A DNA stretch of 64,000 nt from Candidatus Saccharimonadales bacterium (GTDB lineage Bacteria; Patescibacteriota; Saccharimonadia; Saccharimonadales; UBA4665). The stretch spans positions 1,044-65,043 of the forward strand of contig DATBED010000042.1 of the NCBI GenBank assembly GCA_036276195.1. The letters run 5' to 3'. Positions 1 to 64,000 of the stretch are shown piece after piece. Both the position numbers and the translations under genes were made by a program. Positions within the stretch are counted from its first letter, which is position 1; each line of letters starts with the position of its first letter. A model generated the notes under the pieces. It made no database searches, was not told the origin of the DNA, and worked only from the letters and a program-made list of their open reading frames with translations.

Positions 1-471
1 GAAAAGCGCGACAAAGCCGTACTTAAAACCGAGGCTCTAAGACAGGCTTGGCGGCTTCGCGAAGCGGGTGAAGAAGCAAGGCCCGAAGAGCTCCGGGCCT
101 TCGACACTATTATTTGGGAACCGCCTACTGAACCAAGCATACCGTGGCGACAGGCACCAGTAGTTCCTGCGCCTGAAGCACCGACGGTTACTCCTGCCGC
201 ACCGGGTGAAACTGACGATATTGTGGCAAAGATCAGGGAAGCCGCTGATTTAGTGAAAAGGACTAAAATGGGTGTAAGTGAACCAAATGCTCAAAAGTCT
301 TTTAAAGAGCTAGGCGATGACTGGTGGACGGCTCTTAATGATTCGGTGGCGGTAAACCATAACCCAAGTTCAACCGCAGAAGATATAGAAGCTGCTGATG
401 CAAAAGTAAAAAGCGCTTATGAGGCCATGTATGAACCGGTTGCAGCTGCCTTTAGAGAAGGCCCCCTGTAA
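1..471 (+). CDS. hypothetical protein, 5' end outside window
   Basis: Frame 1 is open from nt 1 (EKRDKAVLKTEALRQAW...) to TAA 469-471. The ORF track shows only 223..471. No motif recognised. Confidence 0.4.
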   Translation, partial: EKRDKAVLKTEALRQAWRLREAGEEARPEELRAFDTIIWEPPTEPSIPWRQAPVVPAPEAPTVTPAAPGETDDIVAKIREAADLVKRTKMGVSEPNAQKSFKELGDDWWTALNDSVAVNHNPSSTAEDIEAADAKVKSAYEAMYEPVAAAFREGPL

Positions 472-555
472 AGCTCAAGGGTTTTGCATCTGGAATTTAG
501 AGAGGTAGCCGCCCAAGAGATGGTATATATCGATGACTAAATAAGCTTCTGCCAC

Positions 556-600
556 TTGACTTCTATCCTTTAATACTATAGTCTTTAAGGATAGAGGAGT
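556..600 (+). promoter_or_regulatory. possible promoter/operator of the higBA-like pair
   Basis: TTGACT 556-561 and TATAGT 577-582, but the spacer is only 15 nt. A 9-bp inverted repeat, tctatcctt 562-570 / aaggataga 587-595, precedes a GGAG Shine-Dalgarno (SD) sequence before the TTG start at 609. Confidence 0.3.
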
Positions 601-608
601 GTCGTTCG

Positions 609-998
609 TTGAGAATCTTCGCAATAAAACGGTTCCACGCGTGGGCCAAAGGCCACGAATTAACTGATGCCCTCTTGAGACGCGCCGTCGAAGAAATAGC
701 ACAGGGTAACGTTGAGGCAAACTTAGGTGGTCATCTATATAAGAAACGGATCGCCACAAAAGGCAGAGGTAAAAGCGGAAGTGTGCGAACGCTGGTCGCT
801 TACTCGGCAAAGCAAAGAACCTTTTTTCTGTATGCCTTTGAAAAGAACGATCAGAGCAATATTACCCCAAGGGAAAAGATAGCTCTGCAAGAATTAGGCA
901 AATTCTATCTTGGCCTTACCGACAAAGAGTTAACGCTTCGTCTCAAAAACCGGGCGATCATAGAAGTAAAAGAAGAAGGGAGTGAGCATGGACGGTAA
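609..998 (+). CDS. RelE-fold toxin of the HigB-2 / COG4737 type
   Basis: 129 aa. MRIFAIKRFHAWAKGHELTD..AVEEIAQGNVEANLGGHLYKKRIATKGRGKSGSVRTLV matches the family pattern recalled for COG4737 toxins. It overlaps the downstream HTH gene by 17 nt. Confidence 0.7.
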   Translation: MRIFAIKRFHAWAKGHELTDALLRRAVEEIAQGNVEANLGGHLYKKRIATKGRGKSGSVRTLVAYSAKQRTFFLYAFEKNDQSNITPREKIALQELGKFYLGLTDKELTLRLKNRAIIEVKEEGSEHGR

Positions 999-1284
999 AA
1001 CAATTATGGAAGTCGTGCTGGAAGCAGCAAACGACGCTAAAGCAGACAAAATCACCATGGACAAGCTGGAGAGTTTAGCTCTGCCCCAGGTACAAGCACT
1101 GACGCCAGCGCAGATTAGACAGCTACGGGAGCAGTCTAAGTTAAGCCGCAGCGTGTGGGCCAAAGTACTCAACGTGGGAGTTACGACAGCCCAAAAATGG
1201 GAGAGCGGTAAAACACGCCCGGATGGCGCGGCGCTCAAGCTGCTTAATTTAGTGCGGACGCACGGGGTAACGACGCTGTTGTAA
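982..1284 (+). CDS. XRE-type HTH antitoxin (HigA-2 / COG2944-like)
   Basis: 100 aa. The C-terminal HTH is LTPAQIRQLREQSKLSRSVWAKVLNVGVTTAQKWESGKTRP. It overlaps the toxin stop. Start could be GTG 982 or ATG 988. Confidence 0.7.
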   Translation: MSMDGKTIMEVVLEAANDAKADKITMDKLESLALPQVQALTPAQIRQLREQSKLSRSVWAKVLNVGVTTAQKWESGKTRPDGAALKLLNLVRTHGVTTLL

Positions 1285-1321
1285 TAGTGATTGTGGCTCA
1301 GGCTCTGACGGTTCTGGAACC

Positions 1322-1330
1322 TGATATAAT
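1322..1330 (+). promoter_or_regulatory. extended -10 promoter element (TGaTATAAT)
   Basis: TG 1322-1323 plus TATAAT 1325-1330, lying 11 nt before ATG 1342. No good -35. Confidence 0.35.
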
Positions 1331-1341
1331 TAGTGTTGCCG

Positions 1342-2499
1342 ATGGCGACATACAAACTGATACAAGACATTGAGGCCGAGGATCACATCCTGGGGCCGCT
1401 AACGCTGCGCCAGTTTATTTTCGCACTGATTGCCGCCTTTTTTGGCTACCTCTGCTTTATCGTGGCCACCAGGGGAGTGGCTTTTCTGCTGATATTATTC
1501 GCGCCGCCGGCCCTGTTTTTTGCCTTTTTCGCCTTGCCATTCGGTAAAGACCAGCCGACCGAGATCTGGTTCCTGGCCAAATTGCGCTTTTGGTTACTGC
1601 CGCGCAAGCGCATGTGGGATCAGAGCGGCGTCAAGGAGCTGGTGACTATTACCGTGCCTAAAAAGGTCGAGCAGGTGCTGACCGATGGCTTGAGCCAAAC
1701 AGAGGTCAAAAGCCGCTTGCAGGCCCTGGCTAACACCATTGACAGCCGCGGCTGGGCCGTTAAAAACGTTAACGTTTATACACCGCAAGTAGTGGTTGGT
1801 GGTAGCGATTCCGATCGCTTGCTTGATCTGAGCAGCTTCCCGCAGGAGGTGCCGGCTGACGCTACTCCGGCGTCTGACGACATTCTAGATAACAGCAGCC
1901 CGGTCGCCCAGCAGATGGACGCCATGGTTAGCCAATCCGTTCAGGCCCACCATCAGAAGCTGATGGAAGAGTTAAATAGGCCTGAGCCTACTGCCGCTGC
2001 GGCCCCGGCCGGCCACTGGTTTATGTCGCCCTCAGCGGCCCAAGACCCGGCCATGCCGGCAGCGCTCCCCCTGATGCCGGCGGCGCCCCTGTCTGTGCCG
2101 GCTCCTTTGCCAAATCCTGTGCCAAATTTTGTGCCGGCTCCTCTGGTACCGCTGCCTAGCATGCCGTCGTACAGCTACACACCGCCGCCGGTTGCTCCGG
2201 ATGTTCCAGCCGGCAGCTTGGCTAACGAAGATCAGTTAACCAAGGAACTGAAGAGCCATGCCACAAAGGGCGCCGCCTACGGCCACATGCGCACCTTGCG
2301 GCCGTTGAGCGACCAGCCAGTGGCTTCGCCTGCGCCGGCCGTTAGCGCTGCTCCTGTACCAGTCCCGACTGATCCAGATATACTGGCCCTAGCTGGCAAC
2401 AACGACCTTAATGTCGAAACGCTGGCCCGCCAGGTGCACAAAACCCACAAAGACAAGGGTAGCGCTGATCCTAACGAAGTAGTGATTTCACTCCATTAA
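1342..2499 (+). CDS. PrgI family (VirB3-like) T4SS membrane protein with long Pro/Ala-rich tail
   Basis: The N-terminus YKLIQDIEAEDHILGPLTLRQFIFALIAAFFGYL plus two TM helices is the PrgI pattern. About 250 aa of low-complexity P/A-rich sequence follow. The track start is 1333 (GTG); ATG 1342 is preferred. Confidence 0.65.
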   Translation: MATYKLIQDIEAEDHILGPLTLRQFIFALIAAFFGYLCFIVATRGVAFLLILFAPPALFFAFFALPFGKDQPTEIWFLAKLRFWLLPRKRMWDQSGVKELVTITVPKKVEQVLTDGLSQTEVKSRLQALANTIDSRGWAVKNVNVYTPQVVVGGSDSDRLLDLSSFPQEVPADATPASDDILDNSSPVAQQMDAMVSQSVQAHHQKLMEELNRPEPTAAAAPAGHWFMSPSAAQDPAMPAALPLMPAAPLSVPAPLPNPVPNFVPAPLVPLPSMPSYSYTPPPVAPDVPAGSLANEDQLTKELKSHATKGAAYGHMRTLRPLSDQPVASPAPAVSAAPVPVPTDPDILALAGNNDLNVETLARQVHKTHKDKGSADPNEVVISLH

Positions 2500-2546
2500 G
2501 TTACGCTTAGTGTTGTGCCTGCCTGTCTGGAGCCCTCTTTTTGTAA

Positions 2547-2692
2547 TTTTGAGTTTTTCACGAAATTCTGTTAATCGGCAAATCTCTAAGGTGTTAAAAT
2601 AAACAGTTTCACAAAATTCCGTTAAAAACTCAAAATGCCGAAAACGTTCAACCAAGAACCCTGTTGTAAATTTTAAGGGTTTAGAGGCGGCC
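2547..2692. repeat. copy A of a 3-copy intergenic element (two 18-bp quasi-palindromic boxes at 2557-2574 and 2608-2625)
   Basis: Near-identical to 22066-22208 and, as reverse complement, to 18241-18335. It lacks the cccccg/cggggg module of copies B and C. Confidence 0.85.
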
Positions 2693-2742
2693 AAGGCGCC
2701 GGCCTGGCCGGATGGTATGTGGATTTGACATTGGTGGCAGCG

Positions 2743-2771
2743 ATGACAGCCGAGGCTGATCCTGCTATACT
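2743..2771 (+). promoter_or_regulatory. candidate sigma70-type promoter for the virB4 genes
   Basis: ATGACA 2743-2748, 17-nt spacer, TATACT 2766-2771. Confidence 0.35.
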
Positions 2772-2806
2772 AACCATAAACGAAAAGGTGGGCGCCGTCA
2801 GCGAAC

Positions 2807-3901
2807 ATGAATCCTCAAACAAATAATCCAGACCCCTTGGCAAACGGGCAGCCGGTGGCTGTGCCTTTTCAGCCTGGCGAGGTTTCGATTCAACCGGCCG
2901 GCTTGCCGCGTGCCGAAGGTCAGCGCTTCGCGGCGCCGATTAGCTTTAGTGGACCAATAAGTACCGGTGAGCCGGTCATTCCCATCCAGCCGCCAGCCCA
3001 GCCGTTGACTGTGCCATTGCCGCCGCCAGTGATCCAGCCCCACACCCTGGCACCACCGGTGCCGGTTGGTGGTGTCATGCCGGAGCGGCCAGGCCCGCCT
3101 TCGCCGCCGCAACCGGTGGCCACTCAAGCCGCGTCGCCGCAGGCCAAAACCGGTACTGGCGGTACGCCGCCGGTCCATTCGCACAGCACCCAAAACTCTC
3201 TGCAAATCGCTGAAATTCGCGACGGCATCGTAATCATGAGTGACGGATCATTTAGAGCAGTGCTAATGGTTAAAAGTATCAACTTCGATCTGATGAGCCA
3301 GCAAGAGCAAGAGGCGGTGGAGTATTCCTACCAGGGCTTTTTGAACTCGCTGTACTTTCCGGTTCAGATCTTTATTCGCTCGCAAAAGGTCGACCTGCAG
3401 CCCTACATTGAGAAGCTAGATAAAATCCGAACCGAGCACGACAACATGTTGCTGGCGCTGATGATGGAGGATTATATCGGCTACATTGATGCCCTTAGCC
3501 AACAGACCAACATCATGGACAAGAAGTTTTACATTGTGGTTCCTTTCTTCCCTGTGGTTGACGCCCAGCAGGCGCTGACCCAAAGCAAGAACTTCCTAAC
3601 CGGCTTGGGCAGCCTGTTCAACAAGCAAGACAAGCACGTGGTGATCAACGAGGCCGATCTGGAAAACGCCAAAACCGAGCTGCGCAACCGGGTGCAGGCG
3701 GCGCTGGCCGGCTTGCAACAGTGCGGTATTCAAGGCCTGCCGCTCGACACCCAAGAGCTGATCGAGCTGTATTACGACTCTTACAACCCCGACACGGCTA
3801 CCCGCCAACAGCTCAAGAATTTCGACCATTTGACGGCCGACATTGTCACCAAAGGGCAGGGCGCCGCACCGCAGGCCCACTTGCAGAGGGAGCTTAACTG
3901 A
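2807..3901 (+). CDS. VirB4 N-terminal-domain-like protein without P-loop, proline-rich N-terminus
   Basis: 364 aa. The first ~140 aa are Pro-rich. The segment IAEIRDGIVIMSDGSFRAVLMVKSINFDLMSQQEQEAVEYSYQGFLNSLYFPVQIFIRS resembles the N-domain of Gram-positive VirB4/TraE proteins. The stop overlaps the next ATG (TGATG). Confidence 0.45.
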   Translation: MNPQTNNPDPLANGQPVAVPFQPGEVSIQPAGLPRAEGQRFAAPISFSGPISTGEPVIPIQPPAQPLTVPLPPPVIQPHTLAPPVPVGGVMPERPGPPSPPQPVATQAASPQAKTGTGGTPPVHSHSTQNSLQIAEIRDGIVIMSDGSFRAVLMVKSINFDLMSQQEQEAVEYSYQGFLNSLYFPVQIFIRSQKVDLQPYIEKLDKIRTEHDNMLLALMMEDYIGYIDALSQQTNIMDKKFYIVVPFFPVVDAQQALTQSKNFLTGLGSLFNKQDKHVVINEADLENAKTELRNRVQAALAGLQQCGIQGLPLDTQELIELYYDSYNPDTATRQQLKNFDHLTADIVTKGQGAAPQAHLQRELN

Positions 3902-5844
3902 TGCTTGGCAAGAAGAAGCAAGCGGTCGACCCGGTGGCTGTGGCCCAAGCCCAGCGGGCCCGTGAAGAACAAGAAGTGCAGGCCGCTTTTCAAAAGGGCA
4001 TTACGGCGCTACGCGACTTTATTGCACCGAGCTCGCTGGAGCTTAAAAGCACCTACTTTCAGCTGGGCACGCGTTACGCCCGCACTTTTTACGTGTTTGG
4101 CTACCCGCGCCAGGTCTACACCGGCTGGCTAAGCGGCCTGGTTAACGTTGACGAGGTGGTCGACATTAGCATGTACATTTACCCGGTCGAAAGCCAGGTG
4201 GTACTAGAGAACCTGCGCAAGAAGGTGACGCAGCTGGAGGCCGGCATTCAAATCGACAGCGAGAAGGGGCGGGTGCGCGATCCGGCCAAGCAGGCCGCCA
4301 TTCTCGACGCCGAAGAAATGCGCGACAAGCTGCAGGTCGGCGAAGAACGCTTCTTCCGTTTTGGCCTGTACTTCACCTTGTACGCCGGCAGCATGGAAGA
4401 GCTGGAGTTCGTCTCTCATAAAGTCGAGTCAATGCTCGGCCAGCAGCTGGTTTACAGCAAGCCGGCCACTTCGCAGCAGGAGCAGGGCTTGAACAGCACC
4501 GTGCCGCAAATGGTCGACCAGCTGCAGATCCGCCGCAACATGAGCACCGGCGCTTTGAGCACCAGCTTTCCCTTCACCAGCGCCGACTTGTCGCAAGACA
4601 CCGGCATTTTGTACGGCATCAACATGCACAACTCCGGTCTGGTTATTTTTGACCGCTTCTCGCTGGAAAACGGCAACTCGGTGGTCTTCGCCAAGTCGGG
4701 CGCCGGCAAGTCGTTCCTGGTTAAGCTGGAAGCATTGCGCAGCATGATGTTCGGCACCGAAATTTTTATCATCGACCCCGAGAACGAGTACCAGCGCATG
4801 GCTGACGCCGTTGGCGGCGCTTACGTGCGTCTTAGCTTGAACTCTTCCACCAGGATTAACCCGTTTGATTTGCCGAAAGTAGTTGACGCCGAAGAAGCCG
4901 ACAACGCCTTACGATCTAACTTGATCACGCTGCATGGGCTACTGCGCCTAATGATGGGCGGCGCCCAGATTCAGATGCAAGGCGGCGGCATGATGCCGGC
5001 CCTGGCGCCCAGCGAAGAAGCCGACCTCGACGCCGCGCTAATCGAAACCTACGCTAAAGCCGGCATCACCAACGACCCGTTAACGCACACCGCCCAGCCG
5101 CCGACCATCGCCGACCTCTACGACACGCTGCTGCACATGGGCGGCACCGGCCCGCAGCTGGCGCAGCGCCTGCGCAAGTACACCAGCGGCACCTTCGCCG
5201 GCATTTTCAGCCAACAGAGCAATATCGACATCAATAATCCGCTGGTGGTGTTCAACCTGCGCGACCTGGAAGACGAGCTGCGCCCTGTCGCCATGTATAT
5301 TGTGCTGAACTTTATCTGGAACAAGACCAAGGCCGACCAAAAACGTCGCTTGCTGGTGGTCGACGAGGCCTGGCAGCTAATGAAGTACGAGGATTCGGCC
5401 AACTTCTTGTTCTCGCTGGCCAAGCGGGCCCGTAAGTACAACCTGGGCATCACCACGGTGACGCAAGACGTCGAAGACTTTATGGGCTCGCGCATGGGCC
5501 GGGCGATTGTGGCCAACGCCTCAATGCAGTTCTTATTGAAGCAGTCGAGTTCGGCCGTCGACGTGCTGACCGATGTTTTCAAGTTAACTAGCGAGGAGCG
5601 TAAGCGTCTTAGCCAGTTCCCGGTCGGCCAGGGCCTGTTTTTTGCCGGCCAGAACCATGTGCACATTCAGGTGGTGGCCAGCCCGACCGAGACATCGCTG
5701 ATCACTACCAATCCGGAGCAGGTCCAACAGATCAATGCTGCCGCGGCGGCCGGCCCGGCAGCGGCCGGCGAATTCAACCAGCCGACCGGCACGATCGACC
5801 TGGGCAACCGCCTGGCGCCCGGCAGTTCCGGCACCAGCGCTTAA
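3901..5844 (+). CDS. virB4: VirB4/PrgJ/TrsE-family type IV secretion ATPase
   Basis: 647 aa. Walker A is VFAKSGAGKSF and Walker B is RRLLVVDEAWQLM. The N-domain FQLGTRYARTFYVFGYPRQVYTGWL is typical of Gram-positive VirB4. Confidence 0.85.
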   Translation: MLGKKKQAVDPVAVAQAQRAREEQEVQAAFQKGITALRDFIAPSSLELKSTYFQLGTRYARTFYVFGYPRQVYTGWLSGLVNVDEVVDISMYIYPVESQVVLENLRKKVTQLEAGIQIDSEKGRVRDPAKQAAILDAEEMRDKLQVGEERFFRFGLYFTLYAGSMEELEFVSHKVESMLGQQLVYSKPATSQQEQGLNSTVPQMVDQLQIRRNMSTGALSTSFPFTSADLSQDTGILYGINMHNSGLVIFDRFSLENGNSVVFAKSGAGKSFLVKLEALRSMMFGTEIFIIDPENEYQRMADAVGGAYVRLSLNSSTRINPFDLPKVVDAEEADNALRSNLITLHGLLRLMMGGAQIQMQGGGMMPALAPSEEADLDAALIETYAKAGITNDPLTHTAQPPTIADLYDTLLHMGGTGPQLAQRLRKYTSGTFAGIFSQQSNIDINNPLVVFNLRDLEDELRPVAMYIVLNFIWNKTKADQKRRLLVVDEAWQLMKYEDSANFLFSLAKRARKYNLGITTVTQDVEDFMGSRMGRAIVANASMQFLLKQSSSAVDVLTDVFKLTSEERKRLSQFPVGQGLFFAGQNHVHIQVVASPTETSLITTNPEQVQQINAAAAAGPAAAGEFNQPTGTIDLGNRLAPGSSGTSA

Positions 5845-5847
5845 GCC

Positions 5848-5877
5848 TTGCAGGCGTGCATCGTTTTGTAGTACAAT
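5848..5877 (+). promoter_or_regulatory. promoter of relB/yafQ cassette
   Basis: TTGCAG 5848-5853, 18-nt spacer, TACAAT 5872-5877, then ATG 9 nt downstream. It begins immediately after the left direct repeat. Confidence 0.4.
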
Positions 5878-5886
5878 GTATGCACT

Positions 5887-6168
5887 ATGAATAGTACGGC
5901 CCTGACCATCAGAACCGATCCTAAGACCAAAAAGGCCATAGCAGACTTTGCGGCCTCTGTTGGCCTGTCTACCAGCGCCTTCGCGACGGCCATCCTTAAG
6001 CAAGCCGTGCGGGAGGGCCGTGTGGTATTAAGTCCTGCTCTGGAACCCACGCCGTATCTAGAGAAAATCATGCGTCAAGCAGATAAGGACATAAAGAAAG
6101 GCACAAACCTATCGCCGGTATTCGACTCGGTTGATGACATGTTCGATCACCTTGAAAAGACTGCCTAA
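5887..6168 (+). CDS. RelB/DinJ-family antitoxin
   Basis: 93 aa. The N-terminal RHH-like segment is LTIRTDPKTKKAIADFAASVGLSTSAFATAILKQAVREGR. Architecture resembles DinJ. Confidence 0.7.
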   Translation: MNSTALTIRTDPKTKKAIADFAASVGLSTSAFATAILKQAVREGRVVLSPALEPTPYLEKIMRQADKDIKKGTNLSPVFDSVDDMFDHLEKTA

Positions 6169-6173
6169 AAGTC

Positions 6174-6431
6174 ATGAAGGTGCGCTATCTTAAATCTTTC
6201 CAAAAGCAAGTAGTAAAGCTGCAACCGGCCCAAACTAACCGGCTCAAAGCTGCGCTGTTGCTGTTCCAGATCGAACCAGACCACCCAGACCTTTACAATC
6301 ATCCTCTTACTGGTAACTGGGCGGGTTATCGCTCGATTGCCTTCGGAGGAGACTTACGGGCGCACTACAAAATGGTTAACGACATTGCGGTTTTCGTGGC
6401 TTGCGGCAGACACAGCCAGCTCTATAAATAG
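6174..6431 (+). CDS. YafQ/RelE-family mRNA interferase toxin
   Basis: 85 aa. It carries the HPLTGNWAGYRS motif typical of YafQ/RelE-type toxins and starts 5 nt after the antitoxin. Confidence 0.7.
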   Translation: MKVRYLKSFQKQVVKLQPAQTNRLKAALLLFQIEPDHPDLYNHPLTGNWAGYRSIAFGGDLRAHYKMVNDIAVFVACGRHSQLYK

Positions 6432-6548
6432 CTCCGCGCCCGGCAGCTCCGGCACCAGCGTTTAAGCCGGCCTTCAGACAAGGGTAAACTCGACCGTTTT
6501 AAGGTATAATGGTAAACGTAAGAATTAAGACTTAGGTGAAAAACCAAC

Positions 6549-9500
6549 ATGGCAAATCAGGTCTATGACCCCAGGGCCGACGAAGAACGTGCACCAGAAT
6601 CTGATGATCTAAGCCCAGAACACGGCGCCGCAGCCGGCAAACCTTATGATCCGCGTGGCCACGATGTCGCGGCCGGTAACTCATCTGACCCTCGCGGGGA
6701 CGGACTTAGTGATGTCCGACAAGCCGAAAATAGCCCCGGCCTTTATAACCCAAAGGGTGACAAAAGCGAAAACCCAAGCGGCCTCAAGGGTTCTGAGGAA
6801 TCAACTGGCGGAGGCGACACCGTTGGGAGTGGCTACAACGACGACAAGGAACCAACCAAAAGACAAAGAGCTAAGGCGGGTTGGGCCATACTCAAAAATC
6901 GCAAAGTCCTTGTTGGGGGTGGTAGTGGCATCATAATTAGCGTAATCGTAGCTTTTCTATCTCTAAGCTCTGGTCCGCTGGAGTTTATTCACATTGCCCA
7001 GCTGCTCGAAAAGTTCCATTTCTCGGCCCAACAAGACGGTGAAGCCAGCCGACTTATGAAAATAGCTCGCTTCATTAACGACCCGTCAAAACCTCAAAAC
7101 ACCCGTCTAGGCATAATAGGCAATGCAGTAGCTAACAATTTGGAGGCCAAGATTCACGACGCCACCGGCCTAAATAATAAGTACAATAGCCAGACTGGTA
7201 AGTTTGAGGGGTACTCAGTTGACCCGAAACATGAAAACTTTAAAGATAAGACCAACCAGCAAATTATAGACGAGCTCGTAAGCACCTACGGCATAAACGA
7301 ATCACAGATTACCTTAACGCCCCAGATAAAAGGGGCGCCAGAAGTTAGCTTTAACCCGGATACCGGCGGTTCGGCTTTAAATCCTATAAACACCGTAAAG
7401 AGTTATCGTAACCAAACCGGCTTTGCCCGTTCTTTACTGGGGAAAGCAGGCTTGAGCAAGGTTTCAGCCTGGGCCGGCACCAGGGTACTAACCAAAAGAG
7501 CTGGCTGGACCTTTCACCCGATAAAGGCACTAGATTCGGCGTATCAGCAACAGCTTTTAAAAGGCGGCAAGAAGGTGTTTGATAAGCTTAAAGAGCAGTT
7601 CAATAGTCAAGAGACTAGCTCAATAGCTAGTGACACCACCGCCCCCCCAAGTACGCCAGAAAACAGTAATGAACAAGGTCCAAATGGCCAACCCGCAAAT
7701 GACTCTAACAGAACGAGTGCGGCCAACGCCGGCAATAGCGTCCAAGCCGATCCATCCGAGACTAATGTTAAGGCCAAGATTGCAGGTGGCGGCGCCGCCT
7801 TAGTTGGTGTTGCCTGTGTCATGCATGGCATTGATGAAAGCGTTCCGAAATTAAGGGAAGCGAAGGTTATATTTCCTATGATGGAATTTGCCGGCCAGTT
7901 TATAAGTCTTGGCAGCCAGGCGCAAAGCGATCAAGACATAACCACGGCCCAGCTTGGCTTATATAAACCGTTCCTAGATGGCACCAACAGCCAAGGCCAG
8001 GTTACTTCAACCTGGAATCAAGCCCAGAGTATCCAGGCCGAGCTTGGCGAGCCGCAAAACGGCCCTGATCTTCCTAAGAGCGCTCAAGTGTTTAACGCTG
8101 GGGTGCCCTTCGGATTTATCGATGGAATTCCCGGGCTGGGCGGCATTTGCAGTATTTTGGGAAGTCCACTTGGCCAAATTGCTGGCACAATCCTTTCGCC
8201 TTTCGCAACGGCCTTTCAGTCAGTTGCGATCGGACCATTAATCTCGGATTTTACCGGTTGGTTATCTGGTGTGCCGATAGACATTCTTAAAGGTGCTGGT
8301 GCTGTGGATGGTAACTACATTAACTACGGTGCCAGGGCTGCGGCTGACCAGCAGTATGCCTCGGCGGGTGGCACGACCATGAGCTCAAGCGACGAGTCCA
8401 ACCTAAAAAATACGACTGTGGCGCTCGATAACAAGGATTTCCAATCAAAAAGCCTGGCTTATCGTATCTTTAATCCCGACGACGCTCAGAGCCTGGCTTC
8501 TAATATTATGGATAATTATGGCTCGAGCGGCATTGCTCAAGGCTTTGCCAGCATGTTCCATAGTTTTGGCAGTATATTTACGGCCGCTTTAAGGGTGCCG
8601 GCTACTCTATTCTCTGGCATTACGCATGCCGCAAGCCAGCCTTATGATTACCATGGCTTGCAGAAGGTTGGCTTCACGGCGGCCGACTTAGCTAATCCGC
8701 TGTTTGATAATTCGTTTCAAAATGGCTGTGATGTAACAGGTGGATGTAAAAAGCCAGATGGCACGCCGGTTGGCCCCACAATAAGCCAAAGCGTCCTAGG
8801 AGATCCGGCGAATCCAAACCAAGCAAACAAAGACGTAATTACCAAAGTTAATACCTGTTTTGGCGACACGATCTCTAATGACGGCACTATGTGGAACATT
8901 GACTACGGCTCAGCGCCCCTGGACATGTATAGCGACGCTTACACTTCAGCTAATTGCGACAGCCATGACACGTCGTGGATGCGCGTTCGCTTCTGGATAC
9001 TCGATACCCAAACCTTGGAAGGCTATGACTGCAGCCAAAGCAACTCCTCGACAGCCGACCAATCTTGCACGGACATTGGCTTCAACACCTCTGGATCAGG
9101 CAGCAGCTCAACTACCACAGCCCCGACAGCCTCCAGCCCCGCACCTACGGGTAGCGCAAAAGATTTGGCCGCACAGCTCCTACCTTACATTAGTCAGAAA
9201 AAAATATCTTGTAATAACCAAGCTAGCGACTGCCCCGACATTCAAAATACAGCTAATGGTGTAAGTATAAAAGGTGGACAGGGCTGCCAAGTCGATTCAC
9301 TACAACCAGGATTATTGGGCATGTTATTAAAGCTAGTGCAGATGGGTCATACGTTTGTTCTTTCGGCAATATGTAGTGATCATTCTAATGATGGCTTGGG
9401 TGGACATGCTGGTGGTCGAGCGGCTGATTTCAATATAATTGATGGGGTGTTTATGGGGCCCGACGATGTGCCCTGGGACAGTACAAAAATTGCAGCTGGA

Positions 9501-9647
9501 CAAAAACTTGATCAAGACATCGCCTCATTCATGCCTAAAAGTACCGGTTTTGGCCAGATACAGTGCCACCCAGCTTTCCCTTTTTTGAGCGGCTTTAATA
9601 CTTTTAACGACACCTGTCATCACCAACACATACAAGTAGAGAACTAA
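6549..9647 (+). CDS. large membrane protein with C-terminal LAS/M15-type zinc peptidase (cell-wall hydrolase) domain
   Basis: 1032 aa. A disordered N-terminus with DPRG repeats is followed by a TM segment (GGSGIIISVIVAFLSLS). The C-terminus has GHAGGRAAD (H-x6-D) and HHQHIQV (H-x-H), as in M15/VanY-like peptidases. Confidence 0.55.
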   Translation: MANQVYDPRADEERAPESDDLSPEHGAAAGKPYDPRGHDVAAGNSSDPRGDGLSDVRQAENSPGLYNPKGDKSENPSGLKGSEESTGGGDTVGSGYNDDKEPTKRQRAKAGWAILKNRKVLVGGGSGIIISVIVAFLSLSSGPLEFIHIAQLLEKFHFSAQQDGEASRLMKIARFINDPSKPQNTRLGIIGNAVANNLEAKIHDATGLNNKYNSQTGKFEGYSVDPKHENFKDKTNQQIIDELVSTYGINESQITLTPQIKGAPEVSFNPDTGGSALNPINTVKSYRNQTGFARSLLGKAGLSKVSAWAGTRVLTKRAGWTFHPIKALDSAYQQQLLKGGKKVFDKLKEQFNSQETSSIASDTTAPPSTPENSNEQGPNGQPANDSNRTSAANAGNSVQADPSETNVKAKIAGGGAALVGVACVMHGIDESVPKLREAKVIFPMMEFAGQFISLGSQAQSDQDITTAQLGLYKPFLDGTNSQGQVTSTWNQAQSIQAELGEPQNGPDLPKSAQVFNAGVPFGFIDGIPGLGGICSILGSPLGQIAGTILSPFATAFQSVAIGPLISDFTGWLSGVPIDILKGAGAVDGNYINYGARAAADQQYASAGGTTMSSSDESNLKNTTVALDNKDFQSKSLAYRIFNPDDAQSLASNIMDNYGSSGIAQGFASMFHSFGSIFTAALRVPATLFSGITHAASQPYDYHGLQKVGFTAADLANPLFDNSFQNGCDVTGGCKKPDGTPVGPTISQSVLGDPANPNQANKDVITKVNTCFGDTISNDGTMWNIDYGSAPLDMYSDAYTSANCDSHDTSWMRVRFWILDTQTLEGYDCSQSNSSTADQSCTDIGFNTSGSGSSSTTTAPTASSPAPTGSAKDLAAQLLPYISQKKISCNNQASDCPDIQNTANGVSIKGGQGCQVDSLQPGLLGMLLKLVQMGHTFVLSAICSDHSNDGLGGHAGGRAADFNIIDGVFMGPDDVPWDSTKIAAGQKLDQDIASFMPKSTGFGQIQCHPAFPFLSGFNTFNDTCHHQHIQVEN

Positions 9648-9651
9648 ATAA

Positions 9652-12138
9652 ATGCCAAGTATTGCCCAGCATACGCCTAAGGCCACTTTTATGAAGCGAG
9701 CGTTGTGCTTAATTGCAGTGGTGCTTTTGGTGTCTCAGCCTTTTATGTTTAAAGGCTCCGCTTCGGCGACCGGTCTGTGCGACAGCCAAAAAAAGGTTTT
9801 TGCCGATGGCATCCCCTACTTCAACTCCTGCACATGTGATTCCTCTTCAAGCACACAGACGCCTGCAACTAACCCAACAGGAGGGGCTACAGGATCTGTA
9901 TATATGTTGGGCGACTCTATAACCTTTGGCTCTAAGGATGATTTGGCGAGCGACTTTAAGCAAGCCGGCTACAGCTCGTCATACATTTCTGCTCGCGTAT
10001 CCCGCTCTTTATCCAGTCCGGGTAGTTCAGTTACTAGTGACGGTACGGCCGATAGCTATCATGCCGGGCTTGACCAGTTAGATGTAGACAAAAGCAAGAT
10101 CGCCAGTTCAGACACCGTAATAATGGCTCTGGGTACAAACGCCGAGATAAACGGCTCTTTTCATGACAACGTAACGAGCGCCATAAATAAGATCAAGGCG
10201 GCCAACCCCAATGCAAACATCTATTGGGTCAACATATTTTCTAACGTACCTGACCATAAAGCCGCCTACAATAGTACCCTCAACTCTCTTTCTTCCAGCC
10301 TTGGGTTTACGGTTATTGACACGACTGGCGCAAACATAAGCCTATCGGGTGATGGCATACACCCAGACACAAACGGTCAACAAACGTATGCTGATCTGGT
10401 TGCAAAAGCCGTTTCCAGCAGCACTACTCCCGCGCCTGCACCAGACACTAGCAGTGCGTGTGCCTGTACTGCAGGTGCAATAGATAGCAGCAGCGCTTTG
10501 GTGGGTAATAATAATGTCCAAAAGGCCTGGAACTTCTTCAAGAGCCAGGGATTGAACGATGCCCAAACGGCGGGTATCTTAGGTAATTTACAAGATGAAT
10601 CGGGCCAAAACATTGACCCGGAAATAAATCAAAATGGCTCTGGTGATAGCCAGACTCAACCGAAAACCGGCGGTGCCGACGGCTGGGGTATTGCTCAGTG
10701 GACCTACCCTTCCCAAGACTTTGACCAGTTAATTAAGCAGTACAAAATTAGTGGTCCGGGCAACGAACTAGCCACCCAGCTTAATCTAGTGTTGGCTCAA
10801 ATGAAAGATGTTAGCCCCACTGGCGTTAAGGATACTTTCTCGGCCATAAAACAGATTAATGATCCCGGTCAGGCCGCCGCTTTCTTTGATACTAATTTTG
10901 AAGGTGGCGTGTCAGGCGGCCGCGTCCAAAACGCAACTACTTTATATGGTCAGCGCGGCCAGCTTAACCAATCAAGCGGCTCAACAGGTGGCAGCACTGG
11001 TGGAAATGCCACTGGCGCCTCAACCACTACTAGTGACATATTAGAGGGGCATAAATTGCCTGCCACGGTTGGCGGTACTGGCGATGAAGCTCCAGTGGAT
11101 AGTAGCGGCCATCTGACAGTTGGTGTTGGAGCTGTCACATTTAGTCAGTTCGCCTCTCTTGGGCAAAACTATCGTGATTATTACATAACTATGCGTTGGC
11201 GTTACGCCCTGTGGAATTGGGACGGCACTAATACGAGTGGCCCGGAAGACTCCAGCTGGTATGGCCAGAAACCCCGACTGGTGCTAGTGACTAATCCACG
11301 AAACCATAAAAGCATTATTGCGGATATTATGGAGAGCGGCCCAGCACCATGGACGGGTGTAGATACCCAATCCAATAACACGCCGAAGGAGGGCTGGACT
11401 AACCCGCAAGACGGTACGCCTTCAGGTTATACTGGCCGAGTCTCTGGCTTCCCACCGCCAGCCATTCAGGCACTCGGCGCTAGTCAGACTACCAGCGATG
11501 GCTCAGGTGACAAACTAGAGTATGCTTGGGCGCCTGATCAAACCGCCCAGCCAGGCCCAACCACTCTTCAAGTTAATGGAACGGGCGGGGGGTCTGGTGA
11601 CTGTAGTAGTAGCGGGGGTGTAAATGGCGGCGCCTATCAGAACCCCTTTAAGGATATACCCAACATCAGACCGGAGGGTATAGACGCAGGGGTAGATTAT
11701 GTGGGTGATGGCCCTGTACACCCTATTGGTCCGGCAAAAGTAGCCGTATCAGAGCCTAACTCTCCTTGGCTATACGGTAATTACATAAGCTACACATTAA
11801 CAAGTGGTCCAGCTGTCGGTAAAACCGTCTATGTTGCAGAAGACTGTACTGTAAATACTGCTCTACACCAAGGACAGGTCATAGGCCCATCCGACACTGT
11901 TTGTACCCTAAACAGTAAGCGCACTGGCCTTGAGACTGGGTGGGCCAATGCAAATAATGATTTGCCACTGCCATACACAGATCATTGTTATTACCTGGTC
12001 AATCCGTCACTGCCAAAGACCTCAACCGCCTATGGTGTAAACTTCAACAAGTTGATGGTTAGTCTTGGCGTGCCTAACGCCAGCTTATTAGGCGGGCCGG
12101 TAACGTGTACTTTGCCAAGCGGATGGCAGCCACAATGA
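9652..12138 (+). CDS. secreted multidomain wall hydrolase: SGNH esterase + tail-lysozyme-like + LytM-like C-terminus
   Basis: 828 aa with a signal/TM segment. SGNH blocks are GDSITFGS, GTN and DGIHPD. GILGNLQDESG...GWGIAQWT resembles the phage-tail-lysozyme domain. GIDAGVDYVGDGPVHPIGPAKVAV resembles M23 but lacks a clear HxH. Confidence 0.6.
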   Translation: MPSIAQHTPKATFMKRALCLIAVVLLVSQPFMFKGSASATGLCDSQKKVFADGIPYFNSCTCDSSSSTQTPATNPTGGATGSVYMLGDSITFGSKDDLASDFKQAGYSSSYISARVSRSLSSPGSSVTSDGTADSYHAGLDQLDVDKSKIASSDTVIMALGTNAEINGSFHDNVTSAINKIKAANPNANIYWVNIFSNVPDHKAAYNSTLNSLSSSLGFTVIDTTGANISLSGDGIHPDTNGQQTYADLVAKAVSSSTTPAPAPDTSSACACTAGAIDSSSALVGNNNVQKAWNFFKSQGLNDAQTAGILGNLQDESGQNIDPEINQNGSGDSQTQPKTGGADGWGIAQWTYPSQDFDQLIKQYKISGPGNELATQLNLVLAQMKDVSPTGVKDTFSAIKQINDPGQAAAFFDTNFEGGVSGGRVQNATTLYGQRGQLNQSSGSTGGSTGGNATGASTTTSDILEGHKLPATVGGTGDEAPVDSSGHLTVGVGAVTFSQFASLGQNYRDYYITMRWRYALWNWDGTNTSGPEDSSWYGQKPRLVLVTNPRNHKSIIADIMESGPAPWTGVDTQSNNTPKEGWTNPQDGTPSGYTGRVSGFPPPAIQALGASQTTSDGSGDKLEYAWAPDQTAQPGPTTLQVNGTGGGSGDCSSSGGVNGGAYQNPFKDIPNIRPEGIDAGVDYVGDGPVHPIGPAKVAVSEPNSPWLYGNYISYTLTSGPAVGKTVYVAEDCTVNTALHQGQVIGPSDTVCTLNSKRTGLETGWANANNDLPLPYTDHCYYLVNPSLPKTSTAYGVNFNKLMVSLGVPNASLLGGPVTCTLPSGWQPQ

Positions 12139-12160
12139 TGCAATATAAGTGGAGGCTCTT

Positions 12161-13474
12161 ATGAAGAAACGTTATTTAATAATTGGTGCACTATTAGTTT
12201 TTATCTTTGTTTTAGTTGCTATCTTTACTCGTCCGCCTAAACCTAAACAAGTCGCCATCTATAAGGCCAGCTCGACTGCGAGCAATATACAATTCCCTTA
12301 CTTAGCTAGTTCTAAAACTATAGACTTTTTTACCGGCTCCGGCTTCGCCGCCTACGATACGAGCGCTGGAACTACAACTACATTAAGCCCACAGTTTATA
12401 TTGCCGAGTGTCAGTTCGATGAGCTGGTCAAGTAGCGGTGCTGTTTTCCAAGCCAGCGGTTATACGCCCGCTGATGATCTCTATCAAGTGCTGCTTAACG
12501 ACAACCAGCCGCTTAATCAGAGCTATTGGTGGAGCTATAGCTTAAGTAGCCAAAAGATTAGCTTAATTTTGCTCTCTGGCTCATCTAAAACGATAGGAGA
12601 TGCCTTAGAAAATAGTTCAGGGGCAAACTATGCTTACCTTTGCAATGATGGATCAGTTTATTTATCTGATAGTCCTGGCAGAGCAATAGTTAAGGTTAGC
12701 CCGAGCTCAAAGATCGTACAGCTCAGCGGCAACACCTTAACTATAGAAGGTGGCAATAGTTTGGAGCAGGTTGATACGCAAACTGCTGTAACAAAAGTTT
12801 TAGTCAATGGGCGTGCCCAGATACAAAATGCCTACGTGTCGGCCGATAGTCAGACTATAGCTTATACGGCTTCAACTAATCAAGGTTCGAAAGGAGAAAC
12901 TCCAGGCAGCTTGTACTTGCTAAATCCTGCCTCGCATAGATCACACAAAATATTATCTGGCTTTGAGGGTTTTATGAGTGGAGGTGGCGGCAACCTTTAT
13001 GTAGGTTATAGTGACAACAATAGTGTGGTGCATTTTGAGTACTACCCCTTGAAGGGTCAATCTTTGGCATACAGTATAGGCACAATACTAGATAGAGACG
13101 CCACACTTAGTAATATACTACCCTTAAATACCAACAATATATTTGTTGACTCATCGCGAAACACTCTCGTAAAAGCCTCGACTCGGCCGAGCAATACCTT
13201 AAACCCTATTAATAATAGCTACTTAATAGCTGGAGACTTCTATTTTGATGGTTTTGAAATACACTTTAACCCTTCTCAAAATACCTACGAAATTGACATA
13301 ACCAAAAACCCATTTTCGCAATACCAAGCAAACGCTCTCGCCTATATAAGTTCGCAAAAAATAGATCCTAACCAGATTATTATAAATTGGCGAGCTGGTG
13401 ATGGGGTTACAAATATCAATCCTGGCGTAGTTGGCTCTTCACCGCAGGCCACTACAAATAGTCCAAATGAATAG
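12161..13474 (+). CDS. membrane-anchored beta-rich hypothetical protein
   Basis: GGAGG lies 5 nt before ATG 12161. It has an N-terminal TM (YLIIGALLVFIFVLVAIF) followed by Ser/Thr-rich, propeller-like repeats. The track start at 12149 was rejected. Confidence 0.5.
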   Translation: MKKRYLIIGALLVFIFVLVAIFTRPPKPKQVAIYKASSTASNIQFPYLASSKTIDFFTGSGFAAYDTSAGTTTTLSPQFILPSVSSMSWSSSGAVFQASGYTPADDLYQVLLNDNQPLNQSYWWSYSLSSQKISLILLSGSSKTIGDALENSSGANYAYLCNDGSVYLSDSPGRAIVKVSPSSKIVQLSGNTLTIEGGNSLEQVDTQTAVTKVLVNGRAQIQNAYVSADSQTIAYTASTNQGSKGETPGSLYLLNPASHRSHKILSGFEGFMSGGGGNLYVGYSDNNSVVHFEYYPLKGQSLAYSIGTILDRDATLSNILPLNTNNIFVDSSRNTLVKASTRPSNTLNPINNSYLIAGDFYFDGFEIHFNPSQNTYEIDITKNPFSQYQANALAYISSQKIDPNQIIINWRAGDGVTNINPGVVGSSPQATTNSPNE

Positions 13475-13486
13475 TGTCTCTACGCT

Positions 13487-14542
13487 CTAGCCTAAGGCGA
13501 TCACGTTGGTGTGGCTGGTGAAGTTTTTGGTGACGAGGTCGGCGTCGGTAGTGGTTATGAAGGTTTGGTAAGGCGCCAGGTAGTCGGTTAGGGCGTGGCG
13601 GCGGCGGCCGTCGAGCTCGCTGAAAACGTCGTCGAGCAAGAGTAGGGGAGTGCTGTCGCGGGCGGCTTCGAGCAGTTTAAGTTCGAGGATTTTGAGCGCC
13701 AGCACCACGGTGCGCACCTCGCCGCGCGAGGCTGCCGCCTGGGCCGGGTGATCATCAAACGAAACCACCAGGTCTTCGCGGTGCGGGCCGCTGCCGGTGA
13801 AGCCGCGCAGCCGGTCATCGGCCAGACTCGACTCCAGCTTTTTCAGGAAGTGGCTCTCGTAGTGCTCGGGTGGCCAGCGGCTGTCGTAGCGCGCCGCCAC
13901 CTTACCGCGCGATTTTGATAGCTTTTTATACAAGGCGCCTAGGTCTTTATTTAGGTTATCGACTAGGCCAGTGCGGGCCCTGACTACCTGCCCGGCCAGC
14001 TGGCTTAGCCGGATATTCCAGGGGAAGATTTGAGTTTCGCTGGCGCCGTGGCGTGGCTGTTTGAGCAGGCTGTTGCGCTGGGCTAAGGCCCGTCGGTATT
14101 GGCGCCGTAAACTGCTGTAGCCCGGTGTAGTTTGTTCTAACAAGTCATCCAGGTAGTCGCGGCGCCGGTCAGGCCCACCAACAAAGAGCTGTAAATGGTT
14201 CGGCTCAAACAACACCACCGGCAAGCTGTGTGCCAGGCTAAGACGCCTATAGCTTTTCCCATCTAATTCGAAGCTTTTACTGGGCGGCTCGACCATAATT
14301 TTAACCGTGCGCTGGGCGCTGTTTTCGTGGTGGCCGTCTATGCGGGCCCAGGGCTGGCCAAACCCAATCAGCTCGGGGTCGCTGGCTCGGTAAGACGAAC
14401 CGCGGGCCAGCACCAAAATCGCCTCTAATAGGTTGGTTTTGCCGCTGGCATTGGGCCCAACCACAATGTTGACGCCCGGGCTAAGCTCAAACGACTCGTC
14501 TTTATAAGATCTAAAATGCTGTAGCCGTAAGTCGGTGATCAT
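13487..14542 (-). CDS. recF: DNA replication/repair protein RecF
   Basis: 351 aa. MITDLRLQHFRSYKD..., Walker A GPNASGKTNLLEAI, and C-terminal LLLLDDVFSELD. Confidence 0.9.
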   Translation of the reverse strand: MITDLRLQHFRSYKDESFELSPGVNIVVGPNASGKTNLLEAILVLARGSSYRASDPELIGFGQPWARIDGHHENSAQRTVKIMVEPPSKSFELDGKSYRRLSLAHSLPVVLFEPNHLQLFVGGPDRRRDYLDDLLEQTTPGYSSLRRQYRRALAQRNSLLKQPRHGASETQIFPWNIRLSQLAGQVVRARTGLVDNLNKDLGALYKKLSKSRGKVAARYDSRWPPEHYESHFLKKLESSLADDRLRGFTGSGPHREDLVVSFDDHPAQAAASRGEVRTVVLALKILELKLLEAARDSTPLLLLDDVFSELDGRRRHALTDYLAPYQTFITTTDADLVTKNFTSHTNVIALG

Positions 14543-14585
14543 TCCTTAATTAAACCACGTTATATGCTCTAGCAACTTGACTAAG

Positions 14586-14614
14586 TTGACTTAGTTAAGT
14601 TGATTTGTTATACT
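14586..14614 (+). promoter_or_regulatory. promoter of phd/vapC, leaderless geometry
   Basis: TTGACT 14586-14591, 17-nt spacer, TATACT 14609-14614, then ATG 7 nt downstream. Repeated GACTAAGT/ACTTAGT motifs are present. Confidence 0.55.
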
Positions 14615-14621
14615 GCCTTCT

Positions 14622-14882
14622 ATGAAAGCTATCCCTATCCACGAAGCTAAAGCTAATTTGAGCAAGTATATTCAGCAGGCCAAGGCCGGCAAGCCCGTTT
14701 ATATTGGCGCCCGCGGCGAAACCGAGGTGGTACTTACCGCCGTTCCTAAAAAGAAGTCCGGCAGCAGCTTATGGGGCAGTATGAAGGGCCAGTTTAATTA
14801 TAGCGATGAGGAGTGGGACAAAGCTACGCGCCTTGTAAATGAGGATTTCGAAAAGAGCGAGATCTTTCCCGATGCTGATTGA
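14622..14882 (+). CDS. Phd/YefM-family antitoxin
   Basis: 86 aa. MKAIPIHEAKANLSKYIQQAKAGKPVYIGARGETEVVL is the Phd/YefM N-terminal pattern. It is a paralogue of 25405..25659. Confidence 0.75.
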   Translation: MKAIPIHEAKANLSKYIQQAKAGKPVYIGARGETEVVLTAVPKKKSGSSLWGSMKGQFNYSDEEWDKATRLVNEDFEKSEIFPDAD

Positions 14883-15264
14883 CACCCATATATTGGTCTG
14901 GATTCTGGAAAGCAAATTGGCTAAGCTTGGTACTCTGGCTCGGGATAACATCAATAATCAGCCGATTGTGGTATCTGTTGCCACACTAATAGAAATAGCT
15001 GTAAAAAAACGCAAGGGCAAGCTAGACGCACCCGATACCTTAACTATTTTAGCTAACTTAGCATCTAATAATATTGAGGTACTAGATATTCAGCCGGGGC
15101 ATGTTATCAACCTGCCGAGTTTAGAGACTATAAAGCACGCCGACCCATTTGATTTGCTCCTAATTTCTCAGTCCGTTTCCGAGAGTCTTCCTTTTTTGAC
15201 TTCTGACTCTAAGATTCTTGGAGCTTATATTCCGAACTTGCGGCTGATCGACGGCCGACGCTAG
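14872..15264 (+). CDS. PIN-domain VapC-family toxin
   Basis: MLIDTHILVWIL..., with the DPFDLLLISQS motif. ATG 14872 overlaps the antitoxin stop by 11 nt. The track start at 14839 was rejected. Confidence 0.75.
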   Translation: MLIDTHILVWILESKLAKLGTLARDNINNQPIVVSVATLIEIAVKKRKGKLDAPDTLTILANLASNNIEVLDIQPGHVINLPSLETIKHADPFDLLLISQSVSESLPFLTSDSKILGAYIPNLRLIDGRR

Positions 15265-16352
15265 CTCTTGAGGGGCATGATGATGTGCTTGTAGTCGGGG
15301 TCGCCAGGGCTCTGTAAGAGGGTCGGCTCCAGTTTGCCGTTAAAGCTAAATACTACTCCGTCGCCCAACATAACAGACAGCGCGTCAAGCAAATAGCGCG
15401 AGTTAAGGGTTATATTGCCATTGCCGATAACTTTGGCTGGCGCCGTGGCGTTATTCTCACCCAGTTGCGAAGCGGCCGAGCGGATACTAAGCTGCTGCTT
15501 GGCTTCGTCTAGCTCGATAGTGACACTGCCGGCACTTTCGCGGGCAAACAAGCTGGAAACTTTGGTTACACTAACTAAGTCGGCCTTTTTAAGGCTGGCT
15601 GTAGTGGCAAAACTACTAGGGATTAGTCTTTGGTAGTCCGGATATTTACCGTCAATCAACCGGGTAACCAGCTCGACGTCTCCAGCCTTGAATAGGGCCT
15701 GCTGGTCGTCGTGAGTGATGTTGATGTCGGCTTCATCATCTCCTAAAGTTCTGAGCAAGTCATGCATAGCCGAAGCTGGCACCAATAGTTTGATGTCTTG
15801 TTTTTGGGGGCCTAACTGTTTTTCGGCTAAACGATAGCTGTCGGTGGCGGCCATGTGTAATTTGCCGTCGATAGTTTGTAGTAGTACTCCTGTTAAGACC
15901 GGCCGCGTTTCATCATTACTGGCGGCAAAACCGATTTGTTGTAGCGCCCGTTTGAAAGTCACACCATCAACCTTCCATTTATTTCCGCCTTCAATAGCCG
16001 GCATGACCGGAAAATCATCAGCCAGTATGCCGTTAATTACCGACTGGTATTGGTCGGTGTTAATATGCAACTTGGTATCTTTTAGCTCGATATTTATCAC
16101 GCCGTCTGGCAGGCTGCCCACAAAATCTTGCGTTAGGCGGGCCGGTACGGTAATCGAGCCTTCGGTTGAGACTTTGGCACCAATGAAGTGGGTAATGGCA
16201 ATGTCTAGATTGGTGGCCGATAGGCTTAAGCGGTTCTGGCTGGTACGGATTAGAACATTAGCTAGGATTGGCAGCGTTCCACGGCTATTAGCCACTTTGG
16301 CTACGGAGTTTAAGGCGCGGTTTAGGTTTTCGCGGGTAACTTGCAGTTTCAT
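15261..16352 (-). CDS. dnaN: DNA polymerase III beta sliding clamp
   Basis: 363 aa. MKLQVTRENLNRALNSVAKVANSRGTLPILANVLI is the typical DnaN N-terminus. It sits downstream of dnaA. Confidence 0.9.
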   Translation of the reverse strand: MKLQVTRENLNRALNSVAKVANSRGTLPILANVLIRTSQNRLSLSATNLDIAITHFIGAKVSTEGSITVPARLTQDFVGSLPDGVINIELKDTKLHINTDQYQSVINGILADDFPVMPAIEGGNKWKVDGVTFKRALQQIGFAASNDETRPVLTGVLLQTIDGKLHMAATDSYRLAEKQLGPQKQDIKLLVPASAMHDLLRTLGDDEADINITHDDQQALFKAGDVELVTRLIDGKYPDYQRLIPSSFATTASLKKADLVSVTKVSSLFARESAGSVTIELDEAKQQLSIRSAASQLGENNATAPAKVIGNGNITLNSRYLLDALSVMLGDGVVFSFNGKLEPTLLQSPGDPDYKHIIMPLKS

Positions 16353-16413
16353 AATAGCTCCTTGTTACTATTAATTATTAAAGAACTTAGTAGTAGCTTG
16401 TTATAGGGCCTGT

Positions 16414-16561
16414 GTATTCTGGGTAAAAGAATACTGCCAACAGATGGAAATTCACTTAATTCATAGTGGAAAAGCCCTAGTAAAACCAGGCCGTATTCTT
16501 GGGTAAAAACCAGCCAGTTAGCCACAACCAGCCTGAATGGTTTTAGTGGGCCTGTGGCTAA
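16414..16561. promoter_or_regulatory. DnaA-box-like cluster between dnaA and dnaN (possible second oriC half)
   Basis: agtggaaaa at 16465-16473 is TTTTCCACT on the minus strand. TTAGCCACA at 16518-16526 has an inverted copy, tgtggctaa, at 16553-16561. A direct repeat GTATTCT(T)GGGTAAAA occurs at 16414 and 16493. AT-rich sequence lies at about 16366-16400. Confidence 0.45.
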
Positions 16562-16616
16562 GCCCGGGTTTATACCAGCACCATTCAACAACTTAAACCT
16601 GGCTTTTGCACAGCTT

Positions 16617-17993
16617 TTACGCATATAAATGCTCCCTGATTTCGCTAATAGCCATACGCAAGCTGGCATCGACCCGGGCCTCTCTATCGATTTTACCAAC
16701 CGAATGGATGGCTGTGGTGTGGTCTTTGCGGCCTAGTTCCTTAGCAATTTTAGGGAAGCTCAAGTTGAGCTCGTTGCGCAGGATGTACATGGCTACCTGG
16801 CGCGGCACCACAATATCTTTATCGCGCTTTGGCCCGACAATATCTTCGACTGGGATCTGGAAGTGGCGAGCCGTCCGCTCGATTATTTGTTTAGCGCTTA
16901 GGTGTTTCGGCCGAGCTTTACTGACATTCAACAGGCTAGTGGCAATAGATATGGTGGGGTCTAGGCCACGCATTTCACAAAAGGCTAACAGTTGGTTTAG
17001 GGCGCCTTCCAGCTCACGGATATTGGTCTGGATGTTGGCGGCCAGGTACTCGACTATTTCATTCTCTAAGTCGGTGCCATGGCTGCCGGCTTTGGTCTGC
17101 ACAATCGCGCAGCGCGTTTCAAAGTCGGGGATCTGCATATCTATGGCCATGCCGCCGCCAAAGCGCGATTTCAGCCGGTCTTCAAGCCCAACAATATTAC
17201 TGGGCGGCTGGTCGGAGCTCATGATAATCTGCTTATTGGCCTGATGTAGCGTGTTGAAGGTATGGAAGAACTCATCCTGGATTTTATCTTTACCAGCCAG
17301 GAATTGAACGTCGTCAACAATTAATACATCGGCGGATCGATAATAGTGGGCGAAGTCGGTGGCCGTGCGGCTGCGCAAGGCGGCCACGAACTCTTGTACG
17401 AACTGCTCGGTGGCAATATACAGGATGTTAGCTTGCGGTGCCCTGGCCTGCAGCGCGTTGCCGACCGCCTGGATCAAATGAGTCTTGCCAATGCCGACCC
17501 CGCCATAAACGTAAAACGGGTTGTAGCGGGTGCCCGGCCGCTGGACTATCGCCTGGCAAGCGGCAAAAGCCAGCTCGTTACCATCGCCAACTACGAAATT
17601 TTCTAGAGTGTAGCGTTCGTTCAAAGCTGGCCGGAAGTTCCTAGGCCCGGCCTGGGCCGGTCGCTCTAAGCTATGTTGCCCAACGCTTACGGCCGGCTGG
17701 GCAGCCTCTTCGGGTTTGGGCTGTTCATCGGTTTTCCGCCCAGCGTGGCCCGGCATCATCTTATAGGCGATCTCTTTAACTTCTACGCCTTGCTTCTTAA
17801 GCGTCTCGGTAATCACGCTGGCGTATCTTTTCTCGAGGGTATTACGCACGAAAGGGTTATTAACGCCAATGACGACCCGGCCTTCCTCTTGTTTGAGCAG
17901 CTGAGTATTTTTAAACCAAGTGACGTAGTTAGCATGCGATAGACTAACTTCCAGCTCGCCTAAAACAGCCTGCCAAACAGCATCCTTTTGCAC
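16617..17993 (-). CDS. dnaA: chromosomal replication initiator DnaA
   Basis: 458 aa with a GTG start and GGAGG 7 nt upstream. Walker A is GGVGIGKTHLIQAVGN, and the C-terminal DNA-binding helix is DHTTAIHSV. Confidence 0.95.
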   Translation of the reverse strand: MQKDAVWQAVLGELEVSLSHANYVTWFKNTQLLKQEEGRVVIGVNNPFVRNTLEKRYASVITETLKKQGVEVKEIAYKMMPGHAGRKTDEQPKPEEAAQPAVSVGQHSLERPAQAGPRNFRPALNERYTLENFVVGDGNELAFAACQAIVQRPGTRYNPFYVYGGVGIGKTHLIQAVGNALQARAPQANILYIATEQFVQEFVAALRSRTATDFAHYYRSADVLIVDDVQFLAGKDKIQDEFFHTFNTLHQANKQIIMSSDQPPSNIVGLEDRLKSRFGGGMAIDMQIPDFETRCAIVQTKAGSHGTDLENEIVEYLAANIQTNIRELEGALNQLLAFCEMRGLDPTISIATSLLNVSKARPKHLSAKQIIERTARHFQIPVEDIVGPKRDKDIVVPRQVAMYILRNELNLSFPKIAKELGRKDHTTAIHSVGKIDREARVDASLRMAISEIREHLYA

Positions 17994-18041
17994 CTACGCC
18001 TCCTCTTCTGTAGGGATTGAGTATAGACTACAAACGAAAGG

Positions 18042-18165
18042 TTTTCCACAGAGACTTTTATAATTTAATCAGGATTTAATGGTTAGGCCAAACGGAGGTC
18101 GGGTTTTCCACAGTTATGCTTCCTATCTGTTAATCTGTGGATACTACCGCGGTTTTCGTGGATAA
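18042..18165. promoter_or_regulatory. oriC-like DnaA-box cluster upstream of dnaA
   Basis: TTTTCCACA at 18042-18050 and at 18104-18112. tgtggatac at 18136-18144 is GTATCCACA on the minus strand. cgtggataa at 18157-18165 is TTATCCACG on the minus strand. An AT-rich stretch lies at 18051-18085. Confidence 0.7.
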
Positions 18166-18240
18166 CCAAGCCGCGATTGCGGGGTAAACATTGTTAAAAC
18201 CACATACCCTTGTTGGCGTACGGCTGCATCTCTGTGCCCG

Positions 18241-18400
18241 TTTTCAGCCTTTTTAGTTTTTAACGGAATTTTGTGAAACCGTTTATTTTAACACCTTAGG
18301 GATTTGCCGATTAACAGAATTTCGTGAAAAACTTAAAACCAGTAATTCTTTAGATAAAATGCCCCCGTTGTAGAAAAGTCTTGGCACGTCTTCGGGGGAG
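18241..18400. repeat. copy B of the 3-copy element (boxes 18260-18277 and 18311-18328), inverted relative to A and C
   Basis: The reverse complement aligns almost base for base with 22004-22160, including the cccccg-N26-cggggg hairpin module. It lacks the aaccct/agggtt module. Confidence 0.85.
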
Positions 18401-18435
18401 TCGGCCGCTTAAGAGCAGTGATTAATGATGTCGGA

Positions 18436-18464
18436 TTTACAAACAGGGGTGAATAAGGTACAAT
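18436..18464 (+). promoter_or_regulatory. rpmH promoter, leaderless geometry
   Basis: TTTACA 18436-18441, 17-nt spacer, TACAAT 18459-18464, then ATG 6 nt downstream. No SD. Confidence 0.55.
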
Positions 18465-18470
18465 CGCTTA

Positions 18471-18608
18471 ATGCCCAAAGGAACTTATCAGCCCAAGAAA
18501 CGATCACGCTCACGCGAACATGGCTTTATGAAGCGCATGGCTACTCGAGCCGGCCGCTCGGTGCTCAAGCGCCGCCGCACTAAGGGCCGCGCCAAGCTAA
18601 CAGTTTAG
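18471..18608 (+). CDS. rpmH: 50S ribosomal protein L34
   Basis: 45 aa, translated by hand: [45 protein letters not shown]. It is below the ORF-track size cutoff. Confidence 0.9.
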
Positions 18609-18621
18609 GATTAGCCGCTAT

Positions 18622-18966
18622 ATGATAATGCGGCGCCACCGCTTTCATGGCTACGGCAGCCTGAAAAGCACCTACAGCCGCGGCCAGACCGTCCGTGGCG
18701 GTCTAATTAGTTTGAGATTTGCCCGGCGTGACCCGGGCCGGCCCTACCGGGTGGCCGTGGTGGTCAGCCGCAAGGTCAGCAAATCGGCCGTCATCCGTAA
18801 CCGCATCAGGCGGCGTATCTATGAAGCCATCCGACGCCAAGCGGCCAGTATTGCCCCCGGCACCGACCTTATTTTCACGGTTTACGGTGAACAGCTGGCT
18901 ACTATGGAGGCCGCCAAGCTGCAGAGCCTAGTGGCCGAGCTATTGCAAAAAACCGCCAAACCGTAG
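18622..18966 (+). CDS. rnpA: ribonuclease P protein component
   Basis: 114 aa. VVVSRKVSKSAVIRNRIRRRIYEAIR is the RnpA RNR motif. It follows rpmH. Confidence 0.8.
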   Translation: MIMRRHRFHGYGSLKSTYSRGQTVRGGLISLRFARRDPGRPYRVAVVVSRKVSKSAVIRNRIRRRIYEAIRRQAASIAPGTDLIFTVYGEQLATMEAAKLQSLVAELLQKTAKP

Positions 18967-19004
18967 GCGGCAACACCGGTCAAATGGTATAGTATAGCCT
19001 AAGC

Positions 19005-19943
19005 ATGTTTACGACGTTAATAGTCAAACCGATTTTTAACCTATTGGTGCTGATTTATGCCGTCTTGCCGGGCCACAACTTCGGCCTGGCCTTGATCATA
19101 TTCACAATAGTTGTACGCCTCTTAATGTGGCCACTGGTTAAGAAGCAGCTGCACCAGGCCAAAGCCATGCGTCAGTTGCAGCCGGAGATCAAGCGCGTCA
19201 AGCAGGCCGCCAAGGGTAACCGCCAGCAAGAATCGCTGATGATGATGGAACTGTACAAAGAGAAGGGCATAAATCCTTTCTCTACCTTCCCAATACTGAT
19301 TGTTCAGTTGCTGATTTTGATCGGCCTCTATAGCGGCCTACGCCGGGTAATTACCGATCCGCACGCCATTATCAGTTTTGCCTACCCCGGGCTACAGCAT
19401 CTGAGCTGGTTAAAGCAGTTATCACACAACATCCACCGGTTCGACAACACCCTGTTCGGCGTGGTTGATCTTAGCCGGGCGGCGCTAGGCAAAAGCGGTG
19501 TTTACTGGCCGGCTATGATCATAGTGCTCGGCAGTGCCGTAGCCCAGTTTTATCAAAGCAAACAGCTGCTGCCAGACACTAAAGACCAGCGCGGCCTGCG
19601 CGACATCTTGCGCCAGGCCAGTAGCGGCAAACAGGCCGACCAATCCGAGGTTAACGCCGCCGTGGGCCGCAGCACCCGCTATCTGTTGCCGGTGATGATT
19701 TTTATTTTTACGGTTAATATTGCTTCGGCGCTGAGCCTGTACTGGCTGGTCGGCGGTATCGTGGCCTATATTCAGCAAGCTATTGTGCTACGAGGCGACG
19801 AGACCGAAATGGAGGCTATCGCCGACAAACCGTCGAAGAATGTCAAAGACATTCCTGAAGCCGAGGTCGTAGAAATACCAACCGCCGCTAAAGCCGCTAA
19901 GAAATCCTCCAAAAAGAAGTCGGCTAAGAGGAGGAAGCGATGA
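19005..19943 (+). CDS. yidC: YidC/Oxa1-family membrane insertase
   Basis: 312 aa with multiple TM segments, the motif LLMWPLVKKQLHQAKAMRQLQPEIKRVK and a basic C-terminal tail. Canonical rnpA-yidC-jag order. Confidence 0.85.
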   Translation: MFTTLIVKPIFNLLVLIYAVLPGHNFGLALIIFTIVVRLLMWPLVKKQLHQAKAMRQLQPEIKRVKQAAKGNRQQESLMMMELYKEKGINPFSTFPILIVQLLILIGLYSGLRRVITDPHAIISFAYPGLQHLSWLKQLSHNIHRFDNTLFGVVDLSRAALGKSGVYWPAMIIVLGSAVAQFYQSKQLLPDTKDQRGLRDILRQASSGKQADQSEVNAAVGRSTRYLLPVMIFIFTVNIASALSLYWLVGGIVAYIQQAIVLRGDETEMEAIADKPSKNVKDIPEAEVVEIPTAAKAAKKSSKKKSAKRRKR

Positions 19944-20407
19944 ACGGTTCCATGGAGGAAGCCATTTTGTTCGCCAAAAAGTACCTGGAAGACCTGCTGT
20001 CTTTCTTTGGCCTGAACACCGATGTTCAGGCCACCAGCGACGACGAAGTCATCCAGCTCAATGTGCCCAGCAGTCACATGAACGGCTTTTTAATTGGCCA
20101 GCGCGGCGAAAATATGCGCTCCCTGCAATATCTGACCGGCACGGCTCTTAAAAATAACGATTACGAACACACCAGGGTGAACGTCGATATTGCCGACTAT
20201 AAAAAACAGCGGGCCGATCGCTTGCGCGACAAGGCCGAGGGCTGGGTCAAGCAAGTGCAGAGCAGCGGTCAGCCGATGGACTTAGAACCAATGAACGCTG
20301 CCGACCGCCGTGTGGTCCACCAGCTGGCGGCCGACTACGGCCTGACCAGCGATTCCGTTGGCGAGGGCCGCGACCGCCACATTGTGCTCCAACGGGTCGA
20401 AGACTAG
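19940..20407 (+). CDS. jag: Jag/KhpB-like RNA-binding protein (KH + R3H)
   Basis: 155 aa. FLIGQRGENMRSLQYL is KH-like and MNAADRRVVHQLAADYGLTSDSVGEGRDRHIVL is an R3H motif. Confidence 0.7.
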   Translation: MNGSMEEAILFAKKYLEDLLSFFGLNTDVQATSDDEVIQLNVPSSHMNGFLIGQRGENMRSLQYLTGTALKNNDYEHTRVNVDIADYKKQRADRLRDKAEGWVKQVQSSGQPMDLEPMNAADRRVVHQLAADYGLTSDSVGEGRDRHIVLQRVED

Positions 20408-21924
20408 TCCAGCCGGCCCACGTTACGCAACGGCGTTTTAATTAGGATGAAGGGCTTGACTGCTTGTTGTGCCAGCTCATTCAGTCGGACTATAGCCTTA
20501 TTTTGCCAGTACCAGTTATGGTTGCTGTCGATTATGTAAGTCAAGGCGCCACCACCCTGCAGGAATAAAACTAATGCCGCTAAGGCCAGAGCCATTTTTA
20601 GACGGACACGGTTGCCGAGCGATTGTCGTAAGGCCAGCGCCAAGATAAGCAGTATGGGCAGGGCAACAGGGAAGATATAGCGGCCCTGGATGGCAAACTT
20701 TTGGCCAAAGCGCAGGTAGTCGTGGTAATTATGCAGCCATAGTATACCGGCGTAAGTGAAGCTAACGAACAACAAAAACTCCAGGTGTTCATAGCCCTTG
20801 AAGAGGGCTTGCCGGTAGCGGATAAATAATATGGCGCCTAGCCCAAATACCGCCAGCGCGGCGCCAAAAATCAAGGGCAAGGGGTTAACGTTCAAATAAT
20901 TGGCCTGCGGGCCAGCGCCACCGCTATTAGTAAAGAACAGGGCGACGAACATGCGGTAAGTCCAACTAGTAGCAAACACTACCGGGTCAGAGTTAACCGG
21001 ATCCCTATGGGCCAATGCGTTTTGCGTTCTTACCCAGTTGGAGTTGGTAGAGCACTGCTGGGCGGTTAAGACCTGGCCGCACGAGGGCGTCAGGGTGTGG
21101 TAGCGAATCAGGTTGATGCCGAACATCTGGAAGGATAGGTAAAGGGCCAAGGTCACCGGCAAGAAGCCGACGGACTTACTAACCCAACTTGATTGCCGCC
21201 AGCTCTTAGCCGCCAGCGTATCTAAACGAAGCCCCCCGGCCTTTACCGCCCTGAACAGCTGCCAGGCCAGCCACGCTACTATGGCCACAAAAATTGGCAG
21301 GAACTCGACTTGGACCAAGCTGGCCAGTAGGCACAGCGCCAGCAGCCAAGCGGCGCGCAGGGCGGGTAACTTTCCTTGCCGCAAGCTATCGTTAATGGTC
21401 AAAGTCAGCAATAGTGTTAGTGCCACCAGCGGCATCAGCATATTATCGTAGTTAATCTCGCCCGCCAACAGCGGTACCACCGGTGTTAGCACAAAGAAAA
21501 GCAAGGTAGCGTGCACAATAGCCGGCGACACTTTAGTTTTAAGCAGTAGCCGACGGAATAATACCAAACCGCCACCAAACAAAAAGATATTAATAAAACG
21601 CAAATCTATAACTTGGATCATCTGGTCGCTGGTAACGGCCGCGATCAGGCGGTAAGGGAAGCTCATCAGGTAGTGGTAAAGGAATGACGGGTCGCGCACA
21701 ATAGCGCCGGCCGCATCGGTAGCCGCCAAGTGGGCCGGCAAAAAAGGCCCCCATTGGTGGGCATACATTTGGATAATCCCAAAATGGGTATTTTCGTCGA
21801 AAACCATGGGGTAGACGGCCGAAAAAGCTATCCAAACCGACTCTATAAAAAACAAGATTAATATGGCCGCGAAAAATTGCGGCGAACGCAGGATTTTTAG
21901 GATCTTTGTTTGCAAATTAACCAT
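20404..21924 (-). CDS. polytopic membrane protein, GT-C (ArnT/PMT-like) glycosyltransferase candidate
   Basis: 506 aa with about 12 TM segments. An FDENTHF acidic motif sits in the first extracytoplasmic loop, as in GT39/GT83-type enzymes. Confidence 0.5.
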   Translation of the reverse strand: MVNLQTKILKILRSPQFFAAILILFFIESVWIAFSAVYPMVFDENTHFGIIQMYAHQWGPFLPAHLAATDAAGAIVRDPSFLYHYLMSFPYRLIAAVTSDQMIQVIDLRFINIFLFGGGLVLFRRLLLKTKVSPAIVHATLLFFVLTPVVPLLAGEINYDNMLMPLVALTLLLTLTINDSLRQGKLPALRAAWLLALCLLASLVQVEFLPIFVAIVAWLAWQLFRAVKAGGLRLDTLAAKSWRQSSWVSKSVGFLPVTLALYLSFQMFGINLIRYHTLTPSCGQVLTAQQCSTNSNWVRTQNALAHRDPVNSDPVVFATSWTYRMFVALFFTNSGGAGPQANYLNVNPLPLIFGAALAVFGLGAILFIRYRQALFKGYEHLEFLLFVSFTYAGILWLHNYHDYLRFGQKFAIQGRYIFPVALPILLILALALRQSLGNRVRLKMALALAALVLFLQGGGALTYIIDSNHNWYWQNKAIVRLNELAQQAVKPFILIKTPLRNVGRLD

Positions 21925-22003
21925 AAGCTATCTGTAATCCATTATAAACCTTAGCAACAAGCATTGTGTGACTCTTTGCTTAAGGGTTGCTGATGGTGCC
22001 TAC

Positions 22004-22208
22004 TCCCCCGAATATACGTCAAGACTTTTCTACAACGGGGGCATTTTATCTAAAGAATTACTGGTTTTAAGTTTTTAACGGAATTTTGTTAATCGGCAAA
22101 TCCCTAAGGTGTTAAAATAAACAGTTTCACAAAATTCCGTTAAAAACTTAAAAGGCTGAAAGCGTTCAACTAAGAACCCTGTTGTAAATTTTAAGGGTTT
22201 CGGCGGCC
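22004..22208. repeat. copy C of the 3-copy element, the most complete copy (boxes 22075-22092 and 22126-22143)
   Basis: It contains the cccccg/cggggg module, both boxes (which form a perfect 19-bp inverted repeat here) and the aaccct-N13-agggtt module. Positions 22166-22208 overlap the 3' end of the GT4 gene. Confidence 0.85.
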
Positions 22209-23254
22209 AGGCTCTGCCAGGAATACTTTTTAACCTGTTCGGCGCCTCTTTGGATGAGTTTTTGGCGCAGGTTTTCATCTACTAAAACCTGGTTGATGGC
22301 CTTAGCCATGGCCGCCACATCTAAAGGGTCAAAGTATAGAGCGGCCTCGCCGTAAACTTCCGGCAGGCAAGTGGCATTAGAACTGACTACCGGCGCCCCG
22401 TGAGCCATGGCCTCCAGGCCGGGTAGGCCGAAACCCTCGCTCAAACTAGGGAAGACATAGGCGGCGCAATTCTCATACAGCCAGCGCAGCTGCCCCTCGC
22501 TGACAAAACCGGCGAAAATAACGTTTTTAATTCCCTGCTGCTTGACCCACTTTTCTAGACGTTCGTAATTGGCATCGGGGTTGCCGGCCAGCAGCAGTTT
22601 TAATTGGGGATGCTGGGCTTGAATAAGGGCGAAAGCCTGGCACAGCCTCTGCAAATTCTTGTGCAGCATCGGCCGCCCAACATAAAGCAGGAACTGCTCG
22701 CTGGCCAGGCCGCCAACTAATTCGGCGGCCGCTCCAATTTTATCGGCTGCTAGATGAGTGACGGTTATCTTATCGGGGCTAACACCGGTAAAGTCAGCCA
22801 CGTCGTCTTTTACGAATTGCGAGTAGGTAATTATGGCATTGGTTTTACGGGCCACGCGGCAGTTGAGCCAGCGGTAAACCCGTTGCTTGGTGGCAAAAAC
22901 CAGCCGGTTTTTAGCCGGGTTCTTAAAGCGGGCCGTGGTTAGGTCGTTCATGGTCGTCACGGTTCGGCCACGGTAGCGCACCGGCTGTTGTACCATGGGG
23001 AAGTGCACCAAATCCGGCTTAAGGCCGCGCAATTGCCGGGCAAAGCCCAACTGCTCGCCAAAAGTGAATTCTTTATAAGGGCACTCTACCCTTTGAAAGT
23101 TTTTGGCCGAAGGCGCCCAGTCCATATCGCCTGGTTTTAGCAGCACCACGTACTGGTTTTCCGCATCAAGCGGCTGCAGATAGTTAAGCAGCCGTTCCAC
23201 ATAGCGGCCAGTGCTGCTGCGCAGCTCGCGGGCATCAATCACGATTCGGCTCAT
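22166..23254 (-). CDS. GT4-family (GT-B) glycosyltransferase
   Basis: 362 aa. The EGFGLPGLEAMAHGAPVVSS motif and a C-terminal YSWQSLAAETLKIYNRVL are typical of GT4. Confidence 0.85.
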   Translation of the reverse strand: MSRIVIDARELRSSTGRYVERLLNYLQPLDAENQYVVLLKPGDMDWAPSAKNFQRVECPYKEFTFGEQLGFARQLRGLKPDLVHFPMVQQPVRYRGRTVTTMNDLTTARFKNPAKNRLVFATKQRVYRWLNCRVARKTNAIITYSQFVKDDVADFTGVSPDKITVTHLAADKIGAAAELVGGLASEQFLLYVGRPMLHKNLQRLCQAFALIQAQHPQLKLLLAGNPDANYERLEKWVKQQGIKNVIFAGFVSEGQLRWLYENCAAYVFPSLSEGFGLPGLEAMAHGAPVVSSNATCLPEVYGEAALYFDPLDVAAMAKAINQVLVDENLRQKLIQRGAEQVKKYSWQSLAAETLKIYNRVLS

Positions 23255-23256
23255 TG

Positions 23257-23652
23257 TTAAAGGCCTTGTATATCCAGTCCTTTAATCGCTAGCCTTGTGA
23301 GGAGTAGATCATTGGTAATGAACCGCGAAGCGCCACAACTTAAGGCGGTCGCGATATGAAGCGCGTCGGCCGTCTTTAGCTTATGGCTTGATCTTAGTTG
23401 AGCGGCTGAAACGGCTAGAGCGGCGTCGATGTCCACCACTTTTATTTGGGCCTGCTCGCATAAGGCGTCAAGCCACTCCCGACTCTCTTCAAAAACTCGC
23501 CCTCTAAGTTTCGCCAGGCTTTCGGTATAAACCAATGCCGAAATAACGGCGCTTTCACGCGCCGCGGCATTCAAAGCGGCCCTGGCTGGTTCAAAGAAAC
23601 GAGGATGCTTATCTAGAACGTATATGAAAACGTTACTATCAAGAGCGATCAT
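23257..23652 (-). CDS. PIN-domain VapC-family toxin
   Basis: MIALDSNVFIYVLD... ATG at 23652 lies 5 nt after the antitoxin stop. The track start at 23667 was rejected. Confidence 0.75.
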   Translation of the reverse strand: MIALDSNVFIYVLDKHPRFFEPARAALNAAARESAVISALVYTESLAKLRGRVFEESREWLDALCEQAQIKVVDIDAALAVSAAQLRSSHKLKTADALHIATALSCGASRFITNDLLLTRLAIKGLDIQGL

Positions 23653-23657
23653 GAGAG

Positions 23658-23912
23658 TTAATCCCACTCTTCGTCGCGCATTTTCCTAAGAGTCGCTACC
23701 GGATCGGGCCCCCAAGCGCCTTGAGCAATACCGGCATACTTATCTATAAGGGAGTCTATGCTCCTAGAATTCGCGAGACTATCTTTTTTAAGTATCACGG
23801 AGCCATTCTTGCCGGCCCGCACCTTCAATTTTTGACCAGGCTTAATACCGAGCTGCCTGCGCACGGCCTTAGGGATGACTACTTGATACTTGCTGGAAAC
23901 GGTTACACTCAT
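23658..23912 (-). CDS. AbrB/MazE/SpoVT-family antitoxin (VapB)
   Basis: 84 aa. SSKYQVVIPKAVRRQLGIKPGQKLKV is the swapped-hairpin AbrB motif. Confidence 0.75.
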   Translation of the reverse strand: MSVTVSSKYQVVIPKAVRRQLGIKPGQKLKVRAGKNGSVILKKDSLANSRSIDSLIDKYAGIAQGAWGPDPVATLRKMRDEEWD

Positions 23913-23918
23913 GCTTTC

Positions 23919-23947
23919 AGCCTAGCAAAACGTAAAACGTTTGTCAA
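23919..23947 (-). promoter_or_regulatory. vapBC promoter, leaderless geometry
   Basis: On the minus strand: TTGACA (23947-23942), 17-nt spacer, TAGGCT (23924-23919), then ATG 6 nt downstream. The spacer holds the palindrome aacgt-aaa-acgtt. Confidence 0.5.
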
Positions 23948-24020
23948 GAAACGTTGAACGCTTTAAATGGTGATATACTAGGCATTAGCACGCAAAATCT
24001 AGACGGAGGACAAGCAGAGC

Positions 24021-25022
24021 ATGGCGAAGCAGGCGCTAATTACCGGAATTACCGGCCAAGATGGCTACCACTTGGCGGAACTGTTGCACGACAAGGGCTA
24101 CGTGGTTTACGGGCTGATTCGCGGCCAGCAGAACCCTAAAAAACAGCGCGTCGAGCTGGAGCAACCCTACGTCAAGCTGATAGAAGGCGATTTGGTAGAC
24201 CCGACTTCGCTAGTCAAAGCGATTGAGGTCTCCAAGCCCGACGAAGTTTACAATCTGGCGGCCATTAGCCATGTTGGCTACTCCTTTAAGGCGCCGCAGT
24301 TAACGGCCCAGGTCACAGCCACCGGCGTGCTTAACATGCTGGAGGCCATCCGCGTCTCTGGCGGTACTAAGACCATCCGTTTCTACCAGGCTTCGACCAG
24401 CGAAATGTTCGGCGGCCTCGACTACAACCGGCCAGGCGCCGGTTACGACGAAGACTCGCTGTTTCACCCGCGTAGCCCCTACGGCGTGGCTAAGCTCTAC
24501 GGCCACTGGATCACTAAAAACTACCGCGAAAGCTACGACATGCACACCAGCTGTGGTATTTTGTTTAACCACGAAGGGCCGCGCCGCGGCGTGGAGTTCG
24601 TCACTCGCAAGATCAGCAACGCCGTAGCCCGCATTAGCCTGGGCAAGCAAGACCACATCGAGCTGGGCAACCTGGAGCCGAAGCGCGACTGGGGCTACGC
24701 CGGCGATTACGTGGAGGGCATGTGGCGGATGCTGCAGCAGGCCGAACCAGACGATTACGTGCTGGCCACCGGCGAGACGCACACCATCGGCGAGTACCTA
24801 GACCTGGCCTTCAAGCAGATTGGCATTGATGACTGGAAGCCTTACGTTAAGCAAAACCCGGAGTTTATGCGCCCGGCCGAAGTCGACATTCTGCTGGGCA
24901 ACCCGGCCAAAGCCGAGCGCGTACTGGGCTGGCAGCGCCAGGTCGACTTTCCCGGGCTAGTCAAGATGATGGTCGACTACGACCTCGGTTTGGAATCGGC
25001 CAGCGCCCAAATCACGACCTAG
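24021..25022 (+). CDS. gmd: GDP-mannose 4,6-dehydratase
   Basis: 333 aa. MAKQALITGITGQDGYHLAELLHDKGYVVYGLIR, with GGAGGA SD upstream. Confidence 0.9.
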   Translation: MAKQALITGITGQDGYHLAELLHDKGYVVYGLIRGQQNPKKQRVELEQPYVKLIEGDLVDPTSLVKAIEVSKPDEVYNLAAISHVGYSFKAPQLTAQVTATGVLNMLEAIRVSGGTKTIRFYQASTSEMFGGLDYNRPGAGYDEDSLFHPRSPYGVAKLYGHWITKNYRESYDMHTSCGILFNHEGPRRGVEFVTRKISNAVARISLGKQDHIELGNLEPKRDWGYAGDYVEGMWRMLQQAEPDDYVLATGETHTIGEYLDLAFKQIGIDDWKPYVKQNPEFMRPAEVDILLGNPAKAERVLGWQRQVDFPGLVKMMVDYDLGLESASAQITT

Positions 25023-25408
25023 CCTCGGGCGCTTACTACAAAATCGAACCCTTGGTCTAAGAGAAAACTGTCGGAAGTCAGTAGTGAAAGGCCCTCAACC
25101 CGGGCTTGAGCCACTAGCATGCGGTCAAATGGGTCGTGTTTGCTTAAGCCGGGAAAATCACGCACGGCGTCCGCGGCTTCCATGCCGAAATCAAGCGACT
25201 TTAATCCGGCTAGCTCAATGTCGTTGACTATGTCGCCGGCTACCAGTTTGCCGAGCAAGGCTTTAATGCGAATTTCAAGCACACTTACAGGGGAGACATA
25301 AACCATTTCGGCTGCTTTTATAACTTGTTTAGCTTTGGCACCGAGACTACGGCTTTCGGAGCTGCTTATTAACCAAATTAGCACGTTGGTATCAAGCAGT
25401 AGTTTCAC
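25019..25408 (-). CDS. PIN-domain VapC-family toxin
   Basis: 129 aa. MKLLLDTNVLIWL..., with the HDPFDRMLVAQA motif. There is a 4-nt overlap with its antitoxin. Confidence 0.8.
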   Translation of the reverse strand: MKLLLDTNVLIWLISSSESRSLGAKAKQVIKAAEMVYVSPVSVLEIRIKALLGKLVAGDIVNDIELAGLKSLDFGMEAADAVRDFPGLSKHDPFDRMLVAQARVEGLSLLTSDSFLLDQGFDFVVSARG

Positions 25409-25659
25409 GTCTGTCGCCAGTCTTTACCGTAAAACATTTCCTGAATGTCATCGTCAATTCCCTCTAAAACGGACTCGTCGTACTTGTATTTGCCAGCCGC
25501 CACACCGAATTTAATAGTGGGCTTGTCTGGCTTGGCGGCCATTAAGACAACCTCTTTTTGGCCATAGCTACCGATGTAAACAGGTTGGCCCGCCTTGGCC
25601 TGCTTAATATACTTAGACAGGTTGGTTTTGGCATCGTAGATATTAATAACCTTATTCAT
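25405..25659 (-). CDS. Phd/YefM-family antitoxin
   Basis: 84 aa. MNKVINIYDAKTNLSKYIKQAKAGQPVYIGSYGQKEVVL. It is a paralogue of 14622..14882. Confidence 0.8.
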   Translation of the reverse strand: MNKVINIYDAKTNLSKYIKQAKAGQPVYIGSYGQKEVVLMAAKPDKPTIKFGVAAGKYKYDESVLEGIDDDIQEMFYGKDWRQT

Positions 25660-25665
25660 GCTCTC

Positions 25666-25694
25666 AGTATATCGACTTAGCTAGACTTAGTCAA
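25666..25694 (-). promoter_or_regulatory. promoter of second phd/vapC, leaderless geometry
   Basis: On the minus strand: TTGACT (25694-25689), 17-nt spacer, TATACT (25671-25666), then ATG 6 nt downstream. It shares the TTGACTAAGT...TATACT layout with 14586-14614. Confidence 0.55.
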
Positions 25695-25712
25695 GAAACA
25701 GGCAAACTTTGA

Positions 25713-26639
25713 TTAGCGGCTGCGCCAGTCGGCGATGACGTCGGTGAAGGTGGTTTCGAGCGAAATTTCGGGCTGCCAGTCGGTGTCTTGAGTTAGTTTG
25801 TCGTGGTTACCGCTGACTGTTGGAGTATCTGACGGGCGCATCTTGGTCGGATCCTGCTTGACCTCTGGCAACAGGCCGGCAGCTTGGCTGAGGCCTTCCA
25901 GAATTTCGTGTCCGCTAATCGGTTTGCCGGAGCAAATGTTATAAATTTCGCCGGAATGGCCCTTTTCTAGTAGTAACCGGTAGGCCCGGACGATGTCGCG
26001 CACATCGGTATAATCGCGCTGGGCATCTAAGTTACCGACCAGCATTTCTGACTGCTCGCCTTTTTGAATGGCGACCAGCTGCTGGGCGAAATCAGGCACG
26101 ATAAAGCCGGGGCCTTGGCCGGGGCCAATGTGGTTAAACGGCCGGGCGATAATGGCCTCAAAACCGCGCGTGGCGTAGTACATGGCCATCTGCTCCTGGC
26201 CGATTTTACTGACGGCATACGGGGAATTGGGCAACACCGGCGACTCCTCGGTGAGCGGCTGCGGCGCCTTGGGGTCATACAGCGTGCCGCTGCTGATGAT
26301 TAGGAACCGCGGCTTGGCACCTTGTTTTAGCGCCGTTTCGAACAGATTGATTTCGATGCCGACATTGACGTCCATATAAAGTTTTGGATTGTCAAACGAT
26401 GGCCCGACGGCCGCCAGCCCGGCCAGATGCACCACGCCGCCTACGCCGGCGAAATCTATCTGGGCGGCCTGCTCGGGCTTGGTCAGATCCAATTCCAGAT
26501 ATCGAACTGCTCCAGAAGATACTTCACCTTTAGCAGCAGTTCGATCTACCACTACAATCTCGTAATCATGGTCTAGGAGCTCTCGTACCAAATGTTGTCC
26601 GACAAAGCCGCCAGCGCCAGTTACCAAGACCTTTACCAT
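25713..26639 (-). CDS. NAD-dependent epimerase/reductase, probable GDP-4-keto-6-deoxy-D-mannose reductase (Rmd-like)
   Basis: 308 aa. It has the Rossmann motif VTGAGGFVGQHL and the catalytic YAVSK (YxxxK). The gmd neighbourhood supports the call; specificity is inferred. Confidence 0.55.
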   Translation of the reverse strand: MVKVLVTGAGGFVGQHLVRELLDHDYEIVVVDRTAAKGEVSSGAVRYLELDLTKPEQAAQIDFAGVGGVVHLAGLAAVGPSFDNPKLYMDVNVGIEINLFETALKQGAKPRFLIISSGTLYDPKAPQPLTEESPVLPNSPYAVSKIGQEQMAMYYATRGFEAIIARPFNHIGPGQGPGFIVPDFAQQLVAIQKGEQSEMLVGNLDAQRDYTDVRDIVRAYRLLLEKGHSGEIYNICSGKPISGHEILEGLSQAAGLLPEVKQDPTKMRPSDTPTVSGNHDKLTQDTDWQPEISLETTFTDVIADWRSR

Positions 26640-26643
26640 AGTA

Positions 26644-27669
26644 TCAGCGTACTTTAAAGCTTAGCTTATGCCAACCAGCACGTAACCGTCGCAAAGCGTG
26701 GGCATTAGGCGGCAGATCATGAACGATTAGGCCCCACACGTACTCGTCTGATACTTTTTTGGATTTTTGGATGCGGCGCCGCTCGCTATGTTTTTTAAGC
26801 AACAAATAGCTTCCCTTTAAATCACCCTTCACGGCCGCCCAGCCCTGACTCCGACTAATAGCCCGCAGTAAAAAAAGTGACTGAGCCAAAGTGAGCCGCC
26901 AACCGACACGCCATAAATATTTACGCGGTAGGTTCTTGTACCACAACAGCTGTAAATTTTTCATTGTTTGATAAGTTGCGAAACCCTTAAGCTTTTTACT
27001 AGTGGCGCCGATTTGATGGTAAACAATTGCCGCCGGCACATAGGAGATTTTCCAGCTTGCTAGCTGGGCACGGAAACTAAGGTCAACATCCTCATAGTAG
27101 GCAAAAAAATCCTCGTCTAATAAACCAATTTCTTCTAACATCTTTACTCTGTACAAACTGGCACCGCCGCTAGCACCAAAAATATCTGTCTGTTTGTCAT
27201 ATTTATCTATATCTACCTCATTACGTCCGCGGGGATAGGGCAGACCCCAAGCGGTATAGTAATCACCCGTACTGTCTATATGTAAACCGTCAGCCCCTAA
27301 CAACTTACAGGCTGCAATGCCTACCTCATCATGTGCATCTAAATAGACGACCAGGGTTTTTAACCAATCTTTGTCGGCTACAGCATCATTGTTGAAGGCG
27401 GCTACGTAATACGCCCCAACCTCGATTGCCCGCCTGAAACCAGGGTTCACCCCGCCAGCATAGCCTTTATTCTTGGAATGTTTGATAAGCTCTACTTCGG
27501 GGTACTGGTTTTCAATCAGCTCAATTGAACCATCAGTTGAGCCATTGTCGACCACTATAATATGGGCTTTAAAACTCTGCACTCGCAGCGAATCCAGGCA
27601 GGCCTTTAAGCCAGACTTACCATTCCAGTTAGGAACCACTACAAGAGTCTTCTGCATCGACTTAGGCAT
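26644..27669 (-). CDS. GT2-family glycosyltransferase
   Basis: 341 aa. VVVPNWNGKSGLKACLDSLRVQSFKAHIIVVDNGSTDGS, with a DxD-type acidic motif. Confidence 0.8.
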   Translation of the reverse strand: MPKSMQKTLVVVPNWNGKSGLKACLDSLRVQSFKAHIIVVDNGSTDGSIELIENQYPEVELIKHSKNKGYAGGVNPGFRRAIEVGAYYVAAFNNDAVADKDWLKTLVVYLDAHDEVGIAACKLLGADGLHIDSTGDYYTAWGLPYPRGRNEVDIDKYDKQTDIFGASGGASLYRVKMLEEIGLLDEDFFAYYEDVDLSFRAQLASWKISYVPAAIVYHQIGATSKKLKGFATYQTMKNLQLLWYKNLPRKYLWRVGWRLTLAQSLFLLRAISRSQGWAAVKGDLKGSYLLLKKHSERRRIQKSKKVSDEYVWGLIVHDLPPNAHALRRLRAGWHKLSFKVR

Positions 27670-27692
27670 TTTCTTCCTCTATAATAGCTTAA

Positions 27693-28496
27693 TTGATGAG
27701 GCGATTTGTCACAAAACAAAACCGTGCCCTACTGAGCGAGCTAGTACGCACTGACTTCAAGTTACGCTACCAAGGGTCTGTGCTGGGTTATGCCTGGTCT
27801 CTGCTAAAGCCGTTACTCCTATTCATCATTCTGTACGTAGTATTCGTGAAGTTCCTAAAATTAGGAGCGGGCGTCCCTCATTATCCGGTCTATTTGCTGC
27901 TTGGTATTGTGTTTTGGAACTTTTTCAACGAGATGACCATGCAAAGCCTTACCTCAATTGTGGGGCGTGGCGATCTGATACGCAAGATTCGTATCCCGCG
28001 TTGGATCATAGTGCTCAGCAGCAGCATCTCAGCCCTAATTAATCTCTTTTTGAACTTGGTAGTAATAGCCATTTTCATGTTTGTTAACCACGTTGATTTG
28101 ATGCGCACAATACTCTGGATACCGCTAATCCTTGCCGAGGTCTATTTGTTAGCTTTGGGTCTGTCTATGTTCCTTTCGGCGGCTTATGTAAAATTCCGGG
28201 ACATTAACTACATCTGGGAAGTGATTCTACAGGCAGGCTTCTACATAACCCCCATATTGTATCCGATGTCACGCATCGGCAACCTGACCATTAAGAAACT
28301 TATTCTTCTCAATCCTATGGGCCAAGCCATCCAGGACGCACGTTACGCAGCGGTAACCCATGATGCGACCACTGCCCATCATATATTCCAAGGCGGTTGG
28401 TACCAGTTCATACCCTTTTTAATTGTCGCCTTGGTACTAGCCGGTGGTCTGGGCTACTTCCGAAAAGAGTCGAAGTATTTCGCGGAGAACATATAA
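27693..28496 (+). CDS. ABC-2 type polysaccharide export permease (Wzm/TagG-like)
   Basis: 267 aa with 6 TM segments. The N-terminus DFKLRYQGSVLGYAWSLLKPLL is typical of Wzm/TagG. Confidence 0.85.
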   Translation: MMRRFVTKQNRALLSELVRTDFKLRYQGSVLGYAWSLLKPLLLFIILYVVFVKFLKLGAGVPHYPVYLLLGIVFWNFFNEMTMQSLTSIVGRGDLIRKIRIPRWIIVLSSSISALINLFLNLVVIAIFMFVNHVDLMRTILWIPLILAEVYLLALGLSMFLSAAYVKFRDINYIWEVILQAGFYITPILYPMSRIGNLTIKKLILLNPMGQAIQDARYAAVTHDATTAHHIFQGGWYQFIPFLIVALVLAGGLGYFRKESKYFAENI

Positions 28497-29654
28497 ATGA
28501 GTGACGATATTGCGGTCAAGGTCGATGGGGTCAGTAAGACATTTAAGTTGCCTCACGAAAAAAATAGCTCCCTCAAGTCAGTAGTAATCAATTTCTATAA
28601 ACGCAACAAGTCTTACGAGAAACAAAAAGCCCTACAGGACATATCATTTGAAATAAAAAAAGGTGAATTCTTTGGTATTGTCGGTCGCAACGGCAGCGGA
28701 AAGAGCACCTTACTCAAACTACTGGCGGGCATATATTCACCAAGTCGAGGGGGGATTACTATTAACGGAAAGCTAATACCTTTTATAGAACTGGGTGTTG
28801 GCTTTAATCCCGAGCTAACGGGCCGGGAAAACGTCTTTCTAAACGGTGCTTTGCTTGGATTTAATCGGTCAGAGATGACGGCTATGTACGAAGATATAGT
28901 TGAATTTGCCGAACTGCGGAAATTTATGGACCAAAAACTCAAAAACTATTCGTCTGGCATGCAAGTACGCCTAGCCTTTTCTATCGCCATAAGGGCGCAG
29001 GGCGACATCCTGCTTCTCGACGAAGTGTTAGCCGTTGGCGACGCTGCTTTTCAGCAAAAGTGCTTTGATTACTTTGAAACGCTCAAACGCGAAAAGAAAA
29101 CCGTCATTTTCGTATCACACGACATGACAGCAGTCACTCGTTTTTGCACGCGCGGCATTTACATAGAAGACGGTGAAGTTAAGAAAGCTGGCGATCCGAT
29201 TGACATTGCCGAGTTGTACAAGATGGAAAACCTGGAATCTTCGGGGAAAGGGCAGACCAAGGGGGTTACCAGCGGCCCCAAACTATCCTCGTTGCACAGC
29301 CTTGGCACAGAAATTCTTGATCAAACCGAAGACAATGCACGTATAAAATTTACCTACACATCCAAAGACAACAGTGATATGTACGTGGCCTTTTCTGTAT
29401 TAATGGACGGAATATCTGTCGCAGAGCTCACAACTTATAACGGGGAATCATTAAAAGGCAGCAGCCATATCTTATACGATTTAGACATGACCATTTTTAA
29501 TCCAGGTGCCTATCAAATAACTAGCGCTTTATGTAGGTTTGAAGGACGAAAATTACTGGCTATAGGCAGTTCTACACCCAAGTTTTCTATAGGTGGTGAA
29601 GATATGGCAAGAGGGGCGGCCATGAAACTAGCAGACAAATGGACCCGAACCTAG
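28497..29654 (+). CDS. polysaccharide export ABC ATPase (Wzt/TagH-like) with C-terminal extension
   Basis: 385 aa. Walker A GRNGSGKST, signature YSSGMQVRLAFS, Walker B ILLLDE. An extra C-terminal domain of about 135 aa is present. Confidence 0.85.
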   Translation: MSDDIAVKVDGVSKTFKLPHEKNSSLKSVVINFYKRNKSYEKQKALQDISFEIKKGEFFGIVGRNGSGKSTLLKLLAGIYSPSRGGITINGKLIPFIELGVGFNPELTGRENVFLNGALLGFNRSEMTAMYEDIVEFAELRKFMDQKLKNYSSGMQVRLAFSIAIRAQGDILLLDEVLAVGDAAFQQKCFDYFETLKREKKTVIFVSHDMTAVTRFCTRGIYIEDGEVKKAGDPIDIAELYKMENLESSGKGQTKGVTSGPKLSSLHSLGTEILDQTEDNARIKFTYTSKDNSDMYVAFSVLMDGISVAELTTYNGESLKGSSHILYDLDMTIFNPGAYQITSALCRFEGRKLLAIGSSTPKFSIGGEDMARGAAMKLADKWTRT

Positions 29655-30418
29655 TACTTCTTAAGTTTAAAGCCGGCCGTTTTTTGATGATACCAAATAT
29701 CTTTGTGGCTTTTTTCAACCTTAAGCTTGGTGTAATCATCACCCAGGTCATTGTACAAATCCCAGGTTAGATGGTAAGCATTTGTTTTTTTAGTACGCGC
29801 CCAGTGTTTCTTTAGCACTTCGTAACAGTAGTAATGTAATGTACTGTCAACGAACGGTGCATCGCGACCTTTAATCCAATCTAGAAAACCAAGTAGATTC
29901 TTGCTGGTCATAGACAGCAAGTGAAGGCCCGTTCTGGCTTCAAAGTAGTCATTCTGTTCACTTTCATCAGGAGGAACCCAATTAATTGCTTCAGGGAATG
30001 TCTTTAATGGCAAGTTAGACATATCTAAACTAATGCCACAAGCGAATACAAATGGGCTTCTCTTCAATATATTAGTCTCTTCTTCTAGCCAACCGGCATC
30101 GCTGCAGACAAGATCGCCATCAGTTAGTATTACCAGACCTTGTCTATTTATTTCGCTACGCTCATTTTCTAAAACCGCCCAGAAAGCATTAGCGGCAATA
30201 TTCTCTTTGAACAAATAGTGGCGTTTTACTTTGCTATCCTGGCCGTACACATCAATTAGTTTTGCTATTTTTGGGCTGGAAGCGCTAGGATTCTCAATAA
30301 TAACGATTTCCAACTGGTCACTAAAACGCGTGATAAAATCCAGTGACTTGCGGATAATTTCGTACTGATCAAACACCAGCACATAGGTCAGTATTTTCTT
30401 CTTTTTAAAAGGCAGCAC
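29651..30418 (-). CDS. hypothetical protein, possible GT-A-like transferase
   Basis: 255 aa. No confident family was recognised. ILTDGD may be a DxD motif. Low-GC island context. Confidence 0.3.
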   Translation of the reverse strand: MLPFKKKKILTYVLVFDQYEIIRKSLDFITRFSDQLEIVIIENPSASSPKIAKLIDVYGQDSKVKRHYLFKENIAANAFWAVLENERSEINRQGLVILTDGDLVCSDAGWLEEETNILKRSPFVFACGISLDMSNLPLKTFPEAINWVPPDESEQNDYFEARTGLHLLSMTSKNLLGFLDWIKGRDAPFVDSTLHYYCYEVLKKHWARTKKTNAYHLTWDLYNDLGDDYTKLKVEKSHKDIWYHQKTAGFKLKKY

Positions 30419-30514
30419 GTTCTAATTATAAGTTAGACGTCGTATAATCGTATAGATAACATAAAAGCTACCACCACATTTAGTAATAAACTGTGTATCA
30501 AGATTGGGAGTATC

Positions 30515-31093
30515 ATGGCTAAGAGTAGTTCTAAAAAACCGATAAACTTGCACCTTGGTTGTGGCATCAACATCGCTGAAGGCTGGATTAATGTCGACAA
30601 TAACACCGACAATAATATTGAGTTAAAAAAGTTAGACCTTAACTGGGACTTACGCAACCCCTTGCCTTATAAGTCAAACACCGTAGACAAAATTTTTCAC
30701 GAACACTTCATAGAGCACTTGTTGAAAGCCGACGGTGAAGCATTTCTGCGCCAGTGCTATATGTTACTAAAGCCTGGAGGCACCATGAGAATCGGTTGGC
30801 CAGACACCGCCAAGATGGTTAGAGCCTATCTTCTGCGTGATAAAAAGTATTATGACTACATATCTAAGCACGTAGAGAACGGCATGCTATTTAACACCTG
30901 GGATGAATTGCTTGTAGGCTTTTTCTACTCTTGGGAACACAGGTATGGCTATACTCGTAAGCATTTAAAGCAATTACTACTATATATAGGCTTCAAGGAG
31001 GCAAAGGTTAAGAAATTTATGCAGTCCGACTATGGCTACAACATTGACATTAGGAACGATCCGGCTACTACGTATATAGAAGTCGTAAAGTGA
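30515..31093 (+). CDS. class I SAM-dependent methyltransferase
   Basis: 192 aa. INLHLGCGINIAEGWINVDNN and LLKPGGTMRI match the motif I and post-I patterns. Confidence 0.7.
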   Translation: MAKSSSKKPINLHLGCGINIAEGWINVDNNTDNNIELKKLDLNWDLRNPLPYKSNTVDKIFHEHFIEHLLKADGEAFLRQCYMLLKPGGTMRIGWPDTAKMVRAYLLRDKKYYDYISKHVENGMLFNTWDELLVGFFYSWEHRYGYTRKHLKQLLLYIGFKEAKVKKFMQSDYGYNIDIRNDPATTYIEVVK

Positions 31094-31096
31094 TTT

Positions 31097-32212
31097 ATGC
31101 CAGAGCACATACCTTTTATTAAGCCTGAGTTTCCCTCTGTCAAGGAAATAGCTCAAGACCTAGAGGTAATTTACGAGAATAACTACTATTCAAACAATGG
31201 CCCCATCTATTACAAGTTTGTGGATGCCATGGAGGCCTACTTAGGTCAAGGCTTGCATGTTGTGGCACTCAATAACGCTACAACCGCTATTATGCTGGCC
31301 ATGAAAGCCTGTTTTAAGACACATAAGAAGTACGTGGCCTTGCCTTCTTTTACGTTTCCTGCAGGACCTCTAGCCGCGCAGTGGTGCGGCTATGAGCCGC
31401 TTTTTTTTGATATAGACGAGAATTCACTGCAGCCTAGCCTATCGAGTTTTAAGGAGCTTTACGAGACGTACGGGCATGATATAGCCGGCGTGCTGCTTGT
31501 AAACGAGTTTGGCATAGGCAATGCTCAGATTCAGGACTGGGATGCTCTGAGTAAAGAGCTAGGCATCCCAATGGTTATAGATTCTGCTCCGGGGATTGGC
31601 TCTACATATCCAGATGGAGAACTGTTGGGCGGCCATGGTTTATGCGAAGTATTCTCTATGCATGCCACTAAACCTTTCGGAGTTGGCGAAGGAGGGCTTA
31701 TTACCACCAAAGATAAAAACTTGGCAGAGCGCTTAGAATCTTTAAAGAACTTTGGATTTGATGCACAAAAACTAACTGACAAGGAGGGGCTGAACGGAAA
31801 AATAACCGAGCTTGATTGCGCTATAGGTTTAAGAATCATACAAAATTATGAAAGCGTGCTTGATAGAAGGCGCCATGTTCAGGCTATTTATGAGAGGTTA
31901 TTAATAGACAGTGCAGTAAGGTTTCTGCCATTTGCCCAAAAAGCATCGATTCAGTTTGCTACAATCCTAGTTGACGCCGAAATCAGAAATGAAATTTTAG
32001 CCAAACTTGCAGCCGAAAAAATAGACGCACGCACTTACTATGCTCCTCCTTTGCATCACCACATGCTTTTTAAAGTTAGCGCTCGGGGCTCGTTGACAAA
32101 CACCGAGAAAATCTCAGAGCAAGTTATCTCATTGCCCGTACATAACGATATGACAAGTGACACGGTTGGACGCATCTGCAATGTCATAAAAGAGGCTTTA
32201 CATGATCAATGA
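31097..32212 (+). CDS. DegT/DnrJ/EryC1/StrS-family sugar aminotransferase
   Basis: 371 aa. FSMHATKPFGVGEGG contains the PLP lysine. The N-terminal region is typical of this family. Confidence 0.8.
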   Translation: MPEHIPFIKPEFPSVKEIAQDLEVIYENNYYSNNGPIYYKFVDAMEAYLGQGLHVVALNNATTAIMLAMKACFKTHKKYVALPSFTFPAGPLAAQWCGYEPLFFDIDENSLQPSLSSFKELYETYGHDIAGVLLVNEFGIGNAQIQDWDALSKELGIPMVIDSAPGIGSTYPDGELLGGHGLCEVFSMHATKPFGVGEGGLITTKDKNLAERLESLKNFGFDAQKLTDKEGLNGKITELDCAIGLRIIQNYESVLDRRRHVQAIYERLLIDSAVRFLPFAQKASIQFATILVDAEIRNEILAKLAAEKIDARTYYAPPLHHHMLFKVSARGSLTNTEKISEQVISLPVHNDMTSDTVGRICNVIKEALHDQ

Positions 32213-32975
32213 GAAAATCCTGGTAGTTACTGACAATAAGGAGTTGTTTGAGTTCTTCGCCGAACTATTAGTTGATCAAAAGGATCTACTAGGAGGCAGA
32301 ACAGTCAAGTTTGTCTGTAGTCCGGGCAACGATCTTTTTGAGGATGACGTTCACGGATATGCAGTTAGTCCTTTGCGTATCAAAGACCATATTGACGAAG
32401 TTATCCAGGATTTTGATCTTGTCATATCGGCTCACTGCAAACAAATTTTTCCGGACAAGCTGGTCCAGAACCGTACTTGCATCAACATACACCCCGGGCT
32501 TAATCCTTATAACAGAGGTTGGTTTCCGCAAGTTTTCTCAATCCTCAATAGCCTGCCGTTAGGCGCCACGATTCATGAAATTGACGAAGAAATTGATCAC
32601 GGCAATATCATTGCCCAAAAAGCAGTGCCCCTTTTGGCGTGGGATACATCTCTGACGGCATATAATCGGGTGCAAGACGCAGAGAAGGACTTAATAAGAG
32701 AGAATCTCCAGGCAATTTTTACCAATACTTACACTACCTTTCCGCCAAAGGAAGAGGGCAATGTTAACTTGAAGTACGACTTTAATGAGTTACGCGAAAT
32801 CAAGATAGAGGAAACTATCACGTTTCAAAAAGCCATCGATAAACTCCGAGCATTGACCCATCCTCCGTATAAAAATGCCTATTTTATTGATCCTGTATCT
32901 GGGGATAAAATATGGATTCAGATCATACTAGAAAAGGACACTTCAGATGACAGATCGAACCAGACCAAAAGTTAG
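32202..32975 (+). CDS. sugar N-formyltransferase (WbtJ/VioF-like)
   Basis: 257 aa. INIHPGLNPYNRGWFP and GATIHEIDEEIDHGNIIAQ are formyltransferase catalytic motifs. It overlaps the aminotransferase stop. Confidence 0.7.
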   Translation: MINEKILVVTDNKELFEFFAELLVDQKDLLGGRTVKFVCSPGNDLFEDDVHGYAVSPLRIKDHIDEVIQDFDLVISAHCKQIFPDKLVQNRTCINIHPGLNPYNRGWFPQVFSILNSLPLGATIHEIDEEIDHGNIIAQKAVPLLAWDTSLTAYNRVQDAEKDLIRENLQAIFTNTYTTFPPKEEGNVNLKYDFNELREIKIEETITFQKAIDKLRALTHPPYKNAYFIDPVSGDKIWIQIILEKDTSDDRSNQTKS

Positions 32976-34047
32976 CATCATTGCCATATCGTATAACCAC
33001 GAAAAGTACATCCGTCAGGCACTCGACAGTTTTATAAACCAACAGACGGACTTTAGTTATGAAATTGTGATTGGCGATGACCATTCAACGGATGATACCG
33101 TAAAAATTATTAAAGAGTACGCCGCCAAGCATCCGGATTTGATTAAGCCAATCCTGAGGAGCAAGAATGTAGGCATACCCAAAAATTTTGCGGATACCAT
33201 GAACCATGCCAGCGGTGAGTACATTGCCTTATGTGAGTGTGATGACTTTTGGACAGACCAGCACAAATTACAAATTCAAGCCGACTTTCTTGATAATAAT
33301 CCGCAAGACGCTCTATGTTTTCACCCAGTCAGTATTGTCTTTGAAAACAAAGAAGGTAAAACGGGAACAGAAGTCTTCCCAGATAAAAAGGAATTTAAAG
33401 AGTTTACACTCGTCGAGCTACTGAGGCGAAACTTTATGCAAACCAACTCAGTTATGTACCGCAGGCAAACGTACAAGGACTTCCCCCTGGATATACTGCC
33501 AGTTGACTGGTATCTACACCTTTATCACGCCCAATTTGGGGGGATAGGTTACATAGATAGGGTCATGGCATCGTACAGAAGACACGAAAGTGGCGTGTGG
33601 TGGGCAAATAATGCTGAAGAGTTTTGGAATAAGAACGGCATTAAACATCTGGCAATGTATAGGGCGGCGCTAAAGTTATACGGGCAGGACAAAAAATACA
33701 AAGAGGTGCTCTACGAACCTATAAGTAGAGCCTTTCTAGCAATAGCTAATTTGAAACCCTCGCCCGAGCACAACCTACTGTTTGAGGCATTTATAAAATA
33801 TCCAGATATGGCAGCTGAATCGATCAGGCACTTCCTAACAGATAATAAAAAGATAATTGAAGACAAAGATAAATTAATCGAGAGCGACGAGGCTCATATC
33901 AAAAAGTTAGAAACACTTGTTAATAAACAAAATGAGGACATGCAAATGGCTAATGCCGCCCTTAATGAAATTAATGACAGTAGGGCTTGGAAGTTGGCAA
34001 AGGGCATGAGAAAAGCTAAATCAACATTAACCAGAAGAAGCAAATAG
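32947..34047 (+). CDS. GT2-family glycosyltransferase with C-terminal coiled-coil
   Basis: 366 aa. VSIIAISYNHEKYIRQALDSFINQQTDFSYEIVIGDDHSTDDT. Confidence 0.8.
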   Translation: MTDRTRPKVSIIAISYNHEKYIRQALDSFINQQTDFSYEIVIGDDHSTDDTVKIIKEYAAKHPDLIKPILRSKNVGIPKNFADTMNHASGEYIALCECDDFWTDQHKLQIQADFLDNNPQDALCFHPVSIVFENKEGKTGTEVFPDKKEFKEFTLVELLRRNFMQTNSVMYRRQTYKDFPLDILPVDWYLHLYHAQFGGIGYIDRVMASYRRHESGVWWANNAEEFWNKNGIKHLAMYRAALKLYGQDKKYKEVLYEPISRAFLAIANLKPSPEHNLLFEAFIKYPDMAAESIRHFLTDNKKIIEDKDKLIESDEAHIKKLETLVNKQNEDMQMANAALNEINDSRAWKLAKGMRKAKSTLTRRSK

Positions 34048-34050
34048 CTA

Positions 34051-35823
34051 ATGGTCATTAAAGATATACTGAGAACAATACTGCCACCGGGAAGTAGGCA
34101 GCGTATTCTGGCCGGGCGGCTTAAAAGTATCATACTGCACGGTTCTAGCAGCAACGTTTTTATATATAAGAACTGGATTAAGCGAATTGAGCCCAAAACG
34201 CTCAGCCCGATACTGGAACATCAATCAATACTTGTATCTGTAGTTGTGCCTTGCTACAACACGCCAGAACGCTACATTAAGGCACTGATAAAATCGCTAA
34301 TTAGTCAAACCTATCAGAATTGGCAGCTGTGCATTGCCGACGGGTCAACCGATCAAGCGCTGGCCGAAACTATAAAGCACTTCGCTGATCAGGATGAGCG
34401 AATAGTCTACACGCGCGCAGAAGGCAACCTGGGCATTTCCGGCAACACCAATCTGGCGATTAAAAAAGCCAGTGGCGGCTATGTTGCATTTTTGGACCAT
34501 GACGATATTCTGCCTACTTGGTCTCTCAACGAAATGGTTACAGTAATTAAACAGAATCCCCAGGCTGGAGTTTTATATAGCGATGAAGACCGACTGACTG
34601 AAAACGGCCAGGTGAGATTATCGCCCTTTTTTAAGCCCGACTGGTCGCCCGATCTCTTTTTAAGCGCTAACTATGTCACGCATTTTTTCATGATCGAATC
34701 AGGGCTCCTTAAAAAGCTAGGTGGCTTGCGCTCACAGTACGACGGCTCGCAAGACTATGATCTTATGCTGCGTGCTTTGGACGAAAAGCCAGAGATTGTG
34801 CATGTACCAAAAATTCTTTACCACATGAGAATGGCTAAAAACTCAACCGCATCAACAATCAGTGCTAAGGATTACGTGCACAGTAGCGGCAACCAGGCAA
34901 TTGTCGATTACCTCAAGCGCAACAACATTAAAGCTAAGGTACTGCAAATGCCCGATCGGCCAACTAATCATCGAATTAAATATGAACTTGACCTCAAAGC
35001 CAAAGTGTCAATTATCATTCCCTTTAAAGACAAGGCTGACCTGCTCAAAACTTGTGTGGGCAGCATTCTGACTAAAACTACCCATAAAAATTACGAAATC
35101 ATTTTAGTTTCCAATAACAGTACAGAAAAGAAGACTTTTACTTATTTGAATAGCCTGAAGGAACACAAGAATATAAAAGTGTATAAATATGATAATCCCT
35201 TTAACTTTTCGGCTGTCAATAATTTCGGCCGGAGTAAGGCCAGTGGCCAGGTGCTACTGTTTTTAAATAACGATACTAAGGTGCTGAATAGGGAATGGCT
35301 AGAAGAGCTAGCGGCTGTAGCCTTGCGGCCAGAAGTTGGAGAAGTCGGCGCATTGCTGTTTTACCCGAATAATACCATTCAGCATGCCGGCGTTATAGTG
35401 GGTTTGTTAGGCGTGGCTGGCCATGTTTTTAGGGAGCTCAAGCTCGGTACGTTAACACCCTTTTGGCTGCCCGATTGGCCTAGGAACTATCTGGCGGTAA
35501 CAGCCGCTTGTGTAGCCATAGAGGCTGCTAAATTTGATAAAATTGGCGGCTTTGACGAGCATTTTATTACGGCTGGCCAAGATGTGCGTCTGGGAATAGC
35601 ACTTTACGAGGCTGGTTACCGCAACGTGTACTGGCCGTTTGCTCGACTAATTCACTATGAGAATGTCAGTGTGGGCGCCTATAATGAACGAGACGATAAT
35701 GTGCACGACTATACGGAATCAATGAAATATTATCGTCGCTACATTGAACAGGGCGACCCTTATTTTAATCCTAACCTAGATACTATGAGCGAGATACCCA
35801 TGCTACGGAGGAATAATGGCTGA
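34051..35823 (+). CDS. two-domain GT2 glycosyltransferase
   Basis: 590 aa with two GT2 N-motifs: VSVVVPCYNTPERYIKALIKSL...ADGSTD and VSIIIPFKDKADLLKTCVGSIL...LVSNNSTE. Confidence 0.8.
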   Translation: MVIKDILRTILPPGSRQRILAGRLKSIILHGSSSNVFIYKNWIKRIEPKTLSPILEHQSILVSVVVPCYNTPERYIKALIKSLISQTYQNWQLCIADGSTDQALAETIKHFADQDERIVYTRAEGNLGISGNTNLAIKKASGGYVAFLDHDDILPTWSLNEMVTVIKQNPQAGVLYSDEDRLTENGQVRLSPFFKPDWSPDLFLSANYVTHFFMIESGLLKKLGGLRSQYDGSQDYDLMLRALDEKPEIVHVPKILYHMRMAKNSTASTISAKDYVHSSGNQAIVDYLKRNNIKAKVLQMPDRPTNHRIKYELDLKAKVSIIIPFKDKADLLKTCVGSILTKTTHKNYEIILVSNNSTEKKTFTYLNSLKEHKNIKVYKYDNPFNFSAVNNFGRSKASGQVLLFLNNDTKVLNREWLEELAAVALRPEVGEVGALLFYPNNTIQHAGVIVGLLGVAGHVFRELKLGTLTPFWLPDWPRNYLAVTAACVAIEAAKFDKIGGFDEHFITAGQDVRLGIALYEAGYRNVYWPFARLIHYENVSVGAYNERDDNVHDYTESMKYYRRYIEQGDPYFNPNLDTMSEIPMLRRNNG

Positions 35824-37123
35824 ATCGAATCTAAAAAAGGCCACCCGGATTTACAAAAACCAGGGCTTGCGTGGATTAGGCCGCAAAAGTAAGAGTGCAG
35901 CTCAATTACGTTTGAGTAAGCTTAGTCACAAACTAAAAGCCGAAGCCGAAACCTATGATCAAAAAAACCTGCGCGAAGAGTATGGCTTTGTATCAAATGA
36001 GCTCTTTCAAATCACCAGCAAAGATATTGAGCACAGCAAAGTGGCAACTAGCGGCTCTAACCCTAAAGAAATCAAGACAGCCACCTGGTTTGTGCCATAC
36101 TACGACCACTTTGGTTTTAATGGCATTCAAACCATTTTTCGCTTTATTGAAAAACTTAGCCAGGAGGGTGTACGCAATCGCATAGTTATTTACGATTATC
36201 CGCCTATGGACACGGCTAAATTGGAGCGTGAAATGCTGAGTTACTTTCCCAAGATCAAAAACTACGAAATCATTGTATTTGGCGACGATAAAGAAAAGGC
36301 TTTAGCAGCATTACCGCCGAGCGACATAGCCTTTTGTACTATCTGGGTGTCGGCCTATCTGCTGTTGCGCTACAACAAAGCCAAGTGCAAGTACTATTTT
36401 ATTCAAGATTATGAGCCGCTGTTTTATGTAGCCGGCTCTACCTATGCCTTGGCAGAATCGACCTATCGTTTTGGCTTTACTGGTATTGTAAACACGCCCG
36501 GTCTTCTGGCGGCGGTGAATCAAAGGCACGGCCTTGAGGGTGTCAGCTTTATCCCGGCTGTGAACGCCGCGCTGTATTACGAAGAGCCTGGTCGTAAACC
36601 TAACCAAAAAGTGCGTATCTTTTTTTACGCTCGGCCTTACAATCCGCGCAACTCATTCAATCTGGGCATGGTTACGATTCAACACCTGCTTGATCGTTAC
36701 AGCGATAAAATTGAGATAATCACCGCCGGCGCAGAATGGAATGAGGCCGAGTACGGCCTCAAGGGCCGCATTAATAACATGGGTTTGATTAAATCTTTAG
36801 ATGAAGTGGCTGCTTTGTATCGTACTTGCGACATCGGCTTTGCTTACATGCTGAACAAACACACCACCTATCAAATGATGGAGTACAGCGCTTCAGGTAT
36901 GGCTACGGTCATGAACGAAAATGAAGATCATCACTGGCTGCATAAAGACGGCATCAATTGCCTGCTGGCCGAACCGTCGCCGTCTGCCATGGCTGAAAAG
37001 ATTGGTCTGTTGGTGGACGACCCGACGCTGCGACGCAAGCTGGTCAAAAATGCTCAAAAAGAGCTGGGTTATTCGTGGGACCAGCAAACCGAATCCATCT
37101 GGAACTATATAAAAAACCAGTAA
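35816..37123 (+). CDS. GT-B glycosyltransferase, WsaF-like rhamnosyltransferase candidate
   Basis: 435 aa. FFYARPYNPRNSFNLGM and the C-terminal GT-B region resemble the WsaF family. Assignment is from memory. Confidence 0.5.
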   Translation: MAESNLKKATRIYKNQGLRGLGRKSKSAAQLRLSKLSHKLKAEAETYDQKNLREEYGFVSNELFQITSKDIEHSKVATSGSNPKEIKTATWFVPYYDHFGFNGIQTIFRFIEKLSQEGVRNRIVIYDYPPMDTAKLEREMLSYFPKIKNYEIIVFGDDKEKALAALPPSDIAFCTIWVSAYLLLRYNKAKCKYYFIQDYEPLFYVAGSTYALAESTYRFGFTGIVNTPGLLAAVNQRHGLEGVSFIPAVNAALYYEEPGRKPNQKVRIFFYARPYNPRNSFNLGMVTIQHLLDRYSDKIEIITAGAEWNEAEYGLKGRINNMGLIKSLDEVAALYRTCDIGFAYMLNKHTTYQMMEYSASGMATVMNENEDHHWLHKDGINCLLAEPSPSAMAEKIGLLVDDPTLRRKLVKNAQKELGYSWDQQTESIWNYIKNQ

Positions 37124-37133
37124 CCAACCCAAT

Positions 37134-39548
37134 TTAATTGTCGTAGGTGTAGCCCGAGGGCATAGCCGTAAAGAAGTCGGGACTGACATCTATAATCTTG
37201 GCTGATGTACCACCCAGGTTTACGAAGGCATTGTAAGAAGCAATGTAGTGTGAAGCGCCACCGGTGCCGTAGTAAACACCTCCAGTGGCTTTGTTGCGGA
37301 CAAACTGGCCAAGGGGTGTGATCCTGTTTGTCCCATACAAAGAGCCGGGATCTATAGAAGTGGCTGCTTGGCTAGTGGTATTGATGCCCCACTGACTGGC
37401 AGCGACTGAGCCAATACTCACAATCGTTTTGCTGGTTACATAACCAAGACTACCCCCCGACTTTATCCATCGCGTCAGCGTTCCGGCCGATGGGTAGCCC
37501 GTGCTCAACACATTTGGGTTGAGGTTGGAACGAATAGCGCCCCAGTCTATGCCAAAATCATTGGCCATGTCTACAGAAGGAACGTATAGGCTAGCATTGT
37601 TGTTTGCAATGTACAGTGCATTACCATTAAGCACTGTGTACGGTGCGCCGTCACGCAACACATCTGCACCTGCTGGAACTGTGGCTATAGAATCGGCATT
37701 AAGGTTGAGAGTGTTACCAGGATTAATACCCAGACCGTAGTAGTCGTCAGGGCTTGGTACATAACGTAGTGTATGTGATTGCAGCTGGTAAGCATTGCCT
37801 TGGCTGTATATATTGTGCTGCTCGGCCGAATTGGGCAGGCCACTCAGTCCGTTGGCAGACAACGATTCAAAACTGCTAGTGTACCAGTTAGCAGGATCTG
37901 CACTTATGTTTACTTTGCGACCACTGTCAATCAAATAATAGTTATTGTTAGTATCTTCTACCCATATAGATAGAGTACTGGCTGATGTGGGCAAGCTTTG
38001 ATCGGTGCTCGATGATGGAGGTACAATTATCGCCTGATTGCCCCAAGCCTGGTAAACTGACCAACTAGGCACAGTATGATAACTTTGGCCGTCAAAGTAG
38101 TACATACTAGAGTTGTTGAAATCAATGAAGTTAGGTAGACTGATTTGCAATGAGCCCAGCGGTTGTGTAGCGTTCAAGTCGGCCTGTACTATAGGCACCG
38201 ACTGATTCGGAGAATAACCAGCTGCCCTCATGTCTGCGGTCGTGGCGAACGGCTCCCTGCTGCCATTTTGCATAAGGTAGTATTGACCATTTACTTGCAT
38301 GAGAGGCTGATCACTACCGCCATTGGTTAAGCCCTGGTCAAAATAGGTGTTATTGAGGTTGGTTACATCGCCCGGCGTGTTACCCAGACAGTCTAAGCCC
38401 CACTGAGTGCAGTATTGACTCCATGCATACCGGGTACCGTGATCAACAAGAAAAAGGCTCTGAGTATTACTATCCCAAACCAACGTTTTTAGAACTCCTC
38501 CATTGGCATAGCCTTGTAGGGCGCTATCGTCCATAGGGATAATCGGGTAGCCGTTAAGGTTGTAGGCTAGTAGTGTAGACCAGCTCATAACTGCGTAACG
38601 GGTATTATTCGTAAGGCTCACAAAGTATATTTGGCCAGTTTGGTTATCGACCGCCAGCAGTGAGCCTAGCGGCTCTGGGTAGCTGGTGCTTCCGAACCAC
38701 TGATCGAACACTGTATCGAAACTTTGGTTTCCAGAAAGGTGCGGCGTGTACCAATAAAGCGCCGCAGTGGCGCCATTATCCATATGTACTGACGTGCCGT
38801 CGATTGTTGTATAGCCATCGTAGAAAGTGGAGGGCCCGCCCGGACATATTTTGAATGTGCCTTGCGTCATTGGACCACCGTAGCATGTTTGCGGGTCGTC
38901 AGAATTATTCCAGTTACCCTTAACAACTTCCCAGTTAATATTGCCTTGAGAGCGTTGCTCGCCAAACTTAAACAGCCAAGCCGCTCTAATGACTTGCTGT
39001 GAAAAGCCAGCTTTAGAGGCTGAGTTTACGCAAGTAGATCCAGCAGTTGTTACCATCACTCCGTTACGCTCATATAAATTTACATTTGAATAACTGTATT
39101 TGGTGCCGCTATCGGGACAGCCATAACCCGCAGCAGCAGCGTACTGATTCTGGTTGCTGGCATTGCAAATACCGCTTCCACCTGTTACGAGGCTTTGCTC
39201 TTTCTGAAGAGTTACAAGCAAAACTTGGGGGTTAAGTCCGTAGGCATTAGCCGCGTCGTATATTACCTGTCCGGCAGTAGTAAAATTGCCGTAGCCAAAT
39301 CCACCCGAAGGAGAGTAGCTATTAGGGTCAATAGCCTGAAAACCGCTGTTAGGACTAATACAGCTACCAGAAAAATTGTTGAGGAAATTATTAATTTGTA
39401 GTGCGCTCATAGAGCCGGCGTTATCAAAGATGCCATCATCAATGACATCATTCGGATTGAAAGTTGCAGCTGACACCTTGTAGCCCGGAAGATTTAGCAG
39501 GACAGCACCTACTATTGACAAGATCAAGATTCTAAGAAGTTTTTTCAT
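37134..39548 (-). CDS. large secreted protein, possible lysozyme/transglycosylase-like N-domain
   Basis: 804 aa with a signal peptide (MKKLLRILILSIVGAVLLNLPGYKVSA). NPQVLLVTLQKEQSLV resembles an SLT-type E-x-S segment. The rest is unrecognised beta-rich sequence. Confidence 0.4.
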   Translation of the reverse strand: MKKLLRILILSIVGAVLLNLPGYKVSAATFNPNDVIDDGIFDNAGSMSALQINNFLNNFSGSCISPNSGFQAIDPNSYSPSGGFGYGNFTTAGQVIYDAANAYGLNPQVLLVTLQKEQSLVTGGSGICNASNQNQYAAAAGYGCPDSGTKYSYSNVNLYERNGVMVTTAGSTCVNSASKAGFSQQVIRAAWLFKFGEQRSQGNINWEVVKGNWNNSDDPQTCYGGPMTQGTFKICPGGPSTFYDGYTTIDGTSVHMDNGATAALYWYTPHLSGNQSFDTVFDQWFGSTSYPEPLGSLLAVDNQTGQIYFVSLTNNTRYAVMSWSTLLAYNLNGYPIIPMDDSALQGYANGGVLKTLVWDSNTQSLFLVDHGTRYAWSQYCTQWGLDCLGNTPGDVTNLNNTYFDQGLTNGGSDQPLMQVNGQYYLMQNGSREPFATTADMRAAGYSPNQSVPIVQADLNATQPLGSLQISLPNFIDFNNSSMYYFDGQSYHTVPSWSVYQAWGNQAIIVPPSSSTDQSLPTSASTLSIWVEDTNNNYYLIDSGRKVNISADPANWYTSSFESLSANGLSGLPNSAEQHNIYSQGNAYQLQSHTLRYVPSPDDYYGLGINPGNTLNLNADSIATVPAGADVLRDGAPYTVLNGNALYIANNNASLYVPSVDMANDFGIDWGAIRSNLNPNVLSTGYPSAGTLTRWIKSGGSLGYVTSKTIVSIGSVAASQWGINTTSQAATSIDPGSLYGTNRITPLGQFVRNKATGGVYYGTGGASHYIASYNAFVNLGGTSAKIIDVSPDFFTAMPSGYTYDN

Positions 39549-40105
39549 GGTGAGACAACCAACTCCATTACATCACTAGCACTTTGAGTTTGGTAGCCAA
39601 GCGTTGCGGTGGCTTTAACTTGCCATGATCCGGTAGTTAGGCCGATATTTTGTAATGTCCAGGACCAATAAGTTGAACCGCCACTATCAGTGACTTGGGC
39701 TGGCAGGGATTTCTGAACGCCATCTTTAGTGAAAAAGACCTGACAGGTAGCACCTGGTGTAGTATTGCAAACAGACACAATACTGTTAGGTGCTGGCAAG
39801 TCACTAAGATTGGGATGATGATTACTCACGAAGCCGCCAGAAGGCTGCACAAGAGGAGAGCTAACAGTAGAATTGCTCTTGGCGCCGCTACTTGGAGCGA
39901 TAGAAAGAGGGGAATTACCTTTGCTACTTCCACTCGAACTCTGGTCGCCCTTGGTGTATTGATTTGCCGACCGTGGGGTCACTTGCTTTTGTAACACAAA
40001 GTGGTCAAGCACAACGGAGCCGATTACTAACAATATAACCAGCGCAGCTCCTACAGCACGTAGCTTCTTTAGTCGTTTTTGATAAAGTGATGATTTTGAT
40101 GCCAT
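39545..40105 (-). CDS. membrane-anchored hypothetical protein
   Basis: 186 aa with an N-terminal TM, a Ser-rich linker and a small C-terminal beta domain. There is a 4-nt overlap with the downstream gene. Confidence 0.4.
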   Translation of the reverse strand: MASKSSLYQKRLKKLRAVGAALVILLVIGSVVLDHFVLQKQVTPRSANQYTKGDQSSSGSSKGNSPLSIAPSSGAKSNSTVSSPLVQPSGGFVSNHHPNLSDLPAPNSIVSVCNTTPGATCQVFFTKDGVQKSLPAQVTDSGGSTYWSWTLQNIGLTTGSWQVKATATLGYQTQSASDVMELVVSP

Positions 40106-40179
40106 TCTATATTTATTTTAACAATACAATACGATCAACTGTTACTAAGTTTACCACAATTCCTTACTTAAATTAAGCG

Positions 40180-42420
40180 TCAAAACAGATCAACGAAGGA
40201 ATTCCAAGAAGATGGCATGGGTGTTTTTAGATATGCCAGACCGACCAATAGCCACCCAAAGATAAATAGAAACAGTCCAATGTATATATGCGGAGGGAGA
40301 TAGTTAAAGTCTAATGTATGGCTGCCGCTCGGAACTTCTACAGCTTGAAATAACGAGCCATTTTTCTTAACTGATAGAGGAAGGCTACCTGACTTTACGC
40401 TCCAGCCAGGACTGTATAGTTCGCGGCGCAAAAGCTGTCCAGACCGAGAACACTCTAACGTGACCCGCGCCTTCCCGTCGGAGCTGACGATATTACAGGC
40501 ACCTCCAGTAACGGCAAAGTACGGCTGCGGGCTAGGCAGCTGATAAATAGTTGCAGCAGCACTAGTAAAAACAGATTTAAGACCCACTGTTTGAATCTCT
40601 GATGGCGTAAGAGTGCTAGGGAATGTTACCAAATACTTTACGCCTACATATTCGTAGGAGCTCAAGTTTTTTAAAAAAACATCCTTTGGGCTTAGGCTCC
40701 CAGGTGAGGGGGGGTCAACGCCGGAAAAGGCTGCTGGGTTAGCAGCAGGATCCAGGTACTTGGTCATATAGTTTGTCCAATTCTTGGACAGGGGTAGATT
40801 ATTAGTGTCTATCGAAGCAATTCCGTAGTATGAGCCATAATTCGGCTGGATCGGGCCGAGGCTAAACATGCGGTATGACTCCAAATGTGTTTGCAAAAAG
40901 GATACCGGAGCTGTGTCAACTTGAGTCCTACTAGGGGCAGATAATTGAGGGAAGATAAACATCAGCATAACATCAGCAACTATAATTGCCGAGCACACTA
41001 ACCTACGATATTTGTAGTGTCTTAATATTGAAGCAGCAATTAACGCTACGCTTCCAAGGCTCCAAACCAACGAAACTATCATATATAGACGATGATGAGG
41101 GGCAGCGACTAGTAAGTGCTCCTGTTTAGAAGCGATTACGGCTAGGATTACACAAATCATTACCAGTAAAGCACAAACAATGTATATTTGCCGGTTGATA
41201 CTTCTTTTAGCTTGCGTCACTCTCTCAAAACCAAAAGCTGCCAGCATAATAGCGGCAAATTCAAGGGCCGGTTCCACGTAACGGTAAATAGCGACCTTTG
41301 ACATACCTGGAATCAAATTCAGTATGTACGAGATACCAGGAAAGCCATATACTCGAGCTGCTAGTATAGCGATCCAGATAAGTAAGCTGACTTTTAGCAC
41401 ACGTCTATGTTTTCCAAAAACGCTCATGCCGCCAAAGAATAGTAAACACAGAGTTATATACCCGCCTACATTTCCCCAAATAATCGGCAAATGACCAGTA
41501 GGATCATAGCGAGCTATGCCGTAAATAGGCCCGTAAATGTAAGGAAATACCAACATGGGCAGACTCAGGTACGGCAATGCTGTATTAGAAAGCCCGGCGT
41601 GATCGCCAATGAATGCATTATGTAAGTAACCTATAAAAGCAATTAGTATCGGCGCAGCTAACAATAGGCCCACGAAGCCACCAGCCAGCACCTTAAGCAT
41701 AAGTTTGCGCCAGACACTATGACGAAGCTGAATTAGACGGGCAAGCAGCCATAGGCCGGCAAGTATACCGTCTAGATAGGCCTCCTCGGGAAACCCTGCA
41801 TACAATGAGAGCGCTAGAGCCAAGGCAAGTAACAGCCATCCCCTTTTTTGTTGATTCACAGCCTTGTCGTAAGCAATTTCTATGCCTAGTATCAGGAGCG
41901 GCAAAAAAGCAATTGGGTTAAAATTGGGGCTTCCAAACCAGGCGAAGGCTCCGTTTAGACCGAACGCAATACCGAATACTGTACTGGTTACTTTTCGGAG
42001 CCCGAGCTTTCTTAGAAGATAATAGGTTGCTACGCCAGCGATAACCTCCAGGATTATATGAAAGTAGAGCAAACCATTGCTTAGCTCTAAAATAAGCGTC
42101 AGCGGAAACAGGGCGGCCGATTGCATGTCACCGGCCAGCGGCGCTCCAACTTGTTCATTGTAATTCCACCATGGCATGTGACCATGGAGGATTTGTGTGG
42201 CCGCCGCATGACCCAGTGCTTGTGTCGTAGTGCCGTCGTTCGGATCTATGGTATCTTGCCCTTGCACTAACTGAGAGGAAGAAACCGCCAAACCAGACTG
42301 GGTATTAATGGGGTTAGGGTTAGTAAGGTGAGCTAAGTATAAACTGTTAGCTAGAAAAATAGCTGCAACAACTATGAGGGGCCCAGTAAGTCGATTGCTC
42401 ATTAATCTCTTCATTATCAA
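40180..42420 (-). CDS. YfhO-family polytopic membrane glycosyltransferase candidate
   Basis: 746 aa with more than 12 TM segments plus a C-terminal soluble domain. HGHMPWWNYNEQVGAPLAGDMQSAALFP matches the remembered YfhO N-loop pattern. Confidence 0.6.
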   Translation of the reverse strand: MIMKRLMSNRLTGPLIVVAAIFLANSLYLAHLTNPNPINTQSGLAVSSSQLVQGQDTIDPNDGTTTQALGHAAATQILHGHMPWWNYNEQVGAPLAGDMQSAALFPLTLILELSNGLLYFHIILEVIAGVATYYLLRKLGLRKVTSTVFGIAFGLNGAFAWFGSPNFNPIAFLPLLILGIEIAYDKAVNQQKRGWLLLALALALSLYAGFPEEAYLDGILAGLWLLARLIQLRHSVWRKLMLKVLAGGFVGLLLAAPILIAFIGYLHNAFIGDHAGLSNTALPYLSLPMLVFPYIYGPIYGIARYDPTGHLPIIWGNVGGYITLCLLFFGGMSVFGKHRRVLKVSLLIWIAILAARVYGFPGISYILNLIPGMSKVAIYRYVEPALEFAAIMLAAFGFERVTQAKRSINRQIYIVCALLVMICVILAVIASKQEHLLVAAPHHRLYMIVSLVWSLGSVALIAASILRHYKYRRLVCSAIIVADVMLMFIFPQLSAPSRTQVDTAPVSFLQTHLESYRMFSLGPIQPNYGSYYGIASIDTNNLPLSKNWTNYMTKYLDPAANPAAFSGVDPPSPGSLSPKDVFLKNLSSYEYVGVKYLVTFPSTLTPSEIQTVGLKSVFTSAAATIYQLPSPQPYFAVTGGACNIVSSDGKARVTLECSRSGQLLRRELYSPGWSVKSGSLPLSVKKNGSLFQAVEVPSGSHTLDFNYLPPHIYIGLFLFIFGWLLVGLAYLKTPMPSSWNSFVDLF

Positions 42421-42535
42421 ATTAAGTGTAGCTTAACCCATTAATATATACAGAATTGATTTTTTGTTGGTTGTCTGCTCATGTGCGGACGGCGGTTTGG
42501 TTTTACATAAAACCTCACGTAAACTTAATTTTAAT

Positions 42536-44794
42536 ATGGAGATAAAAAAAGTTGTTAAAAGATTTAAGGAGCCACTTCTAGTCCTTCTGGTAGTGATCAT
42601 TGCCAACAGCTTGTTCCTGACAGGACTATTTAAAAGCAATCCTATTGATCAATTTTCAGGGTCAGTGACCTACACTCATGTTGGGCTCTATGGTGTATAT
42701 AGCACGATTGACCCTAACAATGCCTACACGACCCAGGCACTCGGACATGAGGGAGTCAGTGATATACTTCACGGCCACATGCCATGGTGGAATTACAATG
42801 AGCAAGTTGGGGCACCGCTGGCTGGCGACATGCAATCTGCTGCGTTATTTTTACCTTTCAATTTATTGCTAGCCTTGTCTAGCGGCGTGTTGTTTTTTCA
42901 TATGGCCCTGGAAATAGTAGCCGGTATATCCACCTACTACTTGTTAAAAAAACTTAGGTGTTCTGAGGCAGCCTCAATTGTAGGGGGTAGTCTCTTTGCT
43001 TTGAACGGTACTTTTGCGTGGTTCGGATCCGCAAACGTTAACCCAATAGCATTTTTGCCGCTCCTGATACTAGGCATAGAAATCGCGCTGGAGAAGTCAA
43101 AAAAATCACAAAAGGGAGGCTGGGGAATAATTGCCATAGCATTAGCCTTGTCGCTTTACGCTGGCTTCCCGGAGGCAGCATATCTAGACGGAATACTCGC
43201 TGGCGTATGGTTCATTGTTAGAGCCTTGCAAAACAGAAATACTGACTGGCTTATATTTACAAAAAAAGTATTTGCAGGACTTTTTACCGGTCTGCTACTT
43301 GCTGCCCCAATTTTAATAGCCTTTGCAGATTATTTACCTTTCGCAAATATAGGGGGTCACTCTGGAGCCCTCTCAAGATATTTTCTACCCGCATCAACTT
43401 TACCCGCTTTAGTAATGCCATACATTTACGGCCCAATTTTTCAGTTTGGTTCTTATGACCATACGCAGACGCTATTGGCATTTTGGGACAACATCGGGGG
43501 ATATATAACGTTGCCGTTAGTATTTTTAGCACTTATCGGCACCGTTTTCCATGACCGTAAAAACCGTGCTCTAGTATATGCACTGGCCGCGTTCTCTGTA
43601 GTGGTAGTGGCTAGGAATTATGGCGTGCCCGGGATGGCCACACTGATTAATCTAATACCAGAAATGCACAGAGTTGCGTTCTATCGGTACGTTAATCCAA
43701 CACTAGAACTCGCGGTAGTAGTACTTGCGATGCTTGGACTTGATACCCTGTTGGGATCTCGTAAAAAGCCGAGCGATAAAAAACTAATATCAGTAGGCGC
43801 CGTAGTGCTGCTGGTGGTCATATGTCTTTTGCCGTTGGCGATCGGCGTAGATCATAATCTTTATCTTGCACCTCATCACCGTCTGTTTTTAGCAGCATCT
43901 GTTGCCTGGAGTATAGGCACCATAATGGCTATGCTCCTTACTATTTTATATTTTAAAAAGTATGCAAAATACTTACTACCAATAATAATACTAGTCGATG
44001 CCCTAGTAATGTTTATTGCACCTCAATTGTCGGCCCCTAGGTCGACCGTACTTGACCTAAAGCCCGTGAGTTACCTACAAAAGAACCTTGGAAACTCTAG
44101 GTTTTATAGCATAGGTTACATAATGCCAAACTACGGATCGTACTACGGTATCGCCTCGATTAATACTAATAATGTACCGATAGCCGAAAGCTGGTCAGTT
44201 TATGTAAATAAACACCTCAACCCTAACGTTAACCCCTCCCAGGAGTTCACAGGTATAGACAAGCAGGATCCAAACGGCATTACCCCCGTTCAGGCATTTT
44301 TCGCTAATCTCAAGAGCTACGAACAAATTGGAGTGAAATACGTAGTTATCCGAAACGGACTGTTAACTACGTACAAGCCCAGTTCGTATTCATTGAATCT
44401 GGTGTATAGCGACAGCAACTTCCAGATTTATCAGTTGCCAAATACTAAGGCTTACTTCCAGGCACAAGACATCGGCTGCAGTATATATAGTTCCAGTCGT
44501 GAGAGTTTAATAGCGTCTTGCTCTAAGCCAGCTACGCTGGTGAGGCAGGAACTATACATGCCTGGCTGGACAGCTAATGTTAATAGTAAGCCCGTTAGTA
44601 TTCATAAAAGCGGTGAACTATTTGAATCATTAGATCTACCATCTGGCCAGTCTAAAATAGAGTTCCACTACACGCCACCCAATATCGTCTTAGCGTATCT
44701 AGCCTTTATATTAGGCGTAGGCTTATTGCTTGCCTCGGCAGCTACCAAAGCAGGCTTAATCTCTAGATTGCATCCTAAGCCGCGGAACAAGTAA
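42536..44794 (+). CDS. YfhO-family paralogue, divergent from 40180..42420
   Basis: It has the same architecture and shares the long identical block HGHMPWWNYNEQVGAPLAGDMQSAALF plus FLPLLILGIEIA. ATG 42536 (MEIKKVVKRF) is preferred over the track start at 42464. Confidence 0.6.
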   Translation: MEIKKVVKRFKEPLLVLLVVIIANSLFLTGLFKSNPIDQFSGSVTYTHVGLYGVYSTIDPNNAYTTQALGHEGVSDILHGHMPWWNYNEQVGAPLAGDMQSAALFLPFNLLLALSSGVLFFHMALEIVAGISTYYLLKKLRCSEAASIVGGSLFALNGTFAWFGSANVNPIAFLPLLILGIEIALEKSKKSQKGGWGIIAIALALSLYAGFPEAAYLDGILAGVWFIVRALQNRNTDWLIFTKKVFAGLFTGLLLAAPILIAFADYLPFANIGGHSGALSRYFLPASTLPALVMPYIYGPIFQFGSYDHTQTLLAFWDNIGGYITLPLVFLALIGTVFHDRKNRALVYALAAFSVVVVARNYGVPGMATLINLIPEMHRVAFYRYVNPTLELAVVVLAMLGLDTLLGSRKKPSDKKLISVGAVVLLVVICLLPLAIGVDHNLYLAPHHRLFLAASVAWSIGTIMAMLLTILYFKKYAKYLLPIIILVDALVMFIAPQLSAPRSTVLDLKPVSYLQKNLGNSRFYSIGYIMPNYGSYYGIASINTNNVPIAESWSVYVNKHLNPNVNPSQEFTGIDKQDPNGITPVQAFFANLKSYEQIGVKYVVIRNGLLTTYKPSSYSLNLVYSDSNFQIYQLPNTKAYFQAQDIGCSIYSSSRESLIASCSKPATLVRQELYMPGWTANVNSKPVSIHKSGELFESLDLPSGQSKIEFHYTPPNIVLAYLAFILGVGLLLASAATKAGLISRLHPKPRNK

Positions 44795-45487
44795 AAGGTT
44801 TTTGATGATAGTCGATCTAGGAAGTTTTGATTTTCCGTGCTTGCGGTCGTGAAATACAATCGGTACTTGATATACAGAATCGGCTTGCTTTAAGGCCCGA
44901 AATTTTAGATCAATTAAAAATCCATAACCCGTATTCCCAATAGTTTTGGGATCTATACGCAGCAGCAGCGCTTTAGAGAACATGTTGAATCCCCCGGTGT
45001 AATCAGAAATTTTGCTACCTAGAACCAGACGAGTATAAAAATTTCCGCCTCTGCTTTGGAGTCTTCTCCAGAGCGACCAGTCCGGTGTGCCGCCACCCTC
45101 CACGTAGCGTGAACCAATCACCAAGTCATGCTTACTTGCCGCCTTAACGAATGCAGGTAAGTACTTAGGGTTGTGAGACAAATCGGCATCCATCTGTAAA
45201 ATGTAATCCGGTTGAGTTTTAAGAATTTCGTTAAAGCCGGCAATATAGGCGCGCCCGAACCCGTCTTTCGCTTTTCTGGAAAGAAGGGTGACTTTAAAAT
45301 TCTCGGTTCGATATTTTTTTTGATACTTACTAACCACGGTAGACGTTCCATCTGGTGAGCTGTCGTCTACCACCAATAAGACGGCTTGCAGATCTTTCAG
45401 ATTATGCAAATAGCCGTGGATCTTATCAATCAGAGTGCCAATATTAGCTGCCTCGTTATAGGTGGGTATTACTATGCCAATTTTCAC
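44756..45487 (-). CDS. GT2 polyprenyl-phosphate glycosyltransferase (Ppm1/CsbB/GtrB-like)
   Basis: 243 aa. MKIGIVIPTYNEAANIGTLI...VVDDSSPDGT. It makes a 39-nt convergent overlap with the YfhO paralogue. Confidence 0.8.
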   Translation of the reverse strand: MKIGIVIPTYNEAANIGTLIDKIHGYLHNLKDLQAVLLVVDDSSPDGTSTVVSKYQKKYRTENFKVTLLSRKAKDGFGRAYIAGFNEILKTQPDYILQMDADLSHNPKYLPAFVKAASKHDLVIGSRYVEGGGTPDWSLWRRLQSRGGNFYTRLVLGSKISDYTGGFNMFSKALLLRIDPKTIGNTGYGFLIDLKFRALKQADSVYQVPIVFHDRKHGKSKLPRSTIIKNLLLVPRLRMQSRD

Positions 45488-45528
45488 GTTATCAAGGTCT
45501 ATCCTGTAAAATACTTAGACAAGTAATT

Positions 45529-46023
45529 ATGATTAATAAACTATGGGAACACAAGAAAATTCGGTTTCTTTGCGTCGGCTCTTTTAATAGTATAACTGAT
45601 CTTTTGATACTTAACGCCCTAGTTTTTATAGTTGGAACACCTGTATGGGTAGCTAATGCAATTTCTGTAAGCTTTGGCATAACTTTGTCTTATTTTCTGA
45701 ATCACTTCATTGTATTTAGACATCACCACTCCCCTAATTTTAAGTCATTCGCTAAATTCTTGCTGGCGACAGGCATTAGTGTAATAGCCTTGCAGACAGC
45801 AATTATCTATTTAGTTAGGCCCGCATACAAAGCACTTATTCAGCACACACACACAGCAGCTCTCATACACTTAGAAACTAAATTATCACTAAATCTGGCT
45901 AAAATTACAGCTATTTTTATTGGCATGGGCTGGAATTATATGTTTTATTCCCATGTTATATTTGCCAAAAGACCTCCAAGTCAGGCTGACAACGAAGTAC
46001 GAGACATAACGAACTTGGTTTAA
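45529..46023 (+). CDS. GtrA-family membrane protein
   Basis: 164 aa with 4 TM segments. [21 protein letters not shown] is the GtrA N-motif. Confidence 0.7.
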
Positions 46024-46883
46024 CTATTAGACAGAGACAAAATATATTTTCCGTAACCGGATTTAATAAGCGGCTCTGCCAATTGCTTAAGCTTGTCTGC
46101 GTTAATGAAACCTTGGCGCCAGGCGACTTCTTCGATGCAGCCAATTTTAAGGCCGGTACGCTTTTCGATGACTCGTATGTATTCACCAGCGTCGTTCATC
46201 GACTCGAAAGTGCCGGTATCGAGCCACGCCGAGCCGCGGCTCATGGTTTGTACTCGCAACTTGCCACGCTTCAAGTACTCCTCATTGACACTTGTTATTT
46301 CTAGCTCGCCACGATCGCTGGGCTTCAGGTTTTTGGCTATATTCACCACCTCGTTATCGTAAAAATAAAGACCGACTACAGCGTAGTTTGACTTCGGCAT
46401 AGTCGGTTTTTCTTCTATAGAAACGGCGTTATGGTTAGCGTCGAATTCGACCACGCCGTAGCGCTCCGGATCTTGCACCTCGTAAGCGAAAACAATACCG
46501 CCATCTGGATCGGAGCACTGTTGCAGGCTGTGTCCAAAAGCCTCTCCGTGGAAAATATTGTCACCCAGAATTAGCGCTACCTTGTCGCTACCGATGAACC
46601 CTTCGCCAATAATAAAGGCTTGAGCTAAGCCATCGGGTGAAGGCTGAGCGGCATACGTTAAATTGATGCCTATATCTGAGCCATCGCCCAATAGGCGCTG
46701 GAACTGGGCTTGGTCATCAGGTGTTGTAATGATCAAGATATCACGAATGCCGGACTGTATGAGTGTGCTGAGCGGGTAGTAGATCATCGGCTTGTCATAA
46801 ATCGGCATGATCTGCTTAGAAATACCCTTCGTAATAGGGTAAAGCCGGGTACCCGACCCGCCAGCTAGAATGATTCCTTTCAT
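46020..46883 (-). CDS. rmlA: glucose-1-phosphate thymidylyltransferase
   Basis: 287 aa. [41 protein letters not shown]. Confidence 0.92.
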
Positions 46884-47734
46884 TGAGCTAACTCCTTCTT
46901 AATGTATTCCCTTAAGTCATCGTGCCAGTCACGTGGCATGAAGCCTGTGGATTGGATCTTGCCAAGGTCAAACTCGCTATTAAGTGGCCGAGACGCGATG
47001 TCTTCCTTGCCGGTGTAATATTCCACCGTAGTGGTATCTGTTACAGCAAGGTCGAAACCGGCTTCGTGAAAAATCGTGCGGGTAATGTCAGCCCAACTAC
47101 AAACATCACCACCATTACTAATATTGTAAGTACCATATGCAGGTTGGCTTGTTATTAAGTGGTCTATAGCGCGAACAAGTTCACCGGTGAAAGTCAGACG
47201 TCCGACTTGATCCGCAACCACAGTTGGGCTTACACCTTTCTGTCCGAGCCCTAGCATGGTGCGCACGAAGTTCTGGCCTTCACCGATTACCCATGAGGTG
47301 CGCAAAACATAGTGCTTAGGCGACAAGCTAATCGCAATGTCGCCAGCCGCCTTACTTTGGCCATAAACACCTAACGGACTAAAGGCCTCGTCTTCAGTAT
47401 GTGGTGCCTTAGTGCCATCAAAGACATAGTCTGTTGAAATGTGCACTATAGTTATGTCGTTTTGCTGGGCGACTCGGACTAGGTTGGCAACTGCCTCGGC
47501 ATTCACACTCCAAGCCGCTACACGGCCCTCTTGTGTCTCAGCCCTATCGACATTAGTATAAGCAGCAGCATTCAAGATGTACTTTATATTGCTCCAATCG
47601 TAAGAACGAACTGAATCGGTTTTTGTAATGTCCATCTCATTGATGTCTGCACTTTGAGCGCCAGGGTATTGTTGCTTAAGAGCAGTGCCCAACTGGCCGT
47701 TGGCACCAACTATGAAGATTTCGGAATCGCTCAC
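46880..47734 (-). CDS. rmlD: dTDP-4-dehydrorhamnose reductase
   Basis: 284 aa. It has the Rossmann motif VGANGQLG and the YGQSK catalytic motif. Operon position is between rmlA and rmlC. Confidence 0.88.
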
Positions 47735-48282
47735 TTAAACTCCATTGGCCTTACATCTTTTAGTAAGGGATTAGTACGGTCTTTGTCAGAAATAATTGCT
47801 TGATCTTGGGGGATTGGCCAGTTGATGCCTAGCTGAGGGTCGAAAAGATTAGCGGAGGCATATTGGGCGTCGTGTGACCAATGAGCATTGACCAGATAAG
47901 TATAGGTTATATTTTCCTCAAGAGTTTGGTAGCCATTGGCTACTCCACGAGGCACAAATACTCCTACTTCAGGGGTGATTTCCAGAGTGAAAACCTTACC
48001 AAAATTTTCAGGTCGTAAATCAACCCAAGCGCCAAAGACTCGGCCATTGGCTAGTGAGATATACTTTTCCCAGGGTTCGGCATGCAGGCCACGGGTAACG
48101 CCTTTTTCGGCATTGAATGAAAAGTTGTTTTGGACGGCCTCAAAATGCGGTAGTCCTAGAGCTTCCATCTTGGCACGCTGATAATTCTCTTTGAACCATC
48201 CCCTTTGGTCGCCGTGCAGCACTAGGTCAACCACGAACATGCCCGATATTTCAGTTGCACGAACGGCTAGCTCAGCGGGCAT
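47731..48282 (-). CDS. rmlC: dTDP-4-dehydrorhamnose 3,5-epimerase
   Basis: The start is MPAELAVRATEISGMFVV, using an ATG that overlaps the rmlB stop (TAATG). FKENYQR and RGLHAEPW are cupin motifs. The track start at 48342 was rejected. Confidence 0.88.
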   Translation of the reverse strand: MPAELAVRATEISGMFVVDLVLHGDQRGWFKENYQRAKMEALGLPHFEAVQNNFSFNAEKGVTRGLHAEPWEKYISLANGRVFGAWVDLRPENFGKVFTLEITPEVGVFVPRGVANGYQTLEENITYTYLVNAHWSHDAQYASANLFDPQLGINWPIPQDQAIISDKDRTNPLLKDVRPMEFK

Positions 48283-49286
48283 TACTCGACATCCTCCTTC
48301 ATAAAAGCCGGCACGTAAAGCTTTTCCATGTAGGGTTGCCACCAGTTCGGGTTTTCGCGGTACCAGTCAATGGTTTGGCTTAGCCCTTCCTCGAATGTGA
48401 CACTAGGTTCATAGCCTAGCTCGCGCTGAAGCTTCGAATAATCGATGGCGTAACGACGGTCGTGGCCAGGTCGATCTGTCACAAATTTTTTTAGCTCTGG
48501 CGGCTTATCTAGAATATCTAGAACGCCGTCAGCTATCTGAATGCCGTTTTGCTCCTGACCACCTCCGACACAGTAAGTTTCTCCGGCGTTGCCCTTGTGC
48601 AGGATTAAATCAATGGCTCGACAGTGATCCAGTACAAATAGGTAGTCACGCACACTTTTGCCGTCGCCATAAATAGTTAGCGGCTTGTCTTGCATGGCCA
48701 TTAAAGCGAAAACCGGCACTATATTTTCCGGCACCTGATACGGGCCATAATTGTTAGAACAATTGCTTATGGTGGCGTCTAATCCGTAAGTGTGAAAGTA
48801 AGACCGTACTAGATGGTCGCTGCCAGCCTTGGTAGCCGAATATGGACTGCGCGGATCGTAAGACGTGCTCTCGTTAAACTTGGTGGTGGAGTCCAGTTCT
48901 AGGCTGCCAAAAACCTCATCGGTTGAAACATGATGAAAACGTTTAACGCCGTGGTCACGGCTTAAGCGTAAAAGAACATTAGTGGCAAGAACATTGCTGT
49001 TAACGAAGTTATCAGGATTTTCAATTGACCGATCAACATTAGTCTCGGCCGCGAAATGGGCAACATAATCTACGCCTTGCTCGAAAATCGGCAATAACCT
49101 TTCTTCTTCGACCAAGTCGAATTTATGGAATTCTATATCGTCTTTAATGGGTGCCAGATTTTCGATGTTACCCTGTTGGTTCAGCTTGTCGACAACTACA
49201 ATTTGGTAGTCAGGATAGTGTTGCCGAAGATAATGAACAAAGTTGGATCCTATAAATCCAGCGCCTCCGGTAACAAGTATTCTCAT
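48282..49286 (-). CDS. rmlB: dTDP-glucose 4,6-dehydratase
   Basis: 334 aa. MRILVTGGAGFIGSNFV..., with YSATKAGSDHL (YxxxK). Confidence 0.92.
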   Translation of the reverse strand: MRILVTGGAGFIGSNFVHYLRQHYPDYQIVVVDKLNQQGNIENLAPIKDDIEFHKFDLVEEERLLPIFEQGVDYVAHFAAETNVDRSIENPDNFVNSNVLATNVLLRLSRDHGVKRFHHVSTDEVFGSLELDSTTKFNESTSYDPRSPYSATKAGSDHLVRSYFHTYGLDATISNCSNNYGPYQVPENIVPVFALMAMQDKPLTIYGDGKSVRDYLFVLDHCRAIDLILHKGNAGETYCVGGGQEQNGIQIADGVLDILDKPPELKKFVTDRPGHDRRYAIDYSKLQRELGYEPSVTFEEGLSQTIDWYRENPNWWQPYMEKLYVPAFMKEDVE

Positions 49287-49347
49287 ATGCCTAATAGTAT
49301 ATCAAGCCACTACAGTACTCTTACAACTTTTGCTAAAATAGACTTGC

Positions 49348-50385
49348 ATGATAGTCGTAATTATCGCGGGGGGTTCGGGCACGCGCCTCTGGCCGCTTAG
49401 CACGCCCGATTACCCGAAACACCTGCTCAGTTTGACCAACGAGCGCAGCCTGCTGCAGAACACCTACGCCCGGGTGCGCAAAGTGGCCGAGCCGCAGAAT
49501 ATCTTCGTGGTGTCGGAGGCCTCGCATGCCCACCACGTGGCCGAGCAGCTGGCCGCCGAGGCGCCAGAGGGCAATATCTTGATTGAGCCCGCCCGGCGCG
49601 GTACCGCCTCCTGTTTTCTGCTGGCTTTGAACGAAATCAACCGGCGCGGCCTAGATAATCAGGCCATCTTCTTTTTGTGGTCGGATCATGTCATTAGGGA
49701 TACGCGTGGTTTTGCCAGCACCGCCAACCTGGCCGCCGAACTGGCCGAGAAGCTGGAAAAGATCGTTTTCGTGGGCGTTGAGCCGACCCACGCTTCAACC
49801 GGCTTTGGCTACATGGAAAAGGGCGACCGGTTGCAGAATGGCTTTAAGAACGCTTTCGAGCTTAAACAGTTCGTCGAAAAGCCGGATCTTAAAACGGCTA
49901 CTCAGCACTTCCAAAGCGGTAATTACCTCTGGAACACCGGCTACATGGTAACCACCCGCGCCACGCTGGAGCGCGAGATCCAAGAGCATAACCGGGAGCT
50001 ATGGGAGGCGTATCAAAAACTGTTACAGAGCGACGACGTGGCCCAGATTTATCTGGAATTTGAAAACAAAGTCATCGACAAAGCCCTGTCTGAAAAGGTG
50101 ACCGACGGTCTGGTGGTGCCGGGCACTTTTGACTGGCTGGACGTGGGCTCGTTCCTAGACCTGCACGGCGCCAGCGAGCAAGACGAAAGCGGCAACTACC
50201 TCAAGGGTGGCGTTATAGAAGTCGAGCAGGTAACCAATAGCTACGTCCGTAACGAGCAGGAGCTGCCGGTGGCCGTGATCGGGCTCGACAATGTCGCCGT
50301 CGTCGCCACCAAAAATGGCATCCTGGTGACCAAGAAAACCTACGCCCAAAGAGTCGGCGACGTCAGCAAACGCCTCAAGCAGTAA
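49348..50385 (+). CDS. manC: mannose-1-phosphate guanylyltransferase
   Basis: 345 aa. [27 protein letters not shown]. No C-terminal isomerase domain. Confidence 0.85.
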   Translation: MIVVIIAGGSGTRLWPLSTPDYPKHLLSLTNERSLLQNTYARVRKVAEPQNIFVVSEASHAHHVAEQLAAEAPEGNILIEPARRGTASCFLLALNEINRRGLDNQAIFFLWSDHVIRDTRGFASTANLAAELAEKLEKIVFVGVEPTHASTGFGYMEKGDRLQNGFKNAFELKQFVEKPDLKTATQHFQSGNYLWNTGYMVTTRATLEREIQEHNRELWEAYQKLLQSDDVAQIYLEFENKVIDKALSEKVTDGLVVPGTFDWLDVGSFLDLHGASEQDESGNYLKGGVIEVEQVTNSYVRNEQELPVAVIGLDNVAVVATKNGILVTKKTYAQRVGDVSKRLKQ

Positions 50386-50416
50386 CGCGACCCAGATATT
50401 AAGCTGTCTGTCTGCT

Positions 50417-50764
50417 TCAGTCACCTAGATCAAGATGGATTTTGATAGCCGCGTTTACTTGGTCTAAAATCGCGGTATCTACAATTCCACCCAAAGGGCT
50501 GTCGCCGAGACGCCGCTTATCAACGGTACGGATCTGATTGGCTTTGACTTTGCTGGCGACTTTTAAGCCGCCCGCACCGGCCGGTAGCAGGACTTCAAAC
50601 GGTCTAATATTCTTTGTCCGCGAAGTTAGCGGCAATATCGTGATAGTATCGGCGACTTGGTTGTTAACGTCATTGGATACTACAAGGGCAGGGCGCGTCT
50701 TTTGGATTTCGGAACCAATGGTCGGATCAAGCCGCACCCAGTAAATTTGGCCGCGGCGGATCAC
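50417..50764 (-). CDS. mazF: MazF/PemK-family endoribonuclease toxin
   Basis: VIRRGQIYWVRLDPTIGSEIQKTRPALVVS. GTG 50764 overlaps the antitoxin TGA (GTGA). The track start at 50791 was rejected. Confidence 0.8.
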   Translation of the reverse strand: MIRRGQIYWVRLDPTIGSEIQKTRPALVVSNDVNNQVADTITILPLTSRTKNIRPFEVLLPAGAGGLKVASKVKANQIRTVDKRRLGDSPLGGIVDTAILDQVNAAIKIHLDLGD

Positions 50765-50994
50765 AGACCGTCCCCGGCGGTAGTATCCCAATCCTGGTTG
50801 ATCTGTTTGTCTTCCTTGGCGGCGTCAGTATAAGCCCGCGCAAGGGTAGCGTTTAGCCGGGCTTTATCTTCACGGGCGAATTTTTCTTGGAGTGATTCGG
50901 CGATTAAGGCGCTATGGTTCCGGCTGGCTTTAAGCCGTTGCCCGATTTTTGCCGGTAGCGTAACATTGAAGCGCATGGCATTGTGCGTACTCAT
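50761..50994 (-). CDS. MazE-like (RHH/CopG-type) antitoxin
   Basis: 77 aa from MSTHNAMRFNVTLPAKIGQRLKASRNHSALIAESLQEKF. ATG 50994 is positioned 7 nt after a TATGAT -10 box. Confidence 0.65.
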   Translation of the reverse strand: MSTHNAMRFNVTLPAKIGQRLKASRNHSALIAESLQEKFAREDKARLNATLARAYTDAAKEDKQINQDWDTTAGDGL

Positions 50995-51001
50995 ACACAC
51001 A

Positions 51002-51030
51002 ATCATACACACTTTAATACGCAAAGTCAA
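51002..51030 (-). promoter_or_regulatory. mazEF promoter, leaderless geometry
   Basis: On the minus strand: TTGACT (51030-51025), 17-nt spacer, TATGAT (51007-51002), then ATG 7 nt downstream. Confidence 0.55.
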
Positions 51031-51035
51031 CCCAA

Positions 51036-52466
51036 TTAAGCGTCTAGGGCTTCGACGTTGGCGCTGATAGGCGATTCCCAATCAATCTCTGGGAAGCCGT
51101 GCAGCGTTTCCTTAATAGTTTGGCGCAGCTCTTCGTAGAGTTCCTTAGAGCGGGCTTCGAACTTAATCGTCAAGTACGGCCCGTTTTGCGAGTAACGCAC
51201 CACGAACATGGCGTCTGGCAGTTCCAGGCGCACGCCATCACCGGCTCGCTCGTCGCTAATGACCTCGGCCTCCGGGTAGAGTTCCTGTAACTTGGGAGCC
51301 AGCTTAGCGATCACTTCGCGCTTCTCGTCATCGGAGCAGTAAACCTTAATTTCCGGGCTGGATTCGTAGTGTGGCAATTCGGCGACTAACTCCGATAGCT
51401 TTTTGCCGGAGCGCTCAATTGTTTGCAGCAAGCGCAGAGTTGAGTAAAGCCCGTCATCGTGGTTGTAAAAGTCGGCCGAGAAAAAGAAGTGGCCCGACAG
51501 TTCGCCTATGAAAGCCGCTTTAACTTCTTGGTTCTTTTTCTTTAAAAAAGAATGGCCGGTACGCCACATAAAAGGTTTGCCGCCGTGGGCGGTGATAGTT
51601 TCGGGCACCACCTTAGAGCAGAGAGTGTTGAACATAATTGTAGCGCCCGGGTGTTCTTGCAGCACACCGATAGAGAAAAGGGCGACCAGAACATCGTTCC
51701 AAATAATGTTGCCGGCTTCGTCGACAATACCGATGCGGTCACCGTCGGCGTCGTATGTGAAGCCGACGTCCGCCTGGCTTTCTAGCACTTCATCGCGCAG
51801 CCGTTCCACGACTTGAGTTTCGGTAGGATCAGCTACTCCCATCGGGAAGGTCGGGTCAACCTTAGTGTTGTACTCAATAACCTCACAACCGGCTTGCCTT
51901 AGTAAGTCTGGCGCGATGTCGCCAGCCGTGGTGTTGCTGGGATCTACTACCACCTTGAACTTTTTAGTGATGGGTAAACGCTTTAATAAATCCTTGTAGT
52001 AGACAGGGCGAATGTCGGCTTGCTCAAAACTGCCCTCGGTTTCACCTTGGTCGTAATCTTCTTCTTGGACTAATCGGCAGAGCTCTTGCATGCCTTCGGT
52101 AACCAGTGTTTCCGAATAACCATTGGCGAACTTGAAGCCGTTAAAAGCCGGTGGGTTATGCGAAGCGCTAACGTAAACGCCGGCCGGGCTTTTCAGGTGA
52201 TATTGTGACCAGTAAAACGTGCCAACCAACTGCATACCAATATCGGTAACATTAACACCGGCCCATCTTAAACCCTTAATTAATTCGCGGCTGTATTCCG
52301 GGCCGGTTTCGCGGCTATCGCGGCCAACTACCGCCGTATTGATGTCGCGCCTGGTCAGATAGGTGCCGTAGGCCTTGCCCAAGTGTAGTGCCAATTCCGG
52401 GCTTAAATCTTTACCAACCAAGCCTCTTAGATCATAACCCCGAAAAAGTTGAGTGTTTACCTGCAT
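51036..52466 (-). CDS. phosphomannomutase/phosphoglucomutase
   Basis: 476 aa. The active-site loop is VSASHNPPAFNGFKF and the Mg loop is FTYDADGDRIG. Confidence 0.9.
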   Translation of the reverse strand: MQVNTQLFRGYDLRGLVGKDLSPELALHLGKAYGTYLTRRDINTAVVGRDSRETGPEYSRELIKGLRWAGVNVTDIGMQLVGTFYWSQYHLKSPAGVYVSASHNPPAFNGFKFANGYSETLVTEGMQELCRLVQEEDYDQGETEGSFEQADIRPVYYKDLLKRLPITKKFKVVVDPSNTTAGDIAPDLLRQAGCEVIEYNTKVDPTFPMGVADPTETQVVERLRDEVLESQADVGFTYDADGDRIGIVDEAGNIIWNDVLVALFSIGVLQEHPGATIMFNTLCSKVVPETITAHGGKPFMWRTGHSFLKKKNQEVKAAFIGELSGHFFFSADFYNHDDGLYSTLRLLQTIERSGKKLSELVAELPHYESSPEIKVYCSDDEKREVIAKLAPKLQELYPEAEVISDERAGDGVRLELPDAMFVVRYSQNGPYLTIKFEARSKELYEELRQTIKETLHGFPEIDWESPISANVEALDA

Positions 52467-52475
52467 GAGCCTCCT

Positions 52476-54302
<1,827 letters not shown>

Positions 54303-54309
54303 GCCGCTA

Positions 54310-55449
54310 TTATACCCGCTCTTTCAGGCAATCCCTGATGTAATTTTGGATGTTCTTCTTGAAGACGGCCACCGAGTATTGCTGGGCGTGCTCGGCGATT
54401 GAGGGATAGTCCCAGTTCTTGTTTATGGTTGCTTCCAGAGCATCCTTGAGGCTCTTGACGGTTTGACGCTCGAAGAATAGGCCGGTTTTCCCCTGAATCA
54501 CGTAATCTAACGGGCCGCCCTTGTTATAGGTAATAATCGGGGTGCCAGCGGCCATGGCCTCGACGGCGACCACCCCAAAGTCCTCGACGTTGGTTGGGAA
54601 GATGAAGCCCAGCGCCGTCTGGAAATGCTCAACTATGTCGTGATCATTAACAGCCGTTAAGAAAGTCGTACTGCGGCCGGGCAATTTGTTGGCCAGCCGC
54701 TCCAGTCGCTTGTGATCTGGCCCGTCGCCAATAACGATCAGCGGCACTTTCAGGTCGTCGCAAGCCTTAATGGCCAGGTCAAAACTTTTATAGGGCGTTT
54801 GGCGGCCGGCTACTACAAAGCCGTGGCGCAGCGGCGGCTGGCCCGGGCCCTTAATTTTGAACCGCTCAACTTCCACTGGTGGCCAAATAACCTCCGACTC
54901 GCGCCGGTAGAAGCGCTTAATCATGGCTTGGGTATGAGAGGAGTTGGCAATCAGGTAATCCGGCCGTTTAGCGGCCCGCCGGTCCCAGCGTTTCAGCGGA
55001 CCGATCAGCAACTTAAGCCCCAGCCGGGCCAGCCAATTCAGCCCCAGTGGAAAGCCGGGCTTTTCCAGATAGGCGTCGTGGCGGCTCCAGTAATAGTGGG
55101 TAGGCGCGTGGCAGTAACAGATGTGGACCGTGCTCGAACCGGTCTTTACGCCCTTGGCTTCGGCACCGCTGGAAGACAAGACCAAGTCGTACTCCGACAA
55201 ATCCAGCCGGCTGAAAGTGTAGGCTCGCAGCAGCGGCAGGAACTTTTTGAGGCTTTTAGGCAGCCTTTGCAGCCAAGTGGTGCGGATATCGGCCTCGGCA
55301 AACCAGTCAATTGCCGAAGGGTCGTACTGCGAGGTGTAGATCGGCGCGTCGGGGTAGAGCTGATGCAATTCGTAGACCACCCGCTCGGCGCCGCCAATGC
55401 CAGTCAGCCAGTCGCAGACTATGGCCACTTTTAATTCGCCGTTTTTCAT
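54310..55449 (-). CDS. GT4-family glycosyltransferase
   Basis: 379 aa. EDFGVVAVEAMAAGTPIITYNKGG motif. Confidence 0.85.
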   Translation of the reverse strand: MKNGELKVAIVCDWLTGIGGAERVVYELHQLYPDAPIYTSQYDPSAIDWFAEADIRTTWLQRLPKSLKKFLPLLRAYTFSRLDLSEYDLVLSSSGAEAKGVKTGSSTVHICYCHAPTHYYWSRHDAYLEKPGFPLGLNWLARLGLKLLIGPLKRWDRRAAKRPDYLIANSSHTQAMIKRFYRRESEVIWPPVEVERFKIKGPGQPPLRHGFVVAGRQTPYKSFDLAIKACDDLKVPLIVIGDGPDHKRLERLANKLPGRSTTFLTAVNDHDIVEHFQTALGFIFPTNVEDFGVVAVEAMAAGTPIITYNKGGPLDYVIQGKTGLFFERQTVKSLKDALEATINKNWDYPSIAEHAQQYSVAVFKKNIQNYIRDCLKERV

Positions 55450-55541
55450 TACTCGCTCATTATCTCAAAAAACCCCGCCAATCAGTAATCAAGAAGCTTC
55501 GAGTTGCCGTAAGCTTTGGCCACCATCCTATATGTAAGGGT

Positions 55542-55598
55542 GTTAAATGTATGTACAAATAAGGACTTCCACCTCTAGAGCGTGTACATACGTTTAAC
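55542..55598. other. 16-bp-stem hairpin in a 270-bp intergenic region
   Basis: gttaaatgtatgtaca at 55542-55557 pairs with tgtacatacgtttaac at 55583-55598 around a 25-nt loop. The single non-Watson-Crick pair is U-G on the plus strand and A-C on the minus strand. Confidence 0.5.
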
Positions 55599-55719
55599 AT
55601 GTACGTCCAGAAGGAGGTGCCACAGCCCCGTTATAATTACATTAAGCTACTAGCTCGCTCAAGATGGGGGCAATCTTTTATCCAAGTTTTGGCCAGATAC
55701 CAAGCGAATTAACCCAGCT

Positions 55720-57162
55720 TTAGCCGCGGGCCCCTTTGTGGAACAGCACCACCCAAAAGGTTTTGGCCAAGATGACCATGTCGCTCCAAAAGCTCCAGTT
55801 TTGCACATAAAACAGATCAAGTTGGCGGCGTTCCTCAAAGGTTAGATCGTTAACGCCAGAAATCTGGGCCAGGCCAGTCAAACCCGATTTAACACTTAGG
55901 ATCAGGTTCTTCTGGGCATACTTATCTAATTCTAAAGCTACTAAAGCCCGGGGGCCAACCAGCGCAATGTCGCCGCGAAACACGTTAAATAATTGCGGCA
56001 GCTCGTCTAGGCTGTACAGTCGTAAAAAGCGCCCCAGCGCCGTTAATCGAGGATCGTTAGCTAGCCAGTCGTTGTTGGCGCGGTAGGCCCGCAAAAGATC
56101 CAACCGATCCATTTTGGCGAAGGCCTCTTCCGGGCTCAAACCATTGTAACGGGCCTTAAGCGTGCGGAACTTAAAGATAAGCACCTTGGTGTCAAAGCGC
56201 GTCAAACGCTCCTGCCTGAACACCACCGGCCCCCAGTCGCTTAGCTTAATGGCCACGGCAATCAGCAGCATGAAAGGGGAGGCTATCAGTAAGAATAGTC
56301 CACCTACAATCACATCGGTCAAACGCTTGACCACCCGGCCCCAACCAATTAAAGGCGTCTGGTGCACGGCAATAATCGGCACCGATTGGAACAAGTCCAC
56401 CTCGATCTTACCAACAAACAGCTCGCTGTTGCCTGGCACAAAACGGTAGGCCACATGCTTTTCTTGGGCGTAAGTTAAGATCTCGTCGTTCTGCTCGCCA
56501 TTGGAGTACAGCTCGGTCTGGATAATGGTGTGCAGCTGGCGGTTACGCAGGTGCCCAACGGCTACGGCGAAGTTCTTGTATTGAGTGTAGGGCGTGTTGG
56601 CCTTCAGCGGATGCTTGACGCCACCGACCACTCCCACTACCTTGTAGCCACTAACGGCACTGTCTTTCAGCGACTCAATCAGGCGATGGGTCGTCTTGGT
56701 ATCGCCAACCAGCAGCACGTTGTTGATACCCAGGCCGTAGCCGAACAGCTCCCGCCGGATACCGCGAGCCAGTGTGCGGAACAGCAAAGCGCAAACAAAA
56801 GCCAAGGCGAAGCCATAGATAGTCACCAGCCGAGCTGGGAAGATGACCGTATTCGTCATGTAGCTATAGCTGATGACGAACAAAATGCCAATGAATGAGC
56901 CAACCAACAGCCGCCCCAGCTCGGTAAAGCGTTTTTCGTAAATGCGGTGGTTGTACAGCCCAAGCAGGCCGAAGATCAGGATCCAGAACGGCAGCAGACC
57001 GGTTAGGATGCCAATGTAAGTGTGAGCATGGACGTCGGCGCTCAAGGGGGTATGGTTCAGTGTGACGCGCAGAATATAGGCGATCGTAAAAGCGACGGTG
57101 ATGGCTAAGGCATCGCCAATGATCAGACAAATATTGTAAACAAGCGAAGCATTATTCTTCAT
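55720..57162 (-). CDS. polyprenyl-phosphate hexose-1-phosphate transferase (WbaP/EpsL-type initiating sugar transferase)
   Basis: 480 aa with an N-terminal TM bundle. C-terminal LDELPQLFNVFRGDIALVGPRA is the bacterial sugar transferase motif. Confidence 0.9.
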   Translation of the reverse strand: MKNNASLVYNICLIIGDALAITVAFTIAYILRVTLNHTPLSADVHAHTYIGILTGLLPFWILIFGLLGLYNHRIYEKRFTELGRLLVGSFIGILFVISYSYMTNTVIFPARLVTIYGFALAFVCALLFRTLARGIRRELFGYGLGINNVLLVGDTKTTHRLIESLKDSAVSGYKVVGVVGGVKHPLKANTPYTQYKNFAVAVGHLRNRQLHTIIQTELYSNGEQNDEILTYAQEKHVAYRFVPGNSELFVGKIEVDLFQSVPIIAVHQTPLIGWGRVVKRLTDVIVGGLFLLIASPFMLLIAVAIKLSDWGPVVFRQERLTRFDTKVLIFKFRTLKARYNGLSPEEAFAKMDRLDLLRAYRANNDWLANDPRLTALGRFLRLYSLDELPQLFNVFRGDIALVGPRALVALELDKYAQKNLILSVKSGLTGLAQISGVNDLTFEERRQLDLFYVQNWSFWSDMVILAKTFWVVLFHKGARG

Positions 57163-57198
57163 GAAAATCCGAGGTAAGCTATACTAGATTGTAACATC

Positions 57199-58524
57199 AT
57201 GAGAACCTCGGCCGTTAAGTACGCTGTGCTAACGTGGGTCAGCACGCTGACCATGGTCATTTTCTACTTGGTACCATTCCATGCTTTCTTAACGGTTTGG
57301 GGGGCCAGCTTGATTGGCCACTACACGGCGCTACGACTATGGAGCGAGGTCTTGTTATTCATCTGTGTTATTGGTGTGCTTTATCTGTTCCTATCCGACA
57401 AGAAAATTCGCTCCCATACTGTGCCGCGTCGCTTGGTCCAAGTCATTTTGTTGTATATAGCACTCAGTTTAATTTGGGGGCTGCTGGCGCTCGATCAGCA
57501 CGATGTCACGGCTAAGGCGCTGGGCTATGGCCTGATCAGTAATCTGCGTTACCCAGTGTTCTTTTTAGTGACTTGGTCGGCGGCACTTAGACTGGCCCGT
57601 CTGCGCATCCGCTGGCAGCGGCTAGTGATCTGGCCGGCTATCGTAGTGGTAGTTTTCGGTTTGTTGCAAATTTTTGTTTTGCCGAATGATTTTCTGAGGC
57701 ACTTTGGTTACGGGCCGTCAACGATTCCGGTACTTGAAACTATCAATAACAACCAGCACTATGTCCGCTTTATCTCAACCCTGCGCGGCGCCAACCCGCT
57801 CGGGGCCTATCTGTTAGTGCCAATCAGCTTATTAACGGTGCTGCTGATACGCAACGGCCGTAATTGGCTGCAGGGCCTATTGATGGCTGGCTCGCTGGTG
57901 GTGCTGTTTTTCACTTTTTCGCGCAGTGCTTGGGTCGGCGCTGCCCTGAGCGTGGTTGTGATTTTGTTCTTGAGCCATTTAGCGGCCAATACCCAAAAAA
58001 TCGCTCTGGCCGTGGCCGGCGGATTGGTAGTTATAGGCGCCCTCTTGGCGGTGGCTTTCCGCCACGATCTTAATTACCAGAACTTCATTTTTCACACCCA
58101 AAAGAATTCGGCCGTGGCCGCCACATCTGATCAAGGTCATTTACAAGCTCTAAAAGCCGGCTTACGTGACCTGCGCCATAATCCGGGGGGTAATGGCCCC
58201 GGCACGGCCGGCCCGGCCAGCTTCTACAACACCGGCCATCCGGTGCGCATTGCCGAGAACTACTTTGTGCAGATCGGCCAAGAAACCGGCTGGATCGGCC
58301 TGGTGCTATTCAGCCTAATTAATGCTGGCGTCGCTTATCTCTTGTACCTAAAACGGGACGATCCGCTAGCACTCGGTCTGCTCGCCAGCCTTATCGGGCT
58401 AACGCTGATCAACCTGTTCTCGCACGCTTGGGCCGATGACACCCTAGCCTTTGTTTGGTGGGGATTAGCCGGCGTAGCCCTGGCGCCTAACCCGAAGGCC
58501 GAGGCCGGAAGTGAACCAACCTAA
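57199..58524 (+). CDS. O-antigen ligase/polymerase-like (Wzy_C domain) membrane protein
   Basis: 441 aa, polytopic. FTFSRSAWVGAALSVV lies in the loop typical of the Wzy_C family. Confidence 0.6.
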   Translation: MRTSAVKYAVLTWVSTLTMVIFYLVPFHAFLTVWGASLIGHYTALRLWSEVLLFICVIGVLYLFLSDKKIRSHTVPRRLVQVILLYIALSLIWGLLALDQHDVTAKALGYGLISNLRYPVFFLVTWSAALRLARLRIRWQRLVIWPAIVVVVFGLLQIFVLPNDFLRHFGYGPSTIPVLETINNNQHYVRFISTLRGANPLGAYLLVPISLLTVLLIRNGRNWLQGLLMAGSLVVLFFTFSRSAWVGAALSVVVILFLSHLAANTQKIALAVAGGLVVIGALLAVAFRHDLNYQNFIFHTQKNSAVAATSDQGHLQALKAGLRDLRHNPGGNGPGTAGPASFYNTGHPVRIAENYFVQIGQETGWIGLVLFSLINAGVAYLLYLKRDDPLALGLLASLIGLTLINLFSHAWADDTLAFVWWGLAGVALAPNPKAEAGSEPT

Positions 58525-58918
58525 AAGCGGCCGGTTACAGCAGTTCGCCAAATATATGGCCGGCGGCAGCTTGTACTTCTGGAGTGGCTATGCCGTGTTC
58601 GCCATCTGTTACTCGGTTTTTAAATGGAACTGGCTGCCCTCCAAAATTGCTGCCGATGCCGTTGGCTGGTCACTCAACTACATCGTGCAGCGCTTCTGGG
58701 CCTTCAGCGACCAACATCACTTAAGCGAAATGCAGCACGCCAGCCGCTACCTCTTCATCGAAAGCATCGGCTTCGTGCTGGATTACTTAATTATCTGGGG
58801 CCTCAAAACTATCGGCATTACGCCCTACATCGGCTTCTTCATCTCGGCCGGCTTCTTCACCGTCTGGAGCTGGTTTTGGTACAAATACTGGGTCTTCCCC
58901 GAAAAGAAACAGCCCTAG
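58511..58918 (+). CDS. GtrA-family membrane protein (second copy)
   Basis: 135 aa with 4 TM segments, and NYIVQRFWAF / KYWVF motifs. There is a 14-nt overlap with the upstream gene. Confidence 0.65.
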   Translation: MNQPKSGRLQQFAKYMAGGSLYFWSGYAVFAICYSVFKWNWLPSKIAADAVGWSLNYIVQRFWAFSDQHHLSEMQHASRYLFIESIGFVLDYLIIWGLKTIGITPYIGFFISAGFFTVWSWFWYKYWVFPEKKQP

Positions 58919-58992
58919 GGATACCCACGTTATTATTCGTTACTCCTCAACCAACACTTTCAATTTTTATAGAAATTCTTATAATAATTGAA

Positions 58993-59325
58993 ATGTCTCA
59001 ATATATGTTGTTGCGCCAGGTAGGTTTAAGCAAAACGGCCATCAGGTGCTACGAGTCACTGGTAGAGAAAGGTCCCGCGGAGGCCGTCGATTTGGCAAAA
59101 CGGCTTAAACAATCACCCACCAACATGTATGGTGTACTTAATTTCTTAGTTAAGGAAGGGTTTGTTGATAAAATCAAATTGACAACTCAACCAGGTGTAT
59201 TTAAAGCCCGGCAACTCGATAAAGCCTTATTGGAAAGATACATGCGCCATCGCATTTTATTAATGCCGTTATTTGATGAATTGGGTATATTACCGTCGGC
59301 TCTATCGCTAAGATTGCGTAGATAG
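58993..59325 (+). CDS. TrmB-like winged-HTH transcriptional regulator
   Basis: 110 aa. LGLSKTAIRCYESLVEKGPAEAVDLAKRLKQSPTNMYGVLNFLVKEGFV. TATAAT 58980-58985 lies 7 nt before the ATG. The long overlapping track ORF 58624..59325 was rejected. Confidence 0.6.
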   Translation: MSQYMLLRQVGLSKTAIRCYESLVEKGPAEAVDLAKRLKQSPTNMYGVLNFLVKEGFVDKIKLTTQPGVFKARQLDKALLERYMRHRILLMPLFDELGILPSALSLRLRR

Positions 59326-59348
59326 TTACAAAATGGATAATATAAGGT

Positions 59349-59825
59349 ATGAACGAAAAGCAAACAGCCGAAACCGTGCGGCCAACCAAAAAGCAAAAAG
59401 AACTGCTAACCTTTATCGAGGCCTTTATTAACGAGCACGGCTACAGCCCGAGCTACCGCGAGATCATGAATGGCCTTAACTACACTTCGGTGGCTACAGT
59501 GGCGCTACACGTTAATAACCTAATCAAGCGTGGCCATTTGCACAAACGTGATCACTCGGCTAGGTCGCTCGAAGTGGTCACTTCTGGCGATAAAACTAAG
59601 GTCACCTCCAACCAAGTTGCTCCCAGCGAAGAGAAGTGGCTGGTCGAAAAGGTCGAACACGCCTTCACCCAAACCGAAAACTTGGGCAACGAGCTAGCCG
59701 AAACCAGCCTGGACCACCTGTATGTGCTGATCGGCGCTCTTAGAGTACTTGGCCTGGAAGGTGCCGCCCAGAGCTTTATGCCGCGCCTGAACGCCCTAAA
59801 AAGCCGTTCCACCCCCCAAACTTGA
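59349..59825 (+). CDS. LexA-type DNA-binding-domain protein lacking the S24 peptidase domain
   Basis: 158 aa. The N-terminus PTKKQKELLTFIEAFINEHGYSPSYREIMNGLNYTSVATVALHVNNLIKRGHL matches the LexA wHTH. No Ala-Gly / Ser-Lys autocleavage module is present. Confidence 0.65.
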   Translation: MNEKQTAETVRPTKKQKELLTFIEAFINEHGYSPSYREIMNGLNYTSVATVALHVNNLIKRGHLHKRDHSARSLEVVTSGDKTKVTSNQVAPSEEKWLVEKVEHAFTQTENLGNELAETSLDHLYVLIGALRVLGLEGAAQSFMPRLNALKSRSTPQT

Positions 59826-60034
59826 CAAGATATGTATGTATAATGTCTATATGGCAAGTACCCAATATCTTAATAACATACCCCAGCAAAACGATAACTT
59901 TGACTGGCTCTTTAATCAAAATACCTTAGACGAATCCTTCGACGAGGCTATTCAAGATCAGTCAAAGATAGATGAAGAACTTTGGTAATGATTTGATGCT
60001 CGCTGAAGTTTTGCAGTAATTAATACTATATCTA

Positions 60035-60215
60035 GCGCCACCGCCGGCTGCTACACTACTAAATGTATTAACAATTGAGCTGGAATCCCGTGCAAATCGG
60101 GAACTGTGCCGCAACGGTAAGCCCAAAAGGCAAGTCCGATACAGCTTCTTAAGCCTCTCGAGCAAGAGCACCTAGACACCTAGTCTTCGGAGCCCTCGCC
60201 CGCCAGGCCGAGGGT
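60035..60215 (+). ncRNA. probable cobalamin (B12) riboswitch with SD-sequestering hairpin
   Basis: The core GGAATCCCGTGCAAATCGGGAACTGTGCCGCAACGGTAAGC (60082-60122) closely parallels the conserved GGGAA..GGTG.AA..CC...C.G..CCGC.AC.GTAA core. A short hairpin gcc-caaaa-ggc follows. A B12-box-like AAGTCCGATACAGC lies at 60132-60145. The helix gagctg (60077-60082) / cagctt (60142-60147) closes the core. The hairpin ccctcg (60193-98) / cgaggg (60209-14) covers the GAGG SD. Confidence 0.65.
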
Positions 60216-60220
60216 ATTTA

Positions 60221-61741
60221 ATGGAAAACCTGGCCGTAGCAGCCGCACCAAACCAACATCTTACGCTAGTCGAAGATATCGAAACCGGGCCACCCGTGTT
60301 GCCTCTAGTTTTTGAATCGACCCGTCTAGATGTTGAGGAACTCGTGCGGCATCGATCAGACCGCTTTATTGGCGAGGCGCTGGTTGGCCACGAAGTAGTC
60401 GTGTCGTCCGAGCTGAAAACTGAAGACAGAAATGACTCTTTAAGAGACGCGATTCACCGCGGCGCCGCAGGCGACCCGGTGGCTGACGCCTTATGCGAAG
60501 ACAGCATAATCGCCGATGTCGGCGAGAGAATTATAAAGGTCGGCGATGTCACCAAAGTACTAGAAGTGATTACTGACTCTAACGAGACTCATCAGCATGG
60601 CCAGACTGGCCGTCAAAGGCAGGCCAATGCACTACGCTCAGCGGGAGGCTGGCAAATGCTGGGTCGGTTCGGGGCCAATGCGCGCAATTTCTTCCGTATC
60701 GATACTTACAGAATGATGGGATTGCTTGAAGACTACAGGGCGATAGTATTTGAACTCATGCCTCGAGACATCATGACCACAAAAGAGCTAGACAAGAACC
60801 ACTTCTTTACCAAAACAATGAGCATCTCCGTACAATCCACTACGGTCGAAGAGGGAGCATTAGAAATAGAAACTGCACTGGTGGCAGGAGTCAAAAAGCC
60901 TGGCGCTGAGCCGCATGACGTCGAGATGGTAGACTCCACGGTGGAAAGCTGGGGCCTTGACTGGAAGGGTAAGACCACTACCGAGAAAATCAATATAGTC
61001 GTGTTGGTTCACAAAAGTTTAACCCCAAACGGCATCATAGACATCGTAAAGCACATGGATGATCTCAATGGCGGCACCTTCTTCGGTGAAGATCGCCCAC
61101 GCCAGAGTTACCTTGAGTATCTTGAGTTTTGCCGTGAAAGAAAGGCCGCCTTTTGGCCAAAGGTTCAGGCAATCAAAGCAGAACTCTATTCTAGGAAGGC
61201 CGAAGCAACGACTGACCCAGCGGGCGCCGAACTACTTGATGAAATTTCCGAGAAGCACATGGTCGAAAAGGCCGTTGAGGATATTTCAATCGACCCCATG
61301 GTTTTCGGTCCGGTATCGGCCGTCCAAATTGTTGAAGCCCGGCACTATAAGGCTATAGGCAATTATGAGAGGGCTTGTCTGGCTACTCAAGAAGCAATTG
61401 AGAATGCCGATTCAGGTGCGTGCAATGGTATCAAAAAGAAAGGCAGGCGCTCTCGTCGTAAGCATGGTTTGGACAGCGACTTTGATGATTTGAGCTTCAA
61501 CTTTGGTGAGGATGAATCAAATAACGACGATGAGAGCGGAGTTTGCAAAGAGACGAAGGATGGTGACGAGAAGAAGTGCCCGGAGTGTAAGAAAAAAGTC
61601 AAAGCCATAGTTCCCAAAAAGGGCGGAACAATATATTGCGATCAGAAAGGGTGTAAGCTGGAAGCTCCTGAATGGCTTATAGAAGCTCGAATACGCAATA
61701 ATGCCACCACCAAAAAAAGGTGGATTTACAGCATTACCTAG
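60221..61741 (+). CDS. hypothetical 506-aa protein with C-terminal Cys-cluster (zinc-ribbon-like)
   Basis: GAGG lies 7 nt upstream of the ATG. No TM or signal sequence and no family recognised. The C-terminus is a basic patch KKKGRRSRRKHG, an acidic run, then CKETKDGDEKKCPECKKK...YCDQKGC. Confidence 0.6.
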   Translation: MENLAVAAAPNQHLTLVEDIETGPPVLPLVFESTRLDVEELVRHRSDRFIGEALVGHEVVVSSELKTEDRNDSLRDAIHRGAAGDPVADALCEDSIIADVGERIIKVGDVTKVLEVITDSNETHQHGQTGRQRQANALRSAGGWQMLGRFGANARNFFRIDTYRMMGLLEDYRAIVFELMPRDIMTTKELDKNHFFTKTMSISVQSTTVEEGALEIETALVAGVKKPGAEPHDVEMVDSTVESWGLDWKGKTTTEKINIVVLVHKSLTPNGIIDIVKHMDDLNGGTFFGEDRPRQSYLEYLEFCRERKAAFWPKVQAIKAELYSRKAEATTDPAGAELLDEISEKHMVEKAVEDISIDPMVFGPVSAVQIVEARHYKAIGNYERACLATQEAIENADSGACNGIKKKGRRSRRKHGLDSDFDDLSFNFGEDESNNDDESGVCKETKDGDEKKCPECKKKVKAIVPKKGGTIYCDQKGCKLEAPEWLIEARIRNNATTKKRWIYSIT

Positions 61742-61762
61742 CCGAGAAGTTATAATTGATTC

Positions 61763-62353
61763 ATGGCTAGGATTGGGATTTACGCCGGAACGTTTGATCC
61801 GGTGCACAGCGGGCACATGGCCTTCGCGCTGCAGGCGCTGCGGGCGGCCAAGCTCGACCAGGTCTATTTTTTGCCCGAGCGGCGGCCGCGCAATAAACAG
61901 CAGGTCGAGCACTTCGGCCACCGCGTGGGCATGCTCAACCGGGCGACCAAACCCTACCCCGAGTTCGAGGTGCTGGAGCTGGTCGACGTCAGCTTCAGTG
62001 TTGAACGCACATTGTCTTTTCTGCAGGGCTTGTTCCCAGATGATGACCTGGTGTTTTTATTTGGCTCGGATATAATCCCCAACTTGGCCGAGTGGCCACA
62101 TGCCGATAAGTTACTCGAATCTAGTGAGCTGGTTATTGGCTTGCGGTTTAAGGATGATCGGGCGACGATTCACAAAATTGTCGAGAGCTGGCAGGTACAG
62201 CCCCAGACCGTAACAATTTTTGAAAGCTTTGCGCCCGAAGTATCATCTGGCAAGGTCCGCGAAGCTTTGCGCAAGCGACAAGCGGCCGCAGGCTTGCTCA
62301 AAAGCGTGGAGCGCTACAGCGACCACCACTGGCTCTATGTTTCCCTAGCCTAA
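61763..62353 (+). CDS. nadD: nicotinate/nicotinamide-nucleotide adenylyltransferase-like cytidylyltransferase
   Basis: 196 aa. IGIYAGTFDPVHSGHM is the (H/T)xGH motif. C-terminal SSGKVRE is ISSTxxR-like. Confidence 0.65.
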   Translation: MARIGIYAGTFDPVHSGHMAFALQALRAAKLDQVYFLPERRPRNKQQVEHFGHRVGMLNRATKPYPEFEVLELVDVSFSVERTLSFLQGLFPDDDLVFLFGSDIIPNLAEWPHADKLLESSELVIGLRFKDDRATIHKIVESWQVQPQTVTIFESFAPEVSSGKVREALRKRQAAAGLLKSVERYSDHHWLYVSLA

Positions 62354-63049
62354 TTATTTTTTAGTTTGGGCCGTGGTGCCGGTGTTGGCGGGCGTTGAAG
62401 TAGTAGAAGTATTACCCGCCTTTTTGGCAATCTCGGCCTTAATGACTTGCTCGAAAGCTGGCACGCTTTCGCCAACTTGAATTTGTTTGCCATCCAGGTA
62501 AAACGTTGGCGTGCCAGTAATGCCCAACTTGTTCCCCTGGGCCATATCGGCGTTGATTAGGTTATTAACTTGAGTTGAAGCGTAATCCGACTTAAATTGC
62601 GTTACGTTAAGGCCGAGTTGTTGGGCTAATTGGTCAAAAAGGCTGCTTGGGTCGCTGGCACTGGTCCACTGGCTCTGGCTCTCGTACAAAGCGTCGTGCA
62701 TCTGCCAGAATTTACCTTGCAAAGCGGCCGCTTCGGCAGCCCGGGCACCGGCAAAGGCGTTTTGGTGAATGCTGACCAGCGGGAAGTTGCTGAACTGGAA
62801 GGTTATTTGCTTGTCGAATTCCTGCTCGACTTGCTTAACAATCGGAAAATACTGGCCGCAATAAGGGCACTCATAGTCGCCGTACTCCTGCAGTAAAATG
62901 CCATCTTGGCCCTGGCCCTCGACATGGTGCGTTAAAGTACCGGCCTTTCCATTAGAGTTACTCGAGCCGCCGGACTTATTGGTCAAGGCGAAAATGCCTA
63001 TGAAAACGATGATCACGGCAGCGATTACAGCTAAAAACTGTTTAGACAT
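62354..63049 (-). CDS. membrane-anchored DsbA-family thiol:disulfide oxidoreductase
   Basis: 231 aa with an N-terminal TM, a CPYC active site (YGDYECPYCGQYF), and the cis-Pro loop GTPTFYL. Confidence 0.75.
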   Translation of the reverse strand: MSKQFLAVIAAVIIVFIGIFALTNKSGGSSNSNGKAGTLTHHVEGQGQDGILLQEYGDYECPYCGQYFPIVKQVEQEFDKQITFQFSNFPLVSIHQNAFAGARAAEAAALQGKFWQMHDALYESQSQWTSASDPSSLFDQLAQQLGLNVTQFKSDYASTQVNNLINADMAQGNKLGITGTPTFYLDGKQIQVGESVPAFEQVIKAEIAKKAGNTSTTSTPANTGTTAQTKK

Positions 63050-63090
63050 GGACTACTCCTTTTAGTCTTTCAATTATACAATGAGTTGGA

Positions 63091-64000
63091 ATGAATAACC
63101 TTGTTTTAGCCGCCCTCTTCCTATTATTGGCCTTAGGCGGTGTGGTGGTGCGCAAAACCTACGCCTATTTGCCGGCCCGCGAGCTGAAGCGGCGGGCCGA
63201 GCGGCACGATCCGCTGGCCACCCAGCTTTATAAGGCGGCGGCCTATGGCAACAGCCTGCGCAGCCTGCTGTGGCTATATATAGGTTTAACCACCGCCGCT
63301 GGCCTGGTACTGATGGCGCGCGCCCTGAATGTCTGGGTCAGCCTGCTAATTGTGGCGCCGCTGCTATGGATTGTCTTTTCACTAGTGCCGGCCACTCGCC
63401 TGACCAGCGTCGGTGCCCGTTTAACTAAGCTGGTCACGCCAATCTTGGCCTGGCTGCTTAATTATCTACACCGACCGTTGAGTCGGGGTGCTGAGGTGGT
63501 GGAGCGGCGTTACGTCGCCGGTAAACACACCCGTATTTTTGAAAGGGAAGACCTGGTTGAGCTGATCGAACGGCAACAGTATCAGGACGACAACCGCTTA
63601 ACCGAAGAAGAGCTGGAAATTGCCCGCCGCGCCCTAAGCTTCAGCAACTATAAAGTGGCCGATGTGCTAACACCCAGAAAAGAGGTTAAGACCATCCTAG
63701 CTGGCGAAACGGTTGGCCCGGTATTGATTGATGAGTTGCACAAAAGCGGCCAGTCATACGTGCTAGTCAAAGACAAGAAGGGCGGTATGGTCGTCGGTAC
63801 GCTGGCAATTGGCGACCTCGGCTTAAACAGTACCGGCCAAGTCAGCGACCACGTGGGCGGCCCGGTTTATTACCTGCACGAAAACGACTCCCTGAGTGAG
63901 GCGCTGCATGCCTTTTTTGTAACCAACCACCCAATGTTTGTGGTGGTCAATAGCTTCGAAGAATTTGTTGGTATTGCCACGGTCGAGAACATTATTAAAC
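63091..64000 (+). CDS. CNNM/DUF21 + CBS-pair (TlyC/CorC-like) membrane protein, 3' end outside window
   Basis: Hand-translated from ATG 63091: MNNLVLAALFLLLALGGVVV..., with TM helices. LTEEELEIARRALSFSNYKVADVLTPRKEV is the typical entry into the CBS pair. The frame is open to the window end and is not in the ORF track. Confidence 0.7.
   Translation, partial: MNNLVLAALFLLLALGGVVVRKTYAYLPARELKRRAERHDPLATQLYKAAAYGNSLRSLLWLYIGLTTAAGLVLMARALNVWVSLLIVAPLLWIVFSLVPATRLTSVGARLTKLVTPILAWLLNYLHRPLSRGAEVVERRYVAGKHTRIFEREDLVELIERQQYQDDNRLTEEELEIARRALSFSNYKVADVLTPRKEVKTILAGETVGPVLIDELHKSGQSYVLVKDKKGGMVVGTLAIGDLGLNSTGQVSDHVGGPVYYLHENDSLSEALHAFFVTNHPMFVVVNSFEEFVGIATVENIIK

Follow-up and report, generated by a model that had tools for sequence, protein, structure and literature searches.

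A Patescibacteria-type type IV secretion locus beside recF-dnaN-dnaA in a Saccharimonadales genome

Introduction

Saccharibacteria are ultra-small bacteria that live on other bacteria. Among the systems against which their type IV secretion systems (T4SS) can be compared are the Gram-positive conjugative T4SS of the pGO1, pIP501, pCF10 and CTn2 type, which are built around TrsD-TrsE, PrgI-PrgJ and CD1110 proteins and have a VirB1-like protein (TraG/PrgK) that joins a lytic transglycosylase to a CHAP domain.

The closest described cluster is that of Candidatus Southlakia epibionticum ML1. It runs from dnaA, dnaN and recF through genes for two small exported proteins, a lysozyme protein, a ~1100-aa DD-peptidase protein and VirB4, followed by TrsD-like, PrgI and VirB6-like proteins, pilins, hsp20 and comF (PMC10633639). 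In a Tn-seq experiment, SEML1_0004-0011 and SEML1_0013-0019 of ML1 scored as essential (PMC10633639, Wang et al., 2023, Cell). The lack of a relaxase and the proximity to dnaA have been described phylum-wide (Quinonero-Coronel et al., 2025, Microb Genom, PMC12102498), and in most Patescibacteria VirD4-like genes lie far from virB4 (PMC12102498).

Results

We analyzed a 64,000-nt stretch of Saccharimonadales DNA (the window). Six genes at positions 1342-13474, all on the + strand and intact, very probably constitute the downstream two-thirds of a chromosomal Patescibacteria-type T4SS with a core, non-conjugative function. The locus is already known, in that it is one more ordinary copy of the published Saccharibacteria cluster. 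Its genes are orthologous to SEML1_0004-0010, and the cluster limits given by Wang et al. (2023) are SEML1_0006-0019. An earlier note on this DNA had reported the same-strand run, which is present at the stated coordinates, but its list left out two toxin-antitoxin (TA) cassettes (609-1284 and 5887-6431) and the repeat at 2547-2682. The module it proposed is real yet incomplete in the window, as the positions of the VirB6-like and pilin genes in relatives correspond to sequence upstream of nt 1. The features are as follows.

1-471, + strand: 3' end of a gene for a 442-aa soluble orphan protein, in the slot between the VirB6-like gene and prgI
609-1284, + strand: TA cassette upstream of prgI (RelE-family PF06296 toxin, 609-998; MqsA/HTH antitoxin, 982-1284)
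1342-2499, + strand: PrgI/VirB3-like membrane protein (PF12666) with a long Pro/Ala-rich tail
2547-2682, no strand: small repeat with hairpin arms in the prgI-trsD spacer (~136 nt, up to ~170 nt)
2807-3901, + strand: TrsD-type protein, with a Pro-rich head followed by the detached N-terminal domain of VirB4 (TrsD, CD1110, PF26593)
3901-5844, + strand: VirB4 ATPase (conju_CD1110, Walker A and B)
5848-6468, + strand: RelB/YafQ TA cassette after the virB4 stop (relB, 5887-6168; yafQ, 6174-6431)
6549-9647, + strand: 1032-aa single-pass membrane protein (one transmembrane segment, aa 120-138; disordered N-terminus)
9652-12138, + strand: 828-aa exported multi-domain cell-wall hydrolase (Pfam SGNH, aa 83-249; Phage_lysozyme2, aa 288-421)
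12149-13474, + strand: 441-aa membrane-anchored protein in the variable slot before recF
13487-14542, - strand: recF
14839-15264, + strand: PIN-toxin gene (Pfam PIN match)
15261-16352, - strand: dnaN
16617-17993, - strand: dnaA

The names recF, dnaN, dnaA, rnpA, yidC and jag derive from translations and matches in related loci rather than from domain scans. Scanning the window for tRNAs and Rfam families gave no matches. The related set consists of 80 Saccharimonadales loci, and synteny to recF/dnaN was judged in the 56 of these with at least 9 kb downstream.

As in ML1, the genes are ordered beside dnaA-dnaN-recF with VirB4, TrsD-like and PrgI proteins, small exported proteins and a lysozyme multi-domain protein, and the cluster is without a relaxase or coupling protein. 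Unlike in ML1, the operon carries two TA cassettes and a small repeat. The 1032-aa protein, with its conserved C-terminal motif, is the counterpart of the ~1100-aa ML1 protein that ends in a DD-peptidase fold. The lysozyme protein, with an SGNH domain and an end that is LytM-like but degenerate, lacks the second lysozyme and the cysteine protease of ML1, and the slot before recF is occupied by an unrelated 441-aa protein. The VirB6-like and pilin genes of the genome studied here fall outside the window.

No substantive difference separates the locus from the MPF_FATA-related T4SS clade of Patescibacteria (PMC12102498), of which it is one more Saccharimonadia member. Shared traits are the TrsD, PrgI and VirB4 core, the absent relaxase, a coupling protein (T4CP) that is not near virB4, proximity to dnaA/dnaN/rnpA, and alternative hydrolases that replace VirB1. 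The clade also has VirB2-like pilin arrays, and matching arrays are seen in relatives of this genome. Resemblance to the Gram-positive conjugative T4SS extends to a VirB4 that reaches the CD1110 cut-off, a PrgI-type VirB3, a separate TrsD-type N-domain protein (as in pGO1) and a membrane-anchored multi-domain wall hydrolase adjoining the ATPase. On the other hand, the locus here is chromosomal and vertically inherited, has no relaxase, coupling protein or oriT context, is accompanied in relatives by VirB2-type pilins that monoderm conjugative systems do not have, and is essential for growth in a cultured relative.

PrgI matches Pfam PF12666 over aa 11-94 (E 3.2e-10; 40.9 bits vs a cut-off of 27), which bears out its proposed PrgI/VirB3-like identity. 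It has two predicted transmembrane segments, its exact 385-aa product is present on a JGI contig, and prgI occurs in 76 of the 80 related loci (median identity 43%). The trsD-type gene, found in 79 of the 80 (median identity 72%), has a stop codon that overlaps the virB4 start (TGATG), and in 76-79 of the 80 loci virB4 is immediately preceded by the PrgI and TrsD-like genes.

VirB4 scores 355 bits against NCBIfam conju_CD1110 (cut-off 325) and has the GAGKS (aa 267; Walker A, nt 4699-4713) and LLVVDEAW (aa 484; Walker B, nt 5350-5373) motifs, so that the earlier identification of this ATPase holds. Its homologues fill more than 8000 database clusters, the best 120 of which are 88-94% identical and come from Saccharimonadales/Patescibacteria. 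By sequence, it belongs to the Patescibacteria clade, and both of its Walker motifs (A and B) are intact. The CD1110 match covers model positions 179-734, and the first ~178 positions are absent. The TrsD-type protein matches CD1110 at positions 2-118 and NCBIfam TrsD at 8.3e-6, both below the curated cut-offs, and is annotated as PF26593 (TraC-like) in the JGI precomputed annotation. It had been called a VirB4 N-domain paralogue. The N-domain part of this claim stands; paralogy is ruled out by the lack of BLASTP similarity to the 647-aa VirB4 and by the complementary CD1110 segments, as this is a detached N-terminus that complements VirB4 rather than duplicating it.

The recF-dnaN-dnaA block is a fixed chromosomal boundary of the T4SS locus, and DnaA-box-like sites cluster nearby at 16518-16561 and 18042-18165. 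The order PrgI-TrsD-VirB4-...-recF/dnaN is common to 56/56 related loci of different species. Median identity across related loci is 86% for VirB4 vs 67% for DnaN and 63% for DnaA; VirB4 is 84-93% identical in loci where DnaN is 58-81% identical, and stands above DnaN in 51/51. These comparisons agree with the proposal that the module is core chromosome. They argue against an ICE, or a decayed remnant of one, that landed by the origin and has its relaxase, coupling protein and integrase in the sequence upstream of the window, even though the top score of VirB4 is to a conjugative family (CD1110) and G+C is 0.57-0.59 across 2-6 kb vs ~0.50 in the surroundings.

The TA cassettes and the small repeat within the locus might also be read as marks of such an element. 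The 609-1284 cassette has Pfam matches to RelE (6.8e-40) and to HTH_3 and MqsA_antitoxin (~1e-7). The relB/yafQ cassette matches RelE_StbE/YafQ (1.4e-9) and RelB (0.0027) and is flanked by a 33-nt direct repeat (5815-5847 / 6436-6468, 94%), and the spacer between VirB4 and the next gene is 704 nt here vs a median of 26 nt in relatives. Because neither the 609-1284 cassette nor the relB/yafQ cassette occurs in any of the 80 related loci, both are later insertions, which counts against taking them as part of an ICE. The prgI-trsD spacer, with the small repeat, is 307 nt long here (median in relatives, 42 nt). This repeat recurs as a direct repeat at 22065-22200 (136 nt, 93%), and inverted copies of up to 167 nt lie at 18239-18405 and 21998-22164. 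A role for the 136-nt direct repeat as an att site was ruled out, as there are three copies and the pair encloses dnaA. In related loci the operon junctions are compact and overlapping; here, the two TA cassettes and the small repeat are selfish insertions that have been tolerated between its genes.

No Pfam match to a relaxase, a VirD4-type ATPase or an integrase was found in the scanned T4SS-region proteins or in 40 further ORFs of 14.8-64 kb. The reported absence of these genes and of an att boundary is therefore confirmed for the scanned ORFs of the window, where the non-att repeat above is the sole long direct repeat. No recurrent second P-loop ATPase was found within +/-10 kb in the 80 related loci. 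Both contigs with the complete 442-aa gene break 75-171 nt upstream of it, which leaves room for the ICE reading. The contig of record for the 441-aa protein is 66,266 nt long, and the window's assembly thus probably ends close by. Exact-pattern and protein scans of metagenome contigs for sequence upstream of nt 1 returned nothing. On the upstream side, related loci carry a VirB6-like gene and a pilin array, with hsp20 and comF as the outer limits, and no relaxase, T4CP or integrase was found there; the earlier note had proposed inspecting the sequence upstream of nt 1. The arrays comprise 234 T4SS_pilin (PF18895) genes in 51 related loci, with 5-7 VirB2-type pilins per array, and the VirB6-like protein of 57 related loci is ~950 aa long with a signal peptide and six transmembrane segments. 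Furthermore, transfer of the ancestral system from monoderm conjugative T4SS was an ancient event (PMC12102498). On this evidence we consider an ICE origin of the locus highly improbable, and a fixed chromosomal T4SS the preferred reading.

The T4SS may run inwards, like archaeal Ced or Helicobacter ComB, importing nucleic acids for an organism unable to make nucleotides. VirB4 has weak partial matches to the DNA-import ATPases CedB and CedD (2.8e-16 and 1.9e-4, far below cut-off), but the CedB matches span only the shared P-loop region. comF adjoins the locus in relatives, and a 2026 preprint ties the feeding of a cultured relative on host RNA to tubular, possibly T4SS, pili. The absence of a relaxase and a coupling protein would also suit import, whereas comEC-dependent competence is separable from the essentiality of the T4SS in ML1 (PMC12857230). 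We regard import as conceivable, although doubtful.

Two large proteins are encoded downstream of the motor genes. The 1032-aa family is present in 72 related loci. The AF2 model has confident blocks at ~aa 140-320, 420-530 and 580-840, a conserved scaffold between the transmembrane segment and the C-terminal module that resembles no PDB fold (Foldseek vs PDB, no match with E<2). The C-terminal module of ~165 aa contains H-x6-D ... H-x-H, with HAGGRAAD and HHQH near the C-terminus, and is 66% identical to that of a related locus (L005); HAGGRAAD and C-x-H-x-H are invariant in 6/6 homologues of the module. Among orthologues, Pfam VanY is found at this position in 6/42 and HxxGxAxD in 26/72, and the ML1 orthologue SEML1_0007 has a Hedgehog/DD-peptidase C-terminus (PMC10633639). 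The module itself has no Pfam match and no significant PDB profile match, and its hhalign comparison with VanY-type ends was not significant (P = 0.27). The membrane segment and the H-x6-D/H-x-H motif of the claimed membrane zinc peptidase are thus both present, and it is the conserved motif that makes it a putative peptidase.

The 828-aa protein is the VirB1-type component of the T4SS. Its layout is an SGNH domain, Phage_lysozyme2 (found in 39/47 members of the family), a middle module without assignment and a degenerate LytM-like end. Its AF2 model is confident for aa 80-440 only, and residues 443-828 (pLDDT ~30) are unusable. Residues 642-826 resemble the C-terminal ends of the ~1000-aa family, with 39% identity to a domain of that family that has a sub-threshold M23 match (3.6e-4). 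At the M23 zinc ligands, DxGVD, YVAE and ETGW replace the His ligands, and there is no Pfam M23 match; judged from these residues, the C-terminus is at best a LytM-like domain without zinc ligands. Of the SGNH, tail-lysozyme and LytM-like domains previously assigned to this protein, the first two are supported by Pfam and the third is not, its M23 ligands being absent. PDB sequence searches with the 1032-, 828- and 441-aa proteins gave nothing significant.

Across species, members of the 1032-aa family end in VanY, M23, CHAP, EEP, GDPD or SGNH domains on the conserved scaffold. The lysozyme-protein family adds amidase, GH3, SGNH, M23 or cysteine-protease domains, and one module type is common to both families. 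We tentatively suggest that the two large exported proteins carry interchangeable envelope-attacking modules rather than being housekeeping wall openers and that, together with the slot proteins, they are aimed at the host envelope and set the host range, a proposal that we put forward as possible and not as the likelier case.

The variable slots lie at two positions. The slot between the VirB6-like gene and prgI is hypervariable: it holds singleton proteins in 29/57 related loci, and 30/32 of these are soluble. The 442-aa orphan fits this slot. Its complete gene (L001, 172-1500) encodes no transmembrane segment, and no relatives were found in the 80 related loci or in metagenome contigs. In the slot before recF, 106/110 genes encode an N-terminal hydrophobic segment. 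The 441-aa protein that occupies it here has, as claimed, a membrane anchor (N-terminal transmembrane segment, aa 9-27), belongs to a narrow family (apart from its own, seven related database clusters, all of them without a Pfam domain) and has a homologue in 1/80 related loci (L023).

The soluble singletons of the first slot are compatible with protein export, that is, the delivery of fast-evolving locus-encoded or other proteins as effectors into or onto the host cell. Such export would also accommodate the variable modules of the two large proteins, which include lipase, phosphodiesterase and EEP domains unneeded for remodelling the cell's own wall, and Wang et al. (2023) favor protein export or an alternative role (PMC10633639). 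No coupling protein is seen near virB4 in related neighborhoods, however, and these proteins are putative effectors. Effector delivery is a serious possibility, in which we place less than even confidence.

Discussion

Judged by what these families are known to do, VirB4 would be the membrane-associated ATPase motor, docked at the membrane by PrgI (VirB3) and the detached N-domain TrsD. The polytopic VirB6-like protein and the 5-7 pilins encoded in relatives would form the channel and pilus. The 1032- and 828-aa proteins, as exported envelope hydrolases, may make openings for the apparatus in peptidoglycan and probably in the host envelope as well, and the small membrane-anchored proteins before recF may be lineage-specific surface parts. 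The T4SS would then serve life on a host bacterium as a fixed core function rather than being a conjugation apparatus. The non-conjugative role suggested in the earlier note agrees with the published view (PMC10633639, PMC12102498).

This system is the first T4SS for which essentiality to the bearer has been reported, and ultra-small epibionts may use it to tap their hosts. A near-invariant motor, with VirB4 more conserved than DnaN, stands against rapidly re-tooled hydrolases and slot proteins, and it is in the latter that host specificity may be encoded. If the large proteins are indeed carriers of interchangeable modules, exchangeable enzymes and slot proteins would set the host range of an otherwise invariant T4SS motor.

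Gene content of the run beside the origin

The T4SS-like run is confirmed as six genes on one strand at 1342-13474 of the window. The gene list of the earlier note holds for all six, and leaves out two toxin-antitoxin cassettes and a repeat.

Features of the run and its insertions (window coordinates)
609-1284, RelE-family/HTH toxin-antitoxin cassette, between genes of the T4SS operon
First gene of the run, PrgI protein, two TM segments (Pfam PrgI, E 3.2e-10, above gathering score)
2547-2682, repeat of ~136 nt (up to ~170 nt) with hairpin arms, in the prgI-trsD spacer
2807-3901, same strand as prgI, TrsD-type N-domain ORF (NCBIfam TrsD and the first ~118 positions of VirB4 models, all sub-threshold)
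3901-5844, same strand, VirB4 ATPase (CD1110 VirB4 family, 355 bits against a curated cut-off of 325)
5848-6468, RelB/YafQ toxin-antitoxin cassette with 33-nt direct repeats on both sides (5815-6468 in all)
After virB4, same strand, 1032-aa protein with one TM segment at aa 120-138
After the 1032-aa gene, same strand, 828-aa protein with SGNH and Phage_lysozyme2 domains
Last gene of the run, same strand, 441-aa protein with an N-terminal membrane anchor

The PrgI and VirB4 families were both matched above their cut-offs. VirB4 carries the GAGKS (aa 267) and LLVVDEAW (aa 484) motifs named in the earlier note, and Pfam bears out the SGNH and lysozyme domains. Pfam and PDB sequence searches gave no match for the 1032-aa protein, and a domain search found no known domain in the 441-aa protein. 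Next come recF, dnaN, and dnaA on the opposite strand, with DnaA-box-like sites clustered in both intergenic regions bordering dnaA. The remainder of the window, from which 40 further ORFs were scanned, encodes cell-envelope glycan synthesis, housekeeping, and toxin-antitoxin functions. Neither these ORFs nor the T4SS-region proteins matched a relaxase, coupling protein, or integrase, in agreement with the earlier reading.

The N-domain ORF had been described as a VirB4 N-domain paralogue. It is not a duplicate: it covers positions 2-118 of the CD1110 model where VirB4 covers 179-734, and BLASTP detects no similarity between the two, which rules out an extra copy of a VirB4 domain. Its stop overlaps the virB4 start, and its product is PF26593 TraC-like in precomputed annotation. 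This layout is the pGO1-type TrsD arrangement, reported to be the T4SS component found most often in Patescibacteria (Quinonero-Coronel et al., 2025, PMC12102498).

Conservation in related genomes

A database search with VirB4 matched over 8000 clusters. Among the best 120, identity is 88-94%, and those with names belong to Saccharimonadales/Patescibacteria. We compared 80 related loci, taken from different species genomes and picked by VirB4 similarity. The shared order is PrgI-TrsD-VirB4, a relative of the 1032-aa protein (~1000-aa family), usually a relative of the 828-aa protein (lysozyme family), one to three small anchored proteins, and recF-dnaN-dnaA. It is kept through recF/dnaN in 56/56 loci whose downstream sequence extends for at least 9 kb. 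Identity to the window proteins is 84-93% for VirB4, 58-81% for DnaN, and 59-82% for DnaA; VirB4 exceeds DnaN in 51/51 loci, a contrast somewhat inflated by selection on VirB4 similarity.

Mobility genes just upstream would have marked the run as an ordinary ICE. The relatives have none there: upstream of prgI they encode a ~950-aa protein whose position and topology (signal peptide, six TM segments) are VirB6-like, and 5-7 opposite-strand genes matching Pfam T4SS_pilin. Genes for Hsp20 and a ComF-like phosphoribosyltransferase mark the limit of this stretch. Across the 80 neighbourhoods there is no second recurrent P-loop ATPase family. The conserved order and the VirB4 conservation support the interpretation of the run as core chromosome.

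Variable slots and insertions

Window positions 1-471 are the 3' part of a gene for a 442-aa soluble orphan protein, complete at 172-1500 of metagenome contig L001. Its position corresponds to a hypervariable slot of the relatives, between the VirB6-like gene and prgI. In 29 of 57 loci this slot contains proteins, 32 in all, none of them related to another. Since they are unrelated and mostly (30/32) lack a TM-like segment, the slot proteins are candidate species-specific cargo or regulators. L001 and a second contig with the full gene, L083, end 75-171 nt upstream of it (L001 1-171, L083 1-74). The two contigs come from independent metagenome assemblies, and their breaks are only ~100 nt or less apart, suggesting that the sequence there is repeated or varies between strains; the site corresponds to the VirB6-like gene and pilin array of relatives. 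Two scans of metagenome contigs for sequence upstream of the 442-aa gene were empty.

Both toxin-antitoxin cassettes are absent from 80/80 related loci. The 33-nt repeat at the RelB/YafQ cassette is a duplicated virB4 3' end, and the spacer holding this cassette measures 704 nt against a median of 26 nt in relatives. The spacer with the hairpin repeat measures 307 nt against 42 nt. This repeat occurs in three copies of 93-94% identity with internal hairpin arms (2547-2682, 18239-18405, 21998-22200), one of them in the dnaA-rnpA intergenic region together with a DnaA-box cluster. Besides the cassettes, three PIN toxins, one of them encoded between recF and dnaN, and one MazF toxin are dispersed amid core genes (14839-15264, 23257-23667, 25019-25408, 50417-50791). 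G+C is 0.57-0.59 at 2000-6000 (prgI 3' end, trsD, virB4) against ~0.50 in the flanks; part of this excess may come from the Pro/Ala-rich tails that PrgI and TrsD carry. In the glycan-synthesis region (28-46 kb) it is 0.42-0.45.

Putative wall hydrolases

The 1032-aa protein had been described as ending in an H-x6-D / H-x-H zinc peptidase. The motif stands: all six homologues of the C-terminal module that were compared keep H...D and C-x-H-x-H. The enzyme assignment found no significant support in Pfam, PDB profile, hhalign, or Foldseek comparisons, so that zinc-peptidase identity, for which motif, position, and an orthologue in the cultured relative Southlakia epibionticum ML1 speak, is plausible, not demonstrated. 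Homologue coverage falls past residue ~840. Over its last 165 residues the protein shares 66% identity with the end of the L005 protein, against only 30% for the whole proteins. HxxGxAxD occurs near the C-terminus in 26/72 family members. AF2 models the family scaffold confidently in blocks (pLDDT 80-95), for which Foldseek found no relative in the PDB.

The 828-aa protein had been called an SGNH, tail-lysozyme, and LytM-like hydrolase. Residues 642-826 are 38-41% identical to the C-terminal ends of three ~1000-aa family proteins, one with a weak M23 match. Because the M23 histidines are missing at the aligned positions, and the AF2 model of the C-terminal half is unusable, "LytM-like" can at most describe the fold of a zinc-less domain.

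Enzyme modules in both families differ by species (VanY, M23, CHAP, EEP, GDPD, SGNH, GH3, Amidase_3), and one module type is common to the two. C-terminal domains in 42 ~1000-aa members comprise VanY (6), Exo_endo_phos (3), M23 (3), CHAP (2), SGNH (2), and GDPD (1). Phage_lysozyme2 is retained in 39/47 lysozyme-family members, with C39/CHAP/NlpC, Amidase_3, GH3, SGNH, M23, or SLT added.

Examples of module-carrying genes after virB4 in the related loci (L002-L081)
L005, 8666-12481
L010, 11979-15374

Relation to known systems and proposed role

The finding holds and has been published before. The ML1 T4SS is placed at SEML1_0006-0019 (Wang et al., 2023, PMC10633639), and the tabulated order of the region is dnaA, dnaN, recF, a 249-aa protein, a PEGA exported protein, a 643-aa lysozyme/cysteine-protease protein, a 1113-aa protein with a Hedgehog/DD-peptidase-fold end, VirB4, a 293-aa protein, PrgI, two ~1000-aa VirB6-like proteins, six pilins, Hsp20, and ComF (PMC10633639). 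This is the same gene order as we derived independently from the related loci. SEML1 genes 0004-0011 and 0013-0019 were classed essential (PMC10633639). MPF_FATA ancestry, the missing relaxase, a remote T4CP, pilin arrays, and dnaA proximity have also been described (Quinonero-Coronel et al., 2025, PMC12102498), and the system figures as a known special case in a 2025 review.

By orthology and family roles, VirB4, PrgI, and TrsD would form a membrane motor, the VirB6-like protein and pilins a channel and pilus, and the two hydrolases would open wall layers. A host-interaction machine is favoured by the essentiality of the ML1 genes, the absent relaxase and T4CP, and extreme VirB4 conservation. 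Such a machine could export proteins or import host macromolecules, two directions that we consider about equally probable. Of all this, only the module swapping and the hypervariable slots deserve a further look.

Follow-up and report, generated by a model that had tools for sequence, protein, structure and literature searches.

We analyzed a 64-kb stretch of DNA (the window) from a Candidatus Saccharimonadales (CPR) metagenome-assembled genome (MAG) and found in it three copies of a short repeat, A (2547-2697, plus strand), B (18239-18405, minus strand) and C (21998-22164, plus strand). Distances between neighboring copies were 3.6 and 15.6 kb, their orientation was mixed, and dnaA, dnaN, rpmH and yidC lay between them (Table 1). 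Blastn and local alignment matched A to C over 2547-2697 / 22065-22212, B to C over 18405-18239 / 21998-22164 (167 nt, 93%) and A to B over 2547-2646 / 18338-18239 (100 nt, 94%), with E-values of 1e-55 to 1e-68 for the pairwise alignments. A 100-nt core was common to all three copies with 91-94% identity, while each copy had its own flanks and its own substitutions. The three-copy repeat of the original prediction was therefore genuine by blastn, alignment and nhmmer; the common core that it described does exist, but is 100 nt rather than ~95 nt in length and forms a long inverted repeat that had been missed. A search for a fourth copy across the window with blastn and nhmmer --max found none, and the count of three applies to one 66-kb contig of the MAG, whose other contigs may contain numerous further copies, a master element or a transposase.

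Table 1. Positions of the repeat copies and of neighboring features in the window.
Feature	Position	Strand	Basis and details
Copy A, core only	2547..2646	+	without left module; first base is the first base of the palindrome stem
GT4 tail pseudo-fragment on copy A	2647..2697	+	A-C alignment runs on past the GT4 stop codon of C
dnaA	16617..17993	-	Pfam Bac_DnaA, DnaA_N, Bac_DnaA_C
DnaA-box-like cluster upstream of dnaA	18042..18165	.	one-mismatch TTATCCACA sites; conserved alignment columns in element-free relatives
Copy B, full unit, inverted	18239..18405	-	core arms 18311-18338 and 18250-18277; blastn, alignment
rpmH promoter-like site TTTACA-N17-TACAAT	18436..18464	+	promoter scan, 10/12 matches; 6 nt before the rpmH ATG at 18471
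Copy C, full unit	21998..22164	+	left module 21998-22064, core 22065-22153, tail 22154-22164; B-vs-C local alignment, repeat search
CCCCCG-N25-CGGGGG stem, left module of C	22005..22041	.	B equivalent 18362-18398; fold is a 6-bp stem with a 25-nt loop
Core long hairpin of C	22065..22153	.	arms 22065-22092 / 22126-22153, loop 22093-22125; repeat search and fold
Native 3' end of the GT4 glycosyltransferase gene	22166..22212	-	stop codon and 15 codons; C-terminus homologous to that of relatives; Pfam GT4

The full unit of ~167-175 nt consisted of a 67-nt left module, an 89-nt AT-rich quasi-palindrome with 28-bp arms and a 33-nt loop, and an 11-nt tail. A small dyad, TTAAC-N8-GTTAA, could be read within each core arm. 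The left module of B and C had been proposed to contain a cccccg-N26-cggggg hairpin. The stems were present in both copies, but they enclosed 25 nt, and the stability of the hairpin showed no gain over shuffled sequence on either strand of B or C (z -0.3 to +1.0). The second proposed hairpin module, aaccct-N13-agggtt, was likewise present in A and C, but at C it belongs to the native sequence that encodes the C-terminus of a GT4 glycosyltransferase, with the stop codon at 22166-22168, and not to the element; C is thus not purely intergenic, as all copies had been thought to be. The C-terminus of the window protein (...AAETLKIYNRVLS*) was homologous to those of its relatives (...AEQTLAVYRKVLAA* and ...AEQTLAVYNQALSD*). 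The A-C alignment extended 48 nt into this gene tail, to 22212, with ~90% of the columns matching and two small indels. Since the tail is native at C and is carried by A, copy A was copied from locus C, which makes C the donor, and the co-copied tail fixes the direction of copying. The modular architecture was hence a misreading, as A merely bears the copied end of a gene whose C-terminus is conserved in relatives. In practical terms, what looks like a hairpin "module" bordering a repeat may be mere flanking coding sequence.

Copy B was found between the DnaA-box-like cluster (one-mismatch boxes at 18042, 18104, 18136 and 18157) and the rpmH promoter-like site, 31 nt upstream of the latter, which was conserved in the relative L014 and partly in L016. 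It is indeed near the cluster but does not directly adjoin it as was claimed, the gap to the closest DnaA-box-like site being 74 nt. Copies B and C shared one orientation, and each had a conserved promoter immediately downstream of it. No parS-like site was detected when up to 3 mismatches were allowed.

We compared the three loci with those of at least 5 related genomes that had the same gene order (141 kb; L014/L015, L016/L017, L020, L023 and L025). All three sites were empty in the syntenic relatives, amounting to a presence/absence polymorphism at orthologous sites. At site A, the spacer between the PrgI-like and TraC-like genes was 307 nt here, as compared to 21 nt in L020 and 51 nt in L025. 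The dnaA-rpmH spacer at site B was 477 nt here and 266-272 nt in L016 and L023, while at site C the 241-nt spacer corresponded to 66 nt in L014 and to overlapping genes in L023. A search with nhmmer --max through the 141 kb from these relatives found no copy of the repeat. Empty orthologous sites together with the lack of any copy in the relatives indicate a lineage-specific insertion rather than a conserved oriC, centromere or sRNA feature. As judged from these alignments, the repeat was shown to have inserted at three loci, each unoccupied in the nearest relatives, namely a T4SS operon (A), the gap separating the DnaA-box cluster from the rpmH promoter (B) and the end of the GT4 gene (C). 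The left flank of C was homologous to the GT4 end and downstream sequence of L014 (p<0.0005), so that the insertion point falls within what were the last codons of the ancestral gene; on this comparison, copy C was shown to have entered the last 2-3 codons of the GT4 gene and to have provided a new stop codon. Insertions were tolerated beside oriC and the rpmH promoter, within the T4SS operon and among the final codons of the glycosyltransferase gene.

Folding of the core differed among copies. In C, 27 of the 28 arm positions were paired (96% complementary) and the RNA fold reached -31.8 / -31.0 kcal/mol (z -6.5 / -6.0), while the hairpin of B had decayed and folded no better than shuffles (z -0.8 / -1.6). 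A z of -6.5 in C against -0.8 in B counts against uniform selection for structure. Three substitutions found only in C, at core positions 13, 17 and 22 of one arm, all restored pairing (3/3), an outcome that template switching at quasipalindromes is known to give (PMC7202029). Going by this pattern, we read the three changes as the signature that template switching leaves at DNA hairpins, and such palindrome-perfecting changes indicate that DNA hairpins form in vivo. In copy A, there was one compensatory double change at core positions 5 and 85 (A-T to G-C), for which selection on the stem could be a cause. Moreover, the minus strand of the element paired better than the plus strand by way of G-U wobbles in both A (26 vs 24 pairs out of 28) and B (25 vs 23), which hints at an RNA role.

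We also searched for known families and for hallmarks of mobility. Rfam at the gathering threshold gave 0 hits over the whole window, and in E-value mode only generic miRNA-precursor hairpins appeared, at no more than 29 bits against thresholds of 44-211 bits; the earlier statement that no family matches therefore holds for RNA families. The plasmid, phage and viral-contig collections that we searched had no match to the repeat, and scans of genome contigs and metagenome contigs gave chance matches only. No transposase or integrase was found by Pfam among the ORFs of the window and no terminal inverted repeats (TIRs) were found at the unit ends (GCCKACTCC... and ...GGCTGAAARCG in B/C), as had been noted before for the transposase and the TIRs. 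The 28-bp inverted repeat is internal, with homology going on for 67 nt on one side and for 11-59 nt on the other. Junction-versus-junction alignment at B and C revealed no target-site duplication (TSD; p 0.54-0.63 vs shuffles), nor was any direct repeat or flank similarity significant at the junctions (p 0.45-0.63). The copy ends were inconsistent, since A corresponds to 22065-22212 of C and B to 21998-22164 of C. Each insertion came with unique filler DNA, for which our searches found no donor.

Several known classes were examined and rejected on this basis. A classical MITE was rejected as the repeat has neither terminal TIRs nor a TSD and its ends are not shared. REP/BIME elements are short (~20-40 nt), GC-rich palindromes of high copy number associated with RAYT, while here the unit is 167 nt, the palindrome is AT-rich and 89 nt long, and 3 copies were seen. 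The integron attC sites and Vibrio cholerae repeats resemble the repeat in having a ~100-nt imperfect palindrome right after a stop codon (as in C), AAC...GTT in the arms and ~90% identity. However, neither a cassette array nor an integrase was present here, the copies were in mixed orientation with essential genes between them and occupied operon and oriC sites, and the stem irregularities were mismatches and not the extrahelical bases (bulges) of attC stems.

Taken together, the repeat has the look of an ordinary selfish or neutral sequence of young age and does not seem to be part of the origin machinery. We favor, with a probability of roughly 0.6, a young lineage-specific non-coding dispersed repeat that most likely spread by transposase-independent ectopic copying and most likely has no selected function. 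Of the three candidates put forward originally, a novel non-autonomous mobile element came nearest to the evidence, while a centromere-like or nucleoid-protein platform and a conserved small RNA were contradicted by the empty sites. From the two events that we could reconstruct, the long palindrome would drive such copying over short distances. A hairpin would form where DNA is single-stranded, either at the replication fork or in the course of break repair, and the ensuing stalling or breakage would lead to templated synthesis off a nearby donor. This route fits the left end of A, which lies exactly at the base of the palindrome stem, the unique filler DNA at each insertion and the later perfecting of the C palindrome by three coordinated substitutions. 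A stable RNA hairpin within the T4SS operon transcript is a possible side effect, and rpmH and the 506-aa gene may have gained additional upstream spacing or a weak promoter-like site that points outward.

It is conceivable, though we consider it unlikely, that the repeat is instead an end-asymmetric non-autonomous transposable element (rolling-circle and IS91-like, or single-strand and IS200/IS605-like) with its transposase elsewhere, copy A being an aberrant read-through into the donor flank. IS91 and IS200/IS605 elements normally have no TIRs or TSDs, and a hairpin near one end is a further trait that the repeat has in common with IS91/ISCR and Helitron-type elements. Co-mobilisation of donor flank is typical of IS91/ISCR and Helitron read-through, which the donor flank on A resembles, and insertion polymorphism at 3/3 sites, identities of 91-94% that imply recent spread and hairpins near both ends of the B/C unit would all be in agreement. 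In addition, the final CG of the unit is followed by TTC at C, resembling the IS91 target GTTC. However, the GTTC-like sequence occurred after C (and after A, where it was copied from C) but not after B, whose flank at the same end is GGCA, so that GTTC/CTTG is not constant at both full copies. The 64 kb contained no transposase, including no Rep/HUH gene and no Y1-transposase-like match, and no relative turned up in the collections and contigs mentioned above. An IS200/IS605-derived palindrome-associated element was also rejected, as the two hairpins are unrelated in sequence, the GC stem is not significant and the flanks at the other end differ (TAAGCG at B vs GATGGT at C). Finally, A stops short at one end and runs beyond the unit at the other, which means that neither end is precise.

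We consider doubtful a scheme in which the spread without a transposase proceeds by palindrome-provoked fork stalling or breakage, with repair copying a nearby paralogous locus together with its flanks, such as the GT4 gene tail. Copies would then disperse locally, in a copy-paste manner, with a concentration around oriC, where sister forks and multiple copies of the genome would be closest. If true, this would represent palindrome-driven, repair-based repeat proliferation in a streamlined CPR genome with few mobile-element genes.

A recently recruited cis-regulatory element or small RNA gene, such as a hairpin for RNase III-type processing or for stability, or an outward promoter module for rpmH, the 506-aa gene and the T4SS operon, appears improbable. 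The strong folding of the C hairpin, and of the A hairpin on the minus strand, together with the compensatory pair in A and the G-U pattern that favors one strand, would suit such a role. So would the like orientation of B and C relative to their downstream genes, which a promoter-like TTAAAA-N16-TAAAAT inside the unit faces. However, this match is weak (9/12), and 6 promoter-like sites were found in the scanned region against 3.8 expected. Copy A runs opposite to its downstream gene and does not contain the promoter-like part, the hairpin of B is no better than shuffles, and the promoter/terminator scan found no terminator, just as Rfam gave no family. The element is missing from all relatives examined, and with n=3 copies there is almost no power to detect covariation.

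A replication-origin or segregation component (a centromere-like site or a nucleoid-protein platform) is far less credible and was largely refuted by the empty orthologous sites. All 3 visible copies are within about 16 kb of dnaA and B is close to the DnaA boxes, and each core arm has its dyad, but dnaA, the DnaA boxes and the rpmH promoter are all retained in relatives that lack the element, no parS-like sequence was present, one copy lies in a gene tail and another in an operon, and the boundaries vary among copies. Apparent clustering at an origin on a single contig is not evidence for origin function. An assembly artefact (chimeric joins or duplicated read-through) is hardly plausible and the repeat is probably not one: the source is a MAG and Logan unitigs break inside the repeat, but a true repeat is expected to break unitigs inside itself, each copy is distinguished by unique flanks and private substitutions, and the same junctions recur in two JGI contigs of sample 3300036800 (Ga0376674_0006604 and Ga0376674_0001208) and in two Logan unitigs of SRR11842680 (L011 and L013), which may all stem from the same sampled community.

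The dispersed repeat is real and belongs to an unclassified family, but its kind is already known from small species-specific palindromic repeats. Correia/NEMIS elements of Neisseria, ERIC/IRU elements of enterobacteria and Rickettsia palindromic elements are MITE-like palindromic repeats. Like these, it is non-coding, ~100-170 nt long with a long inverted repeat of ~26-28 bp, internal or terminal, that folds stably, and occupies intergenic, operon-internal or gene-terminal sites where it can change gene ends and transcripts (reviewed in PMC3184786). Unlike them, it has no duplication of TA or any other target, its homology outruns the inverted repeat on both sides, its ends are inconsistent with donor flank in one copy, 3 copies are known and there is no sequence similarity. 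Species-specific repeats were reported in 97% of 613 prokaryotic species, most of them low in copy number and <200 bp, with a link to mobile elements in only about a quarter of cases (Koressaar & Remm 2012, PMC3372372). The present repeat is similarly <200 bp, of low copy number and confined to one lineage, without detectable homologues elsewhere or a demonstrable tie to mobile elements; whereas that category is descriptive, here insertion polymorphism, the C-to-A direction and the palindromic core could be resolved. As for quasipalindrome template switching (PMC7202029), the three clustered one-arm changes of C that turned mismatches into pairs and gave a near-perfect inverted repeat are the result diagnostic of such intramolecular switching at a DNA hairpin, but that process explains how a palindrome evolves, while dispersal to new loci is our inference.

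The importance is modest: these loci provide an empty-site-controlled record of a small repeat family arising and moving in an ultra-small CPR (Saccharibacteria) genome, a group in which such elements are essentially undescribed. The same window also contained a second insertion, a toxin-antitoxin cassette whose flank carries a 33-nt duplicate of the VirB4 gene tail. This duplication hints that gene-tail duplication at insertions may recur in the host genome.

We searched the window with blastn and local alignment and recovered the three-copy repeat that the original prediction had described (copies A, B and C; table). Identity across the 100-nt core common to all three was 91-94%, and the E-values between copies, from 1e-55 to 1e-68, excluded chance similarity. 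No fourth copy was found in the 64-kb window by blastn or nhmmer --max. Since each copy had its own substitutions and unique flanks, and since JGI sample 3300036800 (two separate contigs) and SRR11842680 (Logan unitigs) both had the junctions, with the unitigs ending within the repeat as a true repeat would cause, the repeat is probably not an assembly artefact. The repeat is a genuine family, not catalogued before, from a single Saccharimonadales lineage; it is most likely a young insertion, selfish or neutral, whose core is prone to form hairpins. The host belongs to the Saccharibacteria (CPR) and is represented solely by a MAG, and the gene order was taken from Pfam annotation. GC skew was uninformative at the scale of the window, and the replication origin was assigned from gene content (dnaA-dnaN and, diverging from them, rpmH-rnpA-yidC-jag) and from the DnaA boxes. 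Pfam annotation and a tRNA search detected no transposase, integrase or tRNA in the window, and a tRNA-derived origin of the repeat was rejected because no tRNA was present.

Repeat copies, gene context (in gene order) and other repeats in the window; L014, L016, L020, L023 and L025 are sequences fetched from related genomes
Feature	Coordinates	Strand	Description	Basis
A/C common stretch	2547-2697 / 22065-22212			blastn + local alignment
B/C common stretch	18405-18239 / 21998-22164		167 nt, 93% identity	blastn + local alignment
A/B common stretch	2547-2646 / 18338-18239		100 nt	blastn + local alignment
T4SS cluster, Gram-positive/CPR-type			PrgI-like, TraC-like, VirB4-like ATPase, lysozyme/GDSL protein	Pfam
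Copy A	2547-2697	+	between PrgI-like and TraC-like genes; spacer 307 nt, in relatives 21 nt (L020) and 51 nt (L025)
recF-like gene, dnaN, dnaA		-		Pfam
Copy B	18239-18405	-	between DnaA-box-like cluster (18042-18165) and conserved rpmH promoter-like site (18436-18464); dnaA-rpmH spacer 477 nt, in relatives 266-272 nt (L016, L023)
rpmH, rnpA, yidC, jag		+		Pfam
506-aa ORF	20404-21924	-	downstream of copy C	no Pfam domain
Copy C	21998-22164	+	between 506-aa ORF and GT4; spacer from 506/508-aa gene to GT4 241 nt, in relatives 66 nt (L014) or genes overlapping (L023)
GT4 glycosyltransferase		-		Pfam
Envelope-polysaccharide cluster			long; beyond GT4	Pfam
Toxin-antitoxin cassette	5887-6431		93-aa ORF + YafQ-family toxin
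VirB4-tail duplication	5815-5847 / 6436-6468		33-nt direct duplication, 94% identical
Small dnaA/dnaN ORF	16349-16699	-	7513-7788 in L016, 7583-7837 in L014	no Pfam domain
YfhO inverted repeat	42106-42252 / 42704-42850		147 nt, 76% complementary
YfhO-family genes	40180-42420 / 42464-44794	- / +	divergent membrane protein genes

We then compared the three sites with those of relatives, whose loci were fetched as YidC and TraC-like homologues with their genomic context (at least five Saccharimonadales genomes, ~141 kb, same gene order, YidC 83-87% identical). The element was absent from all of this sequence by blastn and nhmmer --max. At site B the alignment placed the element between the DnaA boxes and the rpmH promoter, both of them conserved. 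Given these flanks, the absence of the element and the short spacers in relatives, all three copies are lineage-specific insertions. Collections beyond the window were also searched. Among 185,579 GTDB genomes a loop 19-mer gave 6 chance matches of 19-24 nt, and in JGI metagenome contigs a degenerate 22-mer spanning both arms gave 2 chance matches, both within coding sequence. Two viral-contig scans and a distant-mode blastn of plasmids and phages returned zero matches to the repeat. These DNA collections evidently lack the source genome; three copies, and their apparent clustering around oriC, are what the 64-kb window shows. ORFs fortuitously encoded by the element, compared with a 5.8-billion-protein database as a route to further copies, yielded no candidate.

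The end of the GT4 gene indicated the direction of copying. The GT4 protein of the window ended in ...KKYSWQSLAAETLKIYNRVLS*, and its orthologues in ...KYSWQRTAEQTLAVYRKVLAA* and ...KYSWQRMAEQTLAVYNQALSD*. Because these endings are shared, 22169-22212, the stretch that holds aaccct-N13-agggtt, is native GT4 coding sequence, and its hairpin is only apparent, produced by the codons for ETL...RVL. The other proposed module, CCCCCG-N25-CGGGGG, was indeed common to B and C, but its fold was not more stable than those of shuffles (z -0.3 to +1.0). The modular architecture of the original prediction was thus not borne out, and a role of the cccccg hairpin as structural module or terminator was rejected, with z near 0 and no terminator-like site in the element. 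B-C homology ended at 22164, two bases ahead of the GT4 stop codon (22166-22168), and A-C homology ran 48 nt beyond that point, across the stop codon and 15 codons. The GT4-tail fragment in A was decayed, with ~90% of alignment columns matching and two indels. Since A carries this native tail, it was copied from locus C and not the reverse. The flank left of C (reverse complement GGCACCATCAGCAACCCTTAAG) was significantly similar (p<0.0005) to the L014 orthologue, from its last codons through the stop into downstream sequence; C therefore inserted within the final two or three codons of the ancestral GT4 gene and gave it a new stop. That B was likewise copied from C with its flank was unsupported (flank similarity p = 0.45), and derivation of the left module (21998-22064 in C, also in B) from the rpmH promoter, by way of a TACAAACAGGGG-like motif, was rejected as not significant.

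We examined the ends of the copies for traces of the insertion mechanism. The unit common to B and C had no terminal inverted repeats, and alignments of junction against junction and of flank against flank were no better than shuffles (p 0.45-0.63), giving no target-site duplication. Both B and C had CTTAAG close to the left end; the window contained it 23 times where 22 were expected, and at site C it was native. With these alignments not significant, it was rejected as an insertion target. The copied segment differed by event: the B/C pair corresponds to 21998-22164 of C and A to 22065-22212, and the left end of A was exactly the first base of the palindrome stem. Filler DNA, its source not detected, was unique to each insertion: 47 + 109 nt in A, roughly 30-40 nt per side in B and about 8-12 nt per side in C. 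Two explanations are compatible with the data: an end-asymmetric transposon of the IS91 or IS200/IS605 type, mobilised in trans, and ectopic templated copying, which would take place during replication or repair without a transposase. From two events we favour the latter, in view of the irregularity of the ends, a break that falls exactly at the base of the stem, and the filler. That the palindrome itself drove such transposase-free copying locally we consider unlikely. A classical MITE did not fit, with neither terminal inverted repeats nor target duplication, with differing copied segments and with unique filler.

The core itself was found to be a long quasi-palindrome, a feature missed by the original prediction, with 28-nt arms (TTTTAAGTTTTTAACGGAATTTTGTTAA / TTCACAAAATTCCGTTAAAAACTTAAAA) and a 33-nt loop. 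Ten of its 100 positions varied among the copies. At positions 13, 17 and 22, all in one arm, A shared the state of B while C differed, and the C state restored pairing at all three, giving 27/28 pairs. Since A derives from locus C, these changes must postdate the copying of A and have taken place in C. Intramolecular template switching at a quasipalindrome leaves such a signature, a cluster of changes that together perfect the inverted repeat (PMC7202029), and the three in C imply that the core hairpin forms in DNA in vivo. In copy A one compensatory double change had turned the A-T pair of positions 5 and 85 into G-C, and in B that pair was lost. RNA folding on the plus and minus strands of the element gave -31.8 and -31.0 kcal/mol for C (z -6.5 and -6.0), -17.3 and -26.1 for A (z -2.4 and -4.2), and -14.0 and -18.8 for B (z -0.8 and -1.6). 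One copy thus has an excellent structure and another a decaying one, which speaks against purifying selection acting uniformly on an RNA fold; an RNA role retains slight plausibility from the G-U pattern favouring the minus strand and from the one compensatory pair. Rfam gave no match at gathering thresholds, in line with the original prediction, which knew of no matching family, and its E-value mode returned only generic miRNA-precursor hairpin noise. The ideas of an origin function, of a centromere and of a conserved small RNA did not hold: as lineage-specific insertions, with the sites empty in relatives, the copies give no grounds for a conserved role at the origin, as a centromere or as an sRNA, and parS was rejected as no parS-like sequence was found.

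Among known kinds, the element came nearest to the short, low-copy, species-specific repeats that are near-universal in prokaryotes (PMC3372372). It resembled the MITE-like palindromic repeats Correia, ERIC and RPE in size, long inverted repeat and siting within operons and at gene ends, but, unlike them, it had no inverted repeat placed at its termini, no target duplications and no consistent ends. It also lacked at least one defining feature of each of MITE, REP/BIME, IS200/IS605 derivative, attC, oriC/parS and Rfam families. Full-text literature searches yielded no account of repeats of this kind from Saccharibacteria or Patescibacteria.

Several observations concern the region around the copies. 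Together B and C make up an inverted repeat (167 nt, 93%) around the 3.6-kb rpmH-rnpA-yidC-jag-506-aa segment next to oriC, and homologous recombination between them could invert this segment; A and C, as direct copies, enclose 19.5 kb including dnaA and dnaN. The 506-aa ORF was present in L014 and L015 (508 aa), replaced by a 676-aa ORF in L023 and absent from L016 and L021, so a variable gene slot lies between jag and GT4. A second 506-aa ORF (60221-61741) was rejected as a paralogue, the two being unrelated on comparison. Within 18436-18473 the rpmH promoter-like TTTACA-N17-TACAAT ended 6 nt ahead of the rpmH ATG, an arrangement kept in L014 and partly in L016, which suggests that the rpmH mRNA is leaderless in this Saccharimonadales clade. 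The small ORF between dnaA and dnaN was kept in the clade (84-91 aa as called in relatives), and DnaA-box-like sites at 16518 and 16553 lay within or adjoining it.

The toxin-antitoxin cassette was inserted directly after the VirB4-like gene, flanked by a duplication of the VirB4 tail including its stop codon; in L020 and L025 the tail was single and the cassette absent. The window thus offers two insertions that come with a duplicated gene tail. The inverted repeat at the 5' ends of the two YfhO-family genes points to a gene duplicated in inverted orientation and not to a mobile repeat. Type II toxin-antitoxin modules were very dense (window 1-64000; relatives L012 and L018), with RelE/MqsA, YafQ, several PIN/PhdYeFM and PIN/MazE pairs and a PemK/MazF toxin scattered among the core genes around the origin. 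Their presence and position varied between close relatives; in L018, for example, the dnaA-rnpA interval, which in the window contains copy B, had a PhdYeFM/PIN pair immediately upstream of rnpA.

What the first reader, a model, noticed from the sequence alone, without database searches (positions are those of the whole stretch)
5815..6468. Self-contained RelB/YafQ cassette inserted at the stop codon of virB4, flanked by 33-bp direct repeats
The last 30 nt of virB4 plus 3 nt (5815-5847) recur 31/33 identical at 6436-6468. The right copy still reads APGSSGTSV-stop in frame. Between the copies lie a promoter (TTGCAG-18-TACAAT, starting at the first base after the repeat), relB and yafQ. A 33-bp duplication is too long for a transposase target-site duplication. 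It looks like attL/attR of a site-specific or homology-mediated cassette insertion, yet no recombinase is nearby. The result is a TA module in the middle of the T4SS operon.
Basis: seen in the sequence. Interest (0 to 1): 0.6.

Follow-up and report, generated by a model that had tools for sequence, protein, structure and literature searches.

The report
Toxin-antitoxin cassette inserted with target duplication
A 588-base toxin-antitoxin gene pair with its own promoter has been inserted just after the virB4 gene of a soil Saccharibacterium and is flanked by two copies of the gene's last 33 bases; no mobility gene was found, and this way of inserting was previously described for restriction-modification genes.

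Summary
Bases 5815-5847 (the last 30 nt of virB4 plus 3 nt) recur at 6436-6468 with 31/33 identity. This is far beyond chance: no shuffle and none of 400 control segments came close.

Between the copies lies exactly one self-contained unit: a -35 box, an operator palindrome with the -10 box, relB and yafQ. There are 0 nt of spare DNA on the left and 4 nt on the right.

All 80 species-level relatives have virB4 followed directly by the large downstream gene, with no cassette and no repeat. So this is a lineage-specific insertion that duplicated its target and left both virB4 and the downstream promoter region intact.

No recombinase, inverted ends or attC site was found.

The closest known kind is 'insertion with long target duplication', described for restriction-modification systems in competent bacteria. 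Here the cargo is a toxin-antitoxin pair that does not cut DNA.

Related cassettes elsewhere also carry flanking repeats. Many sit in arrays bounded by tRNA 3'-end repeats.

The enzymology is unresolved. I favour host recombination (0.6) over a trans-acting integrase (0.2). No empty-site or circular reads could be sought, because only contigs of one sample exist. Interest is moderate.

The parts
3901..5844 (+). virB4-like T4SS ATPase gene (647 aa), the target gene; it stays intact after the insertion
   Evidence: Pfam P-loop_TraG 5.4e-27 and AAA_10. There are 84-93% identical orthologues in 80 Saccharibacteria genomes. The tail ...APGSSGT.. is native to close relatives.
5815..5847 (+). Left copy of the 33-nt direct repeat: the last 9 codons of virB4, its stop codon and 3 nt (the functional virB4 tail)
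5848..5877 (+). Cassette promoter: -35 TTGCAG (5848-5853, the first base after the repeat), 18-nt spacer, -10 TACAAT (5872-5877)
   Evidence: Read from the sequence. The layout is conserved in about 20 family members. The generic consensus scan did not call it.
5856..5885 (.). Operator-like nested palindrome GTGCAT..TTGTA-g-TACAA..ATGCAC overlapping the -10 box; presumed RelB autoregulation site
   Evidence: Read from the sequence. DNA fold z -2.7. The family consensus is GCATCGTTTTGTAcTACAATGTAgACA.
5887..6168 (+). relB/dinJ-like antitoxin gene (93 aa)
   Evidence: Pfam RelB 18 bits, below its cut-off. There are 239 homologues, many named RelB/DinJ antitoxin by their sources, always upstream of the yafQ homologue.
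6174..6431 (+). yafQ/relE-family toxin gene (85 aa)
   Evidence: Pfam YafQ_toxin 33.5 bits, above its cut-off of 30. PDB YafQ chains match at E 1e-5 to 7e-5. The family alignment shows conserved R62, H64, H80 and Y84.
6436..6468 (+). Right copy of the 33-nt repeat: a displaced, non-functional copy of the virB4 tail (relic stop at 6463-6465), contiguous with the native intergenic region
6469..6548 (+). Native virB4-to-downstream-gene intergenic region with a -10-like TATAAT at 6505-6510; its layout matches the intergenic region that follows virB4 directly in relatives
   Evidence: compare L001, L003, L006, L007, L008
6549..9647 (+). 1032-aa downstream T4SS-locus gene; in all relatives an 800-1700-aa ORF starts -3 to 125 nt after the virB4 stop

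Best explanation
A minimal type II toxin-antitoxin cassette was inserted, in this lineage only, immediately after the virB4 stop codon. The cassette runs from the -35 box through the operator, relB and yafQ to the stop codon (588 nt). The insertion event duplicated 33 nt of the target.

Because the duplicated block runs through the stop codon, virB4 keeps a complete reading frame. The downstream gene keeps its own promoter region. So the insertion is tolerated inside a conserved T4SS-like gene cluster.

The cassette carries no mobility gene. The most likely route is the host's own recombination acting on incoming DNA, that is, 'insertion with long target duplication'. This could happen in two ways:
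- Homology-assisted: a short virB4-tail segment travels with the cassette and recombines with the resident tail, either as a Campbell-type circle or as one homologous anchor plus an illegitimate join.
- De novo: fill-in or template switching across a staggered break.

Once in place, the pair persists because losing it releases a stable mRNA-cleaving toxin (addiction).

What is shown: the insertion, the duplication, the empty sites, the cassette boundaries and the lack of a recombinase among the ORFs tested. What is inferred: the recombination route, toxin activity and autoregulation.
For: - Repeat and anatomy.
- All 80 relatives have virB4 followed directly by the large gene, with no relB/yafQ and no tail repeat. 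The window's right flank matches their intergenic layout.
- The insert equals the family-wide conserved unit. Homology between cassettes starts at the -35 box and stops at the toxin stop codon.
- No recombinase among 29 window ORFs scanned. No inverted ends. There is no room for an attC site.
- Flanking direct repeats recur in the family. WIN, L092 (about 110 nt, 95%), L140 (about 55 nt, 93%) and L119 (68 nt, 75%) have unique repeats. The L084, L089, L101/L105 and L116/L157 groups have tRNA-3'-end repeats, and L148 has gene-tail repeats. This is out of 59 distinct cassettes plus the window's own.
- In L148 the repeat copies differ mostly at synonymous sites (pN 0.056, pS 0.51). Those copies therefore diverged as functional gene ends, as expected if a homologous tail travels with the cassette.
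- A 95% identical cassette sits in two different contexts, L116 and L157.
- A second relB allele in the same sample differs at 10 mostly synonymous sites.
- Published precedent: RM systems inserted with variable target duplications over 30 bp and no mobility genes, mostly in naturally competent species, including a 46-bp repeat overlapping the 3' end of a gene (PMC2853133).
- Saccharibacteria are naturally competent (PMC10633639).
- Islands without a recombinase can excise between short direct repeats without RecA (PMC5426353).
Against: - No same-species genome without the cassette exists in the collections. The exact VirB4 occurs only on contigs of the same sample. The empty site is therefore shown only at 84-93% protein identity.
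- No donor with the cassette next to virB4 was found.
- With only two differences between the copies, the window cannot tell a de novo duplication from an imported tail.
- Many related cassettes lie between tRNA-3'-end repeats, the classic footprint of integrases. This raises the prior for a site-specific route.
- No reads were available to show excision or circles.
- Toxin activity is untested, and the RelB match is below the Pfam cut-off.
Confidence: 0.6

Rival explanations
1. Site-specific integration by a recombinase acting in trans. On this reading the 33-nt copies are attL and attR of a tiny non-autonomous integrative element (CIME-like). It would restore the 3' end of its target gene in the way that tRNA-targeting islands, or ICESt1 at the fda 3' end, do.
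For: - The repeat covers the 3' end of the target gene and runs just past its end, as integrase att sites do.
- Related cassettes are bounded by tRNA-Arg, tRNA-Ser and tRNA-Glu 3'-end repeats in arrays next to the real tRNA genes. In L101 the geometry is the same: the repeat abuts the -35 box and the next copy starts at the toxin stop.
Against: - No integrase among 29 window ORFs or in the related short loci.
- None of the 80 relatives has any element at the virB4 3' end.
- Repeat sequences and lengths differ from locus to locus (31 to about 130 nt).
- The window repeat does not resemble the tRNA-type repeat (p 0.36) and has no significant dyad or hairpin.
- The insert has no spare DNA for arm-type sites.
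Confidence: 0.2
2. Classical transposition or integron capture. The repeat would be a target-site duplication made by a transposase, or the cassette would be an integron cassette.
For: Direct repeats flank the insert. TA cassettes with their own promoters are common in chromosomal integrons (PMC2654758).
Against: - 33 nt is far beyond the 2-15 nt of transposase duplications.
- There are no terminal inverted repeats and no transposase.
- Only 4 nt lie between the toxin stop and the repeat, so there is no attC site.
- The repeat is virB4 coding sequence that is present once in relatives.
Confidence: 0.04
3. Artefact: assembly chimera or chance repeat.
For: The MAG comes from a short-read metagenome. 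The left junction is seen only in assemblies of one sample. Related strains co-occur there: a 151-nt contig shares 5799-5840 and then diverges.
Against: - The longest exact block shared by the two copies is 13 nt, too short to mislead assemblers using k of 31 or more.
- The JGI contig, the MAG contig and an independent Logan contig agree base for base.
- Depth is even, about 13-15x, across the cassette and the right flank.
- Chance is excluded.
Confidence: 0.03

Closest known systems
Insertion with long target duplication of restriction-modification gene units (Nobusato et al. 2000, Gene 259:99; Furuta, Abe and Kobayashi 2010, PMC2853133)
   Same: - A small addictive gene unit is inserted between conserved genes with no mobility gene.
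- It is flanked by direct repeats over 30 bp that align to a single copy in genomes lacking the insert.
- Repeat length varies from locus to locus.
- The repeat can overlap the 3' end of the upstream gene (46-bp repeat at H. influenzae HI0105).
- The hosts are mostly naturally competent.
   Different: - The cargo here is a type II toxin-antitoxin pair whose toxin cuts mRNA, not DNA. The authors' suggested common cause, DNA breakage by the restriction enzyme, cannot apply.
- The host is a CPR/Saccharibacteria bacterium.
- The unit is much smaller (588 nt) and trimmed exactly from promoter to stop codon.
Integrase-mediated islands and cis-mobilizable elements that insert into the 3' end of a tRNA or protein gene (for example tRNA-targeting islands; ICESt1 and CIMEs at the fda 3' end, 27-bp repeats; cited from my own knowledge)
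   Same: Direct repeats made of the target gene's 3' end. The target gene is restored. Non-autonomous elements can lack the integrase. Tandem accretion gives arrays, as seen around related cassettes at tRNA genes.
   Different: No integrase was found. No other element uses this site in the 80 relatives. There is no conserved core shared between loci and no spare DNA for recombinase arm sites.
E. coli DinJ-YafQ and RelBE type II toxin-antitoxin modules
   Same: Antitoxin-first bicistron. The toxin matches the YafQ family and solved YafQ structures. A palindromic operator overlaps the promoter.
   Different: Only distant sequence similarity (E about 1e-5). The antitoxin is below the RelB family cut-off. 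Activity is untested.
Recombinase-less H47 genomic island of E. coli, which excises between short direct repeats without RecA (PMC5426353)
   Same: A small island bounded by short direct repeats, with no recombinase of its own; mobility is attributed to host functions.
   Different: Excision was shown experimentally for that island. Here no excision data could be obtained.

Membership tests
Insertion with long target duplication (criteria of Furuta et al. 2010, PMC2853133) | The insert is absent from related genomes while both flanks align | tested here: met
   80 of 80 relatives lack relB/yafQ and have virB4 followed at -3 to 125 nt by the large gene. The flank layout matches. The relatives are other species (84-93% VirB4 identity), not the same species.
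Insertion with long target duplication (criteria of Furuta et al. 2010, PMC2853133) | Target duplication longer than 30 bp, with both copies aligning to the single target copy | tested here: met
   33 nt, 31/33 identical. The sequence is the native virB4 tail, present once in relatives.
Insertion with long target duplication (criteria of Furuta et al. 2010, PMC2853133) | Insert under 20 kb with no other mobile element or mobility gene | tested here: met
   The insert is 588 nt and holds only the TA operon. No recombinase among 29 window ORFs scanned.
Insertion with long target duplication (criteria of Furuta et al. 2010, PMC2853133) | Cargo is a restriction-modification system (both R and M genes) | tested here: not met
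   The cargo is relB/yafQ. I therefore file it as a new variant of the kind, not as a member of the RM set.
Type II toxin-antitoxin module, RelB/DinJ-YafQ type | Toxin belongs to the YafQ/RelE family | tested here: met
   PF15738 scores 33.5 bits against a cut-off of 30. PDB YafQ chains match at E 1e-5 to 7e-5.
Type II toxin-antitoxin module, RelB/DinJ-YafQ type | Antitoxin of the RelB/DinJ type encoded immediately upstream | tested here: inconclusive
   PF04221 scores 18 bits, below its cut-off of 22.4. There is no PDB match. However, the gene is always paired with the yafQ homologue and many sources name it RelB/DinJ.
Type II toxin-antitoxin module, RelB/DinJ-YafQ type | Toxicity neutralised by the antitoxin; autoregulation at an operator | not testable with these tools
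   Only the conserved palindrome over the -10 box is seen.
Integrase-mediated integrative element (attL/attR) | A tyrosine or serine recombinase in or near the element | tested here: not met
   None in the insert and none among 29 window ORFs. The rest of the genome could not be searched.
Integrase-mediated integrative element (attL/attR) | The same att core is used by related elements or at the same site in relatives | tested here: not met
   No insertion at the virB4 3' end in 80 relatives. Repeats differ at each locus. There is no likeness to the tRNA-type repeat.
Integrase-mediated integrative element (attL/attR) | Excised circular form and a restored empty site in the population | not testable with these tools
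   The only run with the locus is held as contigs, and no joints were reported.
Transposon or insertion sequence | Transposase, terminal inverted repeats and a 2-15 bp target duplication | tested here: not met
   No transposase, no inverted ends, and a 33-nt duplication.
Integron gene cassette | attC site downstream of the cassette ORF and an integron integrase | tested here: not met
   Only 4 nt lie between the yafQ stop and the repeat. No IntI-like ORF was found.

The most novel reading that the evidence does not exclude
Saccharibacteria may have a cassette mobility system that needs no recombinase. Minimal promoter-to-stop units (toxin-antitoxin pairs and some other genes) would travel together with a copy of 30 nt or more of the 3' end of a conserved gene: a tRNA, virB4, or a small ORF. 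They would insert by host recombination after DNA uptake. Repeated events would build integron-like arrays. The window would show a fresh event at a protein-coding target.
Probability: 0.25. Interest if true: 0.7.

Novelty: new variant of a known kind. Interest (0 to 1): 0.5.

Why it matters
How chromosomal toxin-antitoxin modules move is largely unknown. They are clearly transferred horizontally, yet they are usually found without any mobility gene.

This locus is an unusually clean case. The boundaries are exact, the duplication comes from the target, and there are 80 empty sites.

It extends 'insertion with long target duplication' from restriction-modification systems to a toxin that does not cut DNA. 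If that holds, the shared cause is more likely addiction combined with host recombination and DNA uptake than DNA breakage by the cargo.

It also shows that a conserved secretion-system gene cluster in an ultrasmall, gene-dense genome can absorb a selfish module without damage, because the duplication preserves the gene end.

The arrays seen around related cassettes suggest a wider, testable pattern in Saccharibacteria and possibly related CPR bacteria.

Tried and rejected
- **Runs sharing virB4 words.** Four such runs hold only distant relatives at 85-90% identity and show no cassette next to virB4.
- **Exact look-ups.** RelB, YafQ and VirB4 return only contigs 100% identical to the window, so they give no independent support.
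- **Viral contigs.** No viral contig carries the toxin family.
- **Pseudo-tRNA att site.** I tested whether the window repeat is one. Its alignment to the tRNA-type repeats is no better than shuffles (p 0.36), so I rejected this.
- **REP-like hairpin.** I tested whether the repeat is one. z was -1.1, so I rejected this.
- **Terminal inverted repeats.** The only inverted pair (5855-5872 and 6364-6381, 78%) is internal and weak, so I rejected this.
- **L116 and L148.** I first read these as simple target duplications. Closer comparison shows arrays or adjacent paralogous modules, so I do not count them as clean analogues.
- **'TTAAGC' microhomology.** A possible 6-nt microhomology at the left junction is suggested by the closest relB-side relative, L138. 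It rests on one sequence, so I did not rely on it.
Full report
**Observation**

The window comes from a soil Saccharibacteria (Saccharimonadales) genome. The nearest VirB4 orthologues are all from that group.

ORF 3901-5844 encodes a 647-aa VirB4-like ATPase (P-loop_TraG, AAA_10). It lies in a co-directional cluster:
- a PrgI-like gene (1333-2499);
- a 364-aa gene (2807-3901), labelled PF26593 TraC-like in the JGI contig's precomputed gene calls, with no family found in my own Pfam scan;
- virB4;
- a 1032-aa gene (6549-9647);
- an 828-aa lysozyme/esterase gene.

Bases 5815-5847 are the last nine codons of virB4, its stop codon and three more bases. They recur at 6436-6468 with 31 of 33 identical. 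The right copy reads APGSSGTSV-stop in its own frame, against APGSSGTSA-stop in the functional copy.

The pair scores 27 in an ungapped comparison, while shuffles never exceed 12-13. It is the only strong local direct repeat in the 64-kb window. None of 400 random 545-nt 'pseudo-cassettes' taken from 1.1 Mb of Saccharibacteria DNA had flanking repeats scoring 15 or more. The repeat is not low-complexity and has no significant hairpin (z -1.1).

**What lies between the copies**

The 588 nt from 5848 to 6435 hold:
- a -35-like TTGCAG, starting at the first base after the repeat;
- an 18-nt spacer;
- a -10-like TACAAT;
- a nested palindrome (GTGCAT..TTGTA-g-TACAA..ATGCAC, 5856-5885; fold z -2.7);
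- relB (5887-6168, 93 aa);
- yafQ (6174-6431, 85 aa).

The toxin passes the Pfam YafQ_toxin cut-off (33.5 against 30 bits) and matches solved YafQ structures at E about 1e-5. The antitoxin scores below the RelB cut-off (18 against 22.4 bits), but it is always the partner of this toxin family.

A generic promoter scan does not call the promoter, because the -35 matches only 3 of 6 positions. An alignment of about 20 family members shows the same -35/-10/operator layout at the same distance from the start codon, so the promoter is credible.

DNA similarity between family members begins at the -35 box and ends at the toxin stop codon. Nothing outside is shared. The window's insert is therefore exactly the family's minimal unit, with 0 nt of spare DNA on the left and 4 nt on the right.

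**Is it an insertion?**

A scan of one genome per species returned 80 loci with VirB4 at 84-93% identity. None encodes RelB or YafQ nearby. In every locus long enough to judge, the virB4 stop is followed at -3 to 125 nt by an ORF of 800-1700 aa, and none has a second copy of the virB4 tail.

The virB4 tail motif (..PGSSGT..) is native to the nearest relatives. The DNA to the right of the window's right copy has the same layout as the intergenic region that follows virB4 directly in those relatives: a gGTATAAT box, then AAAACCAACATGGC.

So the cassette is a lineage-specific insertion, and the repeat derives from the target. The duplication explains why the insertion is tolerated. The left copy completes virB4, and the right copy leaves the native promoter region of the downstream gene untouched.

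There is a limit to this evidence. The species has been sampled once. The JGI and Logan contigs that carry the same proteins are 100% identical to the window and come from the same sample. No same-species empty site is available.

In that sample's contigs a 151-nt contig matches 5799-5840 with one mismatch and then continues as ...GCC GGC TAA GAGTTTCTCGG... This looks like a co-occurring relative's virB4 end without the cassette, but it is too short to build on.

The same contig set holds a second allele of relB 5862-5979 with ten differences at lower depth. Eight of the nine affected codons are changed synonymously. A close variant of the cassette therefore exists in the community.

**Mobility genes**

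There are no inverted ends, and there is no room for an attC site. No integrase, resolvase or transposase domain appears among the 29 window ORFs scanned with Pfam. These cover the T4SS cluster and most ORFs of 170 aa or more up to position 49 kb.

**The cassette family elsewhere**

I collected 74 further loci carrying adjacent relB/yafQ homologues, which reduce to 59 distinct cassettes. A minority have significant flanking direct repeats. They fall into three kinds.

(a) Unique, locus-specific repeats like the window's:
- L092: about 110 nt at about 95%, in the intergenic region between a TrbL-like gene and T4SS-pilin genes of another Saccharimonadales genome.
- L140: about 55 nt at about 93%.
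- L119: 68 nt at 75%.

(b) Repeats that are 3' ends of tRNA genes, often in co-oriented arrays of small promoter-bearing units:
- The L084 group: the repeat ends CTCTCCGCCA, the 3' end of the tRNA-Ser gene 1.3 kb upstream.
- L089-91: a tRNA-Arg-like ..GGTGTACCA-AGCAGAAAT follows each of three different TA pairs.
- L101 and L105: five and four copies.
- L157 and L116: tRNA-Glu fragments.
- In L101 the geometry is the same as in the window. The repeat abuts the relB -35 box, and the next copy starts at the yafQ stop.

(c) L148 has six copies of the last 75-130 nt, including the stop codon, of a 71-aa ORF. Each copy follows a different TA pair. All keep the reading frame and the stop. Two compared copies differ mainly at synonymous sites (pN 0.056, pS 0.51).

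A 95% identical 691-nt cassette sits in two different contexts, L116 and L157, which indicates recent movement. None of these short loci encodes a recombinase. No viral contig carries the toxin family.

**Mechanism**

The structure meets the published definition of 'insertion with long target duplication'. That definition requires an insert without mobility genes, flanked by direct repeats over 30 bp that align to a single copy in genomes lacking the insert. It was described for restriction-modification systems, mostly in naturally competent bacteria, and includes a 46-bp repeat overlapping the 3' end of H. influenzae HI0105 (PMC2853133).

The authors of that work suggested DNA breakage by the restriction enzyme as the common cause. 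That cannot apply to an mRNA-cleaving toxin. Saccharibacteria are naturally competent (PMC10633639). Islands without a recombinase can excise between short repeats without RecA (PMC5426353).

I therefore favour host recombination acting on incoming DNA. Two sub-routes fit:
- **Homology-assisted.** A copy of the target gene's tail travels with the cassette and recombines with the resident tail. This could be a Campbell-type circle or a one-sided homologous anchor with an illegitimate second join. It best explains the synonymous-biased divergence in L148. It would also explain why conserved tRNA ends are the commonest repeats, since they offer portable homology.
- **De novo.** The target is duplicated at a staggered break or by template switching.

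With only two differences between the window's copies (one synonymous, one Ala/Val at the last residue), the window cannot decide between them.

The main rival is a trans-acting integrase, which would make this a CIME-like element. The tRNA-end repeats around related cassettes make it a serious rival. For this locus, four things count against it:
- no integrase was found;
- no element of any kind occupies the virB4 end in the 80 relatives;
- there is no shared core, and the repeat has no likeness to the tRNA-type repeats (p 0.36);
- the insert has no spare DNA for arm sites.

Transposition, integron capture, assembly artefact and chance are effectively excluded by the anatomy and the controls.

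**Function**

I infer that this is an autoregulated RelB-YafQ addiction module. It is most simply a selfish passenger rather than a part of the secretion system, because the T4SS-like cluster is conserved and syntenic in all relatives without it. No terminator-like site follows yafQ, so transcripts from the cassette promoter may read into the downstream gene. Toxicity, neutralisation and operator binding are untested.

**Verdict**

The insertion, the over-long duplication and the missing recombinase all stand. 'Homology-mediated' is more likely than 'site-specific'.
- It is a new variant of a known kind.
- Interest is moderate (0.5). It is a clean, well-bounded example that carries a mechanism known from restriction-modification systems over to toxin-antitoxin cassettes and to CPR bacteria. 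It also points to a wider, untested pattern of repeat-bounded cassette arrays.

Noticed in passing
L089 4547-4695, 5337-5484, 6172-6234; L101 633-662, 1401-1432, 2140-2170, 2758-2787, 3308-3338; L105 (four copies): These loci hold co-oriented arrays of small units, each with its own promoter. The units include TA pairs of several families and non-TA genes. They are separated by repeats of about 30-150 nt that resemble the 3' end of tRNA-Arg (..CGGTGTACCA). A real tRNA-Arg gene lies upstream in L089 (3284-3360). No integrase is present in the loci. The layout is integron-like but uses tRNA-end repeats.
   Followed up: partly
L148 155-285, 988-1111, 1973-2103, 2856-2987, 3613-3688, 4323-4417: There are six copies of the 3' end, with stop codon, of a 71-aa ORF. 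Each follows a different TA pair. All keep the frame and the stop codon. Two compared copies differ mostly at synonymous sites (pN/pS about 0.1).
   Followed up: partly
L116 2087-2775 and L157 2085-2775: The same relB/yafQ cassette (95% identity over 691 nt) lies in two different genomic contexts. L157 is an array at tRNA-Glu (gene at 176-252; fragments at 2081-2117, about 3196 and about 4534).
   Followed up: partly
L031 1227-1272 and 2724-2769, with ORF 2764-3402: In a relative's virB4 flank, a REP-like hairpin repeat (AGAGGCCTGGCCTCT) brackets two VapBC-type modules. It lies directly next to an ORF that looks, by eye, like an IS200/RAYT-type tyrosine transposase (motifs YHVYARG and HFHLL).
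   Followed up: no
window 5862-5979 (contigs of run X1): The same soil sample contains a second allele of the relB 5' region at lower depth (5.7 against 13.3). It has ten differences, and eight of the nine affected codons are changed synonymously. It is bounded by identical 31-mers that include the window-specific operator.
   Followed up: partly
window 5799-5840 (contigs of run X1): A 151-nt contig matches the virB4 tail with one mismatch. It then continues as GCC GGC TAA GAGTTTCTCGGCGGATATTTTAA. This is probably a co-occurring relative's virB4 end without the cassette.
   Followed up: no
window 609-1284: Another TA pair (RelE-like with an MqsA/HTH antitoxin, by the precomputed Pfam hits on the JGI gene calls) lies just upstream of the PrgI-like gene. 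The T4SS-like cluster therefore has TA modules at its head and inside it. No flanking direct repeat was found for this pair.
   Followed up: no
L092 2825-2932 and 3562-3677: A second Saccharimonadales genome has a relB/yafQ cassette inside its T4SS-like locus, between TrbL-like and pilin genes, with a target duplication of about 110 nt. That makes two repeat-flanked cassettes in T4SS-like clusters, which may or may not be a coincidence.
   Followed up: partly

Follow-up and report, generated by a model that had tools for sequence, protein, structure and literature searches.

Class-II cobalamin riboswitches (RF01689, AdoCbl-II or "AdoCbl-variant"), of which env8HyCbl is an example, were reportedly described by Johnson et al. 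in 2012. In cobalamin riboswitches of class I, the P6 extension shapes upper-ligand selectivity. The association of a gene with a riboswitch is often the first clue to new vitamin-handling proteins, and Saccharibacteria, with genomes of ~1 Mb, are dependent on host bacteria. Cobalamin riboswitches signal via a kissing interaction between loops L5 and L13, the complementary loop being presented on a stem-loop, and in these kissing loops one nucleotide or more is always left unpaired (Polaski et al. 2016, PMC5028336). In the wild-type env8 class-II switch the linker is 7 nt long, a length that matters for docking, and the ribosome-binding site lies in L13 (PMC5028336). Natural riboswitches have been proposed as expression tools for Patescibacteria (PMC11665869). 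In the literature that we searched, no paper was found on natural cobalamin riboswitches in Saccharibacteria or Patescibacteria, and nothing relevant on Saccharibacteria, cobalamin and ribonucleotide reductase.

Here we report on a leader found in a 64-kb stretch of DNA, called the window hereafter, from a metagenome-assembled genome of Candidatus Saccharimonadales (TM7, Patescibacteria), and already described in an earlier note as resembling a cobalamin riboswitch and lying before a protein of unknown function. Our reading is that it is a functional, compact, class-II-like cobalamin riboswitch, by which B12 would repress an operon made of the orphan gene X and a nadD-like gene. To this explanation, taken as a whole, we give a probability of about 0.8.

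The aptamer in the window and in orthologous leaders

A search of the whole window at the Rfam gathering thresholds returned zero matches. The best match becomes visible only with E-value reporting: RF00174 (Cobalamin), at 60082–60142 on the forward strand, which reaches 30.1 bits where the gathering score is 31.5 (E = 7.6×10−6 for the 601 nt searched, and 8.1×10−4 for the whole window, both strands and all 4227 Rfam families). Runner-up matches were meaningless miRNA families with E values of ~0.2. The earlier note had looked to the gathering thresholds for support, and here it was disappointed: the window copy lies 1.4 bits below that of RF00174, and its RF01689 score, masked by clan competition, is lower still. 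The RF00174 alignment is local and covers model positions 47–167 of 189, that is, the last P3 pair, P4, P5 and P6, with posterior probabilities mostly at their maximum. Model positions 1–46 and 168–189 (P1/P2) are unmatched, only 4 nt of loop stand in place of the 62-position P6 extension of the model, and J6/3 falls one base short of the consensus. The low score is thus due to an alignment that stops at P3 and to missing peripheral parts, the P6 extension being tiny, and not to any break in the core pairs.

The four-way junction P3-P4-P5-P6 and the conserved core (GGAA, L4 GUGNAAnUC, GCCGCAAC-GUAA and the B12 box) are present in the window leader, on the same strand as ORF X, and the 3′ end of the aptamer is placed 73 nt ahead of the AUG at 60221 (Table 1). 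All the parts that the earlier note had listed, namely the core segment, the UGCAAAU hairpin, the GCC-CAAAA-GGC stub, the B12-box-like segment and the GAGCUG/CAGCUU helix, were found in place. Single-sequence folding alone gives no support, since the MFE structure of the whole leader was no more stable than those of shuffled sequences (z = −0.53).

Table 1. Positions of the putative promoter, leader and gene features in the window.
Feature	Position	Strand	Basis or remarks
Conserved upstream block AATACTATATCTAGCG, with core ACTAYATNTAGYG (60025–60037)	60022–60037	+	core in 40/48 related loci
Extended −10-like element TGCTACACT (TGnTAnACT)	60049–60057	+	33/48 loci; third hexamer base free to vary
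Candidate J1/3-like or P1 segment UUAACAA	60068–60074	+	single-stranded, just 5′ of P3; kept in most leaders
Cobalamin aptamer core, P3-P6 four-way junction	60077–60147	+	RF00174, 30.1 bits; compensatory changes in P3, P4, P5 and P6 over 33 leaders
P3, closing helix GAGCUG/CAGCUU	60077–60082 with 60142–60147	+	sequence
Core segment CUGGAAUCCCGUGCAAAUCGGGAACUGUGCCGCAACGGUAAGC	60080–60122	+	sequence
P4 hairpin UCCCG-UGCAAAU-CGGGA (L4 = UGCAAAU)	60086–60102; arms 60086–60090 with 60098–60102	+	
P5	60105–60106 with 60112–60113	+	L5 UGCCG at 60107–60111
P6	60115–60117 with 60136–60138	+	bears the stub extension
P6 stub hairpin GCC-CAAAA-GGC, 11 nt	60121–60131	+	sequence
B12 box, B12-box-like AAGUCCGAUACAGC	60132–60145	+	sequence
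Linker CUUAAGC, 7 nt, aptamer to P13 (J1/13 equivalent)	60148–60154	+	sequence
P13-like hairpin CUCU-CGAGCA-AGAG	60155–60168	+	L13 at 60159–60164; 7 nt after P3; ends 52 nt before the AUG
Variable small hairpin CUAG-ACAC-CUAG, between P13 and the sequestor	60172–60183	+	in the MFE structure; relatives carry unrelated hairpins here
SD-sequestering hairpin GCCCUCG-CCCGCCAGGC-CGAGGGU	60192–60215	+	−15.0 kcal/mol; followed by UAUUUA and AUG
ORF X, 506 aa	60221–61741	+	N-terminal segment, alpha/beta core (~residues 25–400), Cys401 motif, acidic disordered linker, C-terminal CxxC...CxxC zinc ribbon
nadD-like nucleotidyltransferase gene	61763–62353	+	22 nt after X; PF01467 and NadD NCBIfam ~1e-29, below equivalog cut-offs

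A scan for ORF X with one genome per species gave 39 loci, 37 of them with upstream sequence, and in all 37 the X orthologue is preceded by the same leader. The 12-mer CTGTGCCGCAAC is exact in 34 of these leaders, and compensated variants of it occur in L011, L021 and L031. Rfam gathering scores are exceeded by 13 of the 37, of which seven match RF01689 AdoCbl-II (47.9 bits at most) and the other six RF00174; among further loci, 6 of 14 leaders reach them. Orthologous leaders without the P6 stub score 41–49 bits with RF01689, and those with GGUUAAAGCCCGAUAC as a 3-nt P6 extension pass this model. The length of the P6 extension varies from these 3 nt to 176 nt (14 nt in the window), and two leaders carry insertions in L4. 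A family-specific covariance model (R1), whose seed includes the window itself, gave 86.5 bits on 60062–60169.

Covariation was assessed on an alignment (A2) of 33 distinct, related leaders, with P6 extensions trimmed and the structure read off the window sequence. Paired cells amounted to 88.7%, compared to 79.8% in shuffled alignments, and changes on both sides were seen at 16 pairs (99 cells); none of 500 shuffles reached the observed values. When the 3′ partners were slid by 1 to 3 columns, pairing fell to 31–48%. Changes on both sides affected 5 of the 6 pairs of P3, 4 of 5 in P4, both pairs of P5 and 1 of 3 in P6. The four P4 pairs have 9 to 17 compensated sequences each, both P5 pairs are compensated in three variant leaders, and one P6 pair switches from G-C to U-A in five leaders. 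An outer P1 helix, UUAA/UUAA, was dropped, only two outer pairs being supported, with 61% of cells paired. With the covariance model built from A2, each locus gave a single copy, which always lay immediately before X, and the rest of the window gave none.

Conservation and covariation, on which the earlier note had also counted, thus bear out its description of the leader. We base the riboswitch call for the window copy on the orthologous leaders that pass Rfam and on covariation, beyond its own RF00174 score, and assign this RNA by its sequence and covariation to the cobalamin riboswitch clan (Rfam CL00101), nearest to the compact class-II type. For the match to the B12 core to be a chance resemblance, nothing but the sub-threshold score can be invoked. 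Set against an E value of 8×10−4 in the window, a leader shared by all 37 orthologous loci with upstream sequence and by each of four loci of a second protein family (see below), and strong covariation, this possibility is negligible.

Another possibility is that a fold of the cobalamin type here binds a different ligand, for example cobinamide or a non-cobalamin cobamide from the host bacterium. The wide variation of the P6 extension among orthologous leaders and the shortened J6/3 would both be compatible with this, as would the broad sensitivity to corrinoids reported for cobalamin riboswitches (PMC9600662). The core nucleotides, however, match the cobalamin consensus, and nothing in the sequence indicates a different ligand. 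We consider such a change of ligand improbable.

From aptamer to start codon: a P13-like hairpin, the SD hairpin and a probable promoter

The hairpin at 60155–60168, overlooked in the earlier note, is the element that should connect the SD hairpin to the aptamer. A P13-like hairpin of this kind was found in 36 of the 37 loci as well as in the window. Its stem covaries, with C-G, U-A and U-G pairs and arms reading CUCC/GGAG, CUCU/AGAG or CUUC/GAAG. L13, 5′-CG(A)GCA-3′, is complementary to L5, 5′-UGCCG-3′, with one bulged A on the L13 side. In 98.8% of cells the bases would allow the kissing pairs, but with both loops essentially invariant these pairs cannot covary and receive no support from covariation. 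On three points the window agrees with what is described for known cobalamin switches (PMC5028336): a complementary loop carried by a stem-loop, one unpaired nucleotide and a linker of 7 nt. L13 is predicted to be able to form the L5-L13 kissing interaction typical of these riboswitches.

Further downstream, the SD sequence GAGGG (60210–60214, 6 nt before the AUG) is enclosed in a second hairpin, and its probability of being unpaired in the window is below 0.003. About 29 of the 33 relatives have an equivalent hairpin, with a U-rich tract after it in most cases. The 42 nt ahead of the SD-AUG spacer were compared with random windows of the same locus: the mean z was −2.2, and 23 of the 33 loci fell in the top 5%. 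For the window these 42 nt gave −16.3 kcal/mol, against a mean of −6.7 kcal/mol, which is better than 99% of the random windows. The hairpin that the earlier note had presented as a "translational OFF platform" is thus real, conserved and unusually stable. As an OFF platform it is plausible, though the ON-state pairing by which it would switch is weak in the window.

What this pairing would be is suggested by the relatives. In many of them, the P13 loop and 3′ arm (CGAGCAGGAG) are complementary to the anti-SD arm (e.g. CCCUUGCUCG), and when the SD is forced open, the helix formed by P13 and the anti-SD arm is the best structure. This alternative costs 0–5 kcal/mol in ~20 loci, and belongs to the unconstrained MFE structure in several. 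The duplex beats random-window controls in 11 of 33 loci, where 1.7 are expected, and always maps to the anti-SD arm. This alternative pairing suggests that the leaders of the relatives work as a relay OFF switch. The classical direct design is seen in L027, L037 and L039, where there is no second hairpin and the SD is formed by the P13 3′ arm. For the window, the anti-sequestor duplex reaches −7.3 kcal/mol, no better than random controls, and relative to the SD hairpin even the best structure with an open SD costs 9–10 kcal/mol. These energies do not reveal a thermodynamic switch, and switching would have to be kinetic or proceed by another route. A small uORF starting after the P13 "GGAG" was also considered and rejected: some loci do contain AUGs, yet without conservation, and the window has none.

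One might then ask whether the window copy is a decaying relic that no longer regulates, with an SD hairpin that merely sets a low, constitutive level of translation. An SD hairpin that looks thermodynamically locked, with no good competitor, would be in line with this, and so would the sub-threshold Rfam score. Yet the window leader carries every core position that is invariant across the 33 aligned leaders, all its P3-P6 and P13 pairs are intact, and its L5 and L13 do not depart from the family consensus; the low Rfam score, as seen above, is explained by a local alignment that goes no further than P3 and by the small size of the P6 extension. Decay of the window copy is accordingly very unlikely in our view.

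A more serious competitor keeps the same aptamer and lets it act mainly on transcription, the GC-rich hairpin being a terminator, the P13 loop and 3′ arm an anti-terminator, and SD burial secondary. In most relatives the hairpin is directly followed by UAUUUUU(U)AUG, with 5–7 U, which may make the hairpin an intrinsic terminator as well, and the alternative helix that resembles an anti-terminator is common. In the window, however, the tail is weaker (UAUUUAAUG, 3 U in the first six bases), and a generic terminator scan did not call the SD hairpin. Moreover, it is the SD that forms the 3′ arm of the hairpin, and this arm ends 6 nt from the AUG, in keeping with control at the level of translation. 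Both modes may operate together, and we hold a mainly transcriptional one to be rather unlikely.

Upstream of the leader, the core of the conserved block and the TGnTAnACT element are held at a fixed start-to-start spacing of 24–25 nt, and the exact motif of the upstream block is unique within the window. The upstream block is probably a −35-region promoter element or an operator. The element TGCTACACT would be the extended −10 of a locus-specific promoter, placing the transcript start near 60063–60065; a generic sigma-70 scan did not call this promoter. As a candidate RNA structure, a UAGCG/UGCUA hairpin formed by the upstream block and TGCTACACT was discarded, its closing positions pairing inconsistently across loci on manual reading; the fixed 24-nt spacing also fits a promoter better than such a hairpin.

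Put together, control by a cobalamin riboswitch acting on the SD would proceed as follows. The transcript would start near 60064, from the conserved extended −10 promoter, and the P3-P6 junction (60077–60147) would bind a corrinoid. Upon binding, L5 (60107–60111) would kiss L13 (60159–60164) and lock P13, which would leave the anti-SD arm (60193–60198) free to pair with the SD (60209–60214). The stable SD hairpin would then block translation of the 506-aa ORF, and transcription might be terminated via the U-rich tail. In the unliganded state, the anti-SD arm would instead be taken up by the P13 loop and 3′ arm, leaving the SD open, an alternative that is clear in many relatives and weak in the window. 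The net outcome would be repression by B12 of the operon of orphan X and the nadD-like gene.

Gene X, its neighbours and its relatives

In a word-indexed database, 14 homologues of X were found, all of them hypothetical proteins of Saccharibacteria or Patescibacteria, and a second word-index search with the X profile added nothing. An exhaustive search gave 437 clusters at 50% identity. X had no match in Pfam, NCBIfam, PHROGs or PADLOC, none of the 14 members matched Pfam, and the sequence profile of X found no relative in the PDB. The AlphaFold2 model of X (pTM 0.68) has a confident core, with 227 residues at pLDDT ≥ 90, and the acidic linker leading to the zinc ribbon is disordered; Foldseek searches of this model against the PDB and BFVD gave no match (best E value 0.05). 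No homology to the known B12-regulon classes (transport, biosynthesis or salvage, B12-independent isozymes) was detectable in the databases searched. The wording of the earlier note that the regulated gene is none of these was nevertheless too strong, as the lack of a detectable relative of known function does not place X outside B12 uptake, processing or B12-independent bypass.

The order of the locus is conserved: a lexA-like gene, the riboswitch, X and the nadD-like gene. A gene with a LexA DNA-binding domain lies upstream of the leader in most loci. The nadD-like gene is found downstream of X on the same strand in ~34 of 39 loci, directly adjoining it in most and overlapping the X stop codon in some, and is probably co-transcribed with X. 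No B12 genes were found within 10 kb of the locus.

Metagenomes were scanned for exact matches to a 15-mer covering L5/P6, which gave 80 loci, with the riboswitch in 40. Only three of the downstream ORFs were clear members of the X family (family A). At least nine others are different orphans of 297–554 aa with no significant Pfam match (one weak and below cut-off), and their tails are alike, a small-residue-Cys-Gly/Pro motif being followed by a linker and then by a CxxC...CxxC ribbon. Also found behind the metagenome matches were genes for small proteins bearing hydrophobic segments at the N-terminus, for proteins resembling pilins and for a ribonucleotide reductase with an ATP-cone.

Locus L088 illustrates how far X may diverge. 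Its lexA-like neighbour shares 77% identity with that of the window and its nadD-like neighbour 69%, whereas its X protein (P0164) matches family A by the tail only (44% over 68 aa, E = 3×10−17), and weakly at the N-terminus; in an hhalign comparison of family A with this single protein, only the zinc ribbon aligned. P0164 belongs to a second family, B, whose named members are all from Saccharibacteria. When the profiles of families A and B were compared with each other, their cores aligned over 178 columns at 13% identity, with 91% probability and E = 1×10−6, and from this alignment we take the two cores to be remotely homologous. Family-B loci picked by the protein alone have the riboswitch directly upstream in 4 of 4 cases (47.8–89.4 bits), with nadD downstream in three. 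Family-B leaders in front of such divergent X proteins indicate that the "riboswitch plus X" unit is kept while X diverges extremely fast.

Tentatively, and with somewhat less than even confidence, we propose that X, the other proteins of families A and B and the orphans sharing their Cys motif and zinc-ribbon tail make up a hitherto unrecognised, Patescibacteria-specific, B12-related protein class. Members of this candidate class would be hard-wired to a cobalamin riboswitch, and would evolve so fast that the cores of close relatives are without detectable pairwise similarity. X would then be a candidate cytoplasmic factor for corrinoid binding, corrinoid processing or B12 sparing, a role that we guess from the strict riboswitch linkage. 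For a protein that is an orphan, structurally unmatched and diverging fast, this linkage is a first clue to function, and it offers a testable handle both on what X does and on the B12 dependence of epibionts. Were the proposal true, it would show how obligate epibionts with minimal genomes handle a cofactor obtained from their hosts. The leaders themselves form a natural aptamer series, with P6 extensions of 3 to 176 nt and with direct or relayed platforms, useful for studying the coupling of ligand to expression.

Comparison with known cobalamin riboswitches

With the atypical B12 riboswitch at ppe2 of Mycobacterium tuberculosis (PMC11260477), the present leader shares the control of a lineage-specific gene of uncertain function in place of a textbook B12 gene. 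It differs by aptamer subtype and organism, and also in that the ppe2 system reportedly involves the translation of a uORF, whereas no conserved uORF is found here.

The likeness to class-I AdoCbl riboswitches (RF00174, as in the E. coli btuB leader) resides in the core: GGAA, the GUGNAAnUC loop, GCCGCAAC..GUAA and the B12 box. Unlike these, the window leader has a 4-nt loop in place of the large P6 extension (62 model positions), its P1/P2 is unmatched, and its J6/3 is one base shorter.

The closest resemblance is to class-II switches (RF01689, env8HyCbl), through the P3-P6 four-way junction, a T-loop-like L4 and little or no P6 extension. It extends to the 7-nt single-stranded linker to P13, a loop complementary to L5, an unpaired nucleotide on the L13 side and, as we infer here, the OFF logic. 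There are also differences. In the window P6 bears a small stub, and RF00174, not RF01689, is the Rfam model that fits best; compared to the compact RF01689 model (~81 nt, with P1 and no P6 extension), it has a stub of 11 nt, and the candidate outer P1 is paired in 61% of cells across the aligned leaders. Unlike in env8, P13 ends 52 nt before the AUG and the SD resides in a second, much stronger hairpin, so that the signal has to be relayed, the direct design being kept only by L027, L037 and L039. The RNA class is therefore a known one, from which this leader differs by a platform that would be relayed and by a tiny, variable P6 extension, and the interest of the locus lies in its orphan regulon.

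Proteins encoded behind the riboswitch

Divergence of the 506-aa orphan protein X, encoded downstream of the cobalamin riboswitch, was examined at locus L088, a close relative in which the neighbouring genes are 69-77% identical to those of the window. The slot equivalent to that of X is occupied there by a 469-aa protein whose core has no pairwise similarity to X. What the two proteins have in common is limited to the Cys motif and the two ends, an N-terminal segment and the zinc-ribbon tail. Profile-profile comparison recovered the cores as remote homologues. The X gene therefore either evolves extremely fast or is exchanged in a cassette-like manner.

Further orphans, 297 to 554 aa long, were found behind the same riboswitch subtype on metagenome contigs (L049, L053, L055, L056, L057, L073, L082 and L104). 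None had a significant Pfam match, a single weak one falling below the cutoff. Their common tail has the same order as in X, an x-Cys-Gly/Pro motif, a linker and CxxC...CxxC, which suggests a broad riboswitch-linked protein superfamily. Three further gene types lie behind riboswitches with an identical L5/P6 15-mer, a string of the riboswitch core. The first codes for small proteins that carry a hydrophobic segment at the N-terminus and are candidates for export or membrane location (L069, L081, L083, L097, L100, L107, L119, L120, L122). The second codes for proteins with a prepilin-type N-terminus (L047, L086, L096, L099), with low model scores and probably from other phyla, and the third, at L068, for a 786-aa ribonucleotide reductase that contains an ATP-cone.

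The region upstream of the riboswitch

Features of the window and of locus L088
Feature	Position	Strand	Remark
Inverted repeat	window 22065-22153		intergenic
lexA-like gene	window 59349-59825	+	158-aa product
50-aa ORF	window 59836-59988	+	between lexA-like gene and riboswitch promoter
ACTAYATNTAGYG and TGnTAnACT	window 60022-60061		equivalent place in related loci
X	window 60221-61741	+	compared with L088
L088 riboswitch	L088 3348-3464	-	in front of the 469-aa protein

A conserved DNA block, ACTAYATNTAGYG, was present in 40 of 48 related loci, and the extended -10-like element TGnTAnACT downstream of it in 33 (the comparison covered L001-L039, L049, L078, L088, L091, L102, L103, L166 and L168). 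Start-to-start spacing between the two is exactly 24-25 nt. The block, whose core is the palindrome-like CTAnATnTAG, occurs once in the 64-kb window, and its conservation far exceeds what a -35 hexamer requires. It could be a transcription-factor operator, for example for the LexA-domain protein encoded just upstream, in which case a second regulatory input would exist besides the riboswitch. That protein consists of a LexA DNA-binding domain only, without the peptidase domain; most loci retain its gene ahead of the riboswitch, and near relatives show 54-77% identity. The 50-aa ORF matched no family, no gene was called at its position on the X-carrying contigs L043 and L044 nor in L040, and it is probably not a gene.

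Elsewhere in the window, a perfect 25-bp inverted repeat (UUUUAAGUUUUUAACGGAAUUUUGU and its complement, 39-nt spacer) lies between two minus-strand genes. Its folding energy is -31.8 kcal/mol (z = -5.1), and it caused spurious miRNA-family matches on both strands.

Architecture of the orthologous leaders

The riboswitch of X orthologues tolerates large insertions at three sites: extensions of P6 by 109-176 nt (L007, L012, L019, L034, L038), and an extra hairpin either in the L4 loop (L015, L023) or in the aptamer-P13 linker (L016, L019, L021, L032). In three leaders (L027, L037, L039) the second hairpin is absent, and the SD is the P13 3' arm itself (AGGAG, AAGAGG or GAGGAG), 6-10 nt before the AUG. 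This direct design, likely the ancestor or a derivative of the relay design, matches that of the classical class-II cobalamin riboswitch.
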